Source: an uncultured Syntrophobacteraceae bacterium (GTDB lineage Bacteria > Desulfobacterota > Binatia > UBA9968). Taken from it: a stretch of 64,000 nucleotides of DNA. The first letter of the stretch is position 1. The number at the start of each line of letters is the position of its first letter. The stretch lies in NCBI GenBank assembly GCA_964404195.1, contig CAYOJC010000002.1:38886-102885 (forward strand). The letters are read 5' to 3'. The notes below the pieces were generated by a model. It made no database searches and was not told the origin of the DNA. It saw only the letters and a list, made by a program, of their open reading frames with translations. The translations under genes and the position numbers were made by a program. Positions 1-64,000 of this stretch are shown in pieces.

Positions 1-841
1 TGAACTCGCCAAACGGCCCCTCGTTCATTTCAGCTCCCGGCTGCCAGTGTCCCTCGATGACCAGCTCCGCGTCCGCAGGAATCGGGAGTCCCGTCACCTC
101 GCCGCGGATGACCGGCATACGCCGCCCTTGAATGGCGCCGATGTAGCCGAACTCCTGGCTCTGGCCCAGGCTCCGCGGCAGCGGCCTGCCGCCGACAACC
201 GCATAGAGAGGATGCTGACCGAGACTGATTGCCACGGGAGCGGCTTCGCCGCGGCTGTGGTAGCCTTTCATATCGGCCAGCCCGTGCCGTATGGGCGCCA
301 TATAAATTCCCACCTTGCGCTTGTCGTGCAATTGAACGCGATAGACGCCGATGTTGAGCTGCTCCGTCTGGCAGTCTCGCGTTATCACCGCGCAGCCGGT
401 GCCGATGAAACGTCCGCCGTCCTTTTCGTGCCATCGCGGCGACGGGTATTTGAGCATGTCGATGTCGTCGTCGCGGTGGATTTCCTCCATCACCGGCCCG
501 TCGGCGACCCATTCCGGCGGAAAATTTTTGCACTCCGCTTCCCACTGAGGCATTTTCTCTTTGATCATGTAGACCAGTTCCTTGGTCGAGGCGGGGTCCT
601 TCTCGAGGCCCAGCGCGATCGCCGGCCGGATCGGATCTTCGCTCGCGTGGGTCACCGTATTCGCCGCGACGCGGTAGCCCTTCGGGTAGTCGACAATCTC
701 GTCGAAAAGAAGCGCGGGCGAGCCTTTTTTCTTGATCATCAGCTCGGTGATCGCGCCGATCTCCAAATCCCAATGGGCGCCGCGGACGACTTTGAGCTTG
801 CCGCGGCTGTCCACCTCACGAAGCCAATCGCGCAGATCCAT
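1..841 (-). CDS. UbiD-family (prFMN-dependent) decarboxylase, partial (3' end beyond window edge)
   Basis: Reverse-strand translation from ATG at 841 reads MDLRDWLREVDSRGKLK...RWHEKDGGRFIGTG...GPFGEF with no stop before position 1. It is clearly paralogous to the complete UbiD-like protein at 3483-4910 (same WHExDGGRxIGTG and FGEFTG blocks). It is absent from the ORF track because it is open-ended. Confidence 0.8.
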   Translation of the reverse strand, partial: MDLRDWLREVDSRGKLKVVRGAHWDLEIGAITELMIKKKGSPALLFDEIVDYPKGYRVAANTVTHASEDPIRPAIALGLEKDPASTKELVYMIKEKMPQWEAECKNFPPEWVADGPVMEEIHRDDDIDMLKYPSPRWHEKDGGRFIGTGCAVITRDCQTEQLNIGVYRVQLHDKRKVGIYMAPIRHGLADMKGYHSRGEAAPVAISLGQHPLYAVVGGRPLPRSLGQSQEFGYIGAIQGRRMPVIRGEVTGLPIPADAELVIEGHWQPGAEMNEGPFGEF

Positions 842-877
842 TTTATTGCCTCCTCGTTTTTATCCGGGACAAATTTT

Positions 878-1612
878 TCAAGACGATCCTCGATTCCACC
901 ATTCGCCCTTGCGCACTTTGTCCTTGTAGTAGGTCCATTCCGCGATGTAATGACGGGGACCCCTGACCTTGTCCAAATATTCACGATGCTTCTTCTTGGT
1001 GCCTTCCATGTAGCGGCGGAACTCGTCCGAGGTGCTTTGGAACCCCAGCGAATTTGCTACGGCTATGATTCGCGCCGTCCGCTCGAGATAGAGCGATCGG
1101 ATACATACCTCGTCGATGCTTTTTCCCAACATCACGATTCCATGACCATTGAGCACCATGGCGTTGCCTTGTTTCATCGCCGCCGCCAATTCTTTCCCTT
1201 CGTCCTCATCGATAATAAAAATGGGCTTCTCAAAGATCGGCACCCCGCCCGCAAAGGGGCCCGACTGCATGTGAACCGCATCGATCTTTGTTCCCGCCAG
1301 TCCGAGGGCGATGCACATCGGAGCATGGCAGTGCACGATCGCCTGCACGTCCGGCCGCGCCTTGAATATCTCCGTGTAAATCGCGGCCTCCGTCGGCGGG
1401 CGGCCGATGCCGGAAATCTTTTTCATGTCGAAATCGAATCGGATGATCCAATCCTCCACGTCTTCTTGTTCGGGCCGGCGAAACATTTTGAGCGTCACGC
1501 CGTCCCCCGACGGCATTCGCGTCCCGACGTGCCCCCAGATGTCGCCCACCTCCCATTCGAGAATCCTGGACGCGATCTTGAGATCTTCTTCAATCACATC
1601 AAGCTCACTCAT
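878..1612 (-). CDS. class II aldolase/adducin family protein
   Basis: 244 aa with HCHAP...NHGIV metal-binding motifs typical of fuculose-phosphate-aldolase-like class II aldolases/decarboxylases. The long + strand ORF 47-1633 covering it is antisense noise. Confidence 0.8.
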   Translation of the reverse strand: MSELDVIEEDLKIASRILEWEVGDIWGHVGTRMPSGDGVTLKMFRRPEQEDVEDWIIRFDFDMKKISGIGRPPTEAAIYTEIFKARPDVQAIVHCHAPMCIALGLAGTKIDAVHMQSGPFAGGVPIFEKPIFIIDEDEGKELAAAMKQGNAMVLNGHGIVMLGKSIDEVCIRSLYLERTARIIAVANSLGFQSTSDEFRRYMEGTKKKHREYLDKVRGPRHYIAEWTYYKDKVRKGEWWNRGSS

Positions 1613-1666
1613 TGTTGCCTCCTGTGTGTTTAACTATTTGTTTAACGCTTCGGAAACGCATTCGGG

Positions 1667-3472
1667 TTAGGCGGTTCCTCCCAGGCGGACGTTGCGGTCA
1701 CCGAGCTTCTGCATCACTAGAAACAAGATTCCCATAACCACAACCATAATGACGCCCAGGGCTGCAGCGACATTTAAGTCTCCCCTGATCCAGGCCGTCC
1801 AGACATAAGTCGAAAGGATCTGATTGTCGGGCCCAGAGAGCATCAAAGCGATACTGACTTCTCGGAAGCTCAGCAGACCCGTCCAGAGACCCAGAAACAG
1901 CATCGACCTGCCAATGATGGGCACAATCACCTTCCACCACACGATGATCTGCCTTGAACCGCATATATACGCGGCTTCCTCCAGCTCTCGGCTGATCTGC
2001 AAGAGAGCCGCATTCGTGACCCGTGTGCCGTAGGAAATCCTCGTGACCACAAAGGCCACCACGAGAATGCTCACGGTGCCGTAAAAGGGAACCGAGGGAA
2101 ACCACATACGAACCATCAAGCTGAAAACTAGTAGAGCCAACGCAAACCCAATGTTGGGAAAAGCATGGGGCAGCATCACGATGCTGTCCATAACGCCCCC
2201 GATGCGCATTTTGGTTCGGGTGACGATCCACGAGATCATCAAACTCAAGAACATGACCCAGAGGGAGACACTCACCATAAGGACCAAAGTGTTCCACACG
2301 ATCCTGCCGATTCCCGGCAGGTTCATGATTCTCTTGTACGATCCCAAGTTGAGCGCAGCAAAGGCTTCGATCGAAGGCATCTGTAAGTAAGGCAACAACG
2401 ACGCCCATACGAGAACGACCAACGGCAGGACCACGGCCAAAAGGAGATAAAACAAGACGAACAGGACGCCGAGGTTCTTGAACGAACCCAGATCGTGGAT
2501 TCGGGCAACGTAACCCTTGCCTGTTACCGTAACAAACCGATGGCTCTGGCGGATCGTGACGTAATAATAGTAGAGCGCGATCAACGACGGAACGGCGATC
2601 AGGGCCCCGTAGACTCCGCTGATGCCGTATTGCGGCACCGACGCGGTAAGCGTGTAAATGCTGAGAAACATCTCGGTCGCCAGAACCGGGTGTTTTCCCC
2701 CCAAGCTTCCCAGCAGAGCGGCGATCTCGAACATCGAAATCGCCGTCATGAACACATAGATCGCGCCGCCCAGCACTGCGGGCCAAAGAAGCGGAACGAT
2801 AACCCATCGGAACGTGCTCCAGCGCCTCGCGCCGCTGACTTCGCTAGCTTCCTCCAAGGCAGGATCCAGCGCGCGCATAGGACCCGATAAAAGAAAAACC
2901 AGCGTCGACGTCATCATCAATCCCTGGATATAAGCAATTCCCACCAGGCTCTGAATATCGAACAACGGCCGCTCGAGGTCGAAAACGTGCATCAAAAAGC
3001 GATTGATGAATCCGACATTGGGGCTGAGCAGAAGAATCCATGCGATTCCTTTGAGAAATCCTGGAACGATAACGGAGACTGCGATGAGCGTGAGGAAAAG
3101 ATTGGCGTAGGGCAAATTGGTGCGGTGCAATAACCAGGCGAGCGGTATCCCGAAGGCCAGAGCCACCGCGACGGTCCCGATCCCGACAAGCAAGGTATTG
3201 GGGATCACCTCGAAAAACAAATGGCTGTTGAGAACCGCCCTATAGTTTCCCAGCGACAACTTTGATTGAATCGGAAAATCCACCAGGAAACTGGCCAGCA
3301 GAACGATGGCTACGAGAATGAGGATGACCAAACAAACAGCGCCCGCAAACAAAAGAGGAATGGTGTTCCCGGCCAGAAATTTCTCGGCAATACCTTGCCG
3401 AAGGCTCGGGCGGGCCGCGCCTTTCGGCGGCACGGCGGAGCTTACGTCGATAGCTCGATGGCTTGAATCCAT
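1667..3472 (-). CDS. ABC transporter permease, fused two-domain Fe3+/thiamine/spermidine type (FbpB/AfuB-like)
   Basis: 601 aa and highly hydrophobic, with two tandem binding-protein-dependent permease domains. It is paralogous to 11185-12981. Confidence 0.85.
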   Translation of the reverse strand: MDSSHRAIDVSSAVPPKGAARPSLRQGIAEKFLAGNTIPLLFAGAVCLVILILVAIVLLASFLVDFPIQSKLSLGNYRAVLNSHLFFEVIPNTLLVGIGTVAVALAFGIPLAWLLHRTNLPYANLFLTLIAVSVIVPGFLKGIAWILLLSPNVGFINRFLMHVFDLERPLFDIQSLVGIAYIQGLMMTSTLVFLLSGPMRALDPALEEASEVSGARRWSTFRWVIVPLLWPAVLGGAIYVFMTAISMFEIAALLGSLGGKHPVLATEMFLSIYTLTASVPQYGISGVYGALIAVPSLIALYYYYVTIRQSHRFVTVTGKGYVARIHDLGSFKNLGVLFVLFYLLLAVVLPLVVLVWASLLPYLQMPSIEAFAALNLGSYKRIMNLPGIGRIVWNTLVLMVSVSLWVMFLSLMISWIVTRTKMRIGGVMDSIVMLPHAFPNIGFALALLVFSLMVRMWFPSVPFYGTVSILVVAFVVTRISYGTRVTNAALLQISRELEEAAYICGSRQIIVWWKVIVPIIGRSMLFLGLWTGLLSFREVSIALMLSGPDNQILSTYVWTAWIRGDLNVAAALGVIMVVVMGILFLVMQKLGDRNVRLGGTA

Positions 3473-3482
3473 GCGCGAAATT

Positions 3483-4910
3483 TCACTTCGCCAAATCGGC
3501 AGCCCATTTCCGTTCGACAGCGCGCCTCATCTCTTCGCCGAAACGGTTGACTATCGGGAACCGCTCGCGCCAGGAAAACGGCCGGCAGGCCGTCAGTACC
3601 GCGCGAGAACTGTTCGGTTGCCCGGCCAGATCCTTTTTCTCGGGGGCAATCAGAGGATCCAGAATCGTGCTGCGGCAGTTACGCACAATCTCGACGGCAT
3701 CCTGGGGCTCGCAGCGCGTCGCCAATGCCCACAGCACTTCCTGCTCGTTTGTCGGGTCGATATCGCTGTCGACGACGATCACGAAGCGCCCCAATCCGCC
3801 GAGGGAGATGGCCTTGGAGGCGACGTCCCTCGCGTGCCCCTCATACTGCTGGTCGATCGCGATCACCGTGATCATGCCGGAGACTCCCGCGGGAAGGATC
3901 CACACGGAGTGCAGTCCCGGCATTTCCGTCTCTTCGAGGCGTTTCCATAATTGGGCGGTCTGCAGATAATCGCGCAGCCGCTCCCCCGTGGGCGGGCGCA
4001 TCGGCGGCGCGCCCAACATCACCGGATCGTCGCGCCACATGATTTTCTTCACGTTGATGACCGGCCCTTTTTCATCCGACCACGTGTAGTATCCGGTGAA
4101 TTCGCCGAAGGGCGCCTCGGCGTGGCTCTTTTGATCTTTAGGAGGACATTCGCCTTCGATCACGATCTCGGCTTCAGCCGGGAAAGGAAGACCGGTACGG
4201 GAGCCGCGCAAGACCATCAAAGACTCGCCCGCCAATCCGCCGGCCATCTCGAGCTCGGAGACTCCCTGAGCCCACTTCATGCATCCCGAAGCCCAGATCA
4301 AAGGATGCTCGCCCGCGACGACGATCATCGGACAGGCCTGGCCTTTGCTCCAATACTTCTTGCAGATCGTGCTCCCGTTATTGCCGGGCGCCATGTATAA
4401 ACCGCCCAAATTTCGCTCGTGGACCTGGACGCGATAAGGCGCGGCGTTGATCGCCCCGGTCTCGGGATCGCGCACGATCACCAGATCTCCGGTCCCTATG
4501 TAGCGTCCGCCGTCGTGCTCGTGCCATTTCGGAGACGGGAAGCGGAACAGATCGATGTCGCTTCCCTCGGCGACATTTTCGAGAACCGGACCGGACTTCA
4601 CTTCCGTGAGCGGCATCGGCTTGATGGCCCGCAGCTTGTCCTTGAGTTGACGCACGAGCTCCAGAGGAGCCGCGTGCTCATCGACGCCGAGGGTGAAAGC
4701 GAAGCGGCGGTCGGTCACCAGCGCGTTCGTAAGAACACGGTGGCCCTTGGGATAACCGGAAATTTCATCGAAGAGCAGCGCGGGCCCTTTGCGCTCGGCG
4801 AAGAGTTCCGTGAGCACGCCGATCTCGAGGTCCCAATCCGCCCCGGCCAGCTTCTTGAGCTCGCCTCGTTCGTCAACCGCCTCGATCCACTTTCTGAAAT
4901 CAAAACTCAT
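3483..4910 (-). CDS. UbiD-family decarboxylase
   Basis: 475 aa, MSFDFRKWIEAVDERGELKK...GEFTGYY, with the characteristic UbiD/3-octaprenyl-4-hydroxybenzoate carboxy-lyase fold signature along the full length. Confidence 0.9.
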   Translation of the reverse strand: MSFDFRKWIEAVDERGELKKLAGADWDLEIGVLTELFAERKGPALLFDEISGYPKGHRVLTNALVTDRRFAFTLGVDEHAAPLELVRQLKDKLRAIKPMPLTEVKSGPVLENVAEGSDIDLFRFPSPKWHEHDGGRYIGTGDLVIVRDPETGAINAAPYRVQVHERNLGGLYMAPGNNGSTICKKYWSKGQACPMIVVAGEHPLIWASGCMKWAQGVSELEMAGGLAGESLMVLRGSRTGLPFPAEAEIVIEGECPPKDQKSHAEAPFGEFTGYYTWSDEKGPVINVKKIMWRDDPVMLGAPPMRPPTGERLRDYLQTAQLWKRLEETEMPGLHSVWILPAGVSGMITVIAIDQQYEGHARDVASKAISLGGLGRFVIVVDSDIDPTNEQEVLWALATRCEPQDAVEIVRNCRSTILDPLIAPEKKDLAGQPNSSRAVLTACRPFSWRERFPIVNRFGEEMRRAVERKWAADLAK

Positions 4911-4934
4911 CGTCGACCTCCGGCAGCGGTTTTA

Positions 4935-6071
4935 TTATTTTCCTCGCCACGCCTTAGCTATAGCCTCGGTCCATGCCTTGCCTTCCTCTGTTTCGCTCAT
5001 CCATTTGAGTTTCTTAAGACTCTCTTCATTGTCCACGTAGCTCACCATCTTCACTTTGTTGGTTTTCATCCTCTCCATCATCTCTCGTCCGATCTTGGAG
5101 CTCTTTAGATACAGGTGGGGCTGCGAAGTCGCCTTTTCGAAAACTCCCTGCCCTTCCTCGCTCAATGTCCACAGGACAAAGAGCGTCGCCGCGTTGGGAT
5201 GGCGGGCGCCCTCGCGCACGAAATACATCGCTTCGTTGATGGTCGTATAGTCGCGGAAAAATTCCAAACCGATCGGAGCGCGCGCATCCCTCTCCTTGAA
5301 CTCGTGATAGTAGTGGGCATTGGCATCGACGAACTTGAATTCGCCCAGGAGCATCCGGTTGACGGCGGCCGACTCGCGCTCGGTCGCCGCACTGTTTCTT
5401 CCCATGCCTCGGACGATCTCGAGCGCCTGATCCTTGTCGTAGGCCAACAGCGAGGCGTCGGCGTCCGAGGTCCAGGGCGGAAGCGCATACGTCCCTTTGA
5501 ATCTGGCCTCCCCCAAATCTTTATGGGTCTTCGGAAGGTCCTTGGCGGATATCAGCTTGGTGTTGTAAATGATCGCTTTCAGCCAGTGACCGAACGTAAA
5601 CACGCGGCCTTTGAAAGGACCGGGACTTACTTTATCGATGACGGGCAGCGCCTGGGGAGCGATCTCGCTCAAGACCGCTTCTAAATTGTCGATCCGCTTG
5701 ACGCCGTTGACCTCCAGGAGATGGATGATTTCATGGGCGCCGCCGAACTGCACGTCGTAGGTGGGGACGATCCCCTGTTTGGTTTCGCCGATCGCCTGGC
5801 TGATCTTCTGAAACGAGGCGCCCGAAGCATCGACCTTGAGCTCGATCTCCACGCCCAAACGCTTGAGATAATTCCTGAAGCCGGCGGTGACTTCATCGCT
5901 GCCGCTGGTCGTTGGATACAAGTAAACCTGTTTTTCTTTGCGAGCCCCTTCGACGAGCTGATTAAAAGCGGCCTTACCCGGGGAAGGCGCCGATGCAGCT
6001 CCGGCAGATGACGGAGTCTGGCTGATCAAAATCGATAACCCGACTAAAACAGCGGCTTTGAGCGTTTTCAT
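4935..6071 (-). CDS. ABC transporter substrate-binding protein (Fe3+/thiamine/polyamine SBP family), paralog 0
   Basis: Trimmed to MKTLKAAVLVGLSILISQTPSSAGA, which has a signal peptide with GGAGG 5 nt upstream. The rest is about 40-50% identical to the three SBPs at 13015-17717. Confidence 0.85.
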   Translation of the reverse strand: MKTLKAAVLVGLSILISQTPSSAGAASAPSPGKAAFNQLVEGARKEKQVYLYPTTSGSDEVTAGFRNYLKRLGVEIELKVDASGASFQKISQAIGETKQGIVPTYDVQFGGAHEIIHLLEVNGVKRIDNLEAVLSEIAPQALPVIDKVSPGPFKGRVFTFGHWLKAIIYNTKLISAKDLPKTHKDLGEARFKGTYALPPWTSDADASLLAYDKDQALEIVRGMGRNSAATERESAAVNRMLLGEFKFVDANAHYYHEFKERDARAPIGLEFFRDYTTINEAMYFVREGARHPNAATLFVLWTLSEEGQGVFEKATSQPHLYLKSSKIGREMMERMKTNKVKMVSYVDNEESLKKLKWMSETEEGKAWTEAIAKAWRGK

Positions 6072-6106
6072 ATTCCCTCCAATTACGATTCCACGCAGTC
6101 GCGCGA

Positions 6107-6571
6107 TCACTTGGAATTCTTGCTGGTCTCCACGACGGCCTGGACGATTTTTCGATAGCCCGTACAACGGCACAGATTGCCGGCCAGGTACCATCTGACC
6201 TCTTTCTCGCTGGGATGCGGTATCTTGTGAAGCAACGCTTTAGCCATCAGGATCATTCCCGAAGTGCAGTACCCGCACTGCGCCGCATCGTAGCGGGCAA
6301 AATTTTCCTGGAGGGGATCCAGCGGCCCGTCGGCCGCCAACCCCTCGATGGTAACGATTCGCTTCCCCTGGCATTTTGCCAACGGGGTCATGCATGAGTA
6401 GCGGGCCTCGCCGTCGATCAAAACCGTGCAGGCGCCGCAACCGCCGTGATCGCACCCTCGCTTCGCGCCCAAAAGATGCAGTCGGTCACGCAGCGCAGTC
6501 AGCAGCGGCTCCGACAATTCCGCCGACACGCTCTGCTCTTCGCCGTTTACGTCGAGCGAAATCTCAACCAT
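6107..6571 (-). CDS. molybdenum hydroxylase small subunit, (2Fe-2S)-binding (CoxS/XdhC-like)
   Basis: Two Cys clusters (CDHGGCGACTV and CGYCTSGM...CRCTGY). Start MVEISLDVNG lies 4 nt after the FAD-subunit stop, indicating translational coupling. Confidence 0.9.
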   Translation of the reverse strand: MVEISLDVNGEEQSVSAELSEPLLTALRDRLHLLGAKRGCDHGGCGACTVLIDGEARYSCMTPLAKCQGKRIVTIEGLAADGPLDPLQENFARYDAAQCGYCTSGMILMAKALLHKIPHPSEKEVRWYLAGNLCRCTGYRKIVQAVVETSKNSK

Positions 6572-7475
6572 GACGGTCGACCCCTTTCGCATCCCTTGCT
6601 TGCAAAACATCGATTTTCGCCGCTCCGGCAATAGCGTCGCGCAGCAAAAATCCGCACAACGACCTCTTGTAATCCGCCGAGGCGGTAAAGTGGTCCGTCA
6701 AGGTAAGCTCCGTGGAAACGATGCCGGGCACGGCCGCCAGCGCTTTGCCGTCGATTTGCTTTCCGATCAAAAATTGCTCGGTCCGCGTGAGAGAAAAATA
6801 ACCGTCGGCGCGCGCCCCGACGACGAGCTTCGCGTCCACGCAGCGCCCCGCGCCGTCCGAACGAATAGAGGCCGACGCGTTGACGACGGCCCAATCCGAG
6901 GCCGACCGGCGAAATTTCTTAAACTGAGAGCGGCTTCCCGGCGCCGGCCACGGCAGAAGAAACCCGCTGATGAGCGCGGTCTTTCCGAGGAGAGACTTCT
7001 CCGGTCCGCTCAGCAGATCGCCCACATCGATCGTCCGTATCTCCCGCGAAACCTGGACCACCGCCTTTGCCCGTAGCGACATGAGGGCGGGCACGATATC
7101 GATAATCGGAACCCCGCAGGCGACGGCTCCGCCCAGAGTCGCAGCGTTTTTGATCTGATCGGGCCCCGTGGCGTAGGCCGCCTGCACAAACGCTTCGAAT
7201 CCCGCGGCGCGAAACGCGTCGGAGCCAATGACTTTGTTGAGAGTGACCATGGCACCGGCTTTGATCGAGTCCCCGCCGTTCTCGATGGTATTGAGCCCGA
7301 GGCCCTCGAGGTCCACCACCGCTTTAATTTTCAGCAGCGCGCCGCGCTCTCGCTGTTCGTGAACGTAAGTTCCGCCGGCATAGAGCAAAGTCTCGCCGCG
7401 GTGCTCCTCCATTGCCGCGACGGCTTCGTTCAACGTCTTGGGAGTCAACCAATTACTGGAACTAAATCCACTCAT
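6564..7475 (-). CDS. molybdenum hydroxylase FAD-binding subunit (CoxM-like)
   Basis: 303 aa with a FAD-binding PCMH-type domain (LLYAGGTYV, AATLGGAVA) and a CO-dehydrogenase flavoprotein C-terminal domain. Confidence 0.85.
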   Translation of the reverse strand: MSGFSSSNWLTPKTLNEAVAAMEEHRGETLLYAGGTYVHEQRERGALLKIKAVVDLEGLGLNTIENGGDSIKAGAMVTLNKVIGSDAFRAAGFEAFVQAAYATGPDQIKNAATLGGAVACGVPIIDIVPALMSLRAKAVVQVSREIRTIDVGDLLSGPEKSLLGKTALISGFLLPWPAPGSRSQFKKFRRSASDWAVVNASASIRSDGAGRCVDAKLVVGARADGYFSLTRTEQFLIGKQIDGKALAAVPGIVSTELTLTDHFTASADYKRSLCGFLLRDAIAGAAKIDVLQARDAKGVDRHG

Positions 7476-7493
7476 GATGGTTTGGCGATTCTC

Positions 7494-10022
7494 TTACGGT
7501 CTCGTGTACCCGGTCGTCGTTTTTTCCTTCAAGGCGCGTTGAATTTTTTCCGCCGTAATCGGCAACTCTTTGACCCTGACGCCGATCGCGTTATAAATCG
7601 CATTCGCGAGAGCCGCGGGGACCGGAACGATCGCCACCTCCGCGAGTCCTTTGGCGGAGAACGGGCCTTCTTTATGAGGAGATTCCACCCAGAAGACTTT
7701 GAAGCAATCGATGTACGGCATGTCGGGAGCAGCGGGAATTTTGTAATCTCTGAAATCTCCGTTGAGGAGGCGGCCGTCGGCGAATTGCATCTCTTCCATC
7801 AAGGCCATGCCCACCGCCATACCGGCCGCGCCTTCGACCTGCCCTTCGGCAAGAAGCGGGTTGATGATCTTTCCACCGTCCACCGCGCAGAAAAGCCGGA
7901 GGATTCTCACCTCTCCTGTTTCCCCATTGACTTCCACTTCAGCGACTGCCGCAGCCGGCGTATAGAAAGAATTGACCCTTATATTGCCCGCGTTCGGGCC
8001 GGTGCCCGGATTACGGTTTGGCGCACCTCCCGCGCTCCAGGCGGGAGTCGCGGCCCCGGATAGCGCAGCCTCGCGTGCGCCCGTCGCGGTGGCCCCCTCC
8101 AACAAAGGAACTCCCGTAGTGGGATCCAGGGGAATCGATCTCACCGACCAGGTGCCCCTGCCGATAAATTCTTCGCCTTTCCTGTTGGTATGAAGGTACT
8201 CGATCGGACCGCGATAAGGGCCGTAATACGAACCGCCACCGAATAGAGCGCTGAGGTTGAGGACCGGCTCATCTTGTCCTTTGATGAATATCTTCGCATC
8301 GGCGTACACGAGCTCTTCGGGTTTGCTTCCCACCTCGGAAGCCGCTGCCGCGATAATTTTCGCTTTCAAATCACGAACGGCCATCCAGACGGCATTGCCG
8401 GTGTTGAACGTTTGCCTGCTGGAAATCGCCCCGCCGTCATGCACCCAGCGCCCTCTCTCGCCCGTATAGACATGAATTTTTTCTACCGGGGTTTTCAATT
8501 CTTCCGCCACAATCTGAGACATGACGGTTCGAAGGCCCTGGCCGACCTCCATTGCCCCGACGAACAACGACACCGTGCCGTCGCTGTGGATTTTGGCCTC
8601 CGAAGTCGCCGAAGTCGGCGCGGTGCTGTACTTTTGGCCCCAGGCTACGCCGAGCCCCTTTTTCCAGGGGCCCTTTTCAGTCGCTCCTTGACTCACCGGC
8701 CAGCCTATCGCCTGGGTGACGGCGTCGAGGCATTCGACGCTGCCGAAGCTTTCCATTTTCTCGCCGAGAATATTGGTGTCGCCTTGCCGCAGCATCTGGC
8801 GCTTCCTGTACTCGACGGCATCCAATCCGAGCTTCTCGGCAATGAGATCGGTCTGCTGCTCGATGGCCCAGGTCACGTCGGTAATGCCAAAGCCGCGAAA
8901 GGCGCCCGCCGCCGGCAGATGCGTGTAAACACGAAAAGCCTCGACCGAGACGTGGGGAATTTTGTAAGAGTTCGCGATTCCGAATGTGCAGTTTCGAGTA
9001 ACCGAAAATCCCGTAGAATAAGCCCCACCGTTCAGAATGACCCGAACGTCCCGGGCCAGAACGGAGCCATCGTTCTTCACGCCGTCCTTGACCTTCACTC
9101 TGAAGGCGTGCTTGGTAACCGTGAGGAACTCTTCTTCCCGTCCCAAGACGATCTTCACGGGGCGGCGGCTCTTGATCGCCAGAGCGGCGCAGATACCCTC
9201 GATCTGGCCGTCGCTCTTGCCGCCGAAAGTGCCTCCGATCTCCAGCGTCACGACCTGAAGCTTGTGCGGAGGAATTTTCAAGGTCTGGGGTATCAGGCTC
9301 AACACATGGTTCGGAACCCTGGCCGGGGACCAAACCGTCAGGCCTCCGTCGGGATCGGGCCGCGCGACGGCGCAATGCGGCTCCATCGGCACGTGCTGGA
9401 TCGGCGTGATCTCAAACGTGTTCTCGACAAAAAAATCGCTTTGCCGGAATCCCTCGGCAAGATTTCCCCTCTTGATCGCAAAGTAGTTGCTGATGTTGGG
9501 CCTGCCCAAGAAATCGGGAGTCCAAGCCGCTGCCCGCTGATAACTACTTAGATTCGGATGAACCAGAATCCTCTGCTTAGGATCCATCGCTGCTTCAGGA
9601 TCGAACACGGCCTCGAGAGGCTCGTAATCCACTTCCAGGCTGCGGATCGCCTCCTCGGCGCTTGCAGCGGATTCTGCGGCCACCGCCGCCACCGGTTCGC
9701 CCGCGTATCGGGCCACTTCGAGAGCCAGTAACGTTTTGTCAAAAACCCCGCTGCCGAACCGGATCGGCGGCAAGTCCAGAGCCGTGATCACGGCTCTTAT
9801 CCCTTTGACCTTGAGCGCGGGGCCGACGTCGATGGACCGGATGCGAGCGTGCGGATGAGGCGAGCGCAGGATTTTGCCGGTGAGCATTCCCGGCAACTCA
9901 TGATCGGCCGTGAAAACGGCCCTTCCCGTGACCTTTTGATCCGCGTCGACGCGGCGTATCGAACGGCCCACGTACTGTAGCTTATCTCGACTCCCGACCT
10001 GATCAGCCGAATTTGGCGCCAT
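7494..10022 (-). CDS. molybdenum hydroxylase large subunit, molybdopterin-binding (xanthine dehydrogenase/aldehyde oxidase family)
   Basis: 842 aa, with the N-terminal a/b hammerhead domain (VTGRAVFTADHELPGML) and MoCo-binding domains. It is first of an L-M-S gene order on the minus strand. Confidence 0.9.
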   Translation of the reverse strand: MAPNSADQVGSRDKLQYVGRSIRRVDADQKVTGRAVFTADHELPGMLTGKILRSPHPHARIRSIDVGPALKVKGIRAVITALDLPPIRFGSGVFDKTLLALEVARYAGEPVAAVAAESAASAEEAIRSLEVDYEPLEAVFDPEAAMDPKQRILVHPNLSSYQRAAAWTPDFLGRPNISNYFAIKRGNLAEGFRQSDFFVENTFEITPIQHVPMEPHCAVARPDPDGGLTVWSPARVPNHVLSLIPQTLKIPPHKLQVVTLEIGGTFGGKSDGQIEGICAALAIKSRRPVKIVLGREEEFLTVTKHAFRVKVKDGVKNDGSVLARDVRVILNGGAYSTGFSVTRNCTFGIANSYKIPHVSVEAFRVYTHLPAAGAFRGFGITDVTWAIEQQTDLIAEKLGLDAVEYRKRQMLRQGDTNILGEKMESFGSVECLDAVTQAIGWPVSQGATEKGPWKKGLGVAWGQKYSTAPTSATSEAKIHSDGTVSLFVGAMEVGQGLRTVMSQIVAEELKTPVEKIHVYTGERGRWVHDGGAISSRQTFNTGNAVWMAVRDLKAKIIAAAASEVGSKPEELVYADAKIFIKGQDEPVLNLSALFGGGSYYGPYRGPIEYLHTNRKGEEFIGRGTWSVRSIPLDPTTGVPLLEGATATGAREAALSGAATPAWSAGGAPNRNPGTGPNAGNIRVNSFYTPAAAVAEVEVNGETGEVRILRLFCAVDGGKIINPLLAEGQVEGAAGMAVGMALMEEMQFADGRLLNGDFRDYKIPAAPDMPYIDCFKVFWVESPHKEGPFSAKGLAEVAIVPVPAALANAIYNAIGVRVKELPITAEKIQRALKEKTTTGYTRP

Positions 10023-10069
10023 ATGCTCTCCGCAAAAATTATTCGGTCTTCGACGCGGGCCTGCCAGAA

Positions 10070-11170
<1,101 letters not shown>

Positions 11171-11184
11171 AAATTCCCCGTGGC

Positions 11185-12981
11185 CTAGCCTCCACCGCCC
11201 AGCTGAGGCAGACTCCTCGGCTCTCCTATTTTTCCGGTGGCTCTTTGCACGACGAGAATCAGCAGGCCGGTGATAAGGATCAAAACAATGCTGAGCGCGG
11301 AGGCTTGAGACAAATCTCCCTGACGCCATAGAATCCAGAGCTGGGTGGCGAGGACCTTGTTCCTCGGACCGATAAGCAGCAAAGCCATGCTCACTTCGCG
11401 AAAAACCAGGAGCGCCGTCCAGAGTCCGGCAAATACCAAAGAAGGCCGGATCAGCGGCATCATCACGCGCAACATGGAAACCCACTTGCGCGCGCCGCAT
11501 ATCAACGCGGCATCTTCCAGCTCCTGATGGACCTGGATGAGCGCCGCGTTGGTGATGCGAGTTGCGTACGACAGCCGGTTCAAAACATTGCCCGCAATGA
11601 TGATCCAGACCGTATTGTAAAAAGGCACCGAGGGAAACCACTTGGCGGTCATGATGCCCGCGATCAGCAATGCAAAAGCAAATCCTATTCCCGGAATGGC
11701 ATGGGGCAACATGGAAATCGTATCCACCAGTCTCCTCGTCCGAAGTTTGGTTCGGACCACGACCCAGGATATCATGAAGCTGAAAAACAATACGAGCACC
11801 GAGCTGCCGACGACTAGGAGAAGCGTGTTTCTCATGACGTCGAAGCCGCCGAGCAAGTAGTGAATCTCCGAGTACCACTTGAAGCTGACCAATGACAGCG
11901 CTTCGACGGAAGGCATTCTGAGCGAAGGAAGAAGGGAAGCCCATAGCAAAACCGCGAACGGCAAAAACACGGCCAGCGCGAGGTAGAAGAGGACAAATAG
12001 AATGGCGGGGTAGCGAAGACTTCCCAGCGGGAAGTCTTTGGGCTTGTAGCCTTTGCCCGTGATCACCGCGTAGCGGTGCGCCTGCTTGAGGGATTGGAAA
12101 TAGAAAAACAACGCGAGCAAACTCGGCGCCATGATCAGCAATCCATAGACTCCGGCGACGCCGTATTTGATCTCAGAGCTGCCTTCGAAGGGCTGGACGG
12201 CGAGAAAAATCTCCGTCGCCAAGATCCGGTTTTCACTCAACCCTCCAAGCAAACCGGCCACCTCGAACATGGCGATGGCCGTCATGAAAATGTAGATGAT
12301 CCCTCCCAGGATGGCCGGCCTGAGCATGGGCGAGGTAATCCAGATAATGGTCTTCAGGCGGTTCGCCCCGACCACCTCGGCGGCTTCCTCGAGGGCGGAA
12401 TCGAGGGAACGCATGGGCCCCGAGATAAGAAAGAACATCGACGGGGTCAGCATCAAACCTTGGATAAAAGAAATTCCCCACAGGCTGTTGATATCGAACG
12501 GGGCTTCGCGCAACTGGAAAATTCCCATCAGGAGCCGGTTGAGGAGACCGACCTGTGGACTCAGCAGCATGATCCATCCCATGGCCTTCACCAATCCCGG
12601 CATGATCACCGTCACGGCGAGCATGGTGATGAAGAGGGAGCGCATCGGGATGTCAGTCCGGTTCAGCAACCAGGCCAAAGGAATGCCGAAAAAAATGGTG
12701 ATCGTAACGGTGCCCAGGCCGACCCCGACCGTATTCAGAACAACCGTCCAGAAATGCTCGGAACCGAATACCTCGGCGTAATTGTCCAGAGAGAACCCGG
12801 ACTCGAAGGGCAGGCCGCGGGAGAAGCTCATCCACAGAATCAGCGTCGTCAACAGCAAGATGACCGCGCACGCCACCCAGGCGAAAAAAACGGCTATGGA
12901 GTTGCCGCTGATGATTTCCCGCAAGGATTTCGCCGCCTGTACACCAGACGACGAGAGCGGGACGTCGGCCACCTTTTCCAT
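11185..12981 (-). CDS. ABC transporter permease, fused two-domain (FbpB-like)
   Basis: 598 aa, paralog of 1667-3472, adjacent to the ATPase. Confidence 0.85.
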   Translation of the reverse strand: MEKVADVPLSSSGVQAAKSLREIISGNSIAVFFAWVACAVILLLTTLILWMSFSRGLPFESGFSLDNYAEVFGSEHFWTVVLNTVGVGLGTVTITIFFGIPLAWLLNRTDIPMRSLFITMLAVTVIMPGLVKAMGWIMLLSPQVGLLNRLLMGIFQLREAPFDINSLWGISFIQGLMLTPSMFFLISGPMRSLDSALEEAAEVVGANRLKTIIWITSPMLRPAILGGIIYIFMTAIAMFEVAGLLGGLSENRILATEIFLAVQPFEGSSEIKYGVAGVYGLLIMAPSLLALFFYFQSLKQAHRYAVITGKGYKPKDFPLGSLRYPAILFVLFYLALAVFLPFAVLLWASLLPSLRMPSVEALSLVSFKWYSEIHYLLGGFDVMRNTLLLVVGSSVLVLFFSFMISWVVVRTKLRTRRLVDTISMLPHAIPGIGFAFALLIAGIMTAKWFPSVPFYNTVWIIIAGNVLNRLSYATRITNAALIQVHQELEDAALICGARKWVSMLRVMMPLIRPSLVFAGLWTALLVFREVSMALLLIGPRNKVLATQLWILWRQGDLSQASALSIVLILITGLLILVVQRATGKIGEPRSLPQLGGGG

Positions 12982-13014
12982 GTCTATGAGACCCGTACCC
13001 GCAAAGCGGTGGGC

Positions 13015-14133
13015 CTATTTCCCCTCCCTCTGAGCTCTGGCAATTGCCTGGCTGTACTTCCGGCCCTCCTCGGTCCCGAGCCAGAGGAATTTGTCCAGGT
13101 TCTGCTGGTTATCGAACCAACTGACAGGCTTTACGTTGGCTTGCCGCAGTTTCTCCTGAGTCTTTCGCGTCACCGGACCCGTCCCGAGCGACAGGTTTTC
13201 TATCACCGAATATTTCTCGAAAATTCGGTTCGCTTCCTCCGTGGTGGCCCACAGAGCAAAGAGCTTGGCGGCGTTCGGATGCTTCGCGCCTTTGCGCACC
13301 ACGTAGGTGACCTCGCGCGTCGGCGTCAAGTCCGAAAAAAAACTCATTTCGATCGGCGCATTGGGGTCTTTCGCTTTGTGGTTGAAATAGTAATGGGTGT
13401 TGGTCTCCAAAAATTTCAAATCGCCGATCATCATCCGCTCGATCGCCGCGGCGTAATGGAGAACTTGCGGCTTGAGTTTTCCCCACGTCCGGACGATATC
13501 CAGCCATTCGTCCTTGTCATATCGAAGCAGGCCCATGAGAGTGATGGTGGTCCAGGGAGGAATCGTGAAAGCGCCCCGGTATTTCGGATTCCCCATATCC
13601 TTCCAGGTTTTGGGGAGATCCTGCTGCGGGATCGCCTTGGGGTTATACATTAAGACGGTCACCCGATTGGCCCACACGAAGCCGTAGCCCGCGACGCCCA
13701 CCGGGCTGGTTTTTTCTTTGACCTTGTAGGCTTCCGGCGAGACCGCTGCGAGGAAAGCTTCCCAATTTGCAATGCGCTCGATTCCCCCGGCCTGAATCAA
13801 ATCGAGCACCACGGGAGGTTCTCCTTGCATCACGTCGAAAGTCGGAGGAATTCCGGACTTTGCCTCCGCAACCGCCTGGTTGAACTTCTGGGACTCTTGT
13901 CCTGAAAGATCCGCATTGCCCGTTAGGTTGAGGCCGAATCGCTTCTTGAAAGCATCGGTCAGCTCTTTTCCACCCTTCTCTCCTTGAGAAGAAGTGATAG
14001 TGAGGTCCAATTGATCTTCGCGTCGGGCCGCCTCGATGAGACGAGCTAAAGGGCCGTCCCCCTGGGCAAGCGCCATCGTTGTGTTTCCGAGGGTCGTGAT
14101 AGCAAAAAGAACCGCAAGGATTTTGGTTTTCAT
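13015..14133 (-). CDS. ABC transporter substrate-binding protein, paralog 1
   Basis: Signal peptide MKTKILAVLFAITTLGNTTMALA with a GGAGA Shine-Dalgarno. It shares conserved blocks NPKxIPQxDLPKTWKDMG...KGAKHPNAAKLFALW with the other three SBPs. Confidence 0.85.
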   Translation of the reverse strand: MKTKILAVLFAITTLGNTTMALAQGDGPLARLIEAARREDQLDLTITSSQGEKGGKELTDAFKKRFGLNLTGNADLSGQESQKFNQAVAEAKSGIPPTFDVMQGEPPVVLDLIQAGGIERIANWEAFLAAVSPEAYKVKEKTSPVGVAGYGFVWANRVTVLMYNPKAIPQQDLPKTWKDMGNPKYRGAFTIPPWTTITLMGLLRYDKDEWLDIVRTWGKLKPQVLHYAAAIERMMIGDLKFLETNTHYYFNHKAKDPNAPIEMSFFSDLTPTREVTYVVRKGAKHPNAAKLFALWATTEEANRIFEKYSVIENLSLGTGPVTRKTQEKLRQANVKPVSWFDNQQNLDKFLWLGTEEGRKYSQAIARAQREGK

Positions 14134-14237
14134 GGAAATTATCTCCACTCAACCGGGTGTCAATCAGACGAGACTTTCACATTTTCGAATTCATCTTGAC
14201 CCGTAAGAAATACCGGGCGTTTAAGCCGGAGGAACTC

Positions 14238-15386
14238 CTACTTTCCCTCCCGCTGGGCTCTGGCGATCGACTGGCTGTATTTTCTCCCTTCCTCCGTGCC
14301 AAGCCAAAGAAACTTCTCAGCGGTCTTGGGGCTGTCGAACCAACTCGCCGGCTTGATGTTCTTCCGTTCCAGAATCTTCAAAATCTTGCTCGACACGGGA
14401 CCCCGAGCCAATGCTAAATTTTCTATGGAATTGTATTTTTCGATCACTCCATTGGCTTCCGCGCCCGTGACCCACAGAGCGAAGAGCTTGGCGGCGTTCG
14501 GATGTCGAGCCCCCTTCCTGACCAGGTACATCACATTTCTCCTCGGAGTCAGGTCTTCGAAAAAGGATACCTCGATCGGAGCGCTCGGATCGCTCGCCTT
14601 CTGCTCGATATAGATATCCGTGTTGCCGTAGGTAAACTTCAGATCGCCCAGCATGACTCGTTGAGCCGCCGCATCGTAAACGAGAACATCCCTTTTGTTC
14701 CTCCCCCAGGATCGTATGACGTCAAGCAATTCGTCCTTTTCGTATTTGAGGAGCCCCATCAGACTTAGCGAGGTAAAAGGGGGCACGGAAAAAGCCGCCT
14801 TGTATTTTGGATCCCCCATCTGTTTCCAGGTCTTGGGAAGTTCCGCTTCCGATATTGTTTTCGGGTTGTAAAGAATCGCCGCCGTGCGGGTAGACCAAAG
14901 AAACCCGTAACCCGCCAGGTTGTGAGGACTGACTTTATCTTTCACTTTGGCGGCCTCGGGAGCCGCCTCCGCCAAAAGCGACTCCCAGTTCGCAATAGGC
15001 TCGACACCGCCGGCTTCTTTGAGACTGAGGACATTCTCGTCGGTGCCCTGCATGAGATCGTACGTAGGAGGGATACCGACCTTGCTCTCCGTCACCGCTT
15101 GATTGAACTTCTGAGACTCCTGACCCGCGAGATCCGCATTGATCTTGAGCTCCAGCCCGAACCGACGTTTGAAAGCGTCGGTGAGATCTTTCCCTCCCTG
15201 CTCCCCTCCGACCGATGAGCTGATCATGAGGTCTAACTGGCCTTCCTTGCGCGCTCCATCGATGAGCCGCTGCAATGCGGCGGACTTCTGGGCGAGCGCA
15301 GGCGCCGCTGCGACCGTGATCGAGATAAAAAGCACGACGGCCGAAAACCTTTTCACTTTTTTCCTCTTCCAGGCAGGTTCTCTCAT
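14238..15386 (-). CDS. ABC transporter substrate-binding protein, paralog 2
   Basis: 382 aa with a signal peptide and the same conserved blocks (KGARHPNAAKLFALW, LGTEEGRKYSQSIARAQREGK near-identical to the paralog 1 C-terminus). Confidence 0.85.
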   Translation of the reverse strand: MREPAWKRKKVKRFSAVVLFISITVAAAPALAQKSAALQRLIDGARKEGQLDLMISSSVGGEQGGKDLTDAFKRRFGLELKINADLAGQESQKFNQAVTESKVGIPPTYDLMQGTDENVLSLKEAGGVEPIANWESLLAEAAPEAAKVKDKVSPHNLAGYGFLWSTRTAAILYNPKTISEAELPKTWKQMGDPKYKAAFSVPPFTSLSLMGLLKYEKDELLDVIRSWGRNKRDVLVYDAAAQRVMLGDLKFTYGNTDIYIEQKASDPSAPIEVSFFEDLTPRRNVMYLVRKGARHPNAAKLFALWVTGAEANGVIEKYNSIENLALARGPVSSKILKILERKNIKPASWFDSPKTAEKFLWLGTEEGRKYSQSIARAQREGK

Positions 15387-15553
15387 TTGTGAAACCGCAT
15401 TTCGGATAGTGAAAATGGCTGCGCGGCCACATTTATCTCTCGCTCACAGCCTTGTCAAGTCCCGTTTGGAATTTTTCGCGGGGAGTGAAGCGCTTGAGAT
15501 GTCGCGAGCGAATCTGATAGGGAGAATCAACTTTGCGCGACGGAGGGCCAACC

Positions 15554-16498
15554 ATGCCACGGATCAAAATCATTTCTACGGGCGGAACCATCGTGAACAC
15601 CACGAAGGGATTGATCGGCGTCGAGGAACTCTTAAAAGATATTCCACAAGCCAGGGAATGGGCGGAGTTTGACATCGACGAGGTGACCCGGATCAGAAGT
15701 GGATCGATTCGTCTCGATCAATGGATGGAAATTGCCCGCTCGGTCAACCAGGCCGCCAACGATCCGGCGATCGACGGCGTGATCCTCACGCACGGCACTT
15801 TTACCCTTGAAGAGACTGTCTACTTTTTGCATCTGTGCGTGCCGATCTCCAAGCCGATGGTCTGCGTCGCTTCGCAGCGGACGCATGCCTCGGTCGGCAA
15901 CGACGGAGACCGAAATTTTCTTGACGCCGTCCGAGTGGCGCTCTCGCCCGACGCCGGAGAGAAAGGAGTTCTCGTCGTTCTTCACGAGGAGATTCATTCC
16001 GCCCGAGATGTCGTCAAGACCAATCAACGGCCGGGAGGATTCGTCTCGCGAGCTCATGGCCTACTGGGCCACGTCGAAAATGATCAGGTCAGTTTTTACC
16101 ACGCGCCCATGCGCCGGCACACTTTCCGGTCGGAATTCGACATTCGCCGGATTACCGAGCTTCCGCGAGTGGACGTTATCGCCGCGTACGTGGGCGCGGA
16201 TGCCGCCGCGGCGCGAGCGTTCGTCAACGCGGGCGCGCGAGGACTGGTGGTCCATGGCTATGCGTTCAACGGCAATCCGGCGATCGATCAAAGGGAAGAG
16301 CTGAAGCGCATTGCGGCCTCAGGAACTCCGGTAGTGCTCTCGAGCCGCGGCGGATGGGGACGCGTGCCGGCGAGCTCAGACGACGGTTTCGTTCGAGGAG
16401 ACACTTTGCCCGCGCATAAAGCGCGCATCTTATTGATGCTGGGGTTGACTCAAACCTCCGACCCGCGTGAGATCCAGCGAATGTTCAACGAATATTAG
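15554..16498 (+). CDS. L-asparaginase (type I/II asparaginase family)
   Basis: N-terminal IISTGGTI threonine motif, HGTFTLEET, about 315 aa. Start MPRIKIIS has GGAGGG 5 nt upstream. It sits on the opposite strand inside the SBP array. Confidence 0.85.
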   Translation: MPRIKIISTGGTIVNTTKGLIGVEELLKDIPQAREWAEFDIDEVTRIRSGSIRLDQWMEIARSVNQAANDPAIDGVILTHGTFTLEETVYFLHLCVPISKPMVCVASQRTHASVGNDGDRNFLDAVRVALSPDAGEKGVLVVLHEEIHSARDVVKTNQRPGGFVSRAHGLLGHVENDQVSFYHAPMRRHTFRSEFDIRRITELPRVDVIAAYVGADAAAARAFVNAGARGLVVHGYAFNGNPAIDQREELKRIAASGTPVVLSSRGGWGRVPASSDDGFVRGDTLPAHKARILLMLGLTQTSDPREIQRMFNEY

Positions 16499-16516
16499 CC
16501 CGGATTATTCACTTAT

Positions 16517-16541
16517 GAGGGCAATCGAGCGGCAAGCCCTC
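16517..16541. terminator. candidate bidirectional terminator hairpin (GAGGGC-N13-GCCCTC) between convergent asparaginase and SBP genes
   Basis: A 6-bp GC-rich inverted repeat lies in the 73-bp convergent intergenic space. No obvious U-tract follows. Confidence 0.35.
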
Positions 16542-16571
16542 CGGAGCGACGGCAATGGGCGGTCGCGCAAC

Positions 16572-17717
16572 TTACTTTCCGTCCTTCTGCGCCCGGGCGA
16601 CCGCATTGGCATACTCTTTTCCCTCTTTGGACTCGAACCATTGGAATTTCGCCACAGTCTCCGGACTGTCAAACCAGCTCCAGACTTTAATGTTGCGATC
16701 CTTCAAGACCTTCGCGATTTTCTGGGAGATGGGGCCTTTGCTCAAAACCAAGTTTTCGATGTACGCGTGCCGCTCAAAAATCTCATTCGCCTCGGCGCTG
16801 GTGGCCCATAAAGCAAATAACTTTGCCGCGTTGGGATGCTTCGCGCCTTTCCTGACCACGTACAGGACCTGTCTCATGGTCGTCAAATCCTCAAGGAAGG
16901 TCTCTTCTATCGGGGCGCTCGGATCCCTCAGTTTTTGGTCGAAATAGATGTCCGCGTTGCCATAAAAAAACTTGAGATCCCCAAGCAGCATGCGTTGAGC
17001 GGCCGCATCATAGGTGAAAACCTGGCGCTTGTTTCTGCCCAACGCCCGCACGATCTCGAGCCACTCATTCTTGTCGTATTTAAGAATCCCCATCAGGAGC
17101 GCCGAGATCCACGGAGGCATCGAGAAGGCGCCGCGGTACTTCGGATCTCCCATCTGCTTCCATGTCTTCGGAAGCTCGGCTTCGGAAATGAGCTTGGGGT
17201 TGTACAACAGGGCAACGGTCCTCGTGGACCAGAGAAAACCCCACCCGGCGAGAGTCTCCGGACTCACCTTCTCTTTGATTTTAAATGCTTCGGGCACGGC
17301 CTCGGCCAAAACCGCCTGCCAGTTTTCCACCCGCTCTGCGCCGCCCACGTCCATCAAGCTCAAAACGTTCGCCGCCTCGCCCTGCATAAGATCAAAGGTG
17401 GGAGGGATACCGCTCTTCGCCTCGGCCACGGCACGGTTGAACTTCTGCGATTCCTGGCCGGAAAGATCCGGGCTGATATTGAGCGTGTCCAATCCGAAGC
17501 GCTTCTTGAAAACAGCAATCAGCTCGCGCGCGCCTTTCTCTCCGGCGGACGAAGTGATCATGACATCGAGCTGGCCTTCCTTGCGCGCCCCATCGATGAG
17601 GTCCTGGAGCATTTTTTTTCCGTCCGCCGATGCGGCTTGCGCCGAGGAATGCGTCGCAAACAAGAAGAACAGAGAAACAAGCAAAGACCGGCAAATCAAA
17701 GTCCGGCGCTCTACCAT
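16572..17717 (-). CDS. ABC transporter substrate-binding protein, paralog 3
   Basis: 381 aa with a signal peptide and the same family blocks. Confidence 0.85.
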   Translation of the reverse strand: MVERRTLICRSLLVSLFFLFATHSSAQAASADGKKMLQDLIDGARKEGQLDVMITSSAGEKGARELIAVFKKRFGLDTLNISPDLSGQESQKFNRAVAEAKSGIPPTFDLMQGEAANVLSLMDVGGAERVENWQAVLAEAVPEAFKIKEKVSPETLAGWGFLWSTRTVALLYNPKLISEAELPKTWKQMGDPKYRGAFSMPPWISALLMGILKYDKNEWLEIVRALGRNKRQVFTYDAAAQRMLLGDLKFFYGNADIYFDQKLRDPSAPIEETFLEDLTTMRQVLYVVRKGAKHPNAAKLFALWATSAEANEIFERHAYIENLVLSKGPISQKIAKVLKDRNIKVWSWFDSPETVAKFQWFESKEGKEYANAVARAQKDGK

Positions 17718-17897
17718 TTTGGCCTCCTATGAGTATTCAGTTTCGTCATCACGCGCGGCTCGGATCGCGTTTCACAAAGCGAACCCGCGTTTCGGTATTT
17801 GTTTTATCGCGTCGGCAAGACCGATGTCAAGCCGGCTTCGATCGCAGGCTGTTGACGGAGATCTCCGGCATCGGAGGAGAAGCGGAGCAGGACTCGT

Positions 17898-18827
17898 TTA
17901 TTTGCGTCGATAGCGTTCCATGGCCGGATTTACTTTGATTTTCTTTCCGTCTTCCCAGAGATAAAAACCCTTGCTGTTTTTCATGCCGAGAAATCCCGCC
18001 GCAACGAGCTTGCGGAGCAGATCCGGGGCCTTGTACCTCGGCCCGAGGTCCGTTTCCAGAACCTCGGCGATCGAGAGCGTGGTATCGAGGCCGACGTAGT
18101 CCAAAGTCGTGATCGGCCCCATTTTTTGGCCCAGGCACAGCGTGGTTTTGTCGGCATTCTCGCAGTCCATCACGCCCTCTTCGACGACCCGGACCGCTTC
18201 GATAAGAAAGGGAACAAACATGTGGTTGATGCCAAAACCCGCCTTGTCTTCAGCGAAAATCGGCTCTTTGCCGAGCTCGCGGCTGAAGTCGGTAACTCGA
18301 TTGTACGTCTCATCGGAGGTGAGCAGGCCGCGTATCAGCTCGCACCCGGGCTGCACCGGCACGGGATTCATAAAGTGCATGCCCATAAATTTTTCCGGCA
18401 GAGCGTAGACGGAAGCCAGGCGGGTGATCGAGATCGAGGACGTGTTCGAAACGAGAAGCTTTCGGTAGCCTGACTCGGCGAGCGAGGCGATGACATTTTT
18501 TTTGACGACCTCGTTCTCGACAGCTGCCTCGATCACGATGTCGGCGGCCAGGAAATCTCTCGAATTCAAAGAGCACGTGATCGCCGCCAAGGTCTTACTC
18601 TGCTGATCGGCGGAGATCCCTCTGCTCCCCGAGGATTTTTCGTAGGCCTCGATCAAACGTCCGAGGCTCTCCCGGATGCGCTCCAGGCCCTTCTGCAAAA
18701 TGACTTCATTGACGTCGCTTAGCGTGACTTCGAACCCGCGCATCGCCGCAACCTGTGCGATGCCGCTGCCCATCAATCCTGCACCTATGACGCCGACTTT
18801 TTTGATTTCGGAACCCATCGTCAACAC
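17898..18827 (-). CDS. hbd: 3-hydroxyacyl-CoA (3-hydroxybutyryl-CoA) dehydrogenase
   Basis: Rossmann motif VGVIGAGLMGSGIAQV and a C-terminal 3HCDH domain. Confidence 0.85.
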   Translation of the reverse strand: MLTMGSEIKKVGVIGAGLMGSGIAQVAAMRGFEVTLSDVNEVILQKGLERIRESLGRLIEAYEKSSGSRGISADQQSKTLAAITCSLNSRDFLAADIVIEAAVENEVVKKNVIASLAESGYRKLLVSNTSSISITRLASVYALPEKFMGMHFMNPVPVQPGCELIRGLLTSDETYNRVTDFSRELGKEPIFAEDKAGFGINHMFVPFLIEAVRVVEEGVMDCENADKTTLCLGQKMGPITTLDYVGLDTTLSIAEVLETDLGPRYKAPDLLRKLVAAGFLGMKNSKGFYLWEDGKKIKVNPAMERYRRK

Positions 18828-18828
18828 C

Positions 18829-19161
18829 TCACGCGTTTTCGCCGTTGTCAGATCGGCCCGACCAAACTCGTTCTACCCTGTACGGCAACGCCACTCCAAG
18901 AGCCGCCTGTCGAGCTGGCGCCTGACCCAACCCTGCGGAGAGGACATTCCCCATGATGACCTCGTCGACCTCTTCCCCGCTCAGATTGATTCGATTCAAG
19001 CTCTCTGCAATTGTGACACTCCTGAGCTTCGTAGCCGACAGTGGGCCGAGAGAACCGCTGAAACTGCCAATAGAGGTACGAACGGCACTGACGATACCAG
19101 CTTCCTTTACATTTCCCCGCTTTCCGTTCAAGGAGCAGCGTGCGAGATCGCCGCTCGGCAT
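18829..19161 (-). pseudogene. acetyl-CoA acetyltransferase (thiolase) N-terminal fragment, 3'-truncated
   Basis: The first 85 aa or so match the thiolase N-terminus (IVSAVRTSIGSFSGSL...EVDEVIMGNVLSAGLGQAPARQAALG). It then diverges and stops after 110 aa, directly abutting hbd, whereas thiolases are about 390 aa. Confidence 0.7.
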
Positions 19162-19273
19162 CTGGAAAAGCTAACGACCGGGAAAAATCTCCGCAGGTAT
19201 GAAGAGGGAGTTAGAAAACCGATTCCGTGTGCAGGGAGCGCAGGTCGCCGCTTGATGACCCGTCGGTCGGGGA

Positions 19274-19289
19274 GGCCTCCAGCTGGAGG
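19274..19289. repeat. perfect 16-bp palindrome GCCTCCAGCTGGAGGC
   Basis: Self-complementary 16-mer in the non-coding stretch upstream of the truncated thiolase. Confidence 0.5.
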
Positions 19290-19712
19290 CTAGCATTATT
19301 CCTATGAATTTTCCTGCCCTCGTCGCCACGGACAGAACCACCACCATTTCGTTTTCCTAGGGGCCTCTGAGGGAAGAATGGACGGGGTATGATCGTGATT
19401 TGTCGATAGATCCTCCATCGAGCGGAATGTATCCGGCAAAAATTCACGGCCCTCCAATAACGTGCTAGATACCAACCCAAACCACCAGGGGATCCTCGCG
19501 GATTCGTTTTTTCTTTTCAACTGTTGCTCCGCAATGCGTCTTCAAATGTGAGAAGAGCTGTGAAAAGATTAACTCAACGTTTCCATGCCTGTCAACAGGT
19601 CTTCATTAGCATCCGGCTGTCGGCACGTTAAGCATTTGATTTTACAAAGACAGAAGGTAAGGTGCTTCACCGGAAGTTTGATTGTTGTCGTGATCCAACT
19701 GTACTACCCCAC

Positions 19713-19805
19713 TTAATTTTGGATAGGTTGTTTCTTGTTCTTGACGATCCATTCCGCATAGAACTCGGCTGGTAAGCGCATCTCCAGGGCGCTGTGGGGG
19801 GGGCT
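19713..19805 (-). mobile_element. remnant of DDE transposase C-terminus (IS3/IS481-like ...PHSAL..LPAEF...)
   Basis: Reverse-strand reading gives ...SPPHSALEMRLPAEFYAEWIVKNKKQPIQN*, resembling the conserved C-terminal RPHSxLgxxTPxEF tail of integrase-core transposases. There is no upstream catalytic domain, and local GC is low. Confidence 0.4.
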
Positions 19806-20029
19806 TGCTGATTGTAGTGTTCGATCCACTGCGGCACTTGGCATCTCACCACCGCTAATGTATCCAGGCATGGCTAATAAACGTAGTCTCTCTTGAAGCT
19901 CCCGAAGAACACCTCCGCCAGCTTCTGCTCGGCAGGCCACCGACGCTTCCGACCACCTCATTTATACCTGTCCGAATCCTAAGTGGAGCACGACAAGAGC
20001 AAACCGGACCGAATTCCCATGCCACGGGG

Positions 20030-20470
20030 CTATTTCCTGGGCGAACCCTGATCGTGAAGGACAGGGGAAATCGAAGATTCATACTCAACGAGCCCAGCAA
20101 GTTTACTCAGGGTCTGATCTGTAGGTCTTCTACTTTTGCCCTGCTCTAGCTTCGCCAAGGTGCTTTCATTAAGGCCGGTAAGTGTCGCCGCCTGCTTCCG
20201 CGATAGACCGAGGAGCTTCCGGCCAGCCTTCAAGCTTTCGGCTAATGATTTGCCGGCAACGATAGGTTTATATCCGACGAACCTTAAGATTTTTGGCACG
20301 TGCCGGTTGGGTGGTCGGGTTGCATGGCGCTCCCAGTTGTAAATGGTTGCCTCGGACACTCCGATTTGCTCCGCAGCTTGTCTTTGGAACAGCCCGAGAT
20401 CGAGTCTCCGCTTGCGAATATAGTCGCCTAATGTCTTGAGTTCACGAGGATATTGGGGATGCTTGGGTTT
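20030..20470 (-). pseudogene. tandem HTH (XRE-type) transcriptional regulator lacking a canonical start, likely 5'-truncated
   Basis: Two HTH_XRE domains (LGDYIRKRRLDLGLFQRQAAEQIGVSEATIYNWERH and LKAGRKLLGLSRKQAATLTGLNESTLAKLEQGK). The open frame runs from a TGA near 20480, but the first ATG/GTG/TTG is the GTG at 20359, inside the first HTH. Confidence 0.5.
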
Positions 20471-20506
20471 TTGTCCGGTTAGGGTCAGGTGGCAAAAAGG
20501 TAACGC

Positions 20507-20985
20507 ATCCCTGCCCGTGCGGATTTTTTACCGACCCGCAAAAAGAATGCGGCTGCACGCCGCCGCAGATCCAGCGCTATCGCTCCAAAGTTTCCGGCCC
20601 GCTGCTCGACCGCATCGACATTCAAGTCGAAGTTCCGGCGCTGCGCTATCAGGAGCTTGCGAGCAAAGACGCGGGCGAGCCGTCTTCAGCCATTCGTCAG
20701 AGAGTCAATGCCGCGCGTCAAATCCAGCTCGCGCGCTTTCAAAAAAGAAATCTGCACGCCAACGCGCAGATGGGCACGAGAGACATCAAGAAATATTGCG
20801 CCGTGAAGCCGGAAGCGGAAAAACTTCTCGAAGTCGCGATCAATAAACTAGGACTCAGCGCCCGCGCCTACAGCCGCGTCCTCAAAGTCAGCCGCACCAT
20901 CGCCGATCTGGAAGGCTCCGAAGACATCCAGCCGTCGCACGTGTCAGAAGCGATTCAATATCGGAGTTTGGATCGGAGATTGTAG
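20507..20985 (+). pseudogene. comM: comM/yifB (Mg-chelatase-like ATPase) 3' fragment, 5'-truncated
   Basis: Reads HPCPCGFFTDPQKECGCTPPQIQRYRSKVSGPLLDRIDIQVEVP...LGLSARAYSRVLKVSRTIADLEGSEDIQPSHVSEAIQYRSLDRRL*, the zinc-ribbon and C-terminal blocks of ComM/YifB. The N-terminal two thirds or so, with the ATPase domain, is missing. Confidence 0.75.
20857..20915. repeat. direct repeat (left copy) of comM 3' coding segment
   Basis: gcctacagccgcgtcctcaaagtcagccgcaccatcgccgatctggaaggctccgaaga matches 35774-35832 with 2 mismatches, with weaker similarity flanking it. Confidence 0.8.
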
Positions 20986-21033
20986 TCAGCGCTCCCCTGC
21001 CACGTACTGAGTTTACTGGGATAATTCGGACGC

Positions 21034-21745
21034 TCAAGTTTTTGGGTCTCTAAGGCTCATCCTCACGAAGCGCGCGAACCATCCGACAATGTCGGGAAAC
21101 CGCCAGGCGAAGAAAAATAAATAAACTGGCACCAGAAGAAAGAAGAGCACAACCGACGTGGTGATGCCGATAACGCGGCCCAACACGCCGAAAAAGCGGC
21201 CCGTCCCCGTAAACAGCGTCTGAAACGTGGGGATGGGATCCTTCCTGATCGCTTCGCCTACCTTCGCGATCTGCGCGGGCAGATCGCCCATGCGAAGATC
21301 GGTATTGTTTGGATAAGCGATCGATATAGCCGGGGAGATTTTGTACGAAACTGACCGCCTGCCTCGCCAAAATCGGACCAAGCCACGCGACCATAACGAT
21401 CGCGGTTACAGCAAAAATGACCAGGAGCAGCAACCTAGTCATTAGCCACGGCATACGCCAATGGCGCTCGGCCCAGTCGATCACCGGGTCAAAAAGATAG
21501 GCCAGACCGAGGCTGATGAGAATCGGCGCAAAGACGTCGCGCAGATAATAGACCAGAAAGAGTGCGACGACTGCGAGAGTAAGCGAGAAAAGGTCCCGGA
21601 CCGCGGTGATTTCCCAGAGATGGCGATCATGGCCGGACTCTTCCTCCAGGCAATCGCCACCGGGGATTCTTTTTCCCCTTCTATTCACGACTGGAGCGGA
21701 CGAGCTCACCGGCCTGGAGCGCTCTGGCTTGCTCACGCGAGGCAT
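21034..21745 (-). pseudogene. AI-2E family transporter (PerM/TqsA-like), frameshifted and C-terminally truncated
   Basis: Track ORFs 21050-21745 and 21034-21381 together carry AI-2E blocks (LFLVYYLRDVFAPILISLGLAYLFDPVIDWAER; FFGVLGRVIGITTSVVLFFLLVPVYLFFFAWRFPDIVGWFARFV) but in two frames. The C-terminal ~120 aa is absent. Confidence 0.55.
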
Positions 21746-21839
21746 AGATCTGACAGCGTTGCTGGGGCGGCTTCAGCCCCTTGTCGTCCACGTTCCCCCG
21801 GTGCATCTCCATTTCGGCGGCGACCTGTGTAAACCTATC

Positions 21840-22325
21840 CTAACGCAGTCTGTCCCGAGGCGGCTGCTGGTTTTCGGTGCTACGGCGACGCGGTGGCGGC
21901 TGAACGCCCGTGCCACAAACATTAACCATTTCGCCTCCAAGCCATCCGGAAACGGCGAGAAGAATAACCCCAAGGATCGAGAGCGCAATAGGAAGAGGAT
22001 CTCCAGGAAGACTGGTCGCGCGGCGATATAAATTGACGGTGAAGATCGCGATGACCATAAAATTTAGAATCAAGTGATACACGCCGATCTTCCAAACTTT
22101 AGAATCGGAAGTCGATAGTAAGTCGAAAAATCCAGGTATCGCCGCCAAAAGAGCGCCAACCAATCCGCCCGCCATCGTGTAGAAGGCGAGATCATTCCAT
22201 AGGGTTGTTCTTAAACCCGTAACTAAAACGAGATCGTTGATAAGAGAAAAAATCCATAAACCGATGGGAAAGACCACCAACATCGGATGGATCGGATGCT
22301 TAGCAATGGCCGCGGCAGTGCTCAC
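21840..22325 (-). CDS. DUF2231-type integral membrane protein
   Basis: 161 aa with 4 predicted TM segments and an N-terminal HPIHPMLVVFPIGL motif. Confidence 0.55.
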   Translation of the reverse strand: MSTAAAIAKHPIHPMLVVFPIGLWIFSLINDLVLVTGLRTTLWNDLAFYTMAGGLVGALLAAIPGFFDLLSTSDSKVWKIGVYHLILNFMVIAIFTVNLYRRATSLPGDPLPIALSILGVILLAVSGWLGGEMVNVCGTGVQPPPRRRSTENQQPPRDRLR

Positions 22326-22407
22326 AGCGATCTTCTTTTATGCATTATAGAGCTAAGAGCCGACGGTGGGAGCTTTAGGCTCCCACCGCTTGGCCTTCCG
22401 CACCCGG

Positions 22408-22533
22408 CTATTCCTTTCCTTGCTGCCGACCTGGGCAGGCTCTTTCGTGCTCACGAAGCTCGCTTTCCGATTTAAAGGTCTTGCCGCACGAGCTACACTT
22501 TAGCTGATCCTCTTGGGGATTCTCCTTTGCCAT
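22408..22533 (-). CDS. 41-aa C2HC zinc-finger/zinc-ribbon small protein
   Basis: MAKENPQEDQLKCSSCGKTFKSESELREHERACPGRQQGKE, with AGGAGGTGA 6 nt upstream of the ATG. The upstream part of track ORF 22408-22653 lacks a Shine-Dalgarno. Confidence 0.45.
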   Translation of the reverse strand: MAKENPQEDQLKCSSCGKTFKSESELREHERACPGRQQGKE

Positions 22534-22609
22534 GCTATTCACCTCCTTTCCTGATGAATTGAATTTAGACGTTTCAGGTTTCATGAACGAGTAAGACGGC
22601 CCCATATCT

Positions 22610-23074
22610 TCAATATGGTTTCTCACCGTAAAAGGAATGAATCTCAGATCCATACTTACGGTCGGCCAGATTCGGCCAATTATTATTATCGAAGCCCGGA
22701 GCCATTTTGAGTCGCTCTTTAGCCACGTTAAGTACTAAGACATCCTTGTCACGATCCATTCTCAAAGCTTTCCAAGGCACGGCAAAGAGCTTATCACCCA
22801 TTCCCAAAAAGCCTCCGAAAGAAACGACCGCATAAGCGATGCGGGCTTGTTCTGGATCGATCACAAGTTCTTTGATTTCCCCCAGATTCTCTCCTTCGGG
22901 ATTCTTTACATTTTTGCCGATTAAATTACTGGCCTTTAATACGCCAGGTTCTTTTCCGCTAGATAAGTTTTGTTGCTTTGCTTTCTTCTCCTGTCCACCA
23001 CCAGGTCCAACTGTCACAAGAGAGCTAAAACCCAGCATCAAAATCAATGCCAGTATTTTCCCCATATTTTTCAT
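22610..23074 (-). CDS. PRC-barrel domain protein, secreted
   Basis: Signal peptide MKNMGKILALILMLGFSSLVTVG and AGGAGG 5 nt upstream. PRC-barrel block GKNVKNPEGENLGEIKELVIDPEQARIAYAVVSFGGFLGMGDKLFAVPW. Confidence 0.65.
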   Translation of the reverse strand: MKNMGKILALILMLGFSSLVTVGPGGGQEKKAKQQNLSSGKEPGVLKASNLIGKNVKNPEGENLGEIKELVIDPEQARIAYAVVSFGGFLGMGDKLFAVPWKALRMDRDKDVLVLNVAKERLKMAPGFDNNNWPNLADRKYGSEIHSFYGEKPY

Positions 23075-23517
23075 AAAATCCTCCTTTAAGGCTGACCAAA
23101 ATAGAATTCGGACTTGCATTTACCGGGTGCTCGCATCGGGTGGCGCTCGTTGGTGGTTATTCCTTTGGATATCCTCCATCACGAGTTGTTAGAGCAATGC
23201 TTATGCCAAAAGGTGTTTATCTGTACCTTTGCATTTTCATCCTTCCCTTCTATCGGGCTACTTTCGACGGGATATATATTTGACCGATCCGCAAAGGATG
23301 CGCCAACGAGAAGCTTGACTGACAAAATACCAGCCTTCACTTCTTCATTGCCTCTGCAGGCTTCATCTTTTTCTCTGATATCTTTGTTGTCGCTCGCGTA
23401 AAGATAAGGAGCGCGACCGGTTTGTTGCAAAATTTGTATCGCCAAGGAGACAAGCGTATCGATGGTTGGACAATTTGGCGGGGATACGAAAAGGCGATGC
23501 GCCGCTTGGTTCGTGCA

Positions 23518-23715
23518 CTAAAAAAGATTGAAAATGCCGACGCGCGGTGTCCGGATATATAAACAGAGGAGACTGGCTAACGCTTTAGGAAGAATTACAA
23601 GCGGGAGTAAGTAAGCAGGAGCTCGAGCGGCAATCCGCGCCAGAAAAAGGAGTACCAAGGAAAACATGCCAAACGATGAATCAATGAGTGTTACGACGTT
23701 AATGAGGGCACGCAT
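23518..23715 (-). CDS. hypothetical 65-aa two-TM membrane peptide
   Basis: MRALINVVTLIDSSFGMFSLVLLFLARIAARAPAYLLPLVILPKALASLLCLYIRTPRVGIFNLF, with AAGGTG 6 nt upstream. AT-rich codons and no homology recognised. Confidence 0.3.
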   Translation of the reverse strand: MRALINVVTLIDSSFGMFSLVLLFLARIAARAPAYLLPLVILPKALASLLCLYIRTPRVGIFNLF

Positions 23716-23826
23716 AAGTGACACCTTGCGATGATCGAAACGACAACAGAAATGGTAGGTTGCAACTGTTCCGCGCAGGACAAAGTATATTCTGCACCTG
23801 GTTGCACGAATAGGTGAATTCCCTTA

Positions 23827-23855
23827 TTGACAACTACCATATCTCTTAGTAAAAA
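23827..23855 (+). promoter_or_regulatory. candidate sigma-70 promoter for the kinase gene (TTGACA-N17-TAAAAA)
   Basis: Perfect -35 hexamer TTGACA at 23827-23832 and a weak -10 at 23850-23855, about 30 nt upstream of the ATG at 23885. Confidence 0.3.
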
Positions 23856-23884
23856 GTGTCTTTGCTGACGGAGGAAATGGAGAG

Positions 23885-26689
23885 ATGAAACACGGAACCA
23901 TGGAGCGGAAAATTCAGGTCGCACAGCATCGCCTGGAATCTTTGTGGCAACGTATCCAGAAATCGCCCGAACCACAGAAAGAGTTATTTGCGGAGACCCT
24001 TCAAGAACTCGGCCTAGCTCTCGAAGAACTACAACTATCCCAAGAGGAGTTGCGCCAGCGGAACAAAGAACTGGCCAGCACATCCCAGGCGTTGGCTAGA
24101 GAGCGACAGCATTATACCGAGTTGTCGGACCACGCCCCGGACGGCTACTTGGTGACAGACCCCGAGGGAGTCATCCGCGAGGCTAATCGCGCCGCAGGGG
24201 CCCTGCTCCAGGTGCGCCACAAGTTTCTCATCGGCAAACCACTCTCCCTCTATGTCGCCGCAGAACAGCGCAAGGACCTTTGTGACCTGCTGACCCGCTT
24301 GTCCCAGAAAAAGGAAAAGGAAGTAAGGGAGTGGGGGATGCTTATGGCGCCGCGTGAAGGCCCGCCCTTCCCTGCCGCGGTGACTATCACTACGATCCAC
24401 GACGGTCAATCCGATTGGTCTTCTGAATCCTTAACGGGCTCATTGATCGGCCTGCGCTGGCTTGTACGTGACATCACAAATCGTGTCGTTCAGACAGAGA
24501 ACGTGCGGCGCCAGAGCGAGGAGCAATTCCGCTTGCTAGTAGAGGGATTCAAAGACTATGCCATCTTCATGTTAGATCCCGAGGGAGTTATCGTCAGTTG
24601 GAACACGGGGGCGGAACGGATCAAGGGTTATCGGCCAGAAGAAATCCTTGGCAAGCACTTTTCCTGTTTTTATTCCCCGCAAGACATGGAGCTCGGCAAG
24701 CCCCAACGAGGCCTAGAGGCAGCTGCCGCCGAAGGCCGGTTTGCAGATGAGGGCTGGCGTTTACGCAAGGACGGATCCCTTTTCTGGGCCAGCGTCGTCA
24801 TAACGGCATTGCGAGACGAGTCGGGAAGCCTACGCGGCTTCTCAAAAGTCACGCGCGATATCACAGAGCGGAAGAATACCGAGGATAAATTGCGTAGGCA
24901 AGCAGAGCTTTTGGATCTGGTCCATGATGCGATCATCGTAAGAGACCTGGAGAACAGGGTTGTCTTTTGGAACTCCGCCGCGCAGCAAACCTACGGCTGG
25001 ACAGCTGATGAAGCGCTGGGGAAAGAGGTTCACATTTTACTCCAAACAGTATTCCCTCAGCCTTTAGAAATCATCAAGGCTACAGTTCTTCGAAATGGAA
25101 GTTGGGAAGGTGAAGTGATCCACACCCGACGCGACGGCGAACGTATCGTCGTGGAAAGCTGTTGGGTATTGCAGAAGAGCCGAGATGGCTTCCCGATAGC
25201 GATTCTAACCATCAATAGGGATATCTCCGATCGTAAGCGGGCCGAGAAACAAATTCGAGAGAATCTCCACCGCATCACCGCCCTGCGTGATATCAACGTT
25301 GCCATTACGTCAACTCTGGATCTGCAATCGGTGCTGAGCCTTTTGCTGGAGAAACTCGAAGACTTTTTTCCCTATCCGACAGCGATGACGGTCAGGTTAT
25401 TCAACCGGGAAACCGGCGAGCTGGAGCGTTTATTCTGCCGGAATATCGACCCGGCGGAATGGAAAGCCGGCGCACAAAGCTCACCCGGCGGTCGGGACCA
25501 AGAGGCGATCCGGATTAAGGCTCCTGTGGTCGTCCGTAATGTTCAACTCGACCCGCGCTCCCACAGACCCGACTTCTACAGCCGCATGGGCCTGGTATCT
25601 TCTCTTGCCGTTCTGTTGAGCGTTAAGGAAGACGTCCGGGGAATCCTGTCCTTATACACCCGGGAGGAACACGAATTCAGTGGAGAAGAAATCGAGTTCC
25701 TTTCTTCCCTGGCAGTTCAGGCGGCCATAGCCATTCACAACACCCGGCTCTACGAGCAGCTCATAAAACAGGCGGTCGAACTGGAGAGAGCCCACGACGA
25801 GTTGGAAGAGCGAGTGCGTGAGCGAACGTTTGAGCTGGCCAGGACAAACGACGCTCTCAAGACCGAGATCTCGGAACGCAAGCGGGTCGAGGAGCAACTG
25901 CGCGAGAGCGAGCGTCAATTGAGCAATCTCGCCAAAGGTTTGGAGCAGCAGCTCATCGCCTCGGACCGGCTGGTTTCGGTCGGCGAGCTGGCGGCGTCGA
26001 TCGCCCATGAATTCAACAACCCGCTGCAGATCATCCTGGGCTTTACACAGGAGGTTCTCAGTGAGCTGAACCCCGCTCAACCTCACTACGAAATCTTAAA
26101 GATTGTTGAGACGGCAACCCACCGATGCGGGGAGATTATTAGAAATCTCTTGGATTTTGCCCGTCCGGACCATGATCTATCATTGTCGGTGGTTGAACCT
26201 ATCATCCGGAACAGTATTAAATTAACTCTCGCCCACCTGGAGAAGTCAAAAATCAAAGTCGAGATCGATGCCCAGCCTGATCTACCCGAGATTTACGCAA
26301 ACCCTACCCAACTGCAACAGGTGTTGATAAATCTCTTTTTTAACGCCGCAGATGCAATGCCCAAAGGCGGGACGCTGACTATTCGGGCGGCGGCTAATCC
26401 TGCGTCCTCGGTCCAGGCTGATGAAAACCGCGAGGCAAGTCGCCAGGAGTTGACTATTGCGGTGTCTGATACGGGCACGGGTATACATCGCGAGGCGCTG
26501 CCTAACATCTTCCGCCCTTTCTTCACTACGAAGAAAAAGAAAGGTATGGGGCTGGGACTATCAATCTGCGAACGGATCATGAAGTCCCATGGCGGCAGAG
26601 TCACCGTGGACAGCGCGCGGGGGAAAGGCACCACCTTCTATCTTCATTTCCCTATGATGGAGGCAAGAGACTATGGACGAGCCTCATGA
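23885..26689 (+). CDS. cytoplasmic multi-PAS/GAF sensor histidine kinase
   Basis: 934 aa with no TM segments. It has three PAS-like blocks, a GAF-like region and a coiled coil, then HisKA (SIAHEFNNPL, His present) and HATPase_c (N, DTGTGI, GMGLGL boxes). Confidence 0.9.
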   Translation: MKHGTMERKIQVAQHRLESLWQRIQKSPEPQKELFAETLQELGLALEELQLSQEELRQRNKELASTSQALARERQHYTELSDHAPDGYLVTDPEGVIREANRAAGALLQVRHKFLIGKPLSLYVAAEQRKDLCDLLTRLSQKKEKEVREWGMLMAPREGPPFPAAVTITTIHDGQSDWSSESLTGSLIGLRWLVRDITNRVVQTENVRRQSEEQFRLLVEGFKDYAIFMLDPEGVIVSWNTGAERIKGYRPEEILGKHFSCFYSPQDMELGKPQRGLEAAAAEGRFADEGWRLRKDGSLFWASVVITALRDESGSLRGFSKVTRDITERKNTEDKLRRQAELLDLVHDAIIVRDLENRVVFWNSAAQQTYGWTADEALGKEVHILLQTVFPQPLEIIKATVLRNGSWEGEVIHTRRDGERIVVESCWVLQKSRDGFPIAILTINRDISDRKRAEKQIRENLHRITALRDINVAITSTLDLQSVLSLLLEKLEDFFPYPTAMTVRLFNRETGELERLFCRNIDPAEWKAGAQSSPGGRDQEAIRIKAPVVVRNVQLDPRSHRPDFYSRMGLVSSLAVLLSVKEDVRGILSLYTREEHEFSGEEIEFLSSLAVQAAIAIHNTRLYEQLIKQAVELERAHDELEERVRERTFELARTNDALKTEISERKRVEEQLRESERQLSNLAKGLEQQLIASDRLVSVGELAASIAHEFNNPLQIILGFTQEVLSELNPAQPHYEILKIVETATHRCGEIIRNLLDFARPDHDLSLSVVEPIIRNSIKLTLAHLEKSKIKVEIDAQPDLPEIYANPTQLQQVLINLFFNAADAMPKGGTLTIRAAANPASSVQADENREASRQELTIAVSDTGTGIHREALPNIFRPFFTTKKKKGMGLGLSICERIMKSHGGRVTVDSARGKGTTFYLHFPMMEARDYGRAS

Positions 26690-28034
26690 ACGGATCCTCA
26701 TCGTAGACGATGAACAGAACGTCCTGGCCCTTTTTAGGAGGATCCTGCAAAAGGAGGGGTACGAGGTTGAGTGCGCCTCCTCCGGCGAAAACGCGCTGAA
26801 GAAGCTGGAGGCGGAATGGTTCGACTTGGTTATCACGGATTTGAAGATGCCGGGGATGGACGGGTTGGAGTTGTTGAAAAAGGGGAAGGCGGCGAACCCG
26901 GGCATGTCATTTATCATGCTAACGGCTTTCGGAACAATTCATTCGGCCGTGACAGCTATGAAGGAAGGAGCCTATGATTACCTTATCAAACCCATCGATA
27001 CTGAAGAACTCAAGATCGTGGTGCAAAAAGCCCTGGAGCTGCATCGGCTTACCCGCGAGTTGGAGCGCCTGCGAAGCCAACTGGATCTCGATCCGGACTT
27101 TCAACAAATCGTCGGCCATAGCGAGCCGATGCGGGGCGTTTTCCGCCTGATCAAGATGGTGGCCAACAGCAATGCCACGGTTCTCGTTCAAGGGGAATCT
27201 GGCACGGGTAAGGAACTGATAGCCAGAGCCCTGCACTACCACAGCCAAAGGAATAATCGGCCCTTTGTCGCTATCAATTGCGCCGCTCTGCCGGAGACCT
27301 TACTCGAGAGCGAGCTTTTCGGGCATGTGCGCGGCGCCTTTACAGGGGCCATCTGCAATAAAAAGGGCCTCTTTGAGGAAGCTCATGAGGGAACGCTCCT
27401 GCTCGACGAAATCGGAGATACCACCACGGCCTTTCAGTCCAAACTATTGAGAGTCCTCCAAGAGAATGAAATTCGGCCGTTGGGGAGCAATAAGAGTATC
27501 AATATCGACGTCAGGGTAATCGTCGCAACGAATAAGGATCTCAAGAACCAGGTGGAGAGGCAGGCTTTCCGTGCGGATCTCTTCTACCGCCTTAACGTAG
27601 TGCCGATCGTTATCCCGCCTCTGAGAAATCGAAGAGAGGACATACCACTTTTAGTCAACCACCTCATCAGTAAACACTGTAAGCGGAATCGGCTGGAGCC
27701 GAAAGGAATCTCCCCAAACGCTCTAAGACTCTTGCTAGATCATTCTTGGCCTGGAAATGTGAGAGAGCTGGAGAACGTCATCGAGCGCGCCGTGCTGATC
27801 AATCCAGGTCCTGAGATTAATACCGATTCCCTGTTCACTAGTCCGGTCGCAGTAGACGAATCTCCGATATCCCTGCGTCAGGCAACGAACGGGGCTAGGG
27901 AAATCGTAGAGAGGGAAAAAATTGCCCACGCATTAGAAAGGGCAAAAGGTAATCGATCCGAAGCTGCAAAGCTGCTAGGTATTAGCCGATCCGCGCTCTA
28001 TAATAAGCTTAGGGTCCTAGACCTCGCTCACTGA
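26673..28034 (+). CDS. sigma-54-dependent response regulator (NtrC/Fis family)
   Basis: REC domain (DDEQN...D...K), an AAA+ sigma-54 activator domain with Walker A GESGTGKE and GAFTGA, and a C-terminal Fis-type HTH. It overlaps the kinase gene by 17 nt. Confidence 0.9.
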   Translation: MDEPHERILIVDDEQNVLALFRRILQKEGYEVECASSGENALKKLEAEWFDLVITDLKMPGMDGLELLKKGKAANPGMSFIMLTAFGTIHSAVTAMKEGAYDYLIKPIDTEELKIVVQKALELHRLTRELERLRSQLDLDPDFQQIVGHSEPMRGVFRLIKMVANSNATVLVQGESGTGKELIARALHYHSQRNNRPFVAINCAALPETLLESELFGHVRGAFTGAICNKKGLFEEAHEGTLLLDEIGDTTTAFQSKLLRVLQENEIRPLGSNKSINIDVRVIVATNKDLKNQVERQAFRADLFYRLNVVPIVIPPLRNRREDIPLLVNHLISKHCKRNRLEPKGISPNALRLLLDHSWPGNVRELENVIERAVLINPGPEINTDSLFTSPVAVDESPISLRQATNGAREIVEREKIAHALERAKGNRSEAAKLLGISRSALYNKLRVLDLAH

Positions 28035-28055
28035 TCGACCGACCTGGAACGCGGC

Positions 28056-28080
28056 TGTCTATTCCGGTAGACACTGTCCA
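28056..28080. promoter_or_regulatory. candidate enhancer/UAS: overlapping palindromes TGTCTA-N6-TAGACA and GACA-N1-TGTC
   Basis: ctGTCtattccggtaGACactGTCca lies about 85-110 bp upstream of the sigma-54 -24/-12 element, the usual position for bEBP binding sites. Confidence 0.45.
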
Positions 28081-28165
28081 CAGCAACACACATTCAAGGG
28101 AATTGCCGGCCTAGTTTTATCCTATAGTTCTGCTCCTATCGGGCATTCAAAACATATTTTTTTGG

Positions 28166-28180
28166 TGGCATAGGAATTGC
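28166..28180 (+). promoter_or_regulatory. sigma-54 (RpoN) promoter, TGGCAT-N5-TTGC
   Basis: tggcataggaattgc has GG (-24) and GC (-12) with exact consensus spacing, 38 nt upstream of the ATG at 28219 and 111 nt upstream of the alternative ATG at 28291. Confidence 0.7.
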
Positions 28181-28218
28181 GCTACTAACTCAAGGAGCGC
28201 ATTAGCCGTAAGAGGCCA

Positions 28219-28506
28219 ATGCCTTGGAAGTTTCTTGGAGAGCAGGCCGCTCAACCCGAGCCAGAGGGCTCAGAAGGAGGAAAATCCAAAATGGCGAACC
28301 TTGTGATAGCGACCTGCCGTAGATGTGGAAAAGAAATTAACCTAAGAAGCGTCATGACCTACAGGGTCCTGCAAGATTATCGAATAGTCTGTAAGGAGTG
28401 TACAAGAGTAGTAGAAACTCCTTTGATTGACTCAGAAAGGAAAAGAAACACGACCACCGGTTCGAATAAGAAAGAGGGACCGCAAAGCGAGACAGAAAGA
28501 TTATAA
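28219..28506 (+). CDS. small zinc-ribbon protein (CxxC...CxxC); alternative start at 28291
   Basis: Core MANLVIATCRRCGKEINLRSVMTYRVLQDYRIVCKECTRV with GAAGGAGG 10 nt before 28291. The acidic N-terminal extension starting at 28219 has AAGAGG 4 nt upstream. Confidence 0.55.
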   Translation: MPWKFLGEQAAQPEPEGSEGGKSKMANLVIATCRRCGKEINLRSVMTYRVLQDYRIVCKECTRVVETPLIDSERKRNTTTGSNKKEGPQSETERL

Positions 28507-28625
28507 CCTTACCTTGAGTGAGGACTAGAAAACCCCCGTGAATATGAGGGTGCGGGTTTTTGGGAGGAGCGGCGGTAGGAAGCCTCGCGACAGGAGGAGC
28601 ATACGAATATAACGCCAATCGACAG

Positions 28626-28724
28626 ATGGATATGCTTGAGGAGAATCTTAGAAACGACAGAATATCACGTCAAGAATATGAATCACGGAAAAAGCAAATA
28701 GAGACTGGCTCTATCATTTATTAG
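28626..28724 (+). CDS. possible SHOCT-like small ORF (about 32 aa; TTG start at 28560 would give 54 aa)
   Basis: MLEENLRNDRISRQEYESRKKQIETGSIIY resembles the SHOCT short C-terminal motif (L..L...G.I...EY...K). Not in the ORF track. Confidence 0.25.
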   Translation: MDMLEENLRNDRISRQEYESRKKQIETGSIIY

Positions 28725-28824
28725 CGGTCCCCCATCCCGGAGGATTTGTAATAAAGAGAACCGCTAACCCAGAGGCAGATAATTGACTATGTAACAGATG
28801 AACAAGACGATGGAGGACAACCCT

Positions 28825-29391
28825 ATGAACCAAGAAATATTTGCGGGCCAGTGGAAGCAAATGCGCGGCGTGGTGAAATCGTGGTGGGGCAAACTTGCCG
28901 ATGATGACTTCGACAAGATCGGGGGGCAGAAAGACAAACTGATCGGCTTGATACAAGAGAAATACGGATCTACTCGCGATCAGGCCCAGCAAGAGGTTGA
29001 GCTGCGCTTAAAAGAATATAGCGACAAAATGGCCAGTCGCAGCGGCAGCGGAATACCGGAGCCAAGTGAAACTGTCGGCAGCATGACGGCCAAGGCACAG
29101 GAGGTCGGCGCGACTGCTGGACGCAAGGCCAGCGAGGCTGCAATAGTCGTTGGTGAGAAGATAGGATCGCTGGCGAGCGTGATTCGGAAAAATGCTCCGC
29201 ACGAAGGCGCGATCGCCAGAGCTGCAACAGCAGTAGCGGGTGGGCTGGAATCGGCGAGCTCTTATTTACAAGAAAAAAAATTCGCAGAGCTGGCAAAAGA
29301 CCTAACCTCCTTGGTTCGCAGCTACCCCGTCCAATCGATTTTGGTCGGGGTCGGCCTTGGCTATTTATTGGCGCGAAGCACGAAACGGTAA
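28825..29391 (+). CDS. CsbD-like general stress domain fused to DUF883 (YqjD/ElaB-type) membrane-anchored protein
   Basis: N-terminus AGQWKQMRGVVKSWWGKLADDDFDKIGGQKDKLIGLIQEKYG is CsbD-like. C-terminus SYPVQSILVGVGLGYLLARSTKR is a DUF883-type anchor. GGAGGA lies 7 nt before the ATG at 28825. Confidence 0.65.
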   Translation: MNQEIFAGQWKQMRGVVKSWWGKLADDDFDKIGGQKDKLIGLIQEKYGSTRDQAQQEVELRLKEYSDKMASRSGSGIPEPSETVGSMTAKAQEVGATAGRKASEAAIVVGEKIGSLASVIRKNAPHEGAIARAATAVAGGLESASSYLQEKKFAELAKDLTSLVRSYPVQSILVGVGLGYLLARSTKR

Positions 29392-29405
29392 CCCACCGGT
29401 AACGC

Positions 29406-29765
29406 ATGGACAACAAGTCGCAACACGCCTCTGAGCCGAGCATAGTAGCTCTGCTTGGAGGCATTATTAACGATGCCAAGAGTTTGCTGGCACTAGGAAT
29501 GGCGCTGGGAAAGCTAGAAGTGCAGGACCAACTGCGCAAAGGCAAAACCGCCGCGATAACACTGGGCATCGCGATAGGGATTGTCGCGGTCGGTGGACTG
29601 TTGCTGATGCACATGCTTGTCCAGGCGCTGGCGGCATTCACGGAGATTCCACTCTGGGGGTGCTTCGGCATAGTTGGAACCGCGCTTGTCGCTATCGGCG
29701 GGGTGCTGCTCGCCATCGGCAAAACCAAAGCAGAGGAACTCGACGTGGTGCCCCAACAACGGTAG
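29406..29765 (+). CDS. YqjE-like (DUF1469 / holin-X superfamily) inner-membrane protein
   Basis: 119 aa with two TM helices (AAITLGIAIGIVAVGGLLLMHMLV, WGCFGIVGTALVAIGGVLLAIG). It has the classic position between two DUF883 genes, as in yqjD-yqjE. Confidence 0.6.
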   Translation: MDNKSQHASEPSIVALLGGIINDAKSLLALGMALGKLEVQDQLRKGKTAAITLGIAIGIVAVGGLLLMHMLVQALAAFTEIPLWGCFGIVGTALVAIGGVLLAIGKTKAEELDVVPQQR

Positions 29766-29787
29766 AGACAATGAAGGAGAATGCGCA

Positions 29788-30324
29788 ATGGCTCGCAAGG
29801 CGGACGACATCCGACAAGACATAAAAGGCACCCGCCAAGACATCCACGACACCCGTTTGGCAATGACGGAGAAGCTAGAAATGATGGAAGAGCGTGCACG
29901 GCAGACCATTGAAGGCGTACAATCATCGGTGGAAGATATCGTGCAGAAAGTGAAAGGGACGGTGGACACGACCGTCGAAGGGGTGAAGCGTAACTTTGAT
30001 CTACGCTATCAAGTGGACCGGCATCCGTGGCTAGTGTTTGGCGGGTCACTCGTCGTGGGCTATATGCTCGGAAGCCGGCGTGGCGGCCGAATGTCTTCTT
30101 CTTTCTCCACAAATGGTGCAGCGTTCTCTCTCAAAATCATAGTCGTTGGCGCTGTGATGAGCACGCTGCGGGAAATGCTCAAGCGGGCCCTGCTGGCGCC
30201 AGCCGCACAAGTCAATAACGCAATGACCAAGCCGGGGCGTCAGCCCATCGATAGGCCGGAGCAGAATCCGGCACCAATTTCCAGTTCAAAAGTAAAAGGA
30301 CAACCAATTCGGATAGAGCCTTGA
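29788..30324 (+). CDS. DUF883 (YqjD/ElaB/YgaM-like) ribosome- and membrane-associated stress protein
   Basis: Start MARKADDIRQDI with AAGGAGA 7 nt upstream. Coiled-coil N-terminus and a DRHPWLVFGGSLVVGYMLGSRRGG anchor motif. Confidence 0.6.
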   Translation: MARKADDIRQDIKGTRQDIHDTRLAMTEKLEMMEERARQTIEGVQSSVEDIVQKVKGTVDTTVEGVKRNFDLRYQVDRHPWLVFGGSLVVGYMLGSRRGGRMSSSFSTNGAAFSLKIIVVGAVMSTLREMLKRALLAPAAQVNNAMTKPGRQPIDRPEQNPAPISSSKVKGQPIRIEP

Positions 30325-30440
30325 GGGTGAAAACCTCTCGCGGGTGAAGCAGACAGAGAATCAAAAACGTTACCGGTTGGTTCGACGACTCTTAGGAAGG
30401 CGAAAGCTTTCTCGAACCCGAGACGCGTGGAAGGAGAGTT

Positions 30441-30551
30441 ATGCAGTTTTTTAAAGAAGAGAAAGGTAAGATCGGTTGGATCCTGCTATGGGCGATAGGA
30501 GTGCCCATACCTGTGTTAGTCGTTTTCTTTCTGTTGCGTGGTTGCACGTAA
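30441..30551 (+). CDS. 36-aa single-TM small protein
   Basis: MQFFKEEKGKIGWILLWAIGVPIPVLVVFFLLRGCT with GGAAGGAGAG directly upstream. Not in the ORF track. Confidence 0.4.
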   Translation: MQFFKEEKGKIGWILLWAIGVPIPVLVVFFLLRGCT

Positions 30552-30601
30552 CGGAAACGATTGGCCTTAGTTAAAAGAAAGCCAGATAGAAGGAGGTACG
30601 T

Positions 30602-30910
30602 ATGCGGCAGGTATTAAAGTCTTTTGTAGTTATGGTGTTGATTCTCTCGCTCGCTGGCTGCCAAGCTATGACAGGCAGAACCGCCGGGCAGAACATTGAT
30701 GATGCCGCCATTACGGCTTCAGTGAAGTCAAAACTTGCGGCGGATAAGATTTCGAGTCTCACACGGGTGGACGTCGATACCACCAGCGGCACCGTTTACC
30801 TAAACGGTGTAGTCGAATCTGCTGATCAGAAGGCACGGGCCGGGCAACTCGCATCGCAGGCAAGCGGCGTCAATAACGTAGTCAATAACCTTCAAGTCCA
30901 AAAAAAATAG
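30602..30910 (+). CDS. BON-domain lipoprotein (OsmY-like)
   Basis: Lipobox LSLAGC and BON pattern AAITASVKSKLAADKISSLTRVDVDTTSGTVYLNGVVESADQKARAGQLASQASGV. GAAGGAGG is upstream. Confidence 0.75.
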   Translation: MRQVLKSFVVMVLILSLAGCQAMTGRTAGQNIDDAAITASVKSKLAADKISSLTRVDVDTTSGTVYLNGVVESADQKARAGQLASQASGVNNVVNNLQVQKK

Positions 30911-30971
30911 CACGACTTCAGTTAATTTTTGGGCCAGCAGGCTACTGGCATTTTTCGTTAAGTGGTACGGC

Positions 30972-30977
30972 TTATAA
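30972..30977 (+). promoter_or_regulatory. candidate -10 box (TATAAT) upstream of the catalase gene
   Basis: Perfect TATAAT about 66 nt upstream of the katE ATG, with no convincing -35. This is compatible with an RpoS-type promoter but unproven. Confidence 0.25.
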
Positions 30978-31043
30978 TGTTAGCCCAAAATGCACAGAGA
31001 CTCTCGCTTGAGACCCACAATAAGTTAGAAAAAGAGGATTTCA

Positions 31044-33227
31044 ATGGGTAAAGGCAAACAGAAAGACAATAATGACAAGGTAAATGACTTGGCGAGATTT
31101 CGTGAAGACGGCTCGGGGGAATACCTCACCACTAATCAGGGTTTACGCATTAATGACGATCAGAACTCACTCAAAGGAGGCTCTCGCGGGCCGTCGTTAT
31201 TGGAAGATTTCATCCTCCGTGAGAAAATCACGCACTTCGACCACGAACGCATTCCCGAACGGGTCGTTCACGCGCGCGGCGCGGCGGCTCACGGTTATTT
31301 CCAAGTATACAAATCCCTGGCCCCCTACACAAAAGCCAAGTTTCTCCAAGACCCGTCAGTCAAGACGCCGGTCTTCGTGCGCTTCTCTACCGTAGTCGGG
31401 TCGCGTGGTTCAACCGACCTGGCGCGTGATGTGCGCGGATTCGCCGTTAAGTTCTATACCGAAGAGGGCAACTATGATCTGGTCGGCAATAACATTCCCG
31501 TTTTCTTCATTCAAGACGCGGTCAAATTTCCCGATCTTATCCATGCCGTCAAGCCGGAACCGCAACACGAAATGCCCCAGGCGGCGTCAGCGCACGACAC
31601 CTTCTGGGACTTCATTTCATTGATGCCGGAAACCATGCACATGATTATGTGGGTGATGTCCGATCGCGCCATTCCGCGAAGTTTCCGCATGATGGAAGGC
31701 TTCGGCGTCCACACGTTCCGCTTCATCAATGAAAAAGGCAAAGCGCGTTTTGTAAAGTTTCACTGGAAGCCCCTACTTGGCGTTCACTCGGTGGTTTGGG
31801 ATGAAGCGCAGAAGATTTCCGGTCAAGACCCGGACTTTCTCCGACGCGACCTGTGGGAAGCAATCGAGAACGGCGATTATCCTGAATGGGAATTCGGCGT
31901 CCAGATCATTGAGGAAGAGGACGAGCACAAGTTCGACTTCGATTTGCTAGACGCAACTAAAATCATTCCTGAGGAATTGGTTCCCGTCAAACGCATCGGC
32001 AAGTTGACCCTTAACCGCAACCCCGACAACTTTTTCGCCGAGACGGAGCAGGTCGCTTTTCATCCGGGCCACATTGTGCCCGGAATTGACTTCACTAATG
32101 ATCCGCTCCTGCAGGGCCGGCTTTTCTCTTATACGGATACGCAACTGATTCGCTTGGGCGGCCCCAACTTTCACGAGATTCCGATCAACCGTCCCTTGGC
32201 GCCCGTTCACAACAATCAACGCGACGCCCATATGCGTCAAACGATCAATCGCGGCCGCGTCAGTTATCAGCCGAATTCGATTGGCGGGGGCTGTCCCATG
32301 CAATCGAAAGAAAGCACGGGCGGCTTTGTCAGCTACGCCGAACATATTGACGCCCCGAAGGTTCGGGAGCGGAGTGAAAGGTTCTTCGATCATTTCAGCC
32401 AGGCGGCGCTTTTTTGGAACAGTCAATCCGATCCGGAGAAAGAACATATCGTGCAGGCCTTGCGGTTCGAATTAGGCAAGGTGGAAGTCACAGACATCAG
32501 AAAACGGATGGTCGGAATGCTTGCTCATGTTGACAAAACTTTGGCCAGCCGTGTCGCCCAAGGTCTCGGCATCAGCGTCGCAGGGAAGCTGGACACTCCT
32601 TTGAACATGAGTGTGCCGGCAGACGGCAATGTAAAGCAGTTTCAACCAAAGCCAGCAAATACATCAATCGGCAACTCGCCTGCCCTGAGTATGGCGAACA
32701 CCGTCAAGGACAGCATCAAAACCCGCAAGGTAGCCGTCCTCACCGCTGACGGATTCGATGACTCCGCTCTTTCCAACATGAAGCAAGCGTTGACGGCAGC
32801 CGGAGGCCAGGCCAAGGTCGTCGCACCGAGACTCGGATTTTTGACGAGCGCGAAGGGCGCTGAAGTCAAAATAGATTTCAGTTTGCTCACAGCCAGTTCA
32901 GTCATGTTCGATGCTGTTTATATCCCTGGAGGAGAAAAGAGCGTTGAAGCTCTCAAGAGTGAGGCTTCCGCTCTCCACTTCGTTAAAGAGGCGTACAAAC
33001 ATTGCAAGACGATTGCTGCAAGCGGCGCAGGGATCGAGTTAGTACGCGCGCCTTATGTCGGCGCGGACACGGCCAAGAATGACGCCGAAGGAAATCAACT
33101 CATTGCAGAAGAGGGAGTCATCATCGGTCACGACGCTCAAGCTGCAAAAGTTGCGTCGGAATTCATCAAAGCTATCGCTCGACATCGCCATTGGAGCCGA
33201 GAGATGAAAGGCCAAGTGCCAGCTTGA
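31044..33227 (+). CDS. katE: large-subunit monofunctional catalase, HPII type, with C-terminal DJ-1/PfpI-like domain
   Basis: 727 aa with catalase core motifs ([30 protein letters not shown], heme-ligand Tyr region) and a class-I glutamine-amidotransferase-like C-terminal extension. Confidence 0.95.
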
Positions 33228-33313
33228 TCCCTCGTCGCAAATGGCCAGTCGGAAAAACGTCGTCGGATTCGGAAAAAGGTCATGAAGCATCATAACATTA
33301 ACAGGAGGGGACA

Positions 33314-33907
33314 ATGAAAACGGATCAGTTGATTCAGCTTCTTTATGAGGCATTAGAAACCGAGATGGGCGGTGTGAAGGTCTATGAGACGGCAATACGC
33401 TGCGCCGTGAACGAGGACCTCAAAGAAGAGTGGAAAAAATACCTGGATCAGACCCGTAGGCATGAAGAAATCCTCCGGGAACTTTTGGGAAAGTTACAGC
33501 TGGACCCCGAGTTGGAAACTCCAGGACGCCACGTCGTGCGTCATATCGGAGAGTCGCTGGTGAAGGCTATGGATATGGCGCTGGTATCCGGCAAGCCCGA
33601 AGCCGCCCAAATAGTCGCTGCCGAGTGCGTGGTCGAAGCTGAGACCAAGGACCACTTGAACTGGGAGCTGATTGGCGAGGTAGCCAAAAAAATCAAAGGA
33701 GAAAAGGGGAAAGCCCTGAAGGAGGCCCACGAGCAGGTGGAGCCAGAGGAGGACGAGCACCTCTATCATACTACGGGCTGGAGCCGGGAATTGTGGATCC
33801 AGTCCCTGGGCTTGCCCGCTGTAATTCCTCCGCCAGAGGAAGAAAAGGATGTTAAGTCAGCAATCGGCGCTGCTCGCGCCAAGCAGAGTCGCACGGAAAT
33901 GCTGTAA
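33314..33907 (+). CDS. ferritin-like/rubrerythrin-like domain protein
   Basis: 197 aa with paired E...E..H-type helices (LYEALETEMGGVKVYE, EEDEHLYHTTGW). AGGAGGGG is upstream. The family call is tentative. Confidence 0.45.
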   Translation: MKTDQLIQLLYEALETEMGGVKVYETAIRCAVNEDLKEEWKKYLDQTRRHEEILRELLGKLQLDPELETPGRHVVRHIGESLVKAMDMALVSGKPEAAQIVAAECVVEAETKDHLNWELIGEVAKKIKGEKGKALKEAHEQVEPEEDEHLYHTTGWSRELWIQSLGLPAVIPPPEEEKDVKSAIGAARAKQSRTEML

Positions 33908-34023
33908 GGTTCGGCGCGCGTTTGTTATAGACAACTGCAGGCTTTTCGTGTTCGCTTGTCTTTGAGAAGCTGGCATAAGATGGCGTTTTAAAGTCCCATG
34001 ACAGGTATGAAAGGAGATATTAT

Positions 34024-34305
34024 ATGGAAACTGATACAAAGAGCCCGACCAGTCGATCGAGCCCGACCGAGGACGAATTCACAAAAAATGTGGAGAAGTA
34101 CACAGCGCAGATACCTTCTTCCGCGTTTCTCGGCGTCGCCATTGGCTCAATGGCGCTTTCACTCGCGTTCCAGTTGATGGGACGGGGCAAGTGGGGAAAT
34201 TTCATTGCGCAATGGGTTCCTACATGGCTAATCATCGGGGTGTACAACAAACTGGTGAAGCTCGAAGGGCATGATCATATCGATACACCAAGGAGGTCTT
34301 TCTAG
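34024..34305 (+). CDS. hypothetical small membrane protein
   Basis: 93 aa with AAAGGAGA upstream and two hydrophobic helices. Confidence 0.5.
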   Translation: METDTKSPTSRSSPTEDEFTKNVEKYTAQIPSSAFLGVAIGSMALSLAFQLMGRGKWGNFIAQWVPTWLIIGVYNKLVKLEGHDHIDTPRRSF

Positions 34306-34562
34306 TGGGTATTATAGGATGGATTCTGTTTGGACTTGTCGTTGGGATTGTGGCCAAGTTCATGACGCCGGGCCGTGATCCAGGGGGATTCGTTGTTACC
34401 ATTCTTCTGGGAATCGCGGGAGCGCTTGCCGGCGGTTTCATCGGCCGCGCTCTCGGCATATTTGGAGAAGGCGACCCGGTCGGTTTTGCAATGGCCGTCA
34501 TCGGGTCGATTGTATTGCTCCTACTTTACCGGCTCGTAGCAGGCCGCCGTCGGTTTGCGTAA
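34305..34562 (+). CDS. GlsB/YeaQ/YmgE family stress-response membrane protein (transglycosylase-associated)
   Basis: MGIIGWILFGLVVGIVAKFMTPGRDPGGFVVTILLGIAGALAGGFIG is the canonical family signature. GTG start with AGGAGG upstream. Confidence 0.85.
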   Translation: MGIIGWILFGLVVGIVAKFMTPGRDPGGFVVTILLGIAGALAGGFIGRALGIFGEGDPVGFAMAVIGSIVLLLLYRLVAGRRRFA

Positions 34563-34781
34563 GGATCGGCTCGCTTTCTTTGCTAGGGAAGGTGGACAAG
34601 CGATCCCTACAGCGGAACGTTGAACAATCGCCTGGTAAAAAGTATCAGTTCGAGAAGACGACCGCTCTATCTTTTATCTAGCGTTGCTAGCGATAGGGTG
34701 TACCAGCGACGGATCTAAAAGTGATCCTCGCCGTGAACCGCCGACGTTGGTCGGCGCTGGTCAGCCTCGCTCGAACCACAC

Positions 34782-34829
34782 AAGTTTCTCCAAGACCTGT
34801 CAGTCAAGACGCCGGTCTTCGTGCGCTTC
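34782..34829. repeat. 48-nt direct repeat of an internal katE coding segment (copy of 31338-31385, 47/48 identical)
   Basis: aagtttctccaagacc[c/t]gtcagtcaagacgccggtcttcgtgcgcttc occurs inside katE and again 3.4 kb downstream in non-coding DNA. Weaker similarity continues for about 15 nt more. Confidence 0.8.
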
Positions 34830-34922
34830 GCGACTGTCGTTGACTTGCCCCCCTAAATTTGGACCATTGCGAAAGTAAGCCCTCCAGACCTTGTTTAAGC
34901 ACGCCTTGGCAAGGCCCCATTT

Positions 34923-34940
34923 TAGACTATATAAAGTCTA
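34923..34940. promoter_or_regulatory. 18-bp perfect palindrome TAGACTATATAAAGTCTA abutting the antitoxin start codon
   Basis: Inverted repeat TAGACT/AGTCTA around a TATATAAA core, 1 nt before the ATG at 34942. This is typical of an autoregulated TA operator/promoter with a leaderless transcript. Confidence 0.45.
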
Positions 34941-34941
34941 T

Positions 34942-35220
34942 ATGAAGACTCTGACAACCACTGACGCGAAAAAAAACCTCAGCCGCTGGCTGAGCGCCGC
35001 AGCCCGTGGCGAAGATGTCGGTATCGTCTGTGGGGCGGATATTATAGCCCTGCGTAAAGTGGAGGTGGAATCAACCGACTACGCCCAGCGCGAATATGCG
35101 GCGACCCCCGATCAGGTAGCGGCTTTGGAAAAAGCTACGGACGCACGTTACCGGAAGCTCAAGCGCTCTGGAAAACTCGTCACCGTCACGGCTGAACAAC
35201 TGGGAAAATTGCTAGCCTAA
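34942..35220 (+). CDS. Phd/YefM-like type II antitoxin
   Basis: MKTLTTTDAKKNLSRWLSAAARGEDVGIVCGADIIALRKVE matches the Phd/YefM N-terminal fold consensus. It lies immediately upstream of the toxin-like gene. Confidence 0.5.
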   Translation: MKTLTTTDAKKNLSRWLSAAARGEDVGIVCGADIIALRKVEVESTDYAQREYAATPDQVAALEKATDARYRKLKRSGKLVTVTAEQLGKLLA

Positions 35221-35242
35221 GCTTCTCTCCATCGACCCCGGC

Positions 35243-35503
35243 GTGTTCCGACGGCTGCGAGATCTGCCCAAAAGCGAAAGAGTAGAGTGCCTGTTGGCGT
35301 TGTGCGACTTGGCTGAAAGCTTCGGACGACCTCACGTCCACAGCGGCCTTGGCATTCGCAAATTGGGCAATAAGCTGTTTGAATGTCGCGGAAGTATTGC
35401 ATTGCGTTTCATCTTCCAAGACCGTCCGACCGATCTTTTCGTCTCATTCTTAGGCAACCACGATGAAATCAAAGCGTTGCTGAGAGGCGGGAAATATCGC
35501 TAA
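35243..35503 (+). CDS. RelE/ParE-superfamily toxin-like protein (HigB/Gp49-like)
   Basis: ...LPKSERVECLLALCDLAESFGRPHVHSGLGIRKLGNKLFECRGSIALRFIFQDRPTDLFVSFLGNHDEIKAL fits the RelE-fold pattern (k.L.g..lyElR..g..R.i...d..l.vl.lg.gkHd). GTG start. Confidence 0.45.
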   Translation: MFRRLRDLPKSERVECLLALCDLAESFGRPHVHSGLGIRKLGNKLFECRGSIALRFIFQDRPTDLFVSFLGNHDEIKALLRGGKYR

Positions 35504-35756
35504 CCCTGATCGCTGACCTGGCAGGCTCCAAAGAAATCCAGGCTGTAGCCATCGTGGATACATGAGTCTTTTTTATCATGTAAAAACGACTTTGCAAGGC
35601 CGATTTGATGATCTACAGCCCGGCCGGCAGAACGACTCCTAATTCGAATTTCCCGGCAATGGCAGCGCCTATCTCAAATTGAGGATCGGCTGCGGAACGG
35701 TTGATCCAAAACTCAAATTTGACCCGAGCCTTGATTAGCCGGGCGGCACTTGCAGA

Positions 35757-35870
35757 ACCGCGGGGTTGATTCGATCCGCCCGAGCCTACAGCCGCGTCCT
35801 CAAAGTCGCCCGCACCATCGCCGATCTGGAAGGCTCCGAAGAAATCCGTCCGGTTCAAATCTCCGAGGTG
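35757..35870 (+). pseudogene. comM: second, short comM/yifB 3' fragment (about 38 codons, no stop, runs antisense into lpxD)
   Basis: GLIRSARAYSRVLKVARTIADLEGSEEIRPVQISEVIFGY is homologous to the C-terminus of the left comM fragment. The core 35774-35832 is the right copy of the direct repeat. Confidence 0.7.
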
Positions 35871-35900
35871 ATATTTGGATATGGGCAACCAAAGCTGCCC

Positions 35901-36923
35901 TCACCGCCGCTTTGCTGTCGCCGCCTTGCGGCCGGAGAGCGCCTTCACCTTCTTCACCAGATTCGGCAGGTTCGTCAGCTCGGCGTAGGTTTTTTTGAAC
36001 TCCGCCAGCGGCCGCGCGGGTGTGCCCCACATGGTGAGCCCGCGGCGCACTATTTTCCCGGTGGGAATTCCCGCCTGCGCGCCGATGATCGCTCGATCCT
36101 CGATGCGCACCGCGTTGCCGACGCCGACCTGGCCGCCGATCACGACGTAATCGCCGATCTCGGAGCTGCCGGCGATGCCGGTCTGCGCCGCGATCACGCA
36201 GTGGCGGCCGACACGCACGTTGTGGCCGATTTGCACCAGGTTATCGATCTTGGTGCCCTGGCCGATGACGGTGTTTTCCAGCGCGCCGCGGTCGATCGTC
36301 GTATTGCTGCCGATCTCGACGTCGTCCTCGATGATCACCAGTCCGATCTGCGGAAATTTATGATGCCGGCCGTCGGCGAATACGTAGCCGAACCCGTCCG
36401 AGCCTATAACGGACCCGCTGTGAATCGCTACCCGATCGGCGATGCGCGCTGAATAAACCGAGACACGGGGGCGTAGAATGCAATCGGCGCCGATCGCGAC
36501 CCCGTTGCCGAGAAAAACTCCCGCTCCGATCGATGTTCGAGCCCCTATGGTGACTTGATCTTCGATCACCGCGTGCGCGCCGACCGCTGCGTCGCCTGCC
36601 AGGCGGGCGCCCGAAGATACGACGGCCGTGGGGTGAATGCCGGAGTTAACCGGCGCTTTCGGCAGCAGCGCGGCGGCGGCACGAATCAAGGCCAGCTTTG
36701 GATGTTTGACGGCGATCGTTGTGCGGCCGGAGACCGCGCTTCCTTCGGCCACGAGAATACAACCCGCCGATGAGCGCCCGGCGAGGGCGAGCGCGCGGGC
36801 GCCTTCGGCAAAGGTTAAGTCTCCTGCCGCCGCGTTTTCCAGTCCCGCTACGCCAAGGACTTCTCTCGTCCCATCCCCCTTTAATTTTCCACCGAGCAAA
36901 CGCGCGATCTCTTCGACCTTCAT
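35901..36923 (-). CDS. lpxD: UDP-3-O-(3-hydroxyacyl)glucosamine N-acyltransferase
   Basis: 340 aa with an N-terminal LpxD domain and long left-handed beta-helix hexapeptide repeats ([19 protein letters not shown]...). Confidence 0.9.
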
Positions 36924-37160
36924 CTTATTCTCCTATGTTATTTGGCAATCGAAGCATCCCAACGATATCCCAGTTTGTCTCGGTGAACAAACCGGCGGCC
37001 CGTATGCAACTCCTAACTGACACAGAGCCCGCCGGGACTCGTTCATTTGAAAGTGCCCCGAGAAGCTGCTAGACATGCCGTAGACATTTCGTGGAGATGG
37101 AGTTCTCCGTTTAACCGCCCACAGGCTGATAACGCCTACTTTCATTCCGGAGGTAGAGTT

Positions 37161-38324
37161 ATGGAACAGCTCTGGTGGGACGCCTCAGTCTGGATCGCTC
37201 TCGCCCTGATATCCAGCCTAGTTTCTCTCCGAATCGGTATCTCCGCCGCTCTTGTCGAGCTGATCGTAGGAATACTTGCCGGGAACTCTTTTCATCTGCA
37301 AGTTTCCGAGTGGATTAATTTCCTCGCCAGTTTTGGCGCTATCATCCTCACGTTTCTCGCCGGCGCCGAGCTTGAAAGCCAGACCTTAAAAAGATTTTGG
37401 AAAGAAAGCCTCGTTCTTGGAATCATAGGTTTCTTTGCCCCGTTCGCTTTGTCATGGGCGGCAGCTCAGTTTCTCCTCGGTTGGGATCTCAGAGCATCCC
37501 AAATCGCTGGAATCGCCATGTCCACGACATCGGTCGCGGTGGTCTACGCCGTCATGGTGGAGACCGGGCTTAACGAGACTGCCATTGGGAAGCTGATCCT
37601 GGCCGCCTGCTTTGTGGACGATCTTGGAACCGTGATTGCCCTCGGGCTGCTCTTTACCAGCTTCGGAGTTTGGTTCTGGATCTTTATTGTTGTAACGGTT
37701 CTTGCGCTTCTACTTCTGCCGAAAATTACGCCCTTCTACCTTAAGCGAGTCAACGCGCATTCGAGCGAACCCGAGGTCAAGTACATCTATCTTGTCCTTC
37801 TCGTTCTCGCGTATTTGGCCGTGCGGGGCGGCAGCGAGGGCGTGTTGCCGGCCTATCTGGTCGGCATGGTGCTAGCCGACACCTTCCTCGCAAACAAAGA
37901 ACTCATCAGGCGAATGCGCGCGACCACGTTCGCCTTGCTCACGCCGTTCTACTTTCTCAAGGCCGGAAGCCTGGTGGATGTGAGAGCCGTGCTCACAGCT
38001 TTTGGCTTAGTCATCGTGTTCTTCTCGGCGAAGAGCCTGGCGAAATTTTTCGGTCTGTACCCGGCAGGGGTATGGTTCCGATTCACCACAAAGATCAATC
38101 TATATATCACGCTGATGATGAGCACGGGTCTTACGTTTGGAACTATTTCCGCCCTTTACGGGTTCACGCACGGAATCATCAACCGGGACCAGTACTCCAT
38201 CTTAGTCGTTGTTGTTATCTTAACCGCCATTATTCCGACACTCATAGCTCAGACCTTCTTCGAGCCCAAAGGAAAAGAACGCGAGGCTTTGTTTACGGAA
38301 AAAGGAGGAAAAGAAAATGTTTAA
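37161..38324 (+). CDS. cation:proton antiporter (CPA2/Kef-type membrane domain)
   Basis: Start MEQLWWDASVWIALALISS with GGAGG 7 nt upstream. About 12 TM helices and a Na+/H+-exchanger-family pattern. Confidence 0.8.
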   Translation: MEQLWWDASVWIALALISSLVSLRIGISAALVELIVGILAGNSFHLQVSEWINFLASFGAIILTFLAGAELESQTLKRFWKESLVLGIIGFFAPFALSWAAAQFLLGWDLRASQIAGIAMSTTSVAVVYAVMVETGLNETAIGKLILAACFVDDLGTVIALGLLFTSFGVWFWIFIVVTVLALLLLPKITPFYLKRVNAHSSEPEVKYIYLVLLVLAYLAVRGGSEGVLPAYLVGMVLADTFLANKELIRRMRATTFALLTPFYFLKAGSLVDVRAVLTAFGLVIVFFSAKSLAKFFGLYPAGVWFRFTTKINLYITLMMSTGLTFGTISALYGFTHGIINRDQYSILVVVVILTAIIPTLIAQTFFEPKGKEREALFTEKGGKENV

Positions 38325-38745
38325 GAAAATACTGCTGGCCTACGATGGGTCTGAAGGCGCCAAGCTCGCTTTGACCAAAGTTGCGGAGATGGCCAAGACT
38401 GCGGCGGCCGAGCTTCATCTTCTGGCAGTCGGCAGAATCCCGGAATATGCGGAGACGGTGAGTGAGGTGGAAGAGGCGAGAGAGCAGGCTAAGGGATTTT
38501 ATTCAAAGATTATGGAAGAAGCCGCTGCAAGCTTGCGGCAAAGAGGTCTTTCTTCAACGGTCCATATAGACTATGGCAAGCCCGCCGATGTTATTCTAAG
38601 GATTGCAGAGGAGTGGGGCGCTGATCTCATCGCAATCGGGACAAACCCTCACTCCGCTCTGAGGAGACGAGTTCTCGGCGCCACTGTAGACAAAGTCGTA
38701 GACCACGCGCACTGCTCCGTATTGGTTGTGAGAGACGGCAGTTGA
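38317..38745 (+). CDS. universal stress protein (UspA family)
   Basis: 142 aa, MFKKILLAYDGSEGAKLAL...GTNPHSALRRRVLGATVDKVVDHAHCSVLVV. It overlaps the antiporter gene by 8 nt. Confidence 0.9.
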   Translation: MFKKILLAYDGSEGAKLALTKVAEMAKTAAAELHLLAVGRIPEYAETVSEVEEAREQAKGFYSKIMEEAAASLRQRGLSSTVHIDYGKPADVILRIAEEWGADLIAIGTNPHSALRRRVLGATVDKVVDHAHCSVLVVRDGS

Positions 38746-38796
38746 TTTTGTTCGGCGGAATCAGCCCCCTCGACAGCAATAGTAAATCACCGCGGC

Positions 38797-39861
38797 CTAT
38801 TTCGCCCGCGCGACCGGCGGCATCCGGAATTGAACTCCTTCTTTCACCACCTCGGCCTCGTACATCGCGCGGATCTCCGGCGGCTCGTCCTCGTGTTCGA
38901 GCATGTGGCCGCCGTCGCGCTCGCTGACTGAAGGAAGCCAGTTGACGCCGATGCCGCGCAGCCCGCGGCGGAGAGCGAGATGGCGCGCGGCGTCGCGGCT
39001 GGTCGTGAAGTGGTGGTGATACCAGCCTTCGGGCGGAACCAGCAGACTCCCCTTCTGCCAATCGACGCGCACGAATTTTCCGCCGGGCGGCCACATCAAG
39101 CTGTATCCCTTGCCGCCGAGCACGATCACCTGCGCGCCCGCGTGATGGCGGTGCGCCTTTTTGTAGGTGCCGGACTTGATCGCCATGATGTGGCCGACCA
39201 TGGAATTACCCGAAAGATGAATGCCGAGACGGCTGAAGCCAATGCCGCGCTCGGGATGATCGTTCAGCGGCACGGCGTAAACGTCGGGAATAAAATTTAC
39301 CGCCTTGTCTTCGAGGTCGCTGGGCTTGAACTCGCTGCTGAAAAAATCGCGCTGGCCGCTGAAGCGATTGGTAAAATCGAATGGCGCGTCGAAAATAAAT
39401 TCGGCCGACTTGTAGATATTGAAAATCACCGGCGCGTTGTTTACCGCCACGAACCGCACCGGCTCAGACGACGAGCCGTTGAAATGCTGGTGCCGCGCGT
39501 TGAGCGGCGGCGAGAAGAGGCTCCCGGCCTGCCATTCGAGCGTAACCGCCGGCCCGCTCCCGTCGCTCCAAAACTGCGTCCCGCCGCGTCCTTCCAGAAT
39601 TAAAACTTGCTCTTCGTAAAGATGACGGATCGGCCGCAAGCTTTTCCCCGGCGGAATCTCCGCGACCATCGCGCCGACGAATCCCTGCGATCCTTCGAGG
39701 TGGCAGTAGGCCGCCGGCCCGCCGAGCCGCTCCCAGTGAGAAAGCGGCAGCGCGCGCAGGTCCTCGACGCCGTAGCCCGTCGCAACCGGCAATCCCTCGC
39801 TGTCGCACCATTCCAAGAACGGCGATTTTTTTAACGCTCTCTGCTTGGACAAGTTTTCCAT
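38797..39861 (-). CDS. bicupin protein (gentisate 1,2-dioxygenase-like cupin family)
   Basis: Start MENLSKQ with AAGGAGA 6 nt upstream. Two cupin barrels with His-rich motifs (ARHQHFNGSSSEPVRFVAV; KAHRHHAGAQVIVLGGKGY). Confidence 0.55.
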   Translation of the reverse strand: MENLSKQRALKKSPFLEWCDSEGLPVATGYGVEDLRALPLSHWERLGGPAAYCHLEGSQGFVGAMVAEIPPGKSLRPIRHLYEEQVLILEGRGGTQFWSDGSGPAVTLEWQAGSLFSPPLNARHQHFNGSSSEPVRFVAVNNAPVIFNIYKSAEFIFDAPFDFTNRFSGQRDFFSSEFKPSDLEDKAVNFIPDVYAVPLNDHPERGIGFSRLGIHLSGNSMVGHIMAIKSGTYKKAHRHHAGAQVIVLGGKGYSLMWPPGGKFVRVDWQKGSLLVPPEGWYHHHFTTSRDAARHLALRRGLRGIGVNWLPSVSERDGGHMLEHEDEPPEIRAMYEAEVVKEGVQFRMPPVARAK

Positions 39862-39943
39862 CTTGTCTCTCCTTGCTTTAAGCAGTCCAATAATAAGTTC
39901 GGGAAGAAAGCGCAAGCCACAACCACCGCGCCGAACCACCGCA

Positions 39944-41239
39944 CTAACGCGCGTTGGCTCTCTTCGGCTTTTGCGGGAGAAAATAATAAAAAAGTGTCGA
40001 GGTGAGGAACAACGAGATTACCGAGGTGAGCGCCAGTCCGAGATCGGCGCCGAAGAAGCTGGCGAAAATACCCATGACCAACGAGCCGACCGACCGCATT
40101 CCCTGGTCCATGACGAATACGCTCATGACCCGGCCCAAGAGCGCGTTCGGCACGTCCATTTGGATGATCAGGCGGCTGACGGTGCGGAAGGCGATCTGCC
40201 CGCCGCCGACGAGTCCCAGAAGAACGGCGGAGAGCCAGAAATTGTGCGAGAAACAAAACAGGATGAGAAAAACCGGAGTCAGAGCGGTGGTCACCCAGAG
40301 CATGGTTTCTTTGCGCCACCGCTCGGCGGCGCTGCCCAAGAAGAACAACGATGCGACCGCGCCCAGCCCGGGAGCGGCCATCAAAATTCCCAATCCTTCG
40401 GGCCCGACTTCGAGCATCTCCGTGGCGAATATCGGGAGAAAACGCTGGTAGGTGCCGACGAAAATACTGAGAATGTACGCCGCCGCGATGCTGCTCAAGA
40501 TCACCGGCGCGTGCCGTATATAGCGGAAGCCCTCCTGAACCTCGTGGAGCAGCCCATGCTCGCCCCTGACGACCTCTGCCGGAGAAAGACGGACGAAGAG
40601 AAGTCCCAGGCCGGCGAGAATCAAAGTGACGCCGTAAATCAGGAAACAGCCTCCGACGCCGAGCCAGAGGATGAGAACTCCGCCCACGGATGGGCCGATG
40701 ATGCGCGCGAAGTTGAACTCCATGGAGAAAAGCGCGATCGCGCTCATGAGCGCGTGGTCCGGGACCAGCTCGCGGACGAGCGATTGGGACGCCGAGGGGT
40801 TGATGCTTCGAACGACGGAAGAGACGATCTGAAAAACGAGAAGGTGCCAGAACGCCAGAGTCCCCGAGAAATACAACGCGATGAAAACAAAGATCGGCAC
40901 CGCGGTGAGATACTGGATGAGAATCACCACGCGCAAACGGTTGTAGCGGTCGACCAGCGCGCCGCCGACCGCGCTCAGGACCAACCGCGGCCCGGCCTCG
41001 CAGACGCCCAGGATCCCCAGCGCGAGGGCCGACTTGGTGATCTCGTAGGCGATCCAGTAGAGCGCCACCTCCTGAATGAATTGCCCGATGGACGAAACAA
41101 AATCGCAGGAGAGGAAGACGGCGTAATTTTTGTGAGTGAGGGGGCGAAAAACGCGAAGCAGTTGATGTTCCTCCCGGGGCGTTGCTCGATCCAGGAATTT
41201 TATACCGTGTGATCGCTCTCGGTTACAACCGTTCAGCAA
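39944..41239 (-). CDS. MFS transporter
   Basis: 431 aa with 12 predicted TM segments and MFS_1 N-terminal pattern (VFRPLTHKNYAVFLSCDFVSSIGQ). Confidence 0.8.
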   Translation of the reverse strand: MLNGCNRERSHGIKFLDRATPREEHQLLRVFRPLTHKNYAVFLSCDFVSSIGQFIQEVALYWIAYEITKSALALGILGVCEAGPRLVLSAVGGALVDRYNRLRVVILIQYLTAVPIFVFIALYFSGTLAFWHLLVFQIVSSVVRSINPSASQSLVRELVPDHALMSAIALFSMEFNFARIIGPSVGGVLILWLGVGGCFLIYGVTLILAGLGLLFVRLSPAEVVRGEHGLLHEVQEGFRYIRHAPVILSSIAAAYILSIFVGTYQRFLPIFATEMLEVGPEGLGILMAAPGLGAVASLFFLGSAAERWRKETMLWVTTALTPVFLILFCFSHNFWLSAVLLGLVGGGQIAFRTVSRLIIQMDVPNALLGRVMSVFVMDQGMRSVGSLVMGIFASFFGADLGLALTSVISLFLTSTLFYYFLPQKPKRANAR

Positions 41240-41403
41240 AGTCCGTCAATCAGGCGGGTCAAAAAGGTCCCAGCGAAGTAGATGGGCCTTTGTGGCCGGC
41301 CTGCGGGGCTTGACAGAAATTGGGCGTGGGGAATAGAAGATAAATGCCATCGCACCTTACGAAAGCGGCAGCATAGAGCCGCTCCATTTAGAAGGAGGCT
41401 GAG

Positions 41404-42921
41404 ATGAACCGGCGACAAAAACTTTTGCTCGCGGGACTGACGGCGCTACTGCTGATAACTGCGCAGGCGCGGCCTGCCGAAGCGCAGACGCGCGTTTCCA
41501 TCGGCGTCACCGAAACGATGGAAACCTACAACCCGTACGGCGACAGCGTCTCGCTGCTCTACGGCATCTGGTGCCAGGTCATGGGGTGTCTCGGCACCTA
41601 CGATTTCGACAAGGGCGATTACGTCGGGATGCTGGCCGAGCGTTGGGAGGTCAAAGACCCGAACACCTGGATTTTTTACCTGCGCAAAGATATCCGCTGG
41701 CACGACGGCTCGCCTTTCACGGCCGACGACGTGGTTCACTCTTTCAATCGCGCCAGAAACGATCCACAGAGCAAGCAGACGCAGAACATCGCTCCGATCG
41801 CCTCGGCCGCGGCGGTGGACAAATATACCGTCCGCTTCACGACCAAGCAGCCCACCGCTCCCCTGCTCGAATATCTCTTCGACCGCCTGATCATCACGAA
41901 CAAGGCGGTGTACGAAAAATACGGCGTAGAGGCCGACCGGAAATATCCCATCGGCGCCGGTCCCTATAAATTCAAGGAGCTCGTGCCCGGCCAGCATTTC
42001 GTGATTGCGAAAAATCCAGACTATCCGGGAATGAAGCAGTTGACGCAGGCGCCGGACGAGGTCATCTACCGCGTCATGCGCGAGGACGAGCAGAGAGTCA
42101 CCGCGCTCTTGAACGGTGAAATCCAGATCGCCCAGTTCATTCCTCCGCACCTGCGCAAGCGCGTCGAGAGCGATCCCAACGCAAAAGCTACGACGGTGGA
42201 TTCCGTCGAGATCATGTTCCTCGCGATGCAGCCCAAGCCACCCTTCGACAAGAAGGAAGTGCGCCAGGCGGTCTGCCACGCGATCGACCGGGATCGGATC
42301 ATTGCAACCCTACTCCAAGGCCTCGCCGCGCGGCTCGACGGCCCAATCGGACCGGGTCAATATGGTTACGATCCGAACCTGAAGCCCAAGTACGATTACA
42401 GCCTCGAGAAATCACGCAAGCTCTTGGCCCAAGCCGGCTACCCCAACGGCGTGGACGTGGAACTTCAAACGCCGGTCGGGCGCTACACGCTGGATAAACA
42501 ACTCAACGAGGCGATCGTACAGATGCTCAACGGCGCGGGCTTCCGCGCCAAGCTGCTTACGCCGGAGTGGGCGACGCTCTGGTCCAACGTCCAGGCCGGG
42601 AAGACGCCCTTCTATTACATGGGCCGAGGATCGATCGTCGATCCCAGTGTGGCGCTGTCCCAATATTTCGAGACCGGAGGCTCGCCGCGCATCGGCTACT
42701 CGAACCCAAAGTTCGACAAGCTACTCGCCACCGAGCGGCAGACCTTCGATCCCGCGAAGCGGCGCAAGGTGCTCGCCGAAGCGATGAGTCTCCTCACCGA
42801 CGACGCGCCCGCCTGCTTCCTGTGGCGCCATAAGATGATCTACGGCATGGCAAAAAATATCGACTACAAGCCGACGCCGAGCGGCCGCATCTTCGGCGAA
42901 GATATCCGAGTGCTCAAATAG
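41404..42921 (+). CDS. ABC transporter substrate-binding protein, family 5 (peptide/nickel/opine type)
   Basis: 505 aa with a signal peptide and SBP_bac_5 pattern. Confidence 0.85.
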   Translation: MNRRQKLLLAGLTALLLITAQARPAEAQTRVSIGVTETMETYNPYGDSVSLLYGIWCQVMGCLGTYDFDKGDYVGMLAERWEVKDPNTWIFYLRKDIRWHDGSPFTADDVVHSFNRARNDPQSKQTQNIAPIASAAAVDKYTVRFTTKQPTAPLLEYLFDRLIITNKAVYEKYGVEADRKYPIGAGPYKFKELVPGQHFVIAKNPDYPGMKQLTQAPDEVIYRVMREDEQRVTALLNGEIQIAQFIPPHLRKRVESDPNAKATTVDSVEIMFLAMQPKPPFDKKEVRQAVCHAIDRDRIIATLLQGLAARLDGPIGPGQYGYDPNLKPKYDYSLEKSRKLLAQAGYPNGVDVELQTPVGRYTLDKQLNEAIVQMLNGAGFRAKLLTPEWATLWSNVQAGKTPFYYMGRGSIVDPSVALSQYFETGGSPRIGYSNPKFDKLLATERQTFDPAKRRKVLAEAMSLLTDDAPACFLWRHKMIYGMAKNIDYKPTPSGRIFGEDIRVLK

Positions 42922-42995
42922 AGCGGATGTCTACGCGCGGCGCCGGCGGATAGCCGCGGAAAGGAGACATCATCGCCGTCTATCTGCTCCAACGG

Positions 42996-43973
42996 TTGTT
43001 CGGCACGCTGCCGGTGCTGCTTCTGATCACGCTGCTCGTCTTCGTTCTGCTCCATGCCGCGCCCGGCGACCCGGCGACGATGCTTCTCGGCCAGGAGAAC
43101 ACGGCCGCCGACCTCGCCGAAGCGAAGCGACGCTGGGGACTGGATCAGCCGGTTCACGTCCAATACGTCAAATTCGTCCTTGCCGCGGCTACCGGCGATC
43201 TCGGCAAGTCTTTTCGCTTCTCGGCCCCGGTCAAAGAGGTCATCGCGGAGCGATTGCCGGCGACCATCGAGCTTGCGGCGTTTTCGATTTTGATCGCCGT
43301 CGTCTGCGCCATCCCGCTCGGCGTTTGCGCCGGCGCGCGGCCCAACTCGTGGATCGACAACGTCGGGACAAGCTTCGGGCTCTTCGGCATCAGCATGCCG
43401 AACTTCTGGCTCGGCATCATGCTGATCCTTCTCCTCGCGGGAAACTTCCACCTGGTTCCCTCCGGCGGCCGCAGCACCTACGGCATCGCCGGGCCCTCAC
43501 AAACCGGTTTTTACTTTCTCGACAGCGTCATGCAGCGAAACTGGGCCGCTCTCAAAGACGCGTTTCTGCACGTGCTGATGCCCGCGCTCGCGCTCGGGGT
43601 CAACATGATCGGAATCCTGATGCGAGTCACGCGCTCATCGGTCCTGGAAACGGCGACCGAAGAATACGTCGTCACGGCCCGCGCCAAGGGGCTGGCGGAA
43701 CGGATCGTTCTTTGGCGTCATATACTCAGCAACGCGCTGATCCCGATCATCACGGTCGTCGGTCTGGAGCTCGGGACTCTTCTCAGCGGCTCGATCATCG
43801 TGGAGACGGTGTTTGCCTGGCCGGGAGTCGGCAGCTTGCTGATCACCGGCGTCACGTCGCGGGATTACCCATTGGTCACGGGTCTCGTGCTCATGTATAC
43901 CGTCGCTTTTGTCACGATCAATCTCATTATCGACGCCCTCTATGCTTTCATCGATCCCAGAATCCGCTACTAG
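42996..43973 (+). CDS. ABC transporter permease (DppB/OppB-like)
   Basis: BPD_transp_1 permease. The conserved N-terminal helix IAVYLLQRLFGTLPVLLL begins upstream at about 42971, where only ATC/ATT codons are available (AAAGGAG at 42962). The annotated TTG at 42996 therefore probably truncates it. Confidence 0.75.
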   Translation: MFGTLPVLLLITLLVFVLLHAAPGDPATMLLGQENTAADLAEAKRRWGLDQPVHVQYVKFVLAAATGDLGKSFRFSAPVKEVIAERLPATIELAAFSILIAVVCAIPLGVCAGARPNSWIDNVGTSFGLFGISMPNFWLGIMLILLLAGNFHLVPSGGRSTYGIAGPSQTGFYFLDSVMQRNWAALKDAFLHVLMPALALGVNMIGILMRVTRSSVLETATEEYVVTARAKGLAERIVLWRHILSNALIPIITVVGLELGTLLSGSIIVETVFAWPGVGSLLITGVTSRDYPLVTGLVLMYTVAFVTINLIIDALYAFIDPRIRY

Positions 43974-44859
43974 CGCCGCGACCCGCGCCGTTCCGAAAAG
44001 CAACGAGCGCTCGCGGGCTCGGCGGCGTCCGTGGATGCAGCCGAAATTCGTCGTCGGCGCATCGATCGTTTGCGTCCTGACGGTCGTCGGCGTTCTAAGC
44101 CCGTGGCTCGCGCCGTACGATCCGGGCAAGCAAACACTCGAAGCCGCTCTCAAAGCGCCGCAATGGTTCGGCGGCGCGCATTTCCTCGGGACCGATAGCC
44201 TCGGCCGCGACATCTTGAGCCGCGTCATCTACGGCGCGCGCGTCTCTCTGCTCGTCGCCTTCGCGGTCGTGCTCATCTCCGGCTTCGTCGGAATATCGCT
44301 GGGCGCGATATCGGGTTACTTCGGCGGCAAGATCGATTTCACCATCCAGAAAATGGTCGAAGTCGTCTGGGCTTTTCCAGCACTTTTGCTCGCGATCACC
44401 ATCCTCGCCTTTCTCGGCCAGGGTCTGTTCAATTTGATTCTAGCGCTGGTGGCCCAGCGCTGGATTCAGTACTGCCGCGTCGTGCGGGGCCAGACGCTGG
44501 CGCTTAGAGGCCGCGACTTCGTGACGGCAACCCGCGCGCTCGGCGCCAGCGATCAGCGCATCATCCGCCGCCACATTCTTCCCAATCTGATCCAGATCTC
44601 GCTCGTCATAGGCACCTTTTCCATGGCCTCGGCCATTATCTCGGAGGCGAGTCTCAGTTTTCTCGGCCTCGGAGTTCCACCGGAGATTCCCACCTGGGGC
44701 ACGATGCTCGCCGACAGCCGCAGCTACATCAGCACCGCCTGGTGGCTCGCGCTCTTTCCCGGTCTGTGCATCTTCTTGACCGTTCTCGGCATCAACCTGC
44801 TCGGCGACGCGATAAGAGATCTGTTGGACCCGCGGCTCAAACGGACGGTCAAGGCTTAG
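43909..44859 (+). CDS. ABC transporter permease (DppC/OppC-like)
   Basis: 316 aa permease with an N-terminal OppC-type extension. The start is uncertain (alternative Met at 44035). No ATPase genes follow. Confidence 0.75.
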   Translation: MSRSISLSTPSMLSSIPESATSAATRAVPKSNERSRARRRPWMQPKFVVGASIVCVLTVVGVLSPWLAPYDPGKQTLEAALKAPQWFGGAHFLGTDSLGRDILSRVIYGARVSLLVAFAVVLISGFVGISLGAISGYFGGKIDFTIQKMVEVVWAFPALLLAITILAFLGQGLFNLILALVAQRWIQYCRVVRGQTLALRGRDFVTATRALGASDQRIIRRHILPNLIQISLVIGTFSMASAIISEASLSFLGLGVPPEIPTWGTMLADSRSYISTAWWLALFPGLCIFLTVLGINLLGDAIRDLLDPRLKRTVKA

Positions 44860-44913
44860 TGAAGCCGCTTTCCCGGGACAGTTTCGTTCCTCTATTCATT
44901 CATGTAAGTTAGA

Positions 44914-46320
44914 GTGATGCGTCGCACCAAAATCGTCTGCACGATCGGACCCGCGAGCCAATCCGAAAAAATTTTAACCGGGTTGATTCAAGCCGGGATG
45001 GACGTGGCCCGGCTGAACTTCAGCCACGGCGACTACGGCTTTCACGAAAGAACCATCCAGAGAATTCGCCGCATCGCCCGGCGGCTCGGGAAACCGGTCG
45101 CCATCCTGCAGGACCTCCAGGGACCGAAGATTCGCATCGGCGCGATCGAAAGAGACCGGGCCAGGCTGCAAACCGGACGGCGCTTCGCGCTCACGACGCG
45201 AAAGATTTTGGGCGACAGCCGGATCGTCTCGGTCAATTTCAGGCGGCTCCATCGGGTGATCAAAAAAGGCGACCGCATCCTGCTGGGCGACGGCGAGATC
45301 GAGCTGGCGGCCGTGAGCGTCAAGCCGGAGGAAGTCGTTTGCAAGATCATCGTCGGCGGCGTTCTTACCTCGCACAAGGGCATCCACTTTCCCCAGGGCA
45401 GCCTGCGCCTCCCGTCGCTCACGCCGAAAGACCGGCGCGATCTGGCGTTCGGCGTCGCGCACGGCGTGGACCTCATCGCTCTTTCTTTTGTGCGGCGACC
45501 GAGCGATATCGTCGTCGCGCGCCGCGAGATTCAAAAAAGAGGCGCGCGCATTCCGCTCGTCGCCAAGATCGAGAAACACGAGGCGCTGGAGCACATCGAC
45601 TCGATCCTCGAAGAAGTGGACGCGATCATGGTGGCGCGCGGGGACCTGGGGCTGGAAACCGCGCTCGAAAGAATCCCGGCGCTGCAAAAAATGATGATCC
45701 GCAAGGCGAACCGGCTGGGCAAGCCGGTCATCACCGCGACCCAGATGCTGCGCTCGATGGTGCAGAATCCGCGCCCGAGCCGCGCGGAAGTCGCGGACAT
45801 CGCCAACGCGGTCCTCGACGGCACGGACGCGCTGATGCTTTCGGAAGAATCGGCCGTCGGCCTCTATCCTATTCAAGCCGTGAAGACAATGGCGCAAGTC
45901 GCGGTGGAAACCGAGAAGATCCTGGAGCCGAGATTTCAATTCGACGGGCTCAACAACAGCGTTCCCGAGGCGATCAGCCACGCCGCGGTCTCGCTGGCGC
46001 GCGACCTTCAGGTCAAAGCTTTTTTAATTCCGACCACGTCGGGGAGCACCGTGCGCATGATCGCGCGCTACCGCCCGACCCAGCCGCTGATCGCGATCAC
46101 ACCCGAGCCGGGGACCGTCAAGGCGCTCTGCCTCGTCTGGGGCGTCCATCCCGTTTTGATTCCTTCGTACCGCAGCACCGACGCGATGCTGCGCCTGGCG
46201 CAGAAAAAAGCGCTGGCCTCGGGATACGTCAAAAGAGGAGATCTGGTAGCCATCACCGCCGGGCTGCCGCTCCATATCGCGGGCACGACGAACCTCATCA
46301 CGGTGCAAAAGATCGAATAA
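44914..46320 (+). CDS. pyk: pyruvate kinase
   Basis: MRRTKIVCTIGPAS...FSHG...MVARGDLG, full-length at 468 aa. Confidence 0.95.
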   Translation: MMRRTKIVCTIGPASQSEKILTGLIQAGMDVARLNFSHGDYGFHERTIQRIRRIARRLGKPVAILQDLQGPKIRIGAIERDRARLQTGRRFALTTRKILGDSRIVSVNFRRLHRVIKKGDRILLGDGEIELAAVSVKPEEVVCKIIVGGVLTSHKGIHFPQGSLRLPSLTPKDRRDLAFGVAHGVDLIALSFVRRPSDIVVARREIQKRGARIPLVAKIEKHEALEHIDSILEEVDAIMVARGDLGLETALERIPALQKMMIRKANRLGKPVITATQMLRSMVQNPRPSRAEVADIANAVLDGTDALMLSEESAVGLYPIQAVKTMAQVAVETEKILEPRFQFDGLNNSVPEAISHAAVSLARDLQVKAFLIPTTSGSTVRMIARYRPTQPLIAITPEPGTVKALCLVWGVHPVLIPSYRSTDAMLRLAQKKALASGYVKRGDLVAITAGLPLHIAGTTNLITVQKIE

Positions 46321-46321
46321 A

Positions 46322-46415
46322 AAAGATTGGAGTACTGGAGTGCTGGAGTATTGGAAAATCGGAGCATAGGGTTCTTAAACCCATCACTCCATGACTCCAC
46401 TACTCCATCACCCCA
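46322..46415. terminator. long imperfect palindrome with CTGGAGT repeats between convergent pyk and etfA
   Basis: ggagtactggagtgctggagtattgg ... ccatcactccatgactccactactcc. About 21 of 26 positions are complementary, consistent with a bidirectional terminator-like stem-loop of moderate GC. Confidence 0.4.
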
Positions 46416-46418
46416 TTC

Positions 46419-47387
46419 TTATTTTCCTTTGCGTTTTTTGATTTCTTCGATGAGCTGAGGCACGACTTTGAAGACGTCGCCGACGATACCGAGGTCGGCA
46501 AACTGAAAGATCGGCGCCTCGGGATCTTTGTTGATCGCGATGATCGTCTTGGAAGTCTTCATTCCCGACAAATGCTGCACGGCGCCGGAAATGCCGCAAG
46601 CGAAGTAAAGGTCTGGCTTCACCGTTTTACCCGTCTGTCCCACTTGCATGGAATAGGGCACCCAACCCGCATCGACCGCGGCCCGCGTCGCGCCGACCGC
46701 GCCGCCGAGCAAATCGGCCAGATCCTTCAACATCGTAAAATTTTCCTCGCCTTTGAGCCCGCGTCCGCCGGAGACAATCACTTTGGCGCCTTCGAGTTGC
46801 GGCCCTTCTTGCTTCACGGTTACGCGCTCTTTCATGTGGACTTTGCGCAGCGCTTCGCCGGAAGCTGCGGGCACCTCTTCGACCGACAGCGATTGTTCAT
46901 TGGCTTTCGGCTCGAAAGACTTCGGCCTGACCAACAAGAGCTTGGTACCCTGACTGAGCAGCGTGCTGGTATTCTGGTAGCTCGCGCCTAACGCGGGAAT
47001 GGTCGCTTCCACGCTGCCGTCTTTCAAGACGAAATCACCGACATCCGCGATGGCGCCCGAGTCCAGCCTGGCGCTGAGCGCCGCAGCCAGGTCGCGCCCC
47101 GCGAAGCTCGATGCGAAGAGCATCACAGGAGGATTGTATTTCTGAATCAGCCCCGCGACGGTCTCTACGGCCGGTAGAGTCAAATATTCTCCGTAGACCG
47201 GATCCGCCGACCGGTAGACTTTACTTGCGCCGTAATGGGCCAGCGTCGGCGCGGCATCGTCCTGCGCAGGGCCGAGGAGCACCGCCTCCGCCTTACCCAC
47301 TTCTGCCGCCTTGGTCAGCATCTCCAACGTGGTTGGAGTGATTTTACCATCGACGACTTCGGCGTATACCCAAATCAGTTCAGCCAT
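46419..47387 (-). CDS. etfA: electron transfer flavoprotein subunit alpha
   Basis: 322 aa, with an ETF alpha N-domain and a C-terminal FAD-binding domain. Confidence 0.9.
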   Translation of the reverse strand: MAELIWVYAEVVDGKITPTTLEMLTKAAEVGKAEAVLLGPAQDDAAPTLAHYGASKVYRSADPVYGEYLTLPAVETVAGLIQKYNPPVMLFASSFAGRDLAAALSARLDSGAIADVGDFVLKDGSVEATIPALGASYQNTSTLLSQGTKLLLVRPKSFEPKANEQSLSVEEVPAASGEALRKVHMKERVTVKQEGPQLEGAKVIVSGGRGLKGEENFTMLKDLADLLGGAVGATRAAVDAGWVPYSMQVGQTGKTVKPDLYFACGISGAVQHLSGMKTSKTIIAINKDPEAPIFQFADLGIVGDVFKVVPQLIEEIKKRKGK

Positions 47388-47521
47388 TTAGAGAACCTCA
47401 ATGGAAAATGCAAAGCGCAAATTGAAAAATACAAAATTTAATCAGAAGAGATGGACCTTCAGAATCTTGTTCAGACATTTTGACTTTTGCATTTTGCAAT
47501 TTTCATTTTGCCTTGTTGTGC
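47388..47521. repeat. AT-rich repeat/palindromic element in the etfB-etfA intergenic spacer
   Basis: A 134-bp spacer of about 33% GC in a roughly 65% GC genome. It has three CATTTTG copies on one arm and the complementary GCAAAATGCAAA-type arm on the other. Confidence 0.5.
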
Positions 47522-48301
47522 TTAGATGATTTTTAGCTCCGCCAAAAATTCCGCGATCTGGGTGCCGCCCTGCCCTTCGTCGGTAATGAGTTGACCCCCC
47601 TGCCGCTTCGGCGGCCGGCCCACGGTCAGAACTTTTTCCTTGGCGCCGGACTCGCCGATCTGATCCGGCCCGAGCCCGAGATCCGCTGCCGTGTAGATTT
47701 TGATCTCCTTTTTCTTCGCCGACATGATCCCTTTGAGCTGAGGATAGCGCGGCTCGTTGATTCCGCTCGTCGTGGTCACGAGCGCGGGTAACGTCGCCTC
47801 CACCACGTCGTAGCCGCTCTCACTTTGCCGCTTGATGGTAAGCTTGTTGCCGTCCACGCTCACCTCCTTGGCGAAGGTCACGGCGGGAACCCCGAGGAAG
47901 TGGGCCACTTGACCCGGCACGATGCCGGAATAGCTGTCGCTGCTCTCCGTGCCGCAGATCACGAGATCGAACGGCTGTTTCTTGATGGCCGCCGCCAACA
48001 CCTTGGCGGTTCCGAGAGTATCCGAGCCGGCGACGGCGTCGTCGAGGATGTGCACTGCGGAGGCGGCGCCCATGGCCAGCGCGCTGCGAATGCCGATCGT
48101 CGCATCGCTGATGCCCATCGTAACGAGGGTCACCGTGCCGCCATGCTTCTCGGTCAGGCGCAAGGCTTCTTCAACGGCGCTGGCGGCCGCAGGGTCGAGC
48201 TCGTGCGGCACTCCCTTGCGCACCATACGCTTGGTCGATGGATCGATTTCGATCGTCACCGAGCTGGCGGGAATGACCTTGCCGCAGACGACGATGTTCA
48301 A
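47522..48301 (-). CDS. etfB: electron transfer flavoprotein subunit beta
   Basis: 259 aa ETF beta/FixA pattern. Confidence 0.9.
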   Translation of the reverse strand: MNIVVCGKVIPASSVTIEIDPSTKRMVRKGVPHELDPAAASAVEEALRLTEKHGGTVTLVTMGISDATIGIRSALAMGAASAVHILDDAVAGSDTLGTAKVLAAAIKKQPFDLVICGTESSDSYSGIVPGQVAHFLGVPAVTFAKEVSVDGNKLTIKRQSESGYDVVEATLPALVTTTSGINEPRYPQLKGIMSAKKKEIKIYTAADLGLGPDQIGESGAKEKVLTVGRPPKRQGGQLITDEGQGGTQIAEFLAELKII

Positions 48302-48573
48302 AGCTACTTCTCCTTAGGATAAAACTAGAACGTGCTTCGACGGGCTCAGCACGAACGGAAAAAATTCGACGACTTCAGCTTCCACTCCGTTCGCCCTGAC
48401 CCCTCGACAGGCTCGGGACTAAAGGCTGTCGAGGGGCCTGCCCTGAGGCCCCTCGAAGGGTCGAAGGGTGAACGTTGATCGCAGCGCCCGGCCCGATACG
48501 ACGAAGGCGCCCGAGGATCAAGGCGCCTTCTATAAAAGACTAACGGACCGGCCGGAATGCGCAGAGCAGCAGC

Positions 48574-48771
48574 TTACGAAAGCCACTCCTTGACGTCGCC
48601 TTCCATCACCACACCGAGAATTTCTTCGCAGTCCGCGATCGCCTTATCGACGACTTTGGGATCGTCTTTCAGGTGTGGCAGGGCGGAACTCACGGCTCCC
48701 TTCAGGGCTTGGATAAATTCTTTGAACTGCTGATCTAAAGCGTCCGTGTTGGCTGCTGGTTGCATGATCAT
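48574..48771 (-). CDS. hypothetical 65-aa protein
   Basis: Stops 8 nt downstream of the PaaA-like gene. No recognisable family. Confidence 0.4.
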   Translation of the reverse strand: MIMQPAANTDALDQQFKEFIQALKGAVSSALPHLKDDPKVVDKAIADCEEILGVVMEGDVKEWLS

Positions 48772-48779
48772 TCTCCTGA

Positions 48780-49523
48780 TTAGGTATAGAGACGGCCCTT
48801 CATGGGATCGGGGAGCGTAAGACCCATTTTCACAATCAGGGCATCGATCTCATCCTTATATTGCTGGCGCGCCACCGCATTCTGCCGCCGCTTCAAGCCC
48901 CAGTGCATGTAGCGCTCGGAACGGTAAGATTTCGAATTGCCGAACATGTCGAGGCCTTTGACGTACCAGAAATCCACCGCCCTTTGAATCCGTTCTTTGT
49001 ACTCGCCGCCTTTTGCCGCAAACTCCGCCGACAGGTTGGTGCCGAAGTCGACGTGCCCTTCTTCCTCCCGGATAATGTCGGGGTCCTCGACGACGCGGGC
49101 AAGCGGCAGGTAGGTGCAGTCCAGGAATTCCTCGAGCTGAAAACGGCCCACGCGGTCGACCAAGAAACCGAAAACGGCATAATCTTCCCACGTCGTGATC
49201 TGGCCGCGAAAGGCTTCGACGTATCGCTCTTGATTGGGCCGGCTGAGCGTATAGGAAACATCGACCCCGACGTCGCCGGCGAGCTTGGCCATTTTTCTGA
49301 AATGGTCCATCTCCTCGGCCGCCGTTCGGGCGACGATCAACTGATCCAGTTTCGTCGGCGCATTGGGCAAGATGTCCTTGACGTAGAGATTCGGCCCGCC
49401 GATCTCGCAATCCGCTTGAATGGCCAGGACGCGCCGTATCAGGTCCTGGTATTCGGGGTCCGTCTTCTCGAAATCTTTAACCTCGACCTTGTCCGTGAAC
49501 ATCGTAGCTACCTCCGCGTCCAA
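48780..49523 (-). CDS. PaaA/PaaC-family ferritin-like diiron oxygenase subunit (phenylacetic acid catabolic protein family)
   Basis: Alignable by eye to E. coli PaaA (AEEMDHFRKMAKLAGDVG vs QDEAGHGLYLYSAAETLG; EEEGHVDFG vs EESFHQRQG; MGLTLPDP vs LGMTVPDP). It is shorter, at 247 aa. Confidence 0.6.
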   Translation of the reverse strand: MDAEVATMFTDKVEVKDFEKTDPEYQDLIRRVLAIQADCEIGGPNLYVKDILPNAPTKLDQLIVARTAAEEMDHFRKMAKLAGDVGVDVSYTLSRPNQERYVEAFRGQITTWEDYAVFGFLVDRVGRFQLEEFLDCTYLPLARVVEDPDIIREEEGHVDFGTNLSAEFAAKGGEYKERIQRAVDFWYVKGLDMFGNSKSYRSERYMHWGLKRRQNAVARQQYKDEIDALIVKMGLTLPDPMKGRLYT

Positions 49524-49603
49524 GATTTTCTAACGATCGTTCTAAAAAGTCCTTAACATAAAGAGCAGCGCGAAATCAATAGCCTTGCACAAGCTTCTCT
49601 TTA

Positions 49604-49624
49604 CTTAGTGTGACTTTGACACTA
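49604..49624. promoter_or_regulatory. palindromic operator candidate TTAGTGT-N7-ACACTAA upstream of pncB
   Basis: Perfect 7-bp inverted arms about 40 nt upstream of the likely GTG start of the nicotinate phosphoribosyltransferase gene. Confidence 0.35.
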
Positions 49625-49660
49625 AACTTGGTTTTATCCGCATCGAAACGAGACGCCGCC

Positions 49661-51049
49661 GTGGAACATTGCCCCGACCTCGCCCTGCTCACCGACCTCT
49701 ACCAGCTCACGATGGCGCAGAGTTATCTCCAGAGCGGCAGGCTCGAGCCCGCGACCTTCAGCCTATTCGTCCGCGCCTATCCGCCCAACCGCGGCTACTT
49801 CGTCGCCGCGGGCTTGAAAGACGTGCTCGATTTTCTCGAAGGCTTTTCTTTCAGCCGCGAAGCGATCGACTATCTCCATTCCACCGGCCTGTTCGCCTCC
49901 AACTTTCTCGACTACCTGCGGCAGCTCCGCTTCACCGGAGAAGTCTGGGCGGTTCCCGAGGGCCGTATCTTTTTCAAGGATGAGCCGATTCTCGAGATCA
50001 CCGCGCCGATCGTCGAGGCGCAAATCGCGGAGACCTTCGCCATCAACCAGATCCATCTTCAGTCTTTGATCGCGACCAAGGCGTCGCGCTGCGTTCACGC
50101 CGCCCGCGGCCGGAGAATCGTGGATTTCTCGCTGCGGCGGACGCACGGAATCGACGCGGGCGTCAAGGTCGCGCGCGCGAGTTACCTCGCCGGCTTTGCC
50201 GGCACCAGCAACGTTCTCGCCGGAAAGAAGTACGGCATCCCCGTGGTCGGAACGATGGCCCATTCTTTCGTTTCGAGCTTCGAGCGCGAGATCGAGGCTT
50301 TCCGCGCGTTCGTTAAAAGCTTTCCGGAGAACTCGATTTTGCTGATCGACACCTACGACACGATCGCAGGCGCGCGCAAAGCGGTGGAGGTCGCGCGCGA
50401 GATGGCGGCGCGCGGCGGGAAGCTCCGCGGCGTCCGCATCGACAGCGGCGATCTCGCCGCGCTCGCGCACGCGGTCCGAAAAATATTCGACGAAGCGGGA
50501 TTCCGCGACGTGAAAATCATCGGCAGCGGCGGCCTGGACGAATACGATCTGGCCGGGTTCTCCGACGCCGGCGTCCCCTACGACAGCTACGGAGTCGGCA
50601 CCCGGATGGGCGTTTCCGCCGATCAGCCATGGCTGGACATGGCTTACAAGCTCGTGCAGCAGAACGGCAGGCCGGTGCTGAAACTCAGCTCGGGCAAGTC
50701 CTACTACCCGGGACGGAAACAGATCTTTCGCCTGCAGGACGGCGGCCGCAAGCTCAAGAAAGACGTGCTCGCGCTCCGCGACGAGACGCTCCCCGGCGGC
50801 GAGCCGCTGCTCGAAAAAGTAATGAAAGACGGGAAGACGCCGGGCGCCTATCCTTCGCTGAATGATATTCGCGCGCGGTTTCTCGCGGAGTTTGAGCGGC
50901 TCGACGAAAAATTCCGGGCGATTCGCGATCCCGCGGTGTATCCCGTTGAAATCAGCCCCCGGCTCATGCGCCTGAACGAAGAGGCCTCCCGCCGGATAAC
51001 GCAAGCCGAGCTCCAACCCGGCGTCCGGCGCGCGTCGGGCCAAGGCTGA
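49661..51049 (+). CDS. pncB: nicotinate phosphoribosyltransferase (NAPRTase family)
   Basis: N-terminus LLTDLYQLTMAQSYL, plus SGGL and RIDSGD motifs. Start probably the GTG at 49661 (VEHCPDLALLTDLYQ) rather than 49610. Confidence 0.85.
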   Translation: MEHCPDLALLTDLYQLTMAQSYLQSGRLEPATFSLFVRAYPPNRGYFVAAGLKDVLDFLEGFSFSREAIDYLHSTGLFASNFLDYLRQLRFTGEVWAVPEGRIFFKDEPILEITAPIVEAQIAETFAINQIHLQSLIATKASRCVHAARGRRIVDFSLRRTHGIDAGVKVARASYLAGFAGTSNVLAGKKYGIPVVGTMAHSFVSSFEREIEAFRAFVKSFPENSILLIDTYDTIAGARKAVEVAREMAARGGKLRGVRIDSGDLAALAHAVRKIFDEAGFRDVKIIGSGGLDEYDLAGFSDAGVPYDSYGVGTRMGVSADQPWLDMAYKLVQQNGRPVLKLSSGKSYYPGRKQIFRLQDGGRKLKKDVLALRDETLPGGEPLLEKVMKDGKTPGAYPSLNDIRARFLAEFERLDEKFRAIRDPAVYPVEISPRLMRLNEEASRRITQAELQPGVRRASGQG

Positions 51050-51069
51050 GCGAGTCCGAGCCCGTTCCC

Positions 51070-52104
51070 TTGACAGTCCGCAGCGGGCACTATAGGACTC
51101 GCACTGTGAAGCGCACCGTTGCGAGCTGCGGGATTTTGGCCCTGTCGCTGCTCGCTTTCAGTTCACCCTCGATCGCCCAGGGAAAGCCGGAGAAGGAACG
51201 CATTCGCATCGGTTACGCCGCGCGCGCCGTGGTGCACTCGATTCCTTACGTGACCAAAGAGGCGGGATTTTTCCGCGAGGAAGGACTTCAGGTGGAAGTT
51301 GTGAGAACGGCCGGCAACGTCGCGCCGATGACGCTCGTTTCGGGCGACGTGGAGTTTTCCATCATGTCGGCGTTTCTGCTCCTGCCGGCGGCGGTCCAGG
51401 AGCGTGACCTTGTGATGCTGGCCGGCTTCACGCGCTATGCCTCGATGTATTTGGTCGCGCGGCCGGAAATTTCGACCGCGAACGATCTCCGAGGGAAAAT
51501 CGTCGGCCTGCAGCGTCCCGGCGACGCCTACGAAAAAAACGCCCGCGTCGCGCTGCGCCACCTGGGACTCGACCCGGACAAGGACGTGAAATTTCTTTAT
51601 CTCGGAAGCAACGAAGTGATGTGGACATCGCTGAACGCACGCCGGGTCGGCGCCACGATGCTGACGCCGCCGAGCACGCTGTTCGCGCGTAAAAGCGGTA
51701 TGAATTTTCTCGTCAATCTCTCGGATCTAAAGATCGAGTACCAGGGATCGAGCCTGACCGCGCGAAGATCGTTCCTCAAAGAAAATCCAAACGTCGCGCT
51801 CCGCGCGGTGCGCGCCATAGTCCGCGGAATTCACTTTTTCAAAACGCGAAAAGAAGAGACTCTGCGCATCCTGGCGAAATTTTTCGGCACCACCGACCGG
51901 GATGCGCTCGAAGAATCGTGGAACTATGCTTCCGACGTGCCGACTAAACCTTACGCCTCCGAAAGCGCGGTCCAAGCGGTCATCAACCACCTGGTCGAGT
52001 TGAATTCGCGCATCGGCCAGCGCAAGGCCGCCGAGTTTATCGACTCGGGCCCGCTCGCGGAATTGGATCGGGCCGGCTACATCGATCGGCTTTACGCAAA
52101 ATAA
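51070..52104 (+). CDS. ABC transporter substrate-binding protein, NMT1/THI5-like (nitrate/sulfonate/bicarbonate family)
   Basis: 344 aa with a signal peptide. No cognate permease or ATPase is nearby. Confidence 0.65.
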   Translation: MTVRSGHYRTRTVKRTVASCGILALSLLAFSSPSIAQGKPEKERIRIGYAARAVVHSIPYVTKEAGFFREEGLQVEVVRTAGNVAPMTLVSGDVEFSIMSAFLLLPAAVQERDLVMLAGFTRYASMYLVARPEISTANDLRGKIVGLQRPGDAYEKNARVALRHLGLDPDKDVKFLYLGSNEVMWTSLNARRVGATMLTPPSTLFARKSGMNFLVNLSDLKIEYQGSSLTARRSFLKENPNVALRAVRAIVRGIHFFKTRKEETLRILAKFFGTTDRDALEESWNYASDVPTKPYASESAVQAVINHLVELNSRIGQRKAAEFIDSGPLAELDRAGYIDRLYAK

Positions 52105-52141
52105 TAAAAGAAAGGGTCGCAAACTAAGCGCGCCAACAACT

Positions 52142-53329
52142 ATGCCATTCGCCAAACTCGATCTTTCACCCAAAGTGCTCGAAGGCGTTCGCGCCGCGGG
52201 CTACACCGATCCTACTCCGATCCAGCTTCGCGCCATCCCGATCGTCATGGAGGGACGCGACCTCATCGGCTGCGCGCAGACCGGCACCGGGAAGACCGCC
52301 GCCTTTGCGCTGCCGATACTCTCCCGACTCGGGCAGCACGGCGCGCTGCGCTCGCTCGTGCTCGAGCCCACGCGCGAGCTTGCGGCGCAGGTCGAGACCG
52401 CCATCCGCGATTACGGCCGCTTCACCAACCTGCGCACCACGGTCGTCTTCGGCGGCACCGGCTACGGCCGGCAAGACGAGACGCTCAGGAAAGGCGTGGA
52501 CATCCTCGTCGCGACGCCGGGCCGCTTGCTCGATCAGATGCAGCGCGGCATGATTCGGCTCGACAAGATCGAGATCCTCGTCCTGGACGAAGCGGACCGC
52601 ATGCTCGATATGGGTTTTATGCCCGACGTGCGCCGCATTCTCGAGCGCTGCCCGCGCACGCGCCAGACGATGCTGTTTTCCGCGACGATCCCGCCCGAGA
52701 TCGAGCAGCTTTGCAAGTGGGCAATGCGAACTCCCGAGACCATCGAGATCGGACAGCGCCGCGCGCCCGCCGAGACCGTGACGCACGCGCTCTATCCCGT
52801 CGCCAGCGATCAGAAGCAGGATCTCCTGGAGGAGCTTTTACGGCGCACCGAATACAACCAGGTGCTGATCTTCTGCCGCACCAAGGACCGCGCCGACCGC
52901 GTCGCGCGCAAGCTCAACCAGGAAGGCCATGCCGTCGCCGTGCTGCACTCCAACCGCACGCAGCGCGAGCGCGAGCAGGCGTTGAACGGTTTTCGCAACG
53001 GCCGTTATGAAGTCATGGTCGCCACCGACATCGCCGCGCGCGGCATCGACGTCGAGCAGATCAGCCACGTCATCAACTTCGACGTGCCGCACCATCCCGA
53101 GGACTACGTCCACCGCATCGGCCGCACGGGCCGCGCGCTCGCCGCGGGCGACGCCTTCACCATCGTGATCGCCGAAGACCTGCAAGATATCGCCGCCATC
53201 GAGCACTTCATCGGCCAGAAGATTCCCCGCGTCAAGCTCGAAGGATTTCCTTACAAGTACACGCGCCTGCTCGAAGCGGCCCCGCCGCCGCCCTTCGGCG
53301 CACGCTCCCGCCGCAAAAGCCGGTGGTAG
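52142..53329 (+). CDS. DEAD-box ATP-dependent RNA helicase (RhlE-like)
   Basis: Q motif, AQTGTGKT, DEAD, SAT and HRIGRTGR motifs. Confidence 0.95.
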   Translation: MPFAKLDLSPKVLEGVRAAGYTDPTPIQLRAIPIVMEGRDLIGCAQTGTGKTAAFALPILSRLGQHGALRSLVLEPTRELAAQVETAIRDYGRFTNLRTTVVFGGTGYGRQDETLRKGVDILVATPGRLLDQMQRGMIRLDKIEILVLDEADRMLDMGFMPDVRRILERCPRTRQTMLFSATIPPEIEQLCKWAMRTPETIEIGQRRAPAETVTHALYPVASDQKQDLLEELLRRTEYNQVLIFCRTKDRADRVARKLNQEGHAVAVLHSNRTQREREQALNGFRNGRYEVMVATDIAARGIDVEQISHVINFDVPHHPEDYVHRIGRTGRALAAGDAFTIVIAEDLQDIAAIEHFIGQKIPRVKLEGFPYKYTRLLEAAPPPPFGARSRRKSRW

Positions 53330-53424
53330 ACAAGCCGCCTGCTCGATCGGAATAGCCGTCCAATTTCTCGCCGCTACTTGCGGCGACAATTTCAATGATA
53401 TTGGATTGAGGGAAGTACGCGATC

Positions 53425-53640
53425 ATGAATCACGTCGTCGTCAAGACGTTAAAGCAAACGAAGCGACTGATCGTCATCGTCGTTGGCTTCACCGTCCTTG
53501 CGATCGGGATCGCGATGATCGCCTTGCCCGGCCCGGCCTTTATCGTCATTCCGCTCGGCCTGGCTATTCTCGAGAGCGAATTTGTCTGGGCCAGGCGGCT
53601 GCTCAGTAAAATAAAAAGTAAAATTTCGAATGCAAAATAA
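53425..53640 (+). CDS. PGPGW-motif small transmembrane protein
   Basis: 71 aa, containing LPGPAFIVIPLGLAILESEF. Confidence 0.55.
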   Translation: MNHVVVKTLKQTKRLIVIVVGFTVLAIGIAMIALPGPAFIVIPLGLAILESEFVWARRLLSKIKSKISNAK

Positions 53641-53695
53641 CGAAGACGGGAACCGGCGCCGCGATGATGCGGATTGATTGAGACCTGAGATATTC

Positions 53696-53896
53696 GACCA
53701 TTAATAATAAAAAATGTCAGGGTCTCCGTAAGATGCCTTGTTACCTGAGATACTTGTGCCGATAATGGTACTGTAGCCGGCTTCAAGGAGCCCGCCACCG
53801 ATGAGGGCCGTATTTTTCGTGACCGTGCCGCCCGAGAGGTACAGATACCCCGGGTTATAGTTAAGAATGCCGCCGCCCAGTCCACCATAGAAATAG
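53696..53896 (-). pseudogene. orphan C-terminal fragment of a Pmp-like beta-helix repeat protein
   Basis: Reverse-strand reading is *TYTYFYGGLGGGILNYNPGYLYLSGGTVTKNTALIGGGLLEAGYSTIIGTSISGNKASYGDPDIFYY*. It shows the same GGG..N...L..N.TI.GN repeat as the protein at 56466-57845, but starts immediately after a stop with no start codon. Confidence 0.5.
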
Positions 53897-53940
53897 GTGT
53901 ACGTTTAGCTGCCATAGCGGCAAGTATGGCTGGAAATAAT

Positions 53941-56358
53941 TCATGCAAGCTCCTTATTTTCCAACGCCACTACCACCCTTCCAGTTTTGGTTTTGAAGTT
54001 TCGAGTCTCACGCACCGGCCATTCCCGGTCTTTCAGCGCCTGCGCGACGCGCTCCATCACGCCCAGCCAATCGTCGAGCGCGGTCTGGCGGAAAAGGCGC
54101 ATCGTCGGATACCACGGCGTGGTCTCGCCCTCCAAACCCCAGCGCCAATCCACCACCTCGCTCAGCAGCGTCCAGACCGGTTTACCCAAAGCGCCGGCGA
54201 CGTGCGCGACCGAAGTATCGACGCTGATGACTAAATCCAACTGCTCGACGATCACGGCCAGATCGCCGAAGTCGCCGAGCTTGGGATCGAGATCCTGCAC
54301 CTGAAGCTCGGTCGGAAGATCGGCCAAATCCCGCGCGCGTTCTCCTTTCTGCAAGCCGTAGAACGCGATGCCCGGAGTTTGGAGAACCGGCAGAAATTCT
54401 TTCAATGAAACGGAGCGATGACGATCGTTGCGATGCGTCGCGCTGCCGGCCCAGACGATGCCGACCTTGGGACAAGACGACTCGGGAAGGACGAGCGCCG
54501 GATTATCTTTGCGCCGGCGGATGGCCGAGACATCGATGTACGGCGTATCGGCCGGAATATTTTCTCGCGTCGCGCCGAAAATACGCGGCAGGCTAAGCAG
54601 CGGGATATGGGCGTCGAATTCCGCGACGCCGGTCTGTCCCGGCGCGCGGATCTGCGCGATGCCGGGGATAGCGGCGAAGATCGGCGTCAAATCGGCGGTG
54701 CACACCAGGACGAGCTTGCCGCAGCGCGCGGCGGCCTGCGGAATGTAGCGCGCGAACTGAATCGCGTCGCCCGCGCCCTGCTCGGTATGGACGAGCAGCG
54801 TCTTCTCCGGGATCGGAGTGCCGTCCCATTTGGGATGCGGACAGCGGAACGGAGTGAACTGTCCCGTGTGCCAGCGCCACTCGTATTCGACAAGTCCGCG
54901 CGCGTAATCGCCGACCAGCAGCAGATTCATGCCGAGATTAAAATGGGCTTGAGCATAATTCGGCTGCAGCTCGATCGCGCGCTCGTAATAGGGAATCGCC
55001 TTGTGCGGCTGCCGCTGCCGGCTGATGATGTATCCCAGACCGTTGTATGCCTCGGCGCGCTCGGGCTCGGCCTGAACGACTTTCTCCAGGCAGGCGGCCG
55101 CCTCCTCGCACTGCTCCGCGTCGCCGAGCGCGATGCCCAAATTATAGAGCGCGTTGGGAAACTCGGGTTGGATGGCGACGCAACGCCTGTAGGCGGCGAT
55201 CGCCTCGTCGAGCTTTCCTTTCCGGTAAAACTCGTTGCCGCGCTGGAAATGAAAACCCGGCGAGCGCGCCAGCTCTTCTTCGGTCGGCAGAATAACCTGC
55301 GCCAGCGCTTCGTCCGGCAGCACGTAGGATTGCGCGAGCCGCGGGTCGTTCCATTCCAACACCTCGGGAAAACGGATTCCTTGCAGCGCCTGGACGGCGA
55401 AGATCTCCTGCACGCCGGCCTCGAAGCGGAGAAAGCCGACGGTTTGCCCGGTTTCGATATTGACGACCCAGACTCCGCACGTGCGCTCGCGCAGCCGCTG
55501 GACCAAAGGGATGCCGCTGAAGACCGCGCTCTCGCGCACCTGCGAGAGGCCGATGAAGGCGAGCGGCCCGACGAAGTCTATTCCGCGGGTGAAACCCGGC
55601 ACTTGCGCCACCGTGCGCCACGAGTGCCGCTCGAGATCCACCTCGGCCAAACTTCCCTCGCCGGATTCCAGCACCCACAACTTATCTCGATACCAGCGCG
55701 GCGAGTGCGGCATCGAGAGACCGCGCAGCAAAATCTCGTTCGTCTCGATATCCATCAACAGGCCGCCTCTGGCCTTGTTCGCGCGCCAGCCGCCGGGCGT
55801 GTCGGTCTCGCCCAGAGCGGTGACGTATTTCGGGCGGCCATCGACCATCGCGAGGCCGTTCAAGTGGCAGCGGTCCTCGGGCGCGAGGCCGCTCAAGAAC
55901 GGCGGGCGCCAGCGGGGATAAAAGCTGTGGTCCCGGTCGAGCGTGCAGAGACAGCAGAAACGGGTGTTGACGATCCACAACTCGTTGTCGCGGTCCCAGG
56001 CGAGCTCGTGGATGTCGATGTCGCCGGTCACGTGAATACGCCGGGGAATATAGCAGCCGTCGTGCTTGCCGGGCGGCTCGAGCTTCACGGCCACCGCGGG
56101 CATGTTGCGGTATTCCCAAACCGTATTCGAGCCGCCGATCGTCAGGCGCGAGTGATCGGCGGCGATGCCCATCGGCTTGGCGAACGTGCGGAAATGGGTG
56201 TTGATCGTGCCGTTGTCGTTGCGGACGACGATCGCTTTGCCGGCCTGGTAGGTGGAAACGACGAGACTGATTCCGAGCCGGTCCAAGAGAGCGGGAAGAT
56301 TCGCGGTGTGTACGCTGCGCAACTCAGCGTCGGGAGACAATGGCGGGGCTTCAGACAT
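53941..56358 (-). CDS. three-part fusion protein: N-terminal TIGR03032-like domain, central TPR repeats, C-terminal GT9 glycosyltransferase
   Basis: 805 aa. Residues about 1-330 form a conserved uncharacterised domain (CGVWVVNIETGQ), followed by TPR repeats (AEAYNGLGYI..., AQAHFNLGMNL). The C-terminus has GT9 blocks (KVGIVWAGS...DTSVAHVAGALGKPVWTLL). Confidence 0.7.
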   Translation of the reverse strand: MSEAPPLSPDAELRSVHTANLPALLDRLGISLVVSTYQAGKAIVVRNDNGTINTHFRTFAKPMGIAADHSRLTIGGSNTVWEYRNMPAVAVKLEPPGKHDGCYIPRRIHVTGDIDIHELAWDRDNELWIVNTRFCCLCTLDRDHSFYPRWRPPFLSGLAPEDRCHLNGLAMVDGRPKYVTALGETDTPGGWRANKARGGLLMDIETNEILLRGLSMPHSPRWYRDKLWVLESGEGSLAEVDLERHSWRTVAQVPGFTRGIDFVGPLAFIGLSQVRESAVFSGIPLVQRLRERTCGVWVVNIETGQTVGFLRFEAGVQEIFAVQALQGIRFPEVLEWNDPRLAQSYVLPDEALAQVILPTEEELARSPGFHFQRGNEFYRKGKLDEAIAAYRRCVAIQPEFPNALYNLGIALGDAEQCEEAAACLEKVVQAEPERAEAYNGLGYIISRQRQPHKAIPYYERAIELQPNYAQAHFNLGMNLLLVGDYARGLVEYEWRWHTGQFTPFRCPHPKWDGTPIPEKTLLVHTEQGAGDAIQFARYIPQAAARCGKLVLVCTADLTPIFAAIPGIAQIRAPGQTGVAEFDAHIPLLSLPRIFGATRENIPADTPYIDVSAIRRRKDNPALVLPESSCPKVGIVWAGSATHRNDRHRSVSLKEFLPVLQTPGIAFYGLQKGERARDLADLPTELQVQDLDPKLGDFGDLAVIVEQLDLVISVDTSVAHVAGALGKPVWTLLSEVVDWRWGLEGETTPWYPTMRLFRQTALDDWLGVMERVAQALKDREWPVRETRNFKTKTGRVVVALENKELA

Positions 56359-56465
56359 AGCGCTACGAATCTGCGCTACATAATCTCTAGTGTAAGAGTC
56401 GTTGTCAAATGCTCACATTACCGGTGGTTTGAAAGGAAAATGCCAGAAAAAACGCACCGGCGAAA

Positions 56466-57845
56466 TTACGGCTCTTTTTCGAAAGAACCGATGTCGCAGA
56501 GTGTCCCCTGCGGCCGCAACACGCCGCGCTGGTCGCCTGCGGGACAGTCGCCATCGGCCGGCGCCGCGTCGATCGCCGGACTGCCGGTAACAAGCGCATG
56601 CGTCTGCGTCGGGCCGCCGTTGGCGGCGAGAGGCACCAGGATAGCGCTGATGAACACGCCCGATCCTGGAACGATGTCGCTGGCTCCCGGCGAAAAACCG
56701 CGGACACCGTCGTAGTTGTTGGTGCCGAAGAGATTGTAATTGTCCCTCGTCACCGTGCCGGAGAAGCGGTCGATCTCGCGGCCGAAGAACGCCTGATTGC
56801 CGGATATGAGACTGCGCTTAAGCGTAAGATCGCGCGCGGTGAATATTCCGCCGCCGTCGCCGGCGTTGTTTCTCGCGATCGTGCTGTTGGAAACAGTCAG
56901 CGTCGCCCGGTTGTAAACCCCGCCGCCTACCGCTGCTTTATTGCCGGATATGGTGCTGTTCTCGACCAGCGTCTCGCTCGACCGATCGTAGATGCCGCCG
57001 CCATAGCCGAAAAATCCCGTCTTGTTGCCGGATATCGTGCTGTAAGTGATCGTGGCGGCGCTGTCGCGATTATGCATTCCGGCGCCGTCGCGGCCGGAAG
57101 TATTTTTGGAAATCGTGCTGTACGCGATGTCGAGGGTACCTGCATATTCGTAAATGCCGCCGCCGTCGACGATCGCCTTGTTGCCGGTGATCGTGCTGTT
57201 GGTGATGCTGACGGCGCCGCTGTAATCGTACACTCCGCCGCCGTAGCCGGCTGTATTCTTCGAAACGGTGCTGCCGTCGATGTTGAGGACGGCGGCCGCG
57301 CCATTGAATACGCCACCACCCAAGTTGGCTTTGCTCCCGGTGATGGTGCTGTCGTTGATGGTGAGAGTGCCGTAGTTAAATATCGCGCCGCCATGATTCT
57401 GCGACCCGCCGCTCACGGTCACATTCGACAGGGTGAGATCCCCGGAACTTTCCACCGCAATCAGACGAAACGACGCGCCTTTTTTACCGGCGATCTTGCC
57501 GCCGTTTCCCTCAATGGTGATTTCGCTTGTAATGGTCGGCAACCCTGTGGCGCCAAAATAGTTGGTGAACTTGTTTGTGACCGTATGCTTGCTCGCCGCC
57601 GGCAGTTGAATGACGTCGGCGCCGCTGCCCGCCACGCAGTCGGAGTGAGTCGCCGCGTCATCGTTCGCATTGATGATCGCCTCGATCAGCGAGCATTGCC
57701 CGTCCGACTTGATCTTTGGAACATTGGTGTCAACGGTGATCGTCGCCGCGTGACCTACTCCATGTCCCAATGCAAGCAACAACGCCGCTCCGGCCAACGT
57801 GCGCGCGAGTTTGTGTTGCAGAGCGATTCCATTGCCACGCTGCAT
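56466..57845 (-). CDS. secreted polymorphic-outer-membrane-protein-like beta-helix repeat protein with N-terminal CSLREA-type domain
   Basis: Start trimmed to MQRGNGIALQHKLARTLAGAALLLALGHGVGHA (signal peptide). CSLIEAIINAN motif, then about 10 Pmp-type repeats (GGAIFNYGTLTINDSTITGSKANLGGGVFN...). C-terminal CPAGDQRG...CDIGSFE. Confidence 0.7.
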   Translation of the reverse strand: MQRGNGIALQHKLARTLAGAALLLALGHGVGHAATITVDTNVPKIKSDGQCSLIEAIINANDDAATHSDCVAGSGADVIQLPAASKHTVTNKFTNYFGATGLPTITSEITIEGNGGKIAGKKGASFRLIAVESSGDLTLSNVTVSGGSQNHGGAIFNYGTLTINDSTITGSKANLGGGVFNGAAAVLNIDGSTVSKNTAGYGGGVYDYSGAVSITNSTITGNKAIVDGGGIYEYAGTLDIAYSTISKNTSGRDGAGMHNRDSAATITYSTISGNKTGFFGYGGGIYDRSSETLVENSTISGNKAAVGGGVYNRATLTVSNSTIARNNAGDGGGIFTARDLTLKRSLISGNQAFFGREIDRFSGTVTRDNYNLFGTNNYDGVRGFSPGASDIVPGSGVFISAILVPLAANGGPTQTHALVTGSPAIDAAPADGDCPAGDQRGVLRPQGTLCDIGSFEKEP

Positions 57846-58438
57846 CCACTCCGGCAAAACCGCCGCCAGTTCTGGCGAGCGCGCCAGTTGACGCTGCAGC
57901 GCGCGGCGAGCGCCACGCGGCAACTCGCGCAACTCGGCGTAGCAAAGCGCGAAGCGCGGGAACAGCTCGTTTGCGGCGTGGGTGAGCGCCTCCGCTAAAG
58001 ACGAATTTTCCGCCGCTTGCGAGACCTGCGAGTCCCACGCAGCGAGTACCGTCTCGTCTGGCGGAAGTGACAATGGTCTGAAATAGTTCATGGGTGCCCC
58101 CTAATATCTAGCGAATCCGACCTTCTGCGTCAGGTTGGGAAACAATGAGACCGGTACGAGTGGGCCAAAAGGCAGGTATCGACGCGTGGATGTTGCACAC
58201 GCTACATGGGACATAATGGTAAAACCCCAAAAACGTAAACGGGCAGCACTCGGTTAGACGCGGATCTCAGAAAAAGGTTTACAGACGCGAAAATACGGAG
58301 GGTTTGTTGAGAAGTCGAGCCGCCCTACGCAGTCTGCATATGGACTTAACCTTCGCCGGGTATTCACCGCATTGAACAACCCGTGCCGGGAAATTAGGAT
58401 ACCGATCGTCCTTTTCTTAAGACTCCACTCTAGGGCAT

Positions 58439-58660
58439 CTAATTTTTGATCAGTATTTTACAAACCCCTGTCCTGCCCGCATGCCCTACGGCGTCGAGCG
58501 CTCCACTCAGCGGATAAATCTTTTCGATCATCGGCGTGACGGCGATTTTTTTCTGCGCGAGCGCGTCGAGTGCCGGAGGAAAGACGCCGCAGCGGGAGCC
58601 GATGACGGTGATCTCGTTGACGACAAGCGGCGAGAGCGGAGAATTCTTTAGCCGCCTCAA
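58439..58660 (-). pseudogene. duplicated 3' fragment (about 73 codons) of the Zn-dependent alcohol dehydrogenase gene
   Basis: ...VVNEITVIGSRCGVFPPALDALAQKKIAVTPMIEKIYPLSGALDAVGHAGRTGVCKILIKN parallels the C-terminus of 59224-60177. Positions 58524-58620 are 97/97 identical to 59309-59405. Confidence 0.8.
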
Positions 58661-58750
58661 CCCGATCCTGTCGGACGGCTGATGGAGGGGACAGCCATTT
58701 CATCATTTAAGCGCTACCCCGAGCTTGTTCCCAAATTGAGAACGGGGTAG

Positions 58751-58816
58751 TTGGTTTACATTCGGTTTCTCGGCACCCAAGCGGAGTACGACAAGATCAA
58801 CGCAGAGGAGATTTGA
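58751..58816 (+). pseudogene. HigB-type toxin remnant (last ~21 codons only)
   Basis: LVYIRFLGTQAEYDKINAEEI* matches the conserved C-terminal tail of HigB/COG4680 toxins (...IRFIGTHAEYDKI...). It is preceded in frame by TAG, and its TGA lies 1 nt before the higA ATG. Confidence 0.45.
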
Positions 58817-58817
58817 C

Positions 58818-59168
58818 ATGACGATTAAACCGATCAAAACAGAGCGCGATTACCAGAAGGCGCTTAAGGAGATCAAGAGACTCTGGGATACCAAACCGAA
58901 CAGCCCCAAGGGAGATCGATTGGAGGTGCTGGTTACTTTAGTCGAGGCGTATGAGCGGAAGCATTACAAGATTGAGCCCCCCGATCCAGTTGAGGCCATA
59001 AAGTTCCGCATGGAACAGCTTGGGCTCAAGGCGTCGGACCTCGCTAAAATTCTGGGCGGCCGAAGCCGCGTGTCGGAAGTTCTCAACCGGAAAAGGAAAC
59101 TCACAGTTGATATGATGCGCTCGTTACGGAAGCGCTTGGACATCCCCGCCGAATCGTTGCTGGCCTAA
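58818..59168 (+). CDS. higA: HigA-like HTH antitoxin (COG5499-type)
   Basis: 116 aa. TERDYQKALKEIKRLWDTKPNSPKGDRLEVLVTLVEAYERKHY plus an HTH (GLKASDLAKILGGRSRVSEVLNRKRKLTVDMMRSLRKRLDIPAE). Confidence 0.7.
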   Translation: MTIKPIKTERDYQKALKEIKRLWDTKPNSPKGDRLEVLVTLVEAYERKHYKIEPPDPVEAIKFRMEQLGLKASDLAKILGGRSRVSEVLNRKRKLTVDMMRSLRKRLDIPAESLLA

Positions 59169-59223
59169 GCAGAACTCAGTCCTGCGGTTGACGCCGCCAA
59201 CGCGGCGCACCAGAGCCTCGCTG

Positions 59224-60177
59224 TTAAGACCTCAGCAAAATTTTTCGTGCTCCCGCCTTCCCCGCGTGGGCGACCGCCTCGATTCCTTCACTTAACGGGT
59301 AGACCTTCTCGATCATCGGCGTGACGGCGATTTTTTTCTGCGCGAGCGCGTCGAGTGCCGGAGGAAAGACGCCGCAGCGGGAGCCGATGACGGTGATCTC
59401 GTTGATCACGACGGGAGCGAGGGAAAGCCTGTGCTCTTCGGCGCAAGTGCTTTTGAGCACGAGCGTGCCGCGCGGGCGTACGGCGCTGAGCGCCGTCTCC
59501 AGACCGGAGCTTGAGCCGGTCGCCTCGACGACGATATCCGCCGATTGCGGCTTCCAGTCGGCGAGCAATACCGTGCGGACGCCCGCTGCCTTCGCTAGCC
59601 GCAGTTTGTCGGGATGTTTGCCGACGAGCGTCACGCGCGCGCCCGTGAGCGCAACGACTTGCGCGCAGAGGAGACCCAGCTTGCCGTCGCCGAAAACCAG
59701 AACCTCGCGCGTGAAGTCGATCTCGACCTGTTCGAGGATTTCAAACGCCGCGGCCAGCGGCTCGGTAAAAACCGCCTCTTCGTCGGAGACACCGTCGGGG
59801 ACCAGGTGAAGATTTCGCGCCGGCACGGCCACGGCTTCGGCGAAGCAGCCGTCCGCGCCGAGAATTCCCATGACTTGTCGCTTGGCGCAGTGGCGGCCCA
59901 GCCCGCGCCGGCAAAACTCGCAGCGGCCGCAGGCGAAGTTGATCTCGCCGACGACGCGCTTGCCCATGAACGCGGGCGGCCCTTCGACCGCCTCGCCGAC
60001 GAACTCGTGGCCCGGCACGCCGCGAAATCCCATGTAGCCTTTGAATATCTGTAAATCGGTGGAGCAGATGCCGGCGAGACGCACGCGCACGAGCGCCTGA
60101 TCGCGCACCGGCTCCGGCGACGGCTGCGACGCTTTGAGCGTTAACTTCTGCCCGTCCCAGTAAAGAGCTTTCATGGT
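59224..60177 (-). CDS. zinc-dependent alcohol dehydrogenase family (MDR superfamily) oxidoreductase
   Basis: Start MKALYWDG at 60177; the 5' part of track ORF 59224-60633 is Arg-rich noise. GHEFVGEAVE and CGRCEFC structural-zinc motif, plus a Rossmann fold. Confidence 0.8.
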   Translation of the reverse strand, partial: TMKALYWDGQKLTLKASQPSPEPVRDQALVRVRLAGICSTDLQIFKGYMGFRGVPGHEFVGEAVEGPPAFMGKRVVGEINFACGRCEFCRRGLGRHCAKRQVMGILGADGCFAEAVAVPARNLHLVPDGVSDEEAVFTEPLAAAFEILEQVEIDFTREVLVFGDGKLGLLCAQVVALTGARVTLVGKHPDKLRLAKAAGVRTVLLADWKPQSADIVVEATGSSSGLETALSAVRPRGTLVLKSTCAEEHRLSLAPVVINEITVIGSRCGVFPPALDALAQKKIAVTPMIEKVYPLSEGIEAVAHAGKAGARKILLRS

Positions 60178-60316
60178 TCCAAAAACTGCTTTCCTTGGCG
60201 TGCTTTGCGTCTTTGCGCGAGTCGTGTGGTGTTCCTTCGAGACCTTCGTGTCCTTCGTGGTTAAAATCGTCTCACCACGAAGAGCACGAAGTTTGATGCC
60301 TCCTGCTTGCTGAATC

Positions 60317-61159
60317 CTACCGCGACCACTTCGTCCGTAGCTTCGGCAACTCCTCGCCGTCGACGAAAATCGTCGTCTCGCGCTCTTGAAAGAAGCAGAC
60401 GAGACCTTTGATCTTCGGACACTCGGGAATCGGATCGAGATAGCTCCAGGCGAGGTCCGGAAAGACTTTGCCGCCGATCTCGACCGACCAATAAGACGCG
60501 ATGCCTTTATAAGGACAACGCGAGCTGGTCTCGCTCGACGCCAAAAAATTCTGCCGGATGTCTTCGAGCGGAATGTAGTAGCGGGTGGGATGGCCGGTCT
60601 CGAAGAGAAGCCGCGGCCGGCGCGTATCGGCAACCGTTTCTCCGGCGACCGCGACGCGCACGTGCCGCGAGCTTTGCAGCACGTCGACGCGCTTGTACGG
60701 ATCGCGCGGATGGACGAATATTTCTTCCTCTTCTTCGCGCCACGCGTCCATCAGATTCCATTGAAAGGCGAAATAGCCCCGGATTGCCGACGCCGGCGCC
60801 GGCGGGTCGAGATAACTCCAGGCTGCGTTTTCCGCGGCCTTTAAGCCCACGTGGATGGTCCAGTAAGAAGCGTCGCCTTTATAGGGACAATGAGTTCGAT
60901 GAGCCGTGGAATGCATGAAGTCGATGCTAACGTCTTCGCGGGGGAAATAATAAACCGGCAAGCACTTGCGCTCGCGAAGCAGCAGCGCGCGCTTGCTGTC
61001 GGCGATCGTCTCGCCGCCGAAATCGACGCGCACGCGCCGCGGACTCTGTTCGATGTGGATCCAGTGATCCGAATCTGCGACAGCGGCGTCCTGCGGCCAC
61101 TCGGGAACCATCGATCCCTCGCCGGGAACCGTCTGAAGCGGCTTTGCGCGGTCGGACAT
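60317..61159 (-). CDS. tandem DUF427 domain protein
   Basis: Two copies of the DUF427 pattern (RVRVDFGGETIADSKRALLLRE...CPYKGDASYW; HVRVAVAGETVADTRRPRLLFE...CPYKGIASYW). Confidence 0.7.
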   Translation of the reverse strand: MSDRAKPLQTVPGEGSMVPEWPQDAAVADSDHWIHIEQSPRRVRVDFGGETIADSKRALLLRERKCLPVYYFPREDVSIDFMHSTAHRTHCPYKGDASYWTIHVGLKAAENAAWSYLDPPAPASAIRGYFAFQWNLMDAWREEEEEIFVHPRDPYKRVDVLQSSRHVRVAVAGETVADTRRPRLLFETGHPTRYYIPLEDIRQNFLASSETSSRCPYKGIASYWSVEIGGKVFPDLAWSYLDPIPECPKIKGLVCFFQERETTIFVDGEELPKLRTKWSR

Positions 61160-61161
61160 GA

Positions 61162-61704
61162 TTAATTTTCTTCGCGAAGCGCTTCACCCTTCGCGACGGA
61201 GACCGCCGTCTTCGACAGTGCGACGGGGCTCGGGCGGTCCGACGCGCTGTCGCCGGCGTAAATCCAGCGGACGATCCCAGCGCGATCGACGACGAACGTG
61301 ACGGGATGCGAGATGAGTCCGGCCCAGTGGCCTTCGTTCGCGACGCCGGCCGCGCGGATCAATTCCGCTTTAGGATCCGAGAGGAGGCGGAGCGGATAAG
61401 GATCGAGAGGAATGTGCGGCCGGTCTTCCCGGCAGTCGCGCGTCACGCGCTCGATGAATTTTCTTCCCTCTTCCGCCGGCTCGACGCTGACGCCGAGGAT
61501 CTGGATCTTCTCGGGAACGTATCTCTCAGCTTCGTAAACGAAGGCCGTCACCTGGGCCCGGCACCACGGTCACCAGCGTCCGCGATAGAAAAAGACGACG
61601 GTCGCGGGAGCGCGGGAAAATATTTTTGGCAGCTCGACGGTCGCGCCGTCGATATCATCGAGCCTGGCGGAAGGAAATTTGTCGCCTATCTCCGGTCGGG
61701 GCAT
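61162..61704 (-). CDS. AhpC/TSA-family redoxin with in-frame TGA (61570-61572) at the first Cys of CxxC: selenoprotein candidate (UxxC) or nonsense pseudogene
   Basis: Frame from ATG 61704: MPRPEIGDKFPSARLDDIDGATVELPKIFSRAPATVVFFYRGRW-TGA-PWCRAQVTAFVYEAERYVPEKIQILGVSVEP...HPVTFVVDRAGIVRWIY. Cys-containing homologues read FYRGxWCPYC. The ATG is 4 nt after the upstream gene's stop. The track shows only the downstream GTG-started piece. Confidence 0.55.
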
Positions 61705-61708
61705 AAGA

Positions 61709-63928
61709 TCACGCGCCGCGCAGCGCCGCCAGCACTTTCTCCGCGGTGATCGGCAAGGAATGGATTCTCACTCCCACCGCGTCCTCGACGGCGTTGGCGA
61801 TCGCCGCCGCCACCGGAATGTTGGCGGTCTCGCCGATCGGCATGCTGTTGTACGGCCCGGCGCCCTTGGACTTTTCCATCACCAACGTTTTGAACGCGGG
61901 CACGTCTTTGATCGTGGGAATTTTGTAATCGCCGAAGTGGGTCGTCGTCACCTTGCCGTCGGAGATCATCAGATGCTCCATCAAGGCGTAGCCGATGCCC
62001 ATCATCGCGCCGCCTTCGATCTGCCCCTGGTGCATGAGCGGGTTGATGACCGTTCCGGTGTTGTGCGTCGAGGTGAATTTTCTGAGCTTCACCTGTCCGG
62101 TCTCGGGATCGACTTCCACTTCCGCAACCTGCGCGCACATCGAAGCCTCGTGAACTTTCGAGGTGTCGCTGTAGGCCGCCTCGACCGCGATCGGCGATCC
62201 TTTCGCTCTGACCAGCTCGGCATAGCTCACGCGCCGCCCGCCGCGCCTGGGCATCACGCCGCCCTTGGCGAGCGCGATTTGATCCGGAGTGGTCTTCCAT
62301 TGCTCCGCGGCAACTCTCTTGATCTCTTCGACGGCCTTGACGGCCGCCCGGTAGGCGGCGTTGCCGTAAACGCGCGTCGCCCGGCTGCCGCCGACGCCGG
62401 TGTCCTTCGTGCCGGTCTTGGTATCGAGAATTTCGACTTTGATCTGACTGAGAGGAACTTCCAACTCCTGCCCGATGATCTCGCATAGGAGCGTGTAGGT
62501 TCCCGCGCCCTGATCGAGCATCGCCGAAGAGATCGTCATCATGCCTTGTTCGTCGATCTTGATGGCCACGGTGCCCGAGCCGCCGTTCGGCGTCCATTGA
62601 ACCAGCGCGACGCCGCGGCCGACGTTCTTCGGCTTGGGTTTGTAAAAGCCCGCTTCTTTGAGCGCGCGCCGGAGCGTTTCTTCGGTCTTGATGTAATCGA
62701 CCTTCTCGCCCGTCGGATCCAGGTCGCCGTCGCGCATCAAATTTTTCTGCCGGAACTTGATCCGGTCCATGCCGAGCTTCTTTGCGACGAGATCGAGCTG
62801 GCTCTCGTTGGCGAAAAATCCCTGCGGATCTCCCGGCGCGCGCATGTGGCCGCACGGAATCTTGTTCGTGTAGACCATGTGCTCCTCGATGAGCACGTGC
62901 GGGATTTTATACGGCCCGGCGGAAATATGCGGCCCGCCCAGAAAGGCGTTGGGTTTGAATGCGCCGTAGGCGCCGCTGTCGAAAATAAAATGCATGTGAT
63001 GCGCGACGATCGTGCCGTCTTTCTTGACGCCGGTTTTTACCCGGACGATCGAGGCGTGGCGCGGATTTCCCGCGACGAACTCTTCGTCGTAGTCCATCAC
63101 CATCTTCACCGGCCGCCCGCTCTTCTTCGACATGAAGTAAACCAGCGCGACGTCCATGAAGTCGCCCTTGCCGCCGAAGTCGCCGCCGATATAGCAGGGA
63201 TGCACGACGAGCTTCTGGGAATCGATCCGCGCCGCGTTGGCGACCTGCTCGCGCAGGCCATACGGCACTTTGCTGCACGCCCAAATTTCCGCCGAGCCGT
63301 CCGGCGCCGTCTTGACCACGCACGAATGCGGCTCGATGTAGGCTTGATGGACCGGGTTGGTGAAGAAGGTATTCTCGACGACGACGTCCGCCTGGCGAAA
63401 GCCCTCCTGAATATCCCCCTTCTTCCACGTGACATAGATGAAGTCGTTGGTCGCCGCTTCCAGCTTGTTGGGCAAACCTTTGTAGCCCGGCACGTCGGGA
63501 TGAATAATCGGCGCGGAAGGCTCCATCGCCTTCTCTGGGTCCAGCACCGGCTCCCATTCTTCGTATTCCACCTCGATGAGATTCACCGCTTCCTCGGCGG
63601 TATGCTCGTCGTCCGCCGCGACCGCGGCGACTTTCTCGCCGATGAAGCGGACGAGGCCGTCGGCGAGGATCGGCATGTCGTAGAGCTTTCGGCCGATCTT
63701 GAGGCCGGTCACGTCTTCTCCGGTGAGGACCGCGTGAACGCCCGGCAGCTCCAGCGCGCGGCTCGCGTCGATGCGCTTGATGCGCCCGTAGGGAATCGGA
63801 CTGCGCAGAACTTTGCCCCAGAGCATTCCGGGCAGAGTCACGTCCACGGCGTAGACCGCTTTGCCGGTTACTTTGTCTTCGCCCTCGACGCGCGGCGTCG
63901 GATTGCCTACGACTTTTTTTTGCGCCAT
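61709..63928 (-). CDS. molybdenum hydroxylase large subunit (xanthine dehydrogenase/aldehyde oxidase family), second copy
   Basis: 739 aa with an N-terminal hammerhead (VTGKAVYAVDVTLPGML) and MoCo-binding domains. No adjacent FAD or FeS subunit genes. Confidence 0.85.
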   Translation of the reverse strand: MAQKKVVGNPTPRVEGEDKVTGKAVYAVDVTLPGMLWGKVLRSPIPYGRIKRIDASRALELPGVHAVLTGEDVTGLKIGRKLYDMPILADGLVRFIGEKVAAVAADDEHTAEEAVNLIEVEYEEWEPVLDPEKAMEPSAPIIHPDVPGYKGLPNKLEAATNDFIYVTWKKGDIQEGFRQADVVVENTFFTNPVHQAYIEPHSCVVKTAPDGSAEIWACSKVPYGLREQVANAARIDSQKLVVHPCYIGGDFGGKGDFMDVALVYFMSKKSGRPVKMVMDYDEEFVAGNPRHASIVRVKTGVKKDGTIVAHHMHFIFDSGAYGAFKPNAFLGGPHISAGPYKIPHVLIEEHMVYTNKIPCGHMRAPGDPQGFFANESQLDLVAKKLGMDRIKFRQKNLMRDGDLDPTGEKVDYIKTEETLRRALKEAGFYKPKPKNVGRGVALVQWTPNGGSGTVAIKIDEQGMMTISSAMLDQGAGTYTLLCEIIGQELEVPLSQIKVEILDTKTGTKDTGVGGSRATRVYGNAAYRAAVKAVEEIKRVAAEQWKTTPDQIALAKGGVMPRRGGRRVSYAELVRAKGSPIAVEAAYSDTSKVHEASMCAQVAEVEVDPETGQVKLRKFTSTHNTGTVINPLMHQGQIEGGAMMGIGYALMEHLMISDGKVTTTHFGDYKIPTIKDVPAFKTLVMEKSKGAGPYNSMPIGETANIPVAAAIANAVEDAVGVRIHSLPITAEKVLAALRGA

Positions 63929-63962
63929 TACCCCACCTCTTCAGTGCGCGGATTAATAGGGT

Positions 63963-64000
63963 TGGCTCCCCGGGAGGGACTCGAACCCCCGACCTAGTGA
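63963..64000 (-). tRNA. partial tRNA (3' acceptor strand and T-arm only; anticodon outside window)
   Basis: The reverse complement ends ...GGGGGTTCGAGTCCCTCCCGGGGAGCCA, with a T-loop GGTTCGAGTCC, a 7-nt acceptor strand, a discriminator and an encoded CCA. Confidence 0.6.

Follow-up and report, generated by a model that had tools for sequence, protein, structure and literature searches.

The 64-kb window (the whole stretch of DNA analysed here), from an uncultured soil or groundwater bacterium that probably belongs to the Binatia, begins within a locus that we read, with a probability of roughly 0.6, as importing related aromatic carboxylic acids and funnelling them in an oxygen-independent way. 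These acids would most likely be N-heteroaromatic and could be polycarboxylated. Its enzyme families are all known; their combination here is not. The first-pass annotation had proposed a (hetero)aromatic-acid catabolic cluster whose substrate could not be inferred, and this proposal stands, strengthened by synteny at 80% identity and by the recurrent linkage of UbiD and Mo-hydroxylase genes in other phyla.

Layout and extent of the locus

All families named in the first pass were found at 1-19161 among the open reading frames and with Pfam, and a thiolase remnant was added to them:

2-841, minus strand: UbiD-1, first 279 codons of a 482-aa PhdA-like prFMN decarboxylase (UbiD_N, UbiD)
878-1612, minus strand: class II aldolase/adducin-fold protein, putative metal-dependent aromatic hydroxy-acid decarboxylase (Aldolase_II)
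1667-3472, minus strand: fused two-domain ABC permease 2 (two BPD_transp_1 stretches)
3483-4910, minus strand: UbiD-2, PhdA-like prFMN decarboxylase, 475 aa (UbiD_N, UbiD, UbiD_C)
4935-6071, minus strand: SBP4, periplasmic solute-binding protein (SBP_bac_8, SBP_bac_6)
6107-6571, minus strand: Mo-hydroxylase small subunit S, two [2Fe-2S] domains (Fer2, Fer2_2)
6564-7475, minus strand: Mo-hydroxylase medium (FAD) subunit M (FAD_binding_5, CO_deh_flav_C)
7494-10022, minus strand: Mo-hydroxylase large (molybdopterin) subunit L, 842 aa (Ald_Xan_dh_C, MoCoBD_1, MoCoBD_2)
10070-11170, minus strand: ABC ATPase with TOBE domain (ABC_tran, TOBE_2)
11185-12981, minus strand: fused two-domain ABC permease 1 (two BPD_transp_1 stretches)
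13015-14133, minus strand: SBP1, periplasmic solute-binding protein (SBP_bac_8, SBP_bac_6)
14238-15386, minus strand: SBP2, periplasmic solute-binding protein (Pfam)
15554-16498, plus strand: asparaginase/glutaminase-family amidohydrolase, cytoplasmic, divergent (Asparaginase, Asparaginase_C)
16572-17717, minus strand: SBP3, periplasmic solute-binding protein (Pfam)
17898-18827, minus strand: Hbd, 3-hydroxybutyryl-CoA dehydrogenase (3HCDH_N, 3HCDH)
18829-19161, minus strand: thiolase N-terminal remnant, pseudogene (Thiolase_N, positions 3-76 of 260 only)

As previously stated, the asparaginase gene is the only one of these on the plus strand. The 11 genes from SBP1 down to UbiD-1, among which importer, hydroxylase and decarboxylase genes are interleaved, are spaced by -8 to +54 nt, which fits a single long operon. 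The junctions are indeed short or overlapping, but the S gene does not start 4 nt past the M stop, as had been reported: its ATG (6571) overlaps that stop codon (6564-6566) by 8 nt. In our scans, promoter-like signals (7, compared to 7.2 +/- 2.7 in shuffled sequence) and terminator-like signals (29, compared to 22.1 +/- 4.5) occurred near the shuffled level, and we therefore read the operon structure solely from the spacing. The term "island", used for the region earlier, is not retained, as no sign marks it as horizontally acquired.

A metagenome contig (L001), 100% identical to window positions 1-11612, carries the cluster further to the left. In addition to the remainder of UbiD-1 (full gene L001:10772-12220, 482 aa), this extension encodes further enzymes (a third UbiD, a cyclase-family hydrolase, RidA and luciferase-like oxidoreductases of the F420 type), a TAXI-like protein, another ABC importer and an IclR regulator, and a 97%-identical relative prolongs it further still. 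We regard the whole as a single catabolic locus of at least 35 kb, about twice the length of the part inside the window (about 17.7 kb, 2-17717), with five binding proteins and three permeases. The reported absence of a regulator is correct within the window but not just beyond it, where the IclR-family gene lies about 5.8 kb past the left edge on the identical contig; its product probably controls the locus, whose genes would then be co-regulated. The three luciferase-like paralogues resemble the Mer/F420 type, the cyclase-family protein shows distant kinship to isatin hydrolase and kynurenine formamidase, and an amidohydrolase further left resembles a cyclic amidase less than it does a Xaa-Pro dipeptidase-type enzyme that bears a repeat tail.

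In agreement with the first pass, two UbiX proteins used as tblastn queries matched nothing in the window or in its extension to the left, and the larger ORFs, scanned with Pfam, contained neither UbiX nor an AMP-binding CoA ligase. We count the lack of a nearby UbiX for the supply of prFMN against our preferred reading, although UbiX in cis is rare, being found at only 8 of 80 related loci.

Decarboxylases and Mo hydroxylase

By sequence comparison, the nearest characterised decarboxylase is PhdA, the phenazine-1-carboxylate decarboxylase of Mycolicibacterium fortuitum (PDB 7PDA; PMC10850782, PMC13040415). UbiD-1, -2 and -3 share 38-42% identity with PhdA and about 29-30% with HudA, and in BLASTP PhdA is the closer of two characterised references for all three (378/277/333 bits). 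It is also the best PDB match of both UbiD-1 (291 bits, 38% identity) and UbiD-2 (E 7e-121, 407 bits, 42% identity). In a neighbour-joining tree the three UbiDs and PhdA form one clade with PpcB as its sister, while HudA, TtnD, PpcA and phthaloyl-CoA-decarboxylase-like proteins fall outside. The catalytic Arg/Glu/Glu and two metal ligands are invariant across this clade (N155, R160, E219, E265 and E270 in UbiD-2), and the catalytic motifs are intact. PhdA shares the three-domain UbiD architecture and acts on an N-heteroaromatic acid; however, it works together with PhdB, a UbiX encoded next to it, and with the maturase PhdC, neither of which occurs in the cluster, it is unlinked to a Mo hydroxylase or ABC importers, and the identity is too low for transfer of its substrate. 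Streptomyces homologues form simple UbiD-UbiX pairs.

None of the three is a ubiquinone-biosynthesis UbiD. The first-pass annotation had named a grouping with that enzyme as contradicting its proposal, and neither UbiD of the window shows it: E. coli UbiD reaches only 123-151 bits where PhdA gives 291-407 bits, and the NF008175 equivalog model, whose cutoff is 788, gives 91-133 bits. HmfF of the furoate/FDCA type (6H6V/6H6X) is similarly remote, with 125-132 bits against the same range for PhdA. As no protein of the cluster reached an NCBIfam equivalog cutoff, every specific activity considered here is an extrapolation from 30-42% identity.

The nearest matches of the 244-aa aldolase-like protein are aromatic-acid decarboxylases with a class II aldolase fold, and it is a putative decarboxylase as well. 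In the PDB it matches best 2Z7B (Mlr6791, E 2.6e-15), which we take to be 3-hydroxy-2-methylpyridine-4,5-dicarboxylate 4-decarboxylase; a literature search for mlr6791 returned nothing. The NCBIfam model of 3,4-dihydroxyphthalate decarboxylase is its second-best match in that collection (E 2.4e-20, under cutoff), models of decarboxylases with this fold give 73 bits against a cutoff of 200 at low identity, and the sequence contains a His-x-His metal motif, VHCHAP, with a third His in NGHG.

All three subunit architectures of the Mo hydroxylase are complete according to Pfam. The L subunit, which carries a lineage-specific insertion of about 75 aa, has HcrA as its best PDB match (1RM6_A, 350 bits), but scores only 502 bits against the 995-bit cutoff of the 4-hydroxybenzoyl-CoA reductase alpha-subunit model. 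The M subunit matches the HcrB model at positions 7-114 of 321 only, has just 3 scattered Cys and lacks the HcrB [4Fe-4S] insertion, and the S subunit meets no NCBIfam equivalog cutoff. The enzyme is a generic XDH-family hydroxylase rather than 4-hydroxybenzoyl-CoA reductase, and the analogies to this reductase and to HmfF suggested in the first pass do not hold up in membership tests.

Importers and conserved neighbourhood

Each of SBP1-SBP4 carries a signal peptide. SBP1 and SBP2 are 62% identical, SBP3 shares 56-62% with both, SBP4 shares 38-40% with SBP1-3, and permeases 1 and 2 are 51% identical; the binding-protein family is small (233 matches). The AF2 model of SBP1 (pLDDT 91) finds as its best Foldseek matches the MctA metal-citrate (Mg-citrate) binders (E 1e-15, TM 0.65-0.72), followed by ferric-binding proteins, and the fold set of the MctA match also includes agropinic-acid and sugar-phosphate binders. 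The modelled fold is therefore MctA-like, and a fused or paired two-domain permease with a TOBE-domain ATPase is likewise shared with importers of the MctA/FbpABC type. However, identity to these is only 17-20%, the cluster has five binding-protein paralogues in one catabolic locus, and the ferric Tyr-Tyr pair is not conserved: the aligned position is hypervariable across the family, reading DIY in SBP2 and SBP3 and HYY in SBP1 and SBP4.

A MAG labelled Deltaproteobacteria, with a UbiD-2 of 80% identity, has the same gene order. The place of the asparaginase gene, whose product has no signal peptide, among binding-protein, UbiD and L-subunit genes is kept in three relatives (82%, 81% and 69% identity) that differ in gene arrangement, which makes it a conserved member of the cluster. 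One 64%-identical relative (L087) has three adjacent L-subunit/UbiD gene pairs but single M and S genes, and a Binatia genome shows an L-subunit gene immediately followed by a UbiD gene (3310/3311). More broadly, an XDH-family gene lies within 10 kb of a PhdA-like UbiD in 20 of 80 genomes from several phyla (within 2 kb in 13, within 300 nt in 5); between genomes, the L subunits adjoining UbiDs share only 27-39% identity, so that this linkage may mirror many different pathways. Part of the set is present in L090 (binding protein, UbiD, binding protein, asparaginase, binding protein), and runs of binding-protein paralogues lie beside UbiDs in L011, L012 and L040. A PhdA-like UbiD also occurs on plasmid 2 of Aromatoleum aromaticum EbN1, among UbiX/UbiD pairs and ABC importer, IclR and CoA-transferase genes, in what is presumably the anaerobic phthalate region.

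Proposed route, rival readings and edge genes

We propose that the paralogous MctA/FbpA-fold binding proteins capture anionic substrates, perhaps as metal complexes, and feed them to the fused-permease ABC importers. The three diverged PhdA-like, prFMN-dependent UbiDs would then strip ring carboxyl groups, acting in the direction of decarboxylation rather than carboxylation, as might the metal-dependent enzyme with the class II aldolase fold. The three-subunit hydroxylase would next place a water-derived hydroxyl on an electron-poor ring carbon, with electrons leaving via two [2Fe-2S] clusters and FAD, and the resulting lactam/pyridone-type ring could be reduced by the luciferase-like oxidoreductases, whose use of F420 is suggested by family resemblance only. 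Ring opening by the cyclase-family metal hydrolase, possibly with the amidohydrolase, and release of ammonia by RidA and the asparaginase-family enzyme may complete the route. This order follows the oxygen-independent logic of N-heterocycle breakdown, i.e. water hydroxylation, reduction, ring-amide hydrolysis and deamination. Nicotinate fermentation employs a Mo hydroxylase, a ring reductase and a cyclic amidase, and the Rut pyrimidine pathway the luciferase-like RutA and the RidA-family RutC; the cluster may be compared to them by analogy, as it draws on the same broad families (XDH-family, luciferase-like, RidA, amidohydrolases). However, its reductases are Mer/F420-like rather than ferredoxin- or FMN-dependent, and these routes are not known to involve UbiD decarboxylases. 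The pairing of a UbiD with an XDH-family hydroxylase has a parallel in the furoate/FDCA pathway of Cupriavidus basilensis (HmfF UbiD, HmfG UbiX, HmfABC furoyl-CoA dehydrogenase, HmfD CoA ligase), in which such enzymes break down a heteroaromatic dicarboxylate, but the cluster lacks UbiX, CoA ligase and enoyl-CoA hydratase.

There is a minor chance that the substrates are carbocyclic instead (hydroxybenzoates, phthalate isomers, phenolic or benzene polycarboxylates), with the Mo enzyme (de)hydroxylating a benzenoid ring or oxidising an aldehyde, and with asparaginase, RidA and cyclase as bystanders. The PpcABCD and HcrABC systems of anaerobic phenol and 4-hydroxybenzoate metabolism also combine a UbiD-family with a three-subunit XDH-family enzyme and, besides PhdA, supply the best named matches; the dihydroxyphthalate model and the Aromatoleum region point the same way. 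Yet all these equivalog cutoffs are missed widely (312 compared to 469 bits for PpcB, in addition to that of HcrA), the FAD subunit is not of the HcrB type, and scans of the window and the extension found no PpcA, PpcC, PpcD, phenylphosphate synthase or CoA ligase/transferase. The asparaginase linkage persists in rearranged relatives, and RidA and the cyclase-family hydrolase are encoded in the operon, which together point to a substrate that contains nitrogen. We count against the N-heteroaromatic reading that these nitrogen-related genes are individually of common housekeeping types.

It is improbable that the locus merely stores independent modules (a binding protein and a UbiD, with or without an L subunit), each for one acid and joined by lineage history. 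The three UbiDs are as distant from each other (33-41%) as from PhdA, and the paralogous binding proteins, permeases and luciferase-like proteins, the three L-subunit/UbiD pairs of L087, the partial set of L090 and the paralogue runs in L011, L012 and L040 would all suit such an origin. On the other hand, the tight packing of the 11 interleaved genes and the full order kept at 80% identity speak for one pathway; the modular reading overlaps with the N-heteroaromatic one rather than excluding it. Very improbable is a role of the ABC systems in importing ferric iron or a metal chelate, with the enzymes recycling or destroying an aromatic chelator or siderophore-like ligand. The public annotation of the binding proteins as Fe3+ binding proteins, sequence and fold matches that include HitA, YfuA, SfuA, KfuA and FutA, and the HYY of SBP1 and SBP4 would favour it, but the variability of that position, with DIY in SBP2 and SBP3, and a top fold match that binds metal-citrate and not ferric ion do not, and scans of the window and extension revealed nothing nearby for siderophore synthesis, and neither a TonB-dependent receptor nor Fur-type elements.

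The hbd gene is present as annotated (274 bits with the NCBIfam 3-hydroxybutyryl-CoA dehydrogenase model, under cutoff), but its membership in the pathway is doubtful given its position at the cluster edge and its neighbours in L090, where Hbd stands with an intact thiolase and adjoins rpoD and dnaG. The thiolase remnant (333 nt, not named in the first pass) can be aligned only with residues 2-84 of a 394-aa orthologue that is intact. Like Hbd, it is probably a neighbour at the cluster edge and not part of the pathway. A decayed transposase lies beside Hbd and the truncated thiolase.

Gene content and extent of the locus

Positions 1-19161 of the window hold 16 reading frames, 15 on the minus strand and one on the plus strand, and Pfam bears out every gene family named there by the first-pass annotation. 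It was also right that all genes except the asparaginase read the same way; the start of the S subunit, placed by it 4 nt past the M-subunit stop, in fact overlaps that stop by 8 nt.

Reading frames of positions 1-19161, identified with Pfam
2-841, minus: UbiD decarboxylase (UbiD-1), cut by the window edge
878-1612, minus: class II aldolase-fold protein
1667-3472, minus: fused two-domain ABC permease
3483-4910, minus: UbiD decarboxylase (UbiD-2)
4935-6071, minus: solute-binding protein (SBP), SBP4
6107-6571, minus: S (small, [2Fe-2S]) subunit of the Mo hydroxylase
6564-7475, minus: M (medium, FAD) subunit
7494-10022, minus: L (large, molybdopterin) subunit, XDH/CoxL type
10070-11170, minus: ABC ATPase with TOBE domain
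11185-12981, minus: fused two-domain ABC permease
13015-14133, minus: SBP1
14238-15386, minus: SBP2
15554-16498, plus: asparaginase
16572-17717, minus: SBP3
17898-18827, minus: 3-hydroxyacyl-CoA dehydrogenase (hbd)
18829-19161, minus: thiolase remnant, abutting the hbd start

The run from SBP1 to UbiD-1 comprises 11 consecutive genes with junctions of -8 to +54 nt, and includes the genes of the Mo enzyme in the order L, M, S. Promoter-like motifs are as frequent as in shuffled sequence and terminator-like ones lie about 1.5 sd above it, so that operon boundaries cannot be set by such a scan. Rfam detected no RNA element in the cluster at the gathering threshold, its one match being a fluoride riboswitch at 37 kb, no tRNAs were found, and an inverted-repeat search of three intergenic regions returned no usable operator sites.

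The cluster does not end at the left edge of the window. A metagenome contig (L001) is 100% identical to positions 1-11612 and is therefore taken as the true leftward continuation. Its genes encode, in this order, the missing part of UbiD-1 (482 aa in all), a protein of the cyclase family (PF04199) and an oxidoreductase of the luciferase-like type; next come RidA, a TAXI/NMT1_3-like protein and an IclR regulator, and after these the third UbiD paralogue (UbiD-3, 478 aa), another luciferase-like protein, a fifth SBP and a further ATPase. In L101, a relative with 97% identity, the series goes on with a fused permease (the third), an amidohydrolase and one more luciferase-like protein (likewise the third). 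Together these continuations extend the cluster to at least 35 kb and provide it with a regulator: the first-pass annotation had reported none, which stands for positions 1-19161, yet the IclR gene lies just beyond the left edge. The TAXI/NMT1_3-like protein (L001 14546-15532), also conserved in the related locus L085, resembles solute-binding proteins of that type, has no evident signal peptide and no nearby TRAP membrane partner, and could be either an enzyme or a ligand-binding protein of the cytoplasm.

At the right edge, the thiolase frame covers only the first ~84 conserved residues, while the Binatia relative L090 has a full-length orthologue of 394 aa; as judged from its sequence, the fragment is a pseudogene remnant. 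Downstream of this stump, at about 19713-19960 on the minus strand, lies the decayed C-terminal end of an IS3-type transposase, which is recognized (rve_3, E 3.4e-12) only after one stop and one frameshift, in a C run, have been bridged; the 82-aa frame called at 19713-19961 has no Pfam match as it stands. This remnant marks the rearranged right edge of the cluster. In L090 hbd and the thiolase stand between the binding-protein genes and rpoD/dnaG, and because of this arrangement, the thiolase stump and the decayed transposase, we read both as edge neighbours: hbd, which the first-pass annotation had listed with the island, is present, yet is probably not a pathway gene. Acquisition of the locus as a horizontally transferred island is rejected, given its even GC content, the lack of integrase or tRNA, and relatives that keep it beside rpoD/dnaG.

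The linkage of the genes is conserved. A Deltaproteobacteria-labelled MAG with a UbiD-2 80% identical to ours keeps the whole order, from the binding protein to IclR, and in one Binatia genome an L-subunit gene directly abuts the next UbiD gene. A 64%-identical relative (L087, 1-16424) has three adjacent pairs of L-subunit and UbiD genes beside a single M and a single S gene, which suggests interchangeable catalytic subunits served by one electron-transfer pair; the neighbour-joining tree identifies two of its UbiDs as the orthologues of UbiD-1 and UbiD-2. A DMSO-reductase-family molybdoenzyme is embedded among these pairs. The asparaginase, highly conserved in Binatia (68-82% identity), is counted as a cluster member since three relatives with differing gene arrangements all keep it next to SBP, UbiD and L-subunit genes. 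The aldolase-like protein recurs on several metagenome contigs.

The UbiD decarboxylases and the molybdenum hydroxylase

UbiD-2 scores above the Pfam gathering thresholds for UbiD_N, the Rift-related UbiD domain and UbiD_C, and precomputed Pfam matches reveal the same three-domain architecture in UbiD-1 and UbiD-3. Residues N155, R160, E219, E265 and E270 (UbiD-2 numbering), which comprise the catalytic Arg/Glu/Glu and a pair of metal ligands, do not vary across 27 clade members, the three paralogues among them; their spacing matches that of N168/R173/E233/E277/E282 in Fdc1 (cf. PMC5818171). The closest solved structure for UbiD-1 and UbiD-2 is 7PDA (291 and 407 bits), the phenazine-1-carboxylate decarboxylase PhdA of Mycolicibacterium fortuitum (PMC10850782), followed by HudA or E. 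coli UbiD at 123-160 bits. Measured against a PhdA sequence rebuilt from a printed alignment, identity is 38-42% for the three paralogues; against HudA it is about 29-30%, and among the paralogues themselves 33-41%.

The phylogenetic placement of the UbiDs, suggested in the first-pass annotation, was carried out by neighbour-joining. The three paralogues form one clade with PhdA and a UbiD of Aromatoleum EbN1 plasmid 2, with PpcB as its sister, and HudA, TtnD, PpcA and phthaloyl-CoA-decarboxylase-like proteins fall outside. The paralogues thus share a clade with PhdA but are as distant from each other as from it. The clustering with ubiquinone UbiD, which was named in advance as the outcome that would speak against a catabolic role, did not occur, and a function in ubiquinone biosynthesis is rejected: the equivalog NF008175 scores 91-133 bits against a cutoff of 788, about six-fold short, and E. 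coli UbiD (2IDB) reaches 123-151 bits versus 291-407 for PhdA. Phenylphosphate carboxylase is likewise rejected, with TIGR02724 at 312, 252 and 134 bits where the cutoff is 469 and, unlike in Azoarcus KH32C, no PpcC/PpcD partner subunits in the locus.

The resemblance to the furoate/FDCA pathway (HmfF, HmfABC) raised by the first-pass annotation did not hold up, as HmfF-type structures match the UbiDs weakly (125-132 bits), and neither UbiX nor an AMP-binding ligase accompanies them. The earlier remark that the window lacks UbiX proved correct and extends to L001 and five related loci, in which none was found either; among 80 related genome loci UbiX lies within 10 kb in only eight. That a CoA ligase is absent from the window agrees with Pfam scans of the remaining larger ORFs, which detected no AMP-binding ligase. 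PhdA has its own neighbours phdB (ubiX) and phdC (maturase), whereas neither UbiX nor an HpaC-like gene was found near the UbiDs here. A search of a plasmid collection returned nine distant UbiD matches only, including a Paraburkholderia record without annotation. The EbN1 plasmid 2 protein (EBN1_RS22170; locus 62112-87512), a PhdA-like UbiD with about 40% identity, is encoded between two UbiX/UbiD pairs, with an ABC importer, an IclR regulator and CoA-transferase genes as neighbours; it could serve as a tractable cultured model for the clade.

The Mo enzyme is of the three-subunit XDH/CoxL-family type. The L subunit contains the hammerhead and two MoCo-binding domains, the M subunit FAD_binding_5 and CO_deh_flav_C, and the S subunit two [2Fe-2S] domains, all above gathering scores. 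L carries the motifs GGTFGGK and AKGLAEV, the latter with the catalytic Glu. It is closest to the alpha subunit of 4-hydroxybenzoyl-CoA reductase (HcrA), which the first-pass annotation had named as a reference for placement, but the likeness does not amount to membership: all three subunits fall below the equivalog cutoffs (alpha 502 vs 995 bits, gamma 161 vs 258, beta 65 vs 405, the last matching only positions 7-114 of 321), and M has three scattered Cys and lacks the Cys-rich [4Fe-4S] insertion of HcrB. We therefore reject 4-hydroxybenzoyl-CoA reductase and call the enzyme a generic hydroxylase. L also has an insertion of ~75 aa, partly Ala/Gly/Pro/Thr-rich, at residues ~598-690; the L085 orthologue (79% identity) has it too, and the five other L subunits compared lack it.

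The aldolase-like protein has the Aldolase_II fold and metal-binding His motifs. Its best PDB match is 2Z7B (Mlr6791), the pyridine-dicarboxylate decarboxylase of vitamin B6 degradation; a literature search for mlr6791 returned nothing. The second-closest NCBIfam model is 3,4-dihydroxyphthalate decarboxylase; scores stay below the cutoffs (73 vs 200 bits). This closeness to two decarboxylases suggests that the protein may be a fourth decarboxylase instead of an aldolase. The luciferase-like proteins resemble F420-dependent Mer (Mer and TIGR03842 score best, below the cutoffs, 154-185 vs 295 bits), and isatin hydrolase and kynurenine formamidase are distant relatives of the cyclase-family protein.

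Binding proteins and proposed function

All four SBPs of the window carry signal peptides. Their family is small, with 233 matches at E <= 1e-10 in MAGs labelled Binatia or Deltaproteobacteria. Its members usually bear the annotation of Fe3+ binding proteins; sequence matches to ferric-binding proteins are weak. The position aligned with the ferric Tyr-Tyr pair is hypervariable: HYY in SBP1 and SBP4, DIY in SBP2 and SBP3, and YEY, ENY, DSY, GYF or EYI elsewhere in the family. In fold, the AlphaFold model of SBP1 (pLDDT 91) is nearest to MctA, which was once annotated as an iron binder and in fact binds Mg-citrate, and then to ferric-binding proteins and an agropinic-acid binder. Plain ferric-ion transport of the FbpA type is rejected on these grounds, and import of organic, possibly metal-complexed, polycarboxylates fits better than that of bare iron. 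A column-entropy ranking of the SBP alignment, made without coordinates, gave no interpretable map of the pocket.

From the families, motifs, gene order and conservation we propose a substrate class, a reaction direction, an order of steps and a use of cofactors. The SBPs would hand a number of related aromatic acids over to the importers. Removal of carboxyl groups would be the task of the UbiDs together with the aldolase-fold enzyme, and ring hydroxylation with water that of the Mo enzyme. Reduction and opening of the ring and release of its nitrogen could then fall to the Mer-like reductases, cyclase-family hydrolase, RidA and asparaginase-type amidase. To uptake and breakdown of aromatic acids in general we assign a probability of about 0.6; that the substrates are N-heterocycles is a tentative addition, to which we would give less than even odds.

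The proposal has three rivals: the substrates may be carbocyclic aromatic acids, the locus may be a collection of independent modules, or it may serve metal-chelate acquisition. As for known systems, the locus resembles anaerobic phenol degradation (Ppc+Hcr), furoate/FDCA and O2-independent N-heterocycle routes and PhdA, but as a whole it could not be assigned to any one of them.

The association of UbiD and XDH-family genes found here recurs. Among 80 loci encoding PhdA-like UbiDs, from a genome collection in which no close relative of the source species was found (at most 47% identity), 20 have an XDH-family gene within 10 kb (13 within 2 kb, 5 within 300 nt). The loci span Binatia, Chloroflexota, Thermodesulfobacteriota, Alphaproteobacteria, Acidobacteriota and Streptomyces, and several also carry runs of three to five SBP paralogues. 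It is tempting, though in its full form rather unlikely, to consider the recurrent pairing of L with PhdA-like UbiD an undescribed O2-independent hydroxylation-decarboxylation module for N-heteroaromatic, possibly polycarboxylated acids, in which interchangeable L subunits could share one M/S pair (as L087 suggests). An expanded MctA-like SBP family would feed the module, and F420-type reduction of the ring and its opening by hydrolysis would be the later steps. Searches of a full-text literature library found no description of a UbiD/Mo-hydroxylase pathway; papers on UbiD sequence similarity networks and on the EbN1 phthalate cluster contributed nothing relevant. If real, the module would amount to a novel catabolic strategy, common among uncultured Binatia, Chloroflexota, Thermodesulfobacteriota and Alphaproteobacteria, and would take the place of the decarboxylative hydroxylations for which known aerobic pathways depend on oxygenases.

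To our knowledge, substrates have been identified for no more than a handful of UbiD enzymes, and the PhdA-like clade by itself has thousands of members, in metagenomes of soil and groundwater, that await characterisation (2633 matches at E <= 1e-30 among the candidates scored). For three of them the locus offers a conserved context: five SBPs as candidate receptors, a partner Mo hydroxylase and a plausible downstream set for ring opening. Finding the substrates would assign a function to a gene association recurring across several phyla, would show oxygenase-free use of heteroaromatic or polycarboxylated aromatic carbon and nitrogen by uncultured Binatia, and could provide new reversible (de)carboxylases for biocatalysis. 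We regard the locus as a well-founded lead, not a discovery, valuable mainly as an entry point to this large clade.

Other features of the window

The region 19200-23800 is a patchwork of small ORFs with an HTH_3 protein (20030-20359), an AI-2E transporter frame (21050-21745) matching only model positions 3-105 of 327, and DUF2231 and PRC-barrel proteins; GC drops to 0.47 at 22-24 kb. Genes for ETF alpha/beta, a PaaA/PaaC-family protein and nicotinate phosphoribosyltransferase lie at 46419-51049, 27-32 kb from the cluster, and a second XDH-family molybdopterin subunit (61709-63928, minus strand, 739 aa) is 35% identical to the cluster L; its partner subunits, if there are any, would be encoded past the right end of the window. 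A fluoride riboswitch (Rfam RF01734, 53.7 bits) at 37084-37145 on the plus strand lies directly 5' of an Na_H_Exchanger-family gene, with a gene for a universal stress protein next in line; since the listed start of the exchanger (37047) overlaps the riboswitch, its true start must be further downstream.

Follow-up and report, generated by a model that had tools for sequence, protein, structure and literature searches.

An island at the 3' end of comM in Candidatus Binatia, a genuine but ordinary example of a known island type

Introduction

Why do pieces of one gene, comM/yifB, stand on both sides of a block of stress genes in a genome of Candidatus Binatia, and why is the larger piece without its 5' part? 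The window (the whole stretch of DNA that was analysed, 64,000 nucleotides) was described in an earlier note, which read the block as an integrated and decayed element. In one island catalogue, comM/yifB is listed among the targets of integrative elements whose integrases are of the tyrosine and serine types, and yifB also stands there among the genes targeted by large-serine-recombinase elements (PMC7192596). A 95-kb comM island is present in Acidithiobacillus ferrooxidans (PMC10322971). At ssrA of Dehalococcoides, tandem islands are bounded by repeats of the target 3' end (PMC3146451).

Results

comM pieces and their repeats

The comM/yifB 3' part (codons 349-507 and stop) was located at 20509-20985 on the forward strand (Pfam Mg_chelatase_C, 6e-36). 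It comprises the C-terminal 158 codons and the stop, matching residues 349-507 of the intact 507-aa ComM of Binatia; the 5' 348 codons lie outside the window. The earlier note had correctly recognised a C-terminal part of comM, but its fragment of about 159 codons at 20507-20985 was off frame by two bases. In amino acids the fragment is 100% identical to the intact ComM proteins P0257 and P0253, and it differs from the intact comM of L009 at 44 synonymous and 1 non-synonymous codons.

A left direct repeat inside this 3' end (attL core; 20859-20954, forward strand) was aligned to a right copy adjoining lpxD (attR; 35777-35872, forward strand). Both have the same orientation and are spaced by 14,918 bp, in agreement with the 14.9 kb noted previously. 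Over the full length 81 of 96 positions are identical, with a longest common exact run of 33 nt. Identity drops stepwise, from 63/67 in the core (20859-20925 and 35777-35843) to 18/29 and then 3/31, and upstream of the repeat there is no similarity (6/30). A previously given core identity of 57/59 is reached at about 20866-20924, but at 20857-20915 and 35774-35832, to which it had been assigned, the copies are out of register and match at 17/59. The right fragment is derived from comM, as had been proposed (tblastn, 26/33 aa; nhmmer, E = 2.5e-24), but contains 32 homologous codons and not about 38. It is without the last ~10 comM codons and the stop; past its core, the native tail is decayed and carries a deletion of 11 nt.

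The comM core occurs a third time, in degenerate form, at 35509-35552 (forward strand; nhmmer E = 1.7e-4, profile positions 94-137), 31/44 identical to 20899-20942 and beginning 5 nt past the stop codon of a putative toxin gene. This copy had been missed in the earlier note. It is either an inner attR or a relic of accretion. The core matches comM at 94% in the lpxD-side copy and at 70% in the inner copy, which does not fit a simple rule by which the older copy is the more decayed. Given the 81/96 identity, the 33-nt exact run and the nhmmer E-values of 2.5e-24 and 1.7e-4, the comM pieces are direct repeats far beyond chance. Logan contigs from two runs end within the 33-nt exact repeat.

Two candidates thus exist for the right boundary (n = 2; repeat copies at 35509-35552 and 35777-35872), and the island, between the comM end and lpxD, measures ~14.5-14.8 kb (20986 to 35508 or 35776). 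With two such copies, it is composite or part of a tandem array.

Relatives at the comM locus

In a near relative (L181/L182, ~95-97% identical to the window) comM is intact. The 3' 472 nt of comM in L181 are 97.5% identical to the window, and its lpxD with flank has 95.2% nucleotide identity to window 35900-36998. In the window, lpxD (35901-36923, reverse strand; Pfam LpxD and Hexapep) is the native right-hand flank, convergent with comM. From comM to lpxD, L181 has 6.1 kb of cargo that, unlike that of the window, is defence-like, with a low GC of 49.7%. The order is comM, HNH_5, a comM-tail copy (12625-12699), SLFN_AlbA_2, CapP, unknown genes, a comM-tail copy (17538-17621) and lpxD. The right repeat of the window has GAAGAAATCC and TTTGGATA in common with the lpxD-side copy of L181, and the third copy starts at the same comM position as copy 3 of L181. 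An intact comM and the same lpxD around other cargo mean that comM and lpxD are native neighbours, and they point to the comM 3' end as a recurrently used attachment site. This comparison supports the core of the earlier note, namely an element at the comM 3' end with tail repeats, stress cargo and no integrase. Relatives with an intact comM beside the flanking genes and no island had been expected; the intact comM is indeed beside the same lpxD, but the site is occupied by the 6.1 kb of other cargo. No relative with an empty comM-lpxD site was recovered; in L181 other cargo fills it.

Between the window and L181, comM differs at 8 positions in its final 60 nt and at 8 in the 419 nt before them (Fisher p = 2e-4); every difference is synonymous or lies within the stop codon, and no amino acid is changed. 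Such excess divergence would be expected of a tail that came with the island (a hybrid attL). The crossover zone would then be at ~20899-20939, and the tail 20940-20985 would be island-supplied.

Repeats of the comM tail also flank integrase-less inserts in L014, L009, L044, L048 and L082. The insert of L014 (4.7 kb) carries homologues of the ferritin-like (79%) and 93-aa (68%) genes of the island, that of L009 measures 0.95 kb, and that of L048 is DarT/DarG-like as judged from sequence inspection alone. In other phyla, too, unrelated cassettes are enclosed by repeats in this arrangement. The island itself is constant across samples (L169-L178, 98-99% identical).

A domain scan found no integrase in any window ORF scanned, bearing out the view that none survives, and neither integrase nor excisionase was detected in the island or in the 7 other inserts bounded by comM-tail repeats. 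Since no integrase was found in any of these inserts, we infer site-specific integration at the comM 3' end from architecture only.

Composition and cargo

The island has 52.4% GC (46-57% per kb) and the flanks 57-60%; it is thus lower in GC as described before, but the flanks do not reach the ~65% then given. GC3 is 0.57 in the island against 0.73 in the flanks (Mann-Whitney p = 2.6e-7) and changes abruptly at both boundaries, with 0.42-0.53 in effector operon 1 and 0.75 in lpxD.

Domain search agreed with the cargo described previously (kinase, catalase, small stress proteins and an isolated lpxD), and the cargo is predicted to be a sigma-54-type two-component system with stress effectors. 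Effector operon 1 (21840-23119, reverse strand) encodes a PRC-barrel protein (9e-17), a small C2H2 zinc-finger protein (zf-C2H2, 5e-5, below cut-off) and a DUF2231 membrane protein (5e-31). Upstream of it is a sigma-54 (-24/-12)-like site, TGGCATAAGCATTGCT (23193-23208, reverse strand; 10/11 specified bases). A cytoplasmic sensor histidine kinase follows on the forward strand (23885-26689; three PAS domains, GAF, HisKA and HATPase_c by domain search), and then an NtrC-type response regulator (26673-28034, forward strand) with REC (Response_reg, 3e-32), sigma-54 AAA+ (Sigma54_activat, 6e-71) and Fis-type HTH (HTH_8, 1e-14) domains. A second site, TGGCATAGGAATTGCG (28166-28181, forward strand; 9/11 specified bases), precedes the first ORF of effector operon 2 by 38 nt. 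Over the window as a whole, sites of this type show no enrichment (3 found, 1.55 expected), and TGGCATAAGCATTGCT and TGGCATAGGAATTGCG are suggestive only.

Effector operon(s) 2 (28219-34562, forward strand) were recognised by domain search; their gene order recurs, 98-99% identical, in L169-L174, six contigs from JGI metagenomes. They start with a small Zn-ribbon ORF, a CsbD-like protein, a holin-X-like membrane protein, a 178-aa helical protein and a BON lipoprotein. A large-subunit catalase (31044-33227), a ferritin-like 197-aa protein, a 93-aa membrane protein and a Transgly_assoc (GlsB/YeaQ-type) protein make up the rest. A 60-nt relic of a second catalase gene (34781-34840, forward strand) is 92% identical to katE 31337-31396. 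At the right end of the island, two small adjacent genes of 109 and 86 aa (34891-35503, forward strand) form a putative toxin-antitoxin pair. The 109-aa gene has a sub-threshold N-terminal match to Phd/YefM as its only hit (E = 0.01), and the 86-aa gene gave no match in Pfam, NCBIfam, PADLOC, PHROGs or PDB; the AlphaFold model was too low in confidence for use (pLDDT 63).

Left edge and the break in comM

The gene debris at the left edge was for the most part as described in the earlier note. A thiolase pseudogene (18829-19161, reverse strand) is an N-terminal fragment only (Pfam Thiolase_N positions 3-76/260, 1e-17) and runs directly into an intact hbd (17898-18827; full-length 3HCDH_N and 3HCDH matches). 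The transposase tail (19667-19961, reverse strand) is a probable, frameshifted C-terminal relic of a DDE (rve-type) enzyme, with the motifs WIEHYNQQ and PPHSALEMRLPAEF in two different frames; its rve_3 match at ~19667-19852 is weak (E = 0.024, positions 42-58/67). The broken AI-2E family transporter gene (21034-21745, reverse strand) is frameshifted and matches Pfam AI-2E_transport at positions 3-105/327 only. Its 3' part is cut off, 49 nt from the comM stop, and the gene is in the same state in other samples (L176-L178). As this gene is cut at the left boundary, at least one junction was reshaped by deletion.

Next to comM lies an XRE-family gene with two HTH domains (20030-20503, reverse strand; HTH_3 4e-20, HTH_31 4e-17), without a start as reported before, with TTA in the window where relatives have TTG. 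The earlier note had taken this gene and the 5'-less comM as decay after integration. Alignments of intact comM with left and right junctions show instead that both belong to an attR junction (20498-20513) formed by another element, unrelated to the island, with a large serine recombinase. The element arm ends in ...GGTAACGC, ATCCCTG (20507-20513) is common to the junction and intact comM, and inverted-repeat half-sites (GGCAACGC and GCGTTGCC) lie on either side of a short shared core. The break at codon 348/349 is precise and common to several Binatia. An XRE-HTH homologue adjoins every truncated comM (L003, L005-8, L010, L045, L054), with a full length of 145 aa in L010, starting MPFCH, and is absent at loci with intact comM. 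L179 has the left junction: there, a comM 5' fragment of 350 aa adjoins a 498-aa Resolvase+Recombinase protein. Many comM N-terminal fragments are of exactly 350 aa. Only the attR end, with its terminal XRE-HTH gene, is in the window; the comM 5' half and the recombinase, if not lost, must lie 20.5 kb or more away.

Discussion

An integrative island at the comM 3' end, with a second, serine-recombinase element at codon 348/349, is the probable explanation of the locus as a whole. The order of events, like the recombinase type at the 3' site and the sigma-54 regulation of the cargo, is a matter of reconstruction. The last ~40 codons of comM, a convergent neighbour of lpxD, would serve as attachment site for integrative islands. 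An island of ~14.5-14.8 kb would have recombined into this site, with the crossover at ~20899-20939, and supplied its own synonymous replacement of the comM tail. The native tail would have been displaced to the lpxD side, where it now decays (35777-35872); this requires the 11-nt deletion and later divergence. The degenerate copy at 35509-35552 marks the block as composite or the site as repeatedly used (tandem accretion). The recombinase gene is lost, probably by the same deletion as the AI-2E 3' end, which would leave an immobile att-flanked element resembling a CIME. The PAS/GAF kinase and the NtrC-type activator would drive both flanking effector operons. Independently, a large-serine-recombinase element would have inserted at comM codon 348/349.

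Alternatively, homologous recombination in the conserved flanks (e.g. after natural transformation) could have swapped what lies between comM and lpxD; the repeats would then be relics of much older integrations and would not have brought in the stress genes. The flanks of the window and L181 are highly conserved around wholly different content, no island has an integrase, and the lpxD-side copy looks ancestral because of derived bases common to L181. We nevertheless regard this as rather unlikely: the excess divergence is restricted to the last 60 nt of comM, which fits a crossover in the core and not in the flank, a repeat copy lies 5 nt after the last island gene, and the same architecture surrounds unrelated cassettes in other phyla.

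That the left comM fragment is not resident but moves together with the XRE-HTH end of the second element, its pairing with the right fragment being coincidental debris of separate events, is very improbable. The window piece is 97.5% identical to the intact, syntenic comM of L181 beside the same lpxD, and truncated pieces track the intact comM of their own lineage and form no clade (identity is 99% to L009 and 61-92% to other truncated copies). With L009, the window has DNA homology in the comM fragment only, as a travelling piece would have it, and MAG GCA_001798595.1 has two contigs in which the HTH-comM' unit is flanked on either side by different DNA; MAG bins, however, are often strain-mixed. 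It is scarcely credible that there is no island at all, and that native stress genes owe their low GC to function or expression while the comM-like pieces are chance or slippage debris. Other bacteria (L175) do have similar stress clusters (ferritin-like, catalase, DUF3618, YflT) as part of the chromosome, and Na/H exchanger and Usp genes right of lpxD are likewise low in GC3. Yet L181 has other genes at exactly the same locus, which contradicts this reading, the repeats are statistically overwhelming and GC3 changes abruptly at both boundaries.

The integrative island preferred here has the target, terminal direct repeats, foreign composition and strain-variable content of other comM/yifB islands (TIGER/Islander catalogue, PMC7192596; A. 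ferrooxidans iMGE6, PMC10322971). It differs in the lack of an integrase, in the extreme 3' site with a replacement tail and in its uncultured Binatia host. In the Rhodococcus erythropolis Rer1.59 element and a Salmonella ST35 prophage, as given in the same catalogue, the crossover is in the 5' or middle part of comM, unlike here (PMC7192596). The Dehalococcoides ssrA islands are similar in their serial low-GC islands past a conserved gene, 3'-end repeats and strain-specific occupants (PMC3146451). Here the target is protein-coding, and the repeats are 44-96 nt against 20 bp there; at the left edge, the Dehalococcoides islands still carry a CcrB-type serine recombinase module, and this one has none.

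CIMEs are cis-mobilisable remnants of ICEs or islands, att-flanked and without recombination or transfer genes (streptococcal ICESt1/ICESt3). The present island resembles them in the att-like repeats on both sides, the lack of an integrase/transfer module and the signs of accretion (an internal repeat copy), but its repeats are partly decayed, so that mobilisation may have become impossible. Host genes such as sigK, spsM and comK are split by large-serine-recombinase elements ('regulated gene integrity'). The second element is like these in its precise, recurrent mid-gene comM junction and in the Resolvase+Recombinase protein at the other junction (L179), although only its attR end is in the window. 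AbaR/Tn6022-type Tn7-like transposons also interrupt comM, in Acinetobacter. Membership of this type was rejected: there is no tnsABC/tniQ and no short target-site duplication, and the junctions are those of site-specific recombination.

The island is thus a genuine yet ordinary example of a known island type, at a comM 3' hotspot in Candidatus Binatia. By comparison of the loci, comM and lpxD are native neighbours in the host lineage, and the space between them is a hotspot of variable content.

The comM-tail repeats and the block between them

The left comM fragment (20509-20985) corresponds to the C-terminal 158 codons and stop of ComM/YifB (Mg_chelatase_C, 6e-36 in Pfam), also takes in the end of the Mg_chelatase AAA+ domain, and aligns with residues 349-507 of an intact 507-aa Binatia ComM. 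The earlier note had recognised this C-terminus but quoted a reading frame two bases off. The right fragment (35777-35872) is also comM-derived (26/33 amino acids identical), with neither the comM stop nor the last ~10 codons, and comprises 32 codons rather than the ~38 first counted. As the note had proposed, the fragments lie in the same orientation ~14.9 kb apart and are direct repeats, with a spacing of 14,918 bp. Alignment of 20859-20954 with 35777-35872 gave 81/96 identical positions, a core of 63/67 and a longest exact run of 33 nt; upstream of the repeat there is no similarity (6/30), and downstream identity is 18/29, then 3/31. A core of 57/59 identities, claimed previously, was reached ~9 nt to the right, the coordinates as written being out of register (17/59).

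A profile of Binatia comM tails matched both copies (E = 1.8e-53 and 2.5e-24) and a third on the same strand at 35509-35552 (E = 1.7e-4), which starts 5 nt past the stop of the last island gene. The two rightmost copies are the two candidates for the right boundary of the island. The k-mer assemblies of two runs break within the 33-nt exact repeat; the Logan contigs L001 and L002 end within it, at the equivalent of window position 35813.

The block 20986-35776 has a GC content of 52.4% (46-57% per kb), against 57-60% in the flanks; the contrast described earlier was recovered, although with flanks below the ~65% then given. Mean GC3 was 0.57 for 17 island genes and 0.73 for 30 flank genes (Mann-Whitney p = 2.6e-7), and is again 0.75 in lpxD, immediately right of the island. 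A fluoride riboswitch (37084-37145, plus strand; Rfam RF01734, 53.7 bits, E = 5e-12) immediately precedes a Na+/H+ exchanger-family gene; this gene and the Usp gene after it have island-like GC3 values (0.62 and 0.56), yet lie right of lpxD.

Island cargo

The minus strand carries a frameshifted, 3'-truncated AI-2E transporter gene, a DUF2231 gene, a small C2H2 zinc-finger ORF and a PRC-barrel gene. On the plus strand are two regulators, a PAS/PAS/PAS-GAF-HisKA-HATPase kinase and a REC/sigma-54 AAA+/Fis-HTH response regulator, and a series of effectors: a Zn-ribbon ORF, a CsbD-like protein, a holin-X-like membrane protein, a helical 178-aa protein, a BON lipoprotein, a large-subunit catalase, a ferritin-like 197-aa protein, a 93-aa membrane protein and a Transgly_assoc protein. 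These are followed by a 60-nt relic of a second catalase gene and two small ORFs. The relic (34781-34840) is 92% identical to an internal catalase piece (31337-31396), 1.5 kb upstream, and is also present in JGI contigs. The island arrangement is kept at 98-99% identity in contigs from other metagenomes (L169-L178). Two of these, L169 and L172, have a 150-bp insertion (7555-7704) relative to window ~35220, at the end of the antitoxin-like ORF, and are otherwise 98% identical. No recombinase domain was found in any ORF of 20986-35900, including small ORFs in gaps, which bears out the earlier statement that no integrase survives. With att sites on both sides and no recombination or transfer module, the block resembles a CIME, an att-flanked remnant of an integrative element or island.

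The two-component system is present with its histidine kinase and with a regulator that has sigma-54 interaction (AAA+) and DNA-binding domains. Scoring of the -24/-12 motif TGGCAC-N5-TTGC placed one site before the PRC operon (23193-23208, minus strand) and another 38 nt before the first effector ORF (28166-28181, plus strand). These two well-placed sites are consistent with the prediction of a self-contained sigma-54 regulon, though the count of the motif across the window was not above chance; sigma-54 control of the effector operons is likewise predicted. The last two small ORFs are labelled a putative toxin-antitoxin pair solely because the first gave a sub-threshold Phd/YefM match (E = 0.01), its only match. 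The second, the toxin candidate, matched nothing in Pfam, NCBIfam, PADLOC, PHROGs or PDB, and its single-sequence model was of low confidence (pLDDT 63) and unusable. No exact match is on record for this ORF or for hbd (17898-18827).

The same locus in a near relative

The closest public comM genes are in Candidatus Binatia MAGs, and two intact ComM proteins (P0257 and P0253) are 100% identical to the 158-aa fragment of the window. The contig that encodes P0257 (L181; a separate data set contains its near-duplicate, L182) matches the window at 97.5% identity over 20507-20978 and at 95.2% over 35900-36998 (lpxD and flank). It reads, in order, intact comM, an HNH_5 gene, a comM-tail copy (12625-12699), a Schlafen/AlbA_2 gene, a CapP-type M78 peptidase gene, unknown genes, another comM-tail copy (17538-17621) and lpxD. 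By this comparison, comM and lpxD are native convergent neighbours. The 6.1-kb insert of L181 has no shared homology with the island of the window; it is 49.7% GC with a GC3 of 0.46-0.55, against 0.76 for its comM and 0.74 for its lpxD. The comM-lpxD interval is therefore strain-variable, compositionally foreign and split by copies of the comM 3' end. Related genomes had been expected to show an intact comM beside a flanking gene and no island; the intact gene was found beside the same lpxD without this island, but the site holds a different occupant, and an empty comM-lpxD site was not found among relatives. In metagenomes, lpxD homologues were at most 73% identical among the best matches, none with comM nearby.

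The peptidase gene of L181 (14255-15031, minus strand; PADLOC 5e-56) adjoins the Schlafen/AlbA_2 and HNH_5 genes, so the island at this locus serves defence in one strain and stress response in another. Right after the stop of the third comM-tail copy of L181 and before lpxD (17622-17650) is a 20-nt comM-like piece, ACAGCCGCGTCCTCAAAATC, which hints at a yet older, heavily deleted att remnant.

Crossover and arrival of the island

Over the 479 nt of comM shared by the window and L181 there are 16 nucleotide differences and no amino-acid change, and the comM reading frame is intact through the stop at the left repeat. Eight of these differences lie within the final 60 nt (20940 onwards), and the other eight are spread over the 419 nt before that point (Fisher p = 2e-4). 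Because of this concentration the crossover was placed at ~20899-20939, an interval that is inside the 33-nt exact run and begins where the third copy and the third copy of L181 start. The comM tail now in the window would thus have been supplied by the island, as part of a hybrid attL. The abrupt left border of the repeat and the steep loss of identity beyond its right side are consistent with an attR made of an island arm, the core and the old native tail. The derived bases GAAGAAATCC and TTTGGATA occur in the lpxD-side copy of both the window and L181, which suggests that this copy is an old remnant, already in their common ancestor. Reading the right copies as displaced tails assumes small deletions, because they are without a stop codon. 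Accretion is compatible with the internal copy at 35509-35552 and with the tandem array of L181.

The main rival for how this block arrived is that homologous recombination in conserved flanking DNA exchanged the cargo. Insertion of the Campbell type, by way of an internal piece of comM, was rejected: the truncated copy should then be on the left and the complete one on the right, and the opposite is seen. The model of the earlier note, an island at the comM 3' end, is upheld by the repeats, the foreign composition and the different occupant in L181. The feature is real and of a known kind, in an unusual host and with tidy cargo.

Inserts bounded by comM tails at other loci

At other loci too, same-strand comM-tail copies close off inserts without an integrase. 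Two are from Binatia: a 4.7-kb insert (L014) that includes homologues of the island ferritin-like (79%) and 93-aa (68%) genes, and a 0.95-kb insert (L009) with two small ORFs. The others are a 0.6-kb insert with a 37-nt repeat and an ORF6N-like gene in an unclassified MAG (L044), a 1.7-kb insert with a 36-nt repeat and a DarT/DarG-like pair in a Bacteroidetes/Chlorobi-group MAG (L048), both assigned by eye from translations, and a 0.9-kb insert with a 54-nt repeat and one unknown gene in a Clostridiaceae MAG (L082). No recombinase was found in the islands of L181, L014 or L009. The inserts in L048 (829-2509), L044 (10522-11028) and L082 (10639-11169) are single cassettes with the comM stop on one side and an exact 36-54-nt tail repeat on the other; the L082 cassette gene encodes 176 aa, and its paralogue and dprA come after the second repeat. 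In L009 (11547-12491; SMAG_U4633, a Binatia MAG), an IS200/RAYT-type transposase-like ORF, judged from translation only, follows the second comM-core copy.

comM/yifB is listed as a target of integrative elements with tyrosine or serine integrases (PMC7192596), and a 95-kb comM island is described in Acidithiobacillus ferrooxidans (PMC10322971). The tandem architecture of the comM-tail inserts is the same as that of the Dehalococcoides ssrA islands (PMC3146451). It is conceivable, though improbable, that the extreme 3' end of comM is a cross-phylum, integron-like cassette platform, on which integrase-less modules are stacked and each is closed by a comM-tail copy. The modules would then be the Binatia stress regulons, the CapP defence block of L181 and the DarT/DarG-like, ORF6N-like and unknown cassettes; their movement would depend on a recombinase gene at another place in the genome, on an unrecognised recombinase family or on a mechanism tied to the role of ComM in transformation. 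Were this so, it would be wrong to regard the inserts as conventional islands in decay.

A second element splits comM

The 5' truncation of comM is an event separate from the 3'-end island. The gene is broken at one codon (348/349) in the window and in seven comparison loci (L003, L005-8, L010 and L054); the break is less clear in L045. Intact genes read ...AAMNPCPCGFF and truncated ones ...GKKAT(R/Q)ECPCGFF. A divergent XRE gene with two HTH domains adjoins every truncated comM and is absent from all intact loci. A search with the N-terminal 348 residues gave eight N-terminal comM fragments of exactly 350 aa, one of which, on a 731-kb contig, is abutted at this left junction by a 498-aa Resolvase+Recombinase protein (L179 3397-5917). 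Across the split junction, intact comM reads ...GCGATGAATCCCTG joined to CCCGTGCGG; a short core, ATCCCTG, is common to intact comM and the junctions, and is flanked by the inverted element arms GGCAACGC and GCGTTGCC. The element that split comM is, on these junctions and its protein neighbour, a putative large-serine-recombinase element, of a family that would interrupt the gene at this codon in Binatia. Among the cargo genes seen in L179 are those for an M23 peptidase, a kinase and a 2160-aa SpvB/TcdB/RHS toxin.

The window holds only the attR end, with the junction at 20498-20513. The double-HTH gene begins within a few bases of this end, and in the window it has TTA at the position of the TTG start codon of its relatives. 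The Resolvase+Recombinase gene and the 5' half of comM were not found in the window, which also lacks the genes that precede comM in L181 and in L183, a further comparison contig. Therefore, window 1-20505 either is cargo of a serine-recombinase element of >20 kb or was brought here by a later rearrangement, a reading with which the rve relic and thiolase stump would agree. The GC3 of this segment (0.69) is below that of the right flank (0.77, p = 3e-4) and overlaps the values of the native genes that precede comM in L181. The segment also contains two paralogous solute-binding protein genes (14238-15386 and 16572-17717, minus strand) on either side of an asparaginase gene, with a common 61-nt stretch at 84% identity (15206-15266 and 17540-17600). 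A UbiD/Fer2/MoCo cluster left of comM in the window resembles one right of the truncated comM in L005-7; it was rejected as evidence of rearrangement, the proteins being paralogues (36-43% identical).

Between the truncated comM of the window and the intact gene of L009 there are 44 synonymous codon differences and 1 non-synonymous. Either the serine-recombinase insertion may be recent, or the truncated gene may still be under selection. The contig L176, a MEGAHIT assembly, ends 12 nt inside the truncated comM from the serine-recombinase junction (equivalent to window 20518), and the population may be polymorphic for the element.

Other accounts of the broken comM were weighed. A Tn7-like or AbaR-type break was rejected: there are no tns genes, and a serine recombinase lies at the opposite junction. 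Beside the window junction tnsA/B/C and TniQ/TnsD were not found, only the XRE-HTH gene and the rve relic, and no tns-type genes occur in the 10 kb upstream in L045 and L054. For a prophage, IMG/VR scans with the HTH protein and the comM fragment matched nothing. The HTH gene and comM fragment could have been a free-standing two-gene mobile module, an idea that arose because the 120 best protein matches were all short fragments; most Binatia comM genes are intact, however, and the truncated copies track their own lineage. As a second mobile element, the serine-recombinase element also accounts for the left-edge "graveyard" that the earlier note had put down to decay after integration of the island.

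Significance

Current concepts are unchanged, as there are earlier descriptions of comM islands, of tandem arrays bounded by target 3' repeats and of serine-recombinase elements that split genes. Hardly any mobile elements have been described from Binatia, an uncultured lineage of soil and sediment, in which a strain-variable integration hotspot is now documented. A whole signal-to-effector module for oxidative and general stress, comprising a sensor kinase, a sigma-54 activator, a catalase, a ferritin-like protein and membrane-stress proteins, can travel as island cargo. comM is used by two recombination systems at once, at a 3'-end site and at a mid-gene serine-recombinase site, and the mid-gene split bears on a possible on/off switching of natural competence.

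Follow-up and report, generated by a model that had tools for sequence, protein, structure and literature searches.

We find that this locus probably encodes an ordinary NtrC-type kinase/activator pair that activates the sigma-54 promoter right behind it, with a small zinc-ribbon gene as its output. A self-contained circuit of kinase, activator, enhancer, promoter and zinc-ribbon gene had been proposed in an earlier sequence-only reading of the window (the whole 64-kb stretch of DNA analysed here), and this proposal holds up well, as all of its parts, their order and their spacing are conserved across 12 lineages of relatives.

The kinase/activator pair and the motifs behind it

The features that make up the predicted circuit are as follows.

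23885..26689, + strand: sensor histidine kinase gene, cytoplasmic, 934 aa (Pfam)
26673..28034, + strand: NtrC-family response regulator / sigma-54 activator gene, 453 aa (Pfam)
28056..28073, no strand assigned: putative enhancer (UAS) site 1, perfect palindrome TGTCTA-N6-TAGACA, TGTCTAttccggTAGACA
28075..28092, no strand assigned: putative enhancer (UAS) site 2, degenerate, TGTCCAcagcaaCAcACA, 2 mismatches
28166..28181, + strand: predicted sigma-54 promoter, TGGCATAGGAATTGCG, weight-matrix score 14.0
28291..28506, + strand: zinc-ribbon protein gene, 71 aa, RBS GGAGG at 28277-28281
28524..28562, + strand: hairpin with A-run and U-run flanks directly 3' of the zinc-ribbon gene, candidate weak terminator

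The kinase begins with a coiled-coil-like region, followed by three PAS stretches, a GAF domain (residues 478-618), HisKA (700-763) and HATPase_c (806-924), all recognized by Pfam, and no transmembrane segment was found in it (the Kyte-Doolittle 19-residue mean peaks at 1.46); the PAS and GAF domains and the lack of a transmembrane segment had been noted in the sequence-only reading. Its H-box reads HEFNNPL, with H708 as the candidate phospho-acceptor. The redox- or light-type sensor suggested in that reading finds no support here; the numbers of PAS and GAF domains differ freely from one orthologous kinase to the next. The activator combines REC, Sigma54_activat, AAA_lid_14 and Fis-type HTH_8 domains (Pfam), with D56 in the REC domain, a Walker A motif GESGTGKE and the GAFTGA motif at residue 221. 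Both the GAFTGA-bearing enhancer-binding protein and the 17-nt overlap of its gene with that of the kinase had been noted before and are indeed present; the overlap is identical in four relatives (L163, L164, L167 and L169). This is the sole activator gene of the 64-kb window, from which an rpoN gene is absent, and its product reaches no NCBIfam equivalog cut-off, all scores lying below.

Measured to the T of TGGCAT, site 1 begins 110 bp upstream; site 2, 19 bp past site 1, is 91 bp from TGGCAT. The 18-bp enhancer palindrome belongs to the TGTC-N10-GACA class, of which the window holds one member against about one expected. An overlapping pair of palindromes had been reported here: the first, TGTCTA-N6-TAGACA, stands, while the second, GACA-N1-TGTC, was rejected as a palindrome in its own right, being merely the junction of the tandem sites at 28056-28073 and 28075-28092. 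The textbook -24/-12 element described earlier, TGGCATaggaaTTGC, was found at 28166-28180, with GG at -25/-24 (28167-28168) and GC at -13/-12 (28179-28180), which would place the transcription start at about 28192. A T7 run immediately precedes the -24 region, and there is no IHF consensus between enhancer and promoter, so that any DNA bending would be intrinsic or due to another protein. With the sigma-54 weight matrix this promoter ranks second in the window, which contains two matches of at least 14 bits (16.3 and 14.0) as compared with about 1.3 per shuffled window. Within the window by itself, the enhancer and promoter motifs are not more frequent than expected by chance; their significance comes from conservation among relatives, not from their frequency here.

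Conservation of the enhancer and promoter

The comparison set consisted of 12 independent, non-redundant lineages whose activators are 64-98% identical. All 12 carry, ahead of the target, at least one site within one mismatch of TGTCYA-N6-TRGACA, typically in two copies upstream of the promoter, as well as a sigma-54 promoter (weight-matrix scores of 10-17 bits). In 10 of the 12, a site of this consensus is placed 107-129 bp ahead of the promoter (TGGCAY), and L081, L165, L169, L170 and L164 have a second at 90-93 bp. The site positions cluster at about 110-129 and about 90-93 bp, and 11 of the 12 show an enhancer-promoter spacing of about 90-197 bp. Within each locus of about 13 kb, sites with at most one mismatch are confined to the target intergenic region. 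Orthologous loci totalling 192 kb contain 13 exact sites, whereas 4 occur in 1.45 Mb of loci whose activators are not orthologous, a 24-fold enrichment over 155 such loci. De novo 6-mer enrichment also yields both half-sites: in an unbiased count, TGTCTA/TAGACA occurs in 11/12 upstream regions and TGTCCA/TGGACA in 10/12, where the maximum in 300 shuffles was at most 8 regions. Against the two closest relatives, L161 and L162, the enhancer, site 1 included, and the -24/-12 element are invariant, while the intergenic DNA around them has substitutions. It is this conservation that shows the putative cis-elements and their spacing. The arrangement is not universal, since L163 has neither enhancer nor promoter downstream of its activator.

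The position of the palindrome, which starts 21 nt past the activator stop codon, is a usual one for a terminator, and together with the chance frequency of both motifs within the window this could mean that it terminates the kinase-activator operon or arose by chance, that the -24/-12 element is a chance match and that there is no dedicated circuit. However, RNA of the palindrome region folds no better than shuffled sequences (z = +1.1) and no U-run follows it, and among relatives it is the half-site sequence that is conserved, not just its pairing, with the sites in tandem and their distance to a conserved promoter fixed. Furthermore, an inserted gene sits between activator and target in L164, where the two enhancer sites (9701 and 9722) and the promoter (9813) lie in front of the target operon, the palindrome being 2.3 kb from the activator gene, and have not remained at the 3' end of the latter. 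The terminator or chance explanation is thus already contradicted by the comparison with relatives, and we regard it as highly improbable.

The zinc-ribbon gene and its neighbours

The output gene predicted for the conserved circuit encodes a protein with the cysteine pattern C9-x2-C12 ... C34-x2-C37. The small CxxC...CxxC gene had been correctly recognized as an ORF that ends at 28506 downstream of the promoter; only its start needs revision. ATG 28219 was rejected because it is not conserved, reading ATT in both L161 and L162 (activators 98% identical), and the true start is thus ATG 28291, behind GGAGG, with which the gene call in L162 concurs. The AF2 model of the protein has a pLDDT of 67, and a Foldseek search with it against the PDB gave no match at E <=0.001. 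Homologues in L164, L165, L166, L167 and L168 (tblastn and family alignment) sit at the end of the target operon, encoded by its final gene or the last but one; in this operon a ManC-like nucleotidyltransferase gene, a gene for a 135-aa protein and the zinc-ribbon gene stand behind the same enhancer and promoter. Since the first two are absent from the genome studied here, the zinc-ribbon gene comes directly behind the promoter. In a more distant subgroup (L002 and L173), the counterpart of this promoter precedes genes for CBS, Hsp20, Usp and hibernation factor proteins.

Genes of stress type lie beyond the zinc-ribbon gene, with a catalase gene after them.

28560..30910, + strand: stress-type gene cluster, tightly packed (Pfam, NCBIfam, sequence)
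within 28560..30910, + strand: Gly-rich ORF, 54 aa (sequence)
28798-29391, + strand: CsbD fusion (Pfam/NCBIfam)
29406-29765, + strand: YqjE/holin-X-like (Pfam/NCBIfam)
~29785-30324, + strand: DUF883-like (Pfam/NCBIfam)
30441-30551, + strand: membrane peptide, 36 aa (sequence)
30602-30910, + strand: BON (Pfam/NCBIfam)

It is conceivable, if rather unlikely, that the sigma-54 transcript continues through the 54-aa ORF to the BON gene (28560-30910), maybe even into the catalase gene, and that a general-stress island has the pair as its master switch. These genes share one orientation and lie close together, 54, 74 and 14 nt apart, with one overlap and a 278-nt gap filled by small ORFs. No standout sigma-70-like promoter was seen in the gaps, and our scan found no + strand terminator-like site in them before 30933-30949, the only + strand match in the interval (29342-29363) falling within the CsbD gene. 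Stress-type cargo also follows the promoter in L002 and L173, and the two-component sigma-54 activator DVU3305 of D. vulgaris, which has GAFSGA where GAFTGA is found here and is likened to our activator by functional class, adjoins an operon classed as 'general stress response' (PMC4641369). On the other hand, these genes accompany the system in no relative: CsbD, YqjE-like, DUF883-like, BON, catalase and PRC-barrel genes had no tblastn homologue in the other 174 activator loci. Where relatives have the zinc-ribbon gene, it is the last or second-last of its operon, and here it is followed at once by the A-run/U-run hairpin (-9.8 kcal/mol, z -1.4), which is stabler in L162 (-13.7, z -1.7), the wider fold not being significant. 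The catalase gene is preceded by a terminator-like hairpin (30933-30949) and a perfect TATAAT (30973-30978), and the weight-matrix scan revealed no further sigma-54 site ahead of the CsbD-to-catalase genes. The general-stress regulon under sigma-54 envisaged in the sequence-only reading is therefore not borne out and amounts to adjacency; nor would such control be as unusual as was suggested, since the assignment of DVU3305 and other sigma-54 activators to stress responses provides a precedent outside model organisms (PMC4641369). Read-through into the CsbD-to-BON genes is possible, outside the conserved design.

The best sigma-54 match of the window lies on the other side of the pair.

23193..23208 (read 23208-23193), - strand: second predicted sigma-54 promoter, TGGCATAAGCATTGCT, score 16.3, the window's best
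22610-23119, - strand: PRC-barrel gene, behind the second sigma-54 promoter

This divergent promoter is well placed, about 75-120 nt ahead of the PRC-barrel start, and there is no other activator gene in the 64 kb, so one might suppose that the same activator also drives the PRC-barrel, C2H2 zinc-finger and DUF2231 genes and that its operon is flanked by two targets of its own. Two weak TGT-N12-ACA motifs do occur upstream (23435 and 23548), but neither is within one mismatch of the consensus, no TGTCYA-N6-TRGACA site with fewer than two mismatches being found upstream of this promoter, and they lie 227-357 bp from it, outside the spacing seen in 11 of the 12 relatives. Moreover, a PRC-barrel gene in L176 (62% identical) lies behind a strong sigma-54 promoter of its own (16.2), with neither this enhancer nor a nearby activator. 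Such promoters hence probably answer to a different activator, and a second target on this side seems improbable.

Related systems and a proposed mechanism

The paradigm of enhancer-dependent sigma-54 activation is NtrB/NtrC at glnAp2, which shares with the present system the kinase-activator gene pair, the GAFTGA-bearing AAA+ domain and a tandem of dimer sites spaced by about two helical turns, some 100-140 bp upstream of the promoter. Aquifex NtrC1 is the closest structural relative of the activator in the PDB (4l4u and 1ny5; E ~1e-100). Yet the activator scores 437 with TIGR01818 ntrC, where the cut-off is 559, the nitrogen-metabolism context is missing, and the NtrC consensus, TGCACC-N5-GGTGCA, differs from the enhancer palindrome found here. 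AtoC and AtoS give the top NCBIfam scores for the two proteins (496 and 278 bits), both far short of the equivalog cut-offs (714 and 646); the locus has no ato genes nearby, and the sensor region is unrelated. The JGI automatic annotation labels some relatives 'AtoC'.

GlrK/GlrR (QseE/QseF), which acts on glmY/glmZ in Enterobacteriaceae, likewise has an NtrC-family regulator with REC, AAA+ and HTH_8 domains and D56. Its TGTC-N10-GACA sites, of the same class as ours, have been established experimentally, and several of them lie over 100 bp upstream of the -24/-12 promoter (PMC3045617). The promoter-proximal site of E. coli glmY, TGTCTCTTTTTAGCGACA, starts 107 bp before TGGCAC, compared with 110 bp here, and in both systems the target adjoins the regulator genes. 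Nevertheless, the activator is 45% identical to E. coli GlrR, no nearer than to other NtrC-family members, and with a score of 428 it stays below the NCBIfam GlrR cut-off of 763. GlrK sits in the membrane and works with the lipoprotein QseG, whereas our kinase is a soluble protein carrying PAS and GAF domains; the GlrR output is a small RNA, not a small protein or, as in the relatives, a nucleotidyltransferase operon. Unlike in the GlrR system, no IHF consensus was found, and the inner half-site positions (YA/TR) are specific to the present group.

Judging from the domain families and the conserved DNA elements, the circuit might work as follows. The soluble multi-PAS/GAF kinase would sense a cytoplasmic signal, autophosphorylate on H708 and hand the phosphate on to the activator at D56. 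The phosphorylated activator would then bind, as dimers, the two adjacent 18-bp palindromes TGTCYA-N6-TRGACA (28056-28092) and assemble its AAA+ ring, and DNA looping would bring it into contact with sigma-54 RNA polymerase at 28166-28181, where the GAFTGA loops and ATP hydrolysis would open the promoter. A transcript starting at about 28192 would express the 71-aa zinc-ribbon protein (28291-28506). By the gene content of the orthologous loci, the conserved output of these systems is the zinc-ribbon protein, not the general-stress genes that happen to neighbour it.

The kinase, the activator and their control region

The sequence-only reading had proposed a self-contained sigma-54 circuit. This proposal is well supported, and we regard it as probably correct, as the enhancer sites, their spacing, the promoter and the target are conserved across lineages. 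The features concerned, with those discussed alongside them, are as follows.

Features of the proposed circuit and its surroundings
23885-26689, plus strand: sensor kinase gene, 934 aa
26673-28034, plus strand: NtrC-type activator gene, 453 aa
28056-28073: enhancer site 1, TGTCTAttccggTAGACA, starting 21 nt past the activator stop codon
28075-28092: enhancer site 2, degenerate, TGTCCAcagcaaCAcACA
28166-28181, plus strand: predicted sigma-54 promoter, TGGCATAGGAATTGCG, with one mismatch, at the last and least-conserved position; weight-matrix score 14.0
28291-28506, plus strand: zinc-ribbon gene
28560-30910, plus strand: stress genes, in the order 54-aa Gly-rich ORF, CsbD fusion, YqjE/holin-X-like membrane protein, DUF883-like protein, 36-aa membrane peptide and BON, followed by an HPII-type catalase and a ferritin-like protein
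23208-23193, minus strand: second predicted sigma-54 promoter, TGGCATAAGCATTGCT, 16.3 bits, the best match in the window

According to Pfam, the kinase carries three PAS stretches, a GAF domain (residues 478-618), HisKA (700-763) and HATPase_c (806-924), and with its H-box HEFNNPL (H708) it is a HisKA-type sensor kinase. No membrane-spanning hydrophobic segment was found in it (maximum Kyte-Doolittle 19-residue mean 1.46), in agreement with its first description as a multi-PAS kinase devoid of transmembrane segments. The predicted 17-nt overlap with the activator gene was also confirmed. The activator consists of a receiver domain (Response_reg, 8-117, E 3e-32) with the phospho-acceptor D56 within LVITDLKMP, an AAA+ domain (Sigma54_activat, 146-312, E 6e-71) containing the Walker A motif GESGTGKE, ESELFGH and, at residue 221, GAFTGA, an AAA_lid_14 domain and a C-terminal Fis-type DNA-binding domain (HTH_8, 409-447, E 1e-14). 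By these domains it is a bacterial enhancer-binding protein of the NtrC-type response-regulator class, and it is predicted to activate sigma-54 polymerase; it is the only sigma-54 activator encoded in the 64-kb window, which does not include rpoN. Conservation is lowest in the sensor region: among the orthologous kinases, the number of PAS domains varies freely from about one to about five and that of GAF domains from zero to two, and the guess that the kinase senses redox or light is therefore without support.

The two 18-bp sites stand in tandem, 19 bp apart, which is the classical arrangement for two NtrC-type dimers. The palindrome TGTCTA-N6-TAGACA read earlier is site 1, whereas the overlapping GACA-N1-TGTC palindrome described with it is merely the junction of sites 1 and 2. 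The promoter (TGGCATaggaaTTGC at 28166-28180) has its GG and GC exactly 10 nt apart in a TGGCAC-N5-TTGCW-like context; it is intergenic, is directed towards the zinc-ribbon gene, whose ATG at 28291 lies 110 nt further on, and is conserved in the orthologous loci. Within the window alone, both motifs are at chance level: TGTC-N10-GACA was seen once against about one expected, and our home-made sigma-54 weight matrix gave two real matches of at least 14 bits (16.3 and 14.0) against about 1.3 per shuffled window. Their significance comes from the comparative data only.

Other roles for this region were also considered. The palindrome was rejected as a transcription terminator, since its RNA fold is no better than that of shuffled sequences (z = +1.1) and is not followed by a U-run. 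A conserved small RNA behind the promoter was rejected as well, the 5' UTRs of the relatives (19-185 nt) being unrelated to one another and the 20-36 kb interval giving no Rfam match at E ≤0.1. Between enhancer and promoter there is no match to the IHF consensus WATCARNNNNTTR with at most one mismatch; a T7 run immediately 5' of the -24 element may, speculatively, add intrinsic curvature.

Conservation of the sites and the target operon

Relatives of the activator form 217 protein clusters at E ≤1e-150, the best 120 of which are 62-98% identical to it. Their sources are metagenome-assembled genomes of Nitrospirota, Binatia, 'Deltaproteobacteria' and the like, and the closest named relatives are from Binatia (75%) and Nitrospirota (64-68%); the GC content of the window is 57%. 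Near-identical contigs occur in the JGI samples 3300044465 and 3300044785. The loci around these relatives were reduced to 12 non-redundant lineages, namely the window together with L161/L162 (98% activator identity), L081 (79%), a group at 73-75% (L164, L165/L166, L167/L168, L169, L170/L171) and a group at 64-69% (L172, L173, L002, L001, L174). A thirteenth locus, L163 (75%), has neither enhancer nor promoter and stands outside the 12.

All 12 lineages have a sigma-54 match of 10-17 bits located 19-185 nt before the start codon of the first target gene, which bears out the -24/-12 element first read in the window, and all 12 have, 5' of that match, one or more sites that depart from TGTCYA-N6-TRGACA at no more than one position. 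Measured to the T of TGGCAY, one such site begins 107-129 bp upstream in 10 of them; L081 and L167 have a single site this good, at 153-158 bp. Six lineages (the window, L081, L165, L169, L170 and L164) have a second site at 90-93 bp, and the subgroup of L002, L173, L001 and L174 has it 66-68 bp further upstream instead. Sites with at most one mismatch are confined to that place within each 5-13 kb locus. The orthologous loci (192 kb) contain 13 exact sites, whereas 1.45 Mb of non-orthologous loci (those around activators of ≤52% identity) contain 4, a 24-fold difference. When 6-mers were counted across the 12 upstream regions with no motif given beforehand, TGTCTA/TAGACA came first, in 11 regions, and TGTCCA/TGGACA shared second place, in 10; in 300 shuffles, no 6-mer reached more than 8. 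Set beside L161/L162, the window shows substitutions in the flanking intergenic DNA and 5' UTR but none in the two sites or the -24/-12 element. In L164, a glycosyltransferase gene is inserted 3' of the activator gene, and the enhancer sites (9701 and 9722) and promoter (9813) are found 2.3 kb away, directly before the nucleotidyltransferase operon. Sites and promoter have stayed with the target operon, and the cis-module therefore belongs to the target rather than to the 3' end of the regulator gene.

The small CxxC...CxxC ORF behind the promoter stands as first described, except for its start, which is 28291 and not 28219. L161 and L162 have ATT in place of the ATG at 28219, the JGI gene call in L162 begins at the equivalent of 28291, and all homologues begin 5-8 residues ahead of the first CxxC; the protein is therefore 71 aa long. 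Its gene has a GGAGG ribosome-binding site and a 5' UTR of about 100 nt. Among the relatives, the first downstream gene varies by lineage and the zinc-ribbon protein is kept. The operon of the 73-75% group encodes a ManC-N-terminal-like nucleotidyltransferase (about 323 aa; TIGR01479, E 8e-36, below the cut-off), a 134-144-aa (135-aa) partner protein that matches no NCBIfam family, and a terminal 50-65-aa protein with the pattern C-C-K-C-G-K-E-I...Y-[RK]-V...Y-R-[IL]-[IV]-C-x-D-C, whose homology to the window protein is clear from tblastn (E 1e-9 to 3e-6) and from an alignment. The latter is present in L164, L165/L166 and L167/L168 and was not found in L169 or L170/L171, which carry the first two genes of the operon; in the window those two genes are absent and the zinc-ribbon gene stands alone behind the promoter. 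The cargo is a small protein and a nucleotidyltransferase in L172, and CBS, NMD3-like, Hsp20, P-type ATPase, Usp and hibernation-factor genes in L002 and L173. In the Nitrospiria loci L174 (7687-12597) and L001 (from 3602), it is a multicopper-oxidase-like secreted protein of about 1636 aa, with no zinc-ribbon operon.

The zinc-ribbon protein itself gave only sub-threshold Pfam matches (TFIIB ribbon, DUF6510, DksA/TraR) and no NCBIfam match. A word-indexed homologue search returned one near-identical protein, and exhaustive HMMER searching 8 matches at E ≤0.001, four of them 50-64-aa homologues. Its AF2 model is of modest confidence (pLDDT 67), and Foldseek found nothing in the PDB at E ≤0.001, the hits being generic treble-clef, PHD and LIM fingers only.

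The neighbourhoods of the pair differ among relatives. CheB and CheR-PAS fusion genes lie upstream of it in L164, L167, L169, L170 and L171; MotA/MotB-like genes are near it in 73-75% relatives (downstream in L165, L166 and L167), and flagellin and FliS genes occur in L165/L166. These neighbours hint at a tie with chemosensory or motility control, of which the window shows nothing. The activator gene of the 64-69% subgroup stands behind two others, an additional REC-only gene and a gene for a short PAS kinase, and this REC/kinase/activator operon has a very strong predicted sigma-54 promoter of its own, at 14-18 bits (L001 176-191, L002 4211-4226, L172 4335, L173 4205, L174 4274). No TGTCYA-N6-TRGACA site within one mismatch was found at these promoters, which suggests either a cascade or autoregulation through weaker sites.

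The PRC-barrel promoter and the stress genes

The second sigma-54 promoter of the window precedes a secreted PRC-barrel gene (22610-23119, minus strand), a small C2H2-type zinc-finger ORF and a DUF2231 gene. As for an enhancer of the TGTCYA-N6-TRGACA type, only sites with 2-3 mismatches precede it (23435 and 23548), at the atypical distances of 227-357 bp; other strong palindromes are absent upstream, and the 64-kb window encodes no other activator able to serve it. A PRC-barrel gene 62% identical to this one occurs in L176, an unrelated GC-rich contig, where the best sigma-54 match of the locus (TGGCACGTCGAATGCA, 3899-3914, 16.2 bits) lies 87 nt before its start codon; this locus lacks both an enhancer of that type and a nearby activator gene. 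The PRC-barrel genes thus seem to be sigma-54 targets of their own, probably served by a different activator, and they may be a recurrent sigma-54 target.

The ORF at 22408-22653 (minus strand) has a eukaryote-style C2H2 zinc-finger signature, CSSCGKTFKSESELREHERAC (Pfam zf-C2H2, E 5.5e-5, just below the cut-off), and is conserved in L161, 3' of the PRC-barrel gene. Since it lies downstream of that gene, it may share the sigma-54 transcript. The 765 bp between the PRC-barrel and kinase genes (23120-23884) hold no convincing gene and gave no Rfam match; JGI calls two small minus-strand ORFs there in L161, and the interval contains two weak TGT-N12-ACA motifs (23435 and 23548) and a weaker sigma-54-like site (23305-23290, 10.8 bits). 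Another weaker site, TGGCTAAAGCGTTGCT (6231-6246, minus strand, 11.1 bits), precedes a solute-binding-protein gene (4935-6194, minus strand) by 37 nt; it may have arisen by chance or may be one more sigma-54 promoter.

The sequence-only reading had also placed the stress genes under sigma-54 and had called such control unusual. The genes are tightly packed, and a plus-strand terminator scan gave no match in the gaps between them before 30933-30949 (its sole match in the interval, 29342-29363, is inside the CsbD gene), so that read-through as far as BON is possible. A hairpin with flanking A-run and U-run directly 3' of the zinc-ribbon gene (-9.8 kcal/mol, z -1.4; -13.7 kcal/mol, z -1.7 for its equivalent in L162) counts against a read-through design, although, being non-significant in the wider fold, it is suggestive rather than decisive. 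Beyond the BON gene there is a terminator-like hairpin, GCCAGcaggctaCTGGC, with a T-run (30933-30949), and a perfect TATAAT (30973-30978) lies 66 nt ahead of the catalase start, so the catalase gene is probably a separate transcription unit. Homologues of the stress genes were found in none of the other 174 activator loci, and the window has no further sigma-54 site or enhancer before them. Taken together, the missing linkage in relatives, the lack of sites of their own, the hairpin and the signals ahead of the catalase gene make the stress island a lineage-specific neighbour of the circuit. Conservation does not uphold a general-stress regulon here, and we regard dependence of these genes on sigma-54 as rather unlikely. 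Such control would in any case have a precedent: in the D. vulgaris regulome, the two-component activator DVU3305 was assigned to 'general stress response', and other activators to envelope and nitrite stress (PMC4641369).

Two ORFs in the island are unannotated. One (28560-28724, 54 aa) is Gly-zipper-like with a SHOCT-like tail and a TTG start, and is 96% conserved in L162; the other (30441-30551, 36 aa) encodes the hydrophobic peptide MQFFKEEKGKIGWILLWAIGVPIPVLVVFFLLRGCT behind a GGAGAG ribosome-binding site. Some 9 kb downstream lies a further pair with stress-type cargo (37047-38745), in which the genes for a Na+/H+ exchanger and a universal stress protein (Usp) share 8 nt; no sigma-54 site precedes it.

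Relation to known systems and biological meaning

The two domain sets, the tandem sites, their fixed distance to the conserved -24/-12 element and the conserved target gene are evident from sequence and conservation; the mechanistic steps are modelled on what has been established for the NtrC family. The kinase would autophosphorylate on H708 and pass the phosphate to D56 of the activator, which would then oligomerise on the tandem sites. Its AAA+ ring would meet the sigma-54 holoenzyme by DNA looping and remodel it through GAFTGA and ATP hydrolysis, with transcription expected to start near 28192.

The closest parallel in binding site is GlrR/QseF, for which three TGTC-N10-GACA sites upstream of the sigma-54 glmY and glmZ promoters have been defined experimentally (PMC3045617). 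The site predicted to be bound here, TGTCYA-N6-TRGACA, is a subset of that consensus, and in the E. coli sequence the proximal GlrR site starts 107 bp before TGGCAC. Yet the activator is only 45% identical to E. coli GlrR and scores 428 bits against an NCBIfam equivalog cut-off of 763 (NF011695). Unlike the glmY-glrK-qseG-glrR context, the 20-36 kb interval has no QseG-like gene and no Rfam match, and the target is protein-coding. The scores also fall below the cut-offs for AtoC/AtoS (activator 496 against 714 bits, kinase 278 against 646), NtrC (437 against 559) and ZraR (435 against 760), and all other named equivalogs, NtrX, LuxO, FlbD and FlgR among them, were rejected likewise. By analogy, the system would work like GlrK/GlrR or NtrB/NtrC; it lies outside those orthologous groups because of the low identity, the sub-cut-off scores and the differences in kinase type, context and target.

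The activator orthogroup occurs widely in Nitrospirota, in Binatia and in related lineages of soil and groundwater, which are not known to have RpoS or SigB. One could imagine a sigma-54 stress or dormancy switch whose cargo is swapped by lineage: CBS, Hsp20, Usp and hibernation factor in L002 and L173, ManC-like and zinc-ribbon proteins in Binatia-like genomes, and the zinc-ribbon protein with CsbD to BON in the window. The zinc-ribbon protein would then be a regulator relaying the signal to the adjacent stress genes, for example a factor binding RNA polymerase or a sigma factor. We consider this combined picture improbable.

The mechanism is a textbook one, and the system is a new, uncharacterised representative of a textbook class, with a predicted binding consensus and an enigmatic zinc-ribbon output. 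The attractive inference of general-stress genes under sigma-54 has been corrected, and predicted sigma-54 promoters have been recognised before PRC-barrel genes in two unrelated genomes. What had been a guess from a single genome becomes a testable regulon prediction that covers a large, so far uncharacterised set of sigma-54 activators from uncultured bacteria of soil and groundwater. It comprises the consensus TGTCYA-N6-TRGACA, a positional rule that places sites about 110 and about 91 bp upstream of the -24 element, a conserved target operon and, as its output, a tiny conserved zinc-ribbon protein.
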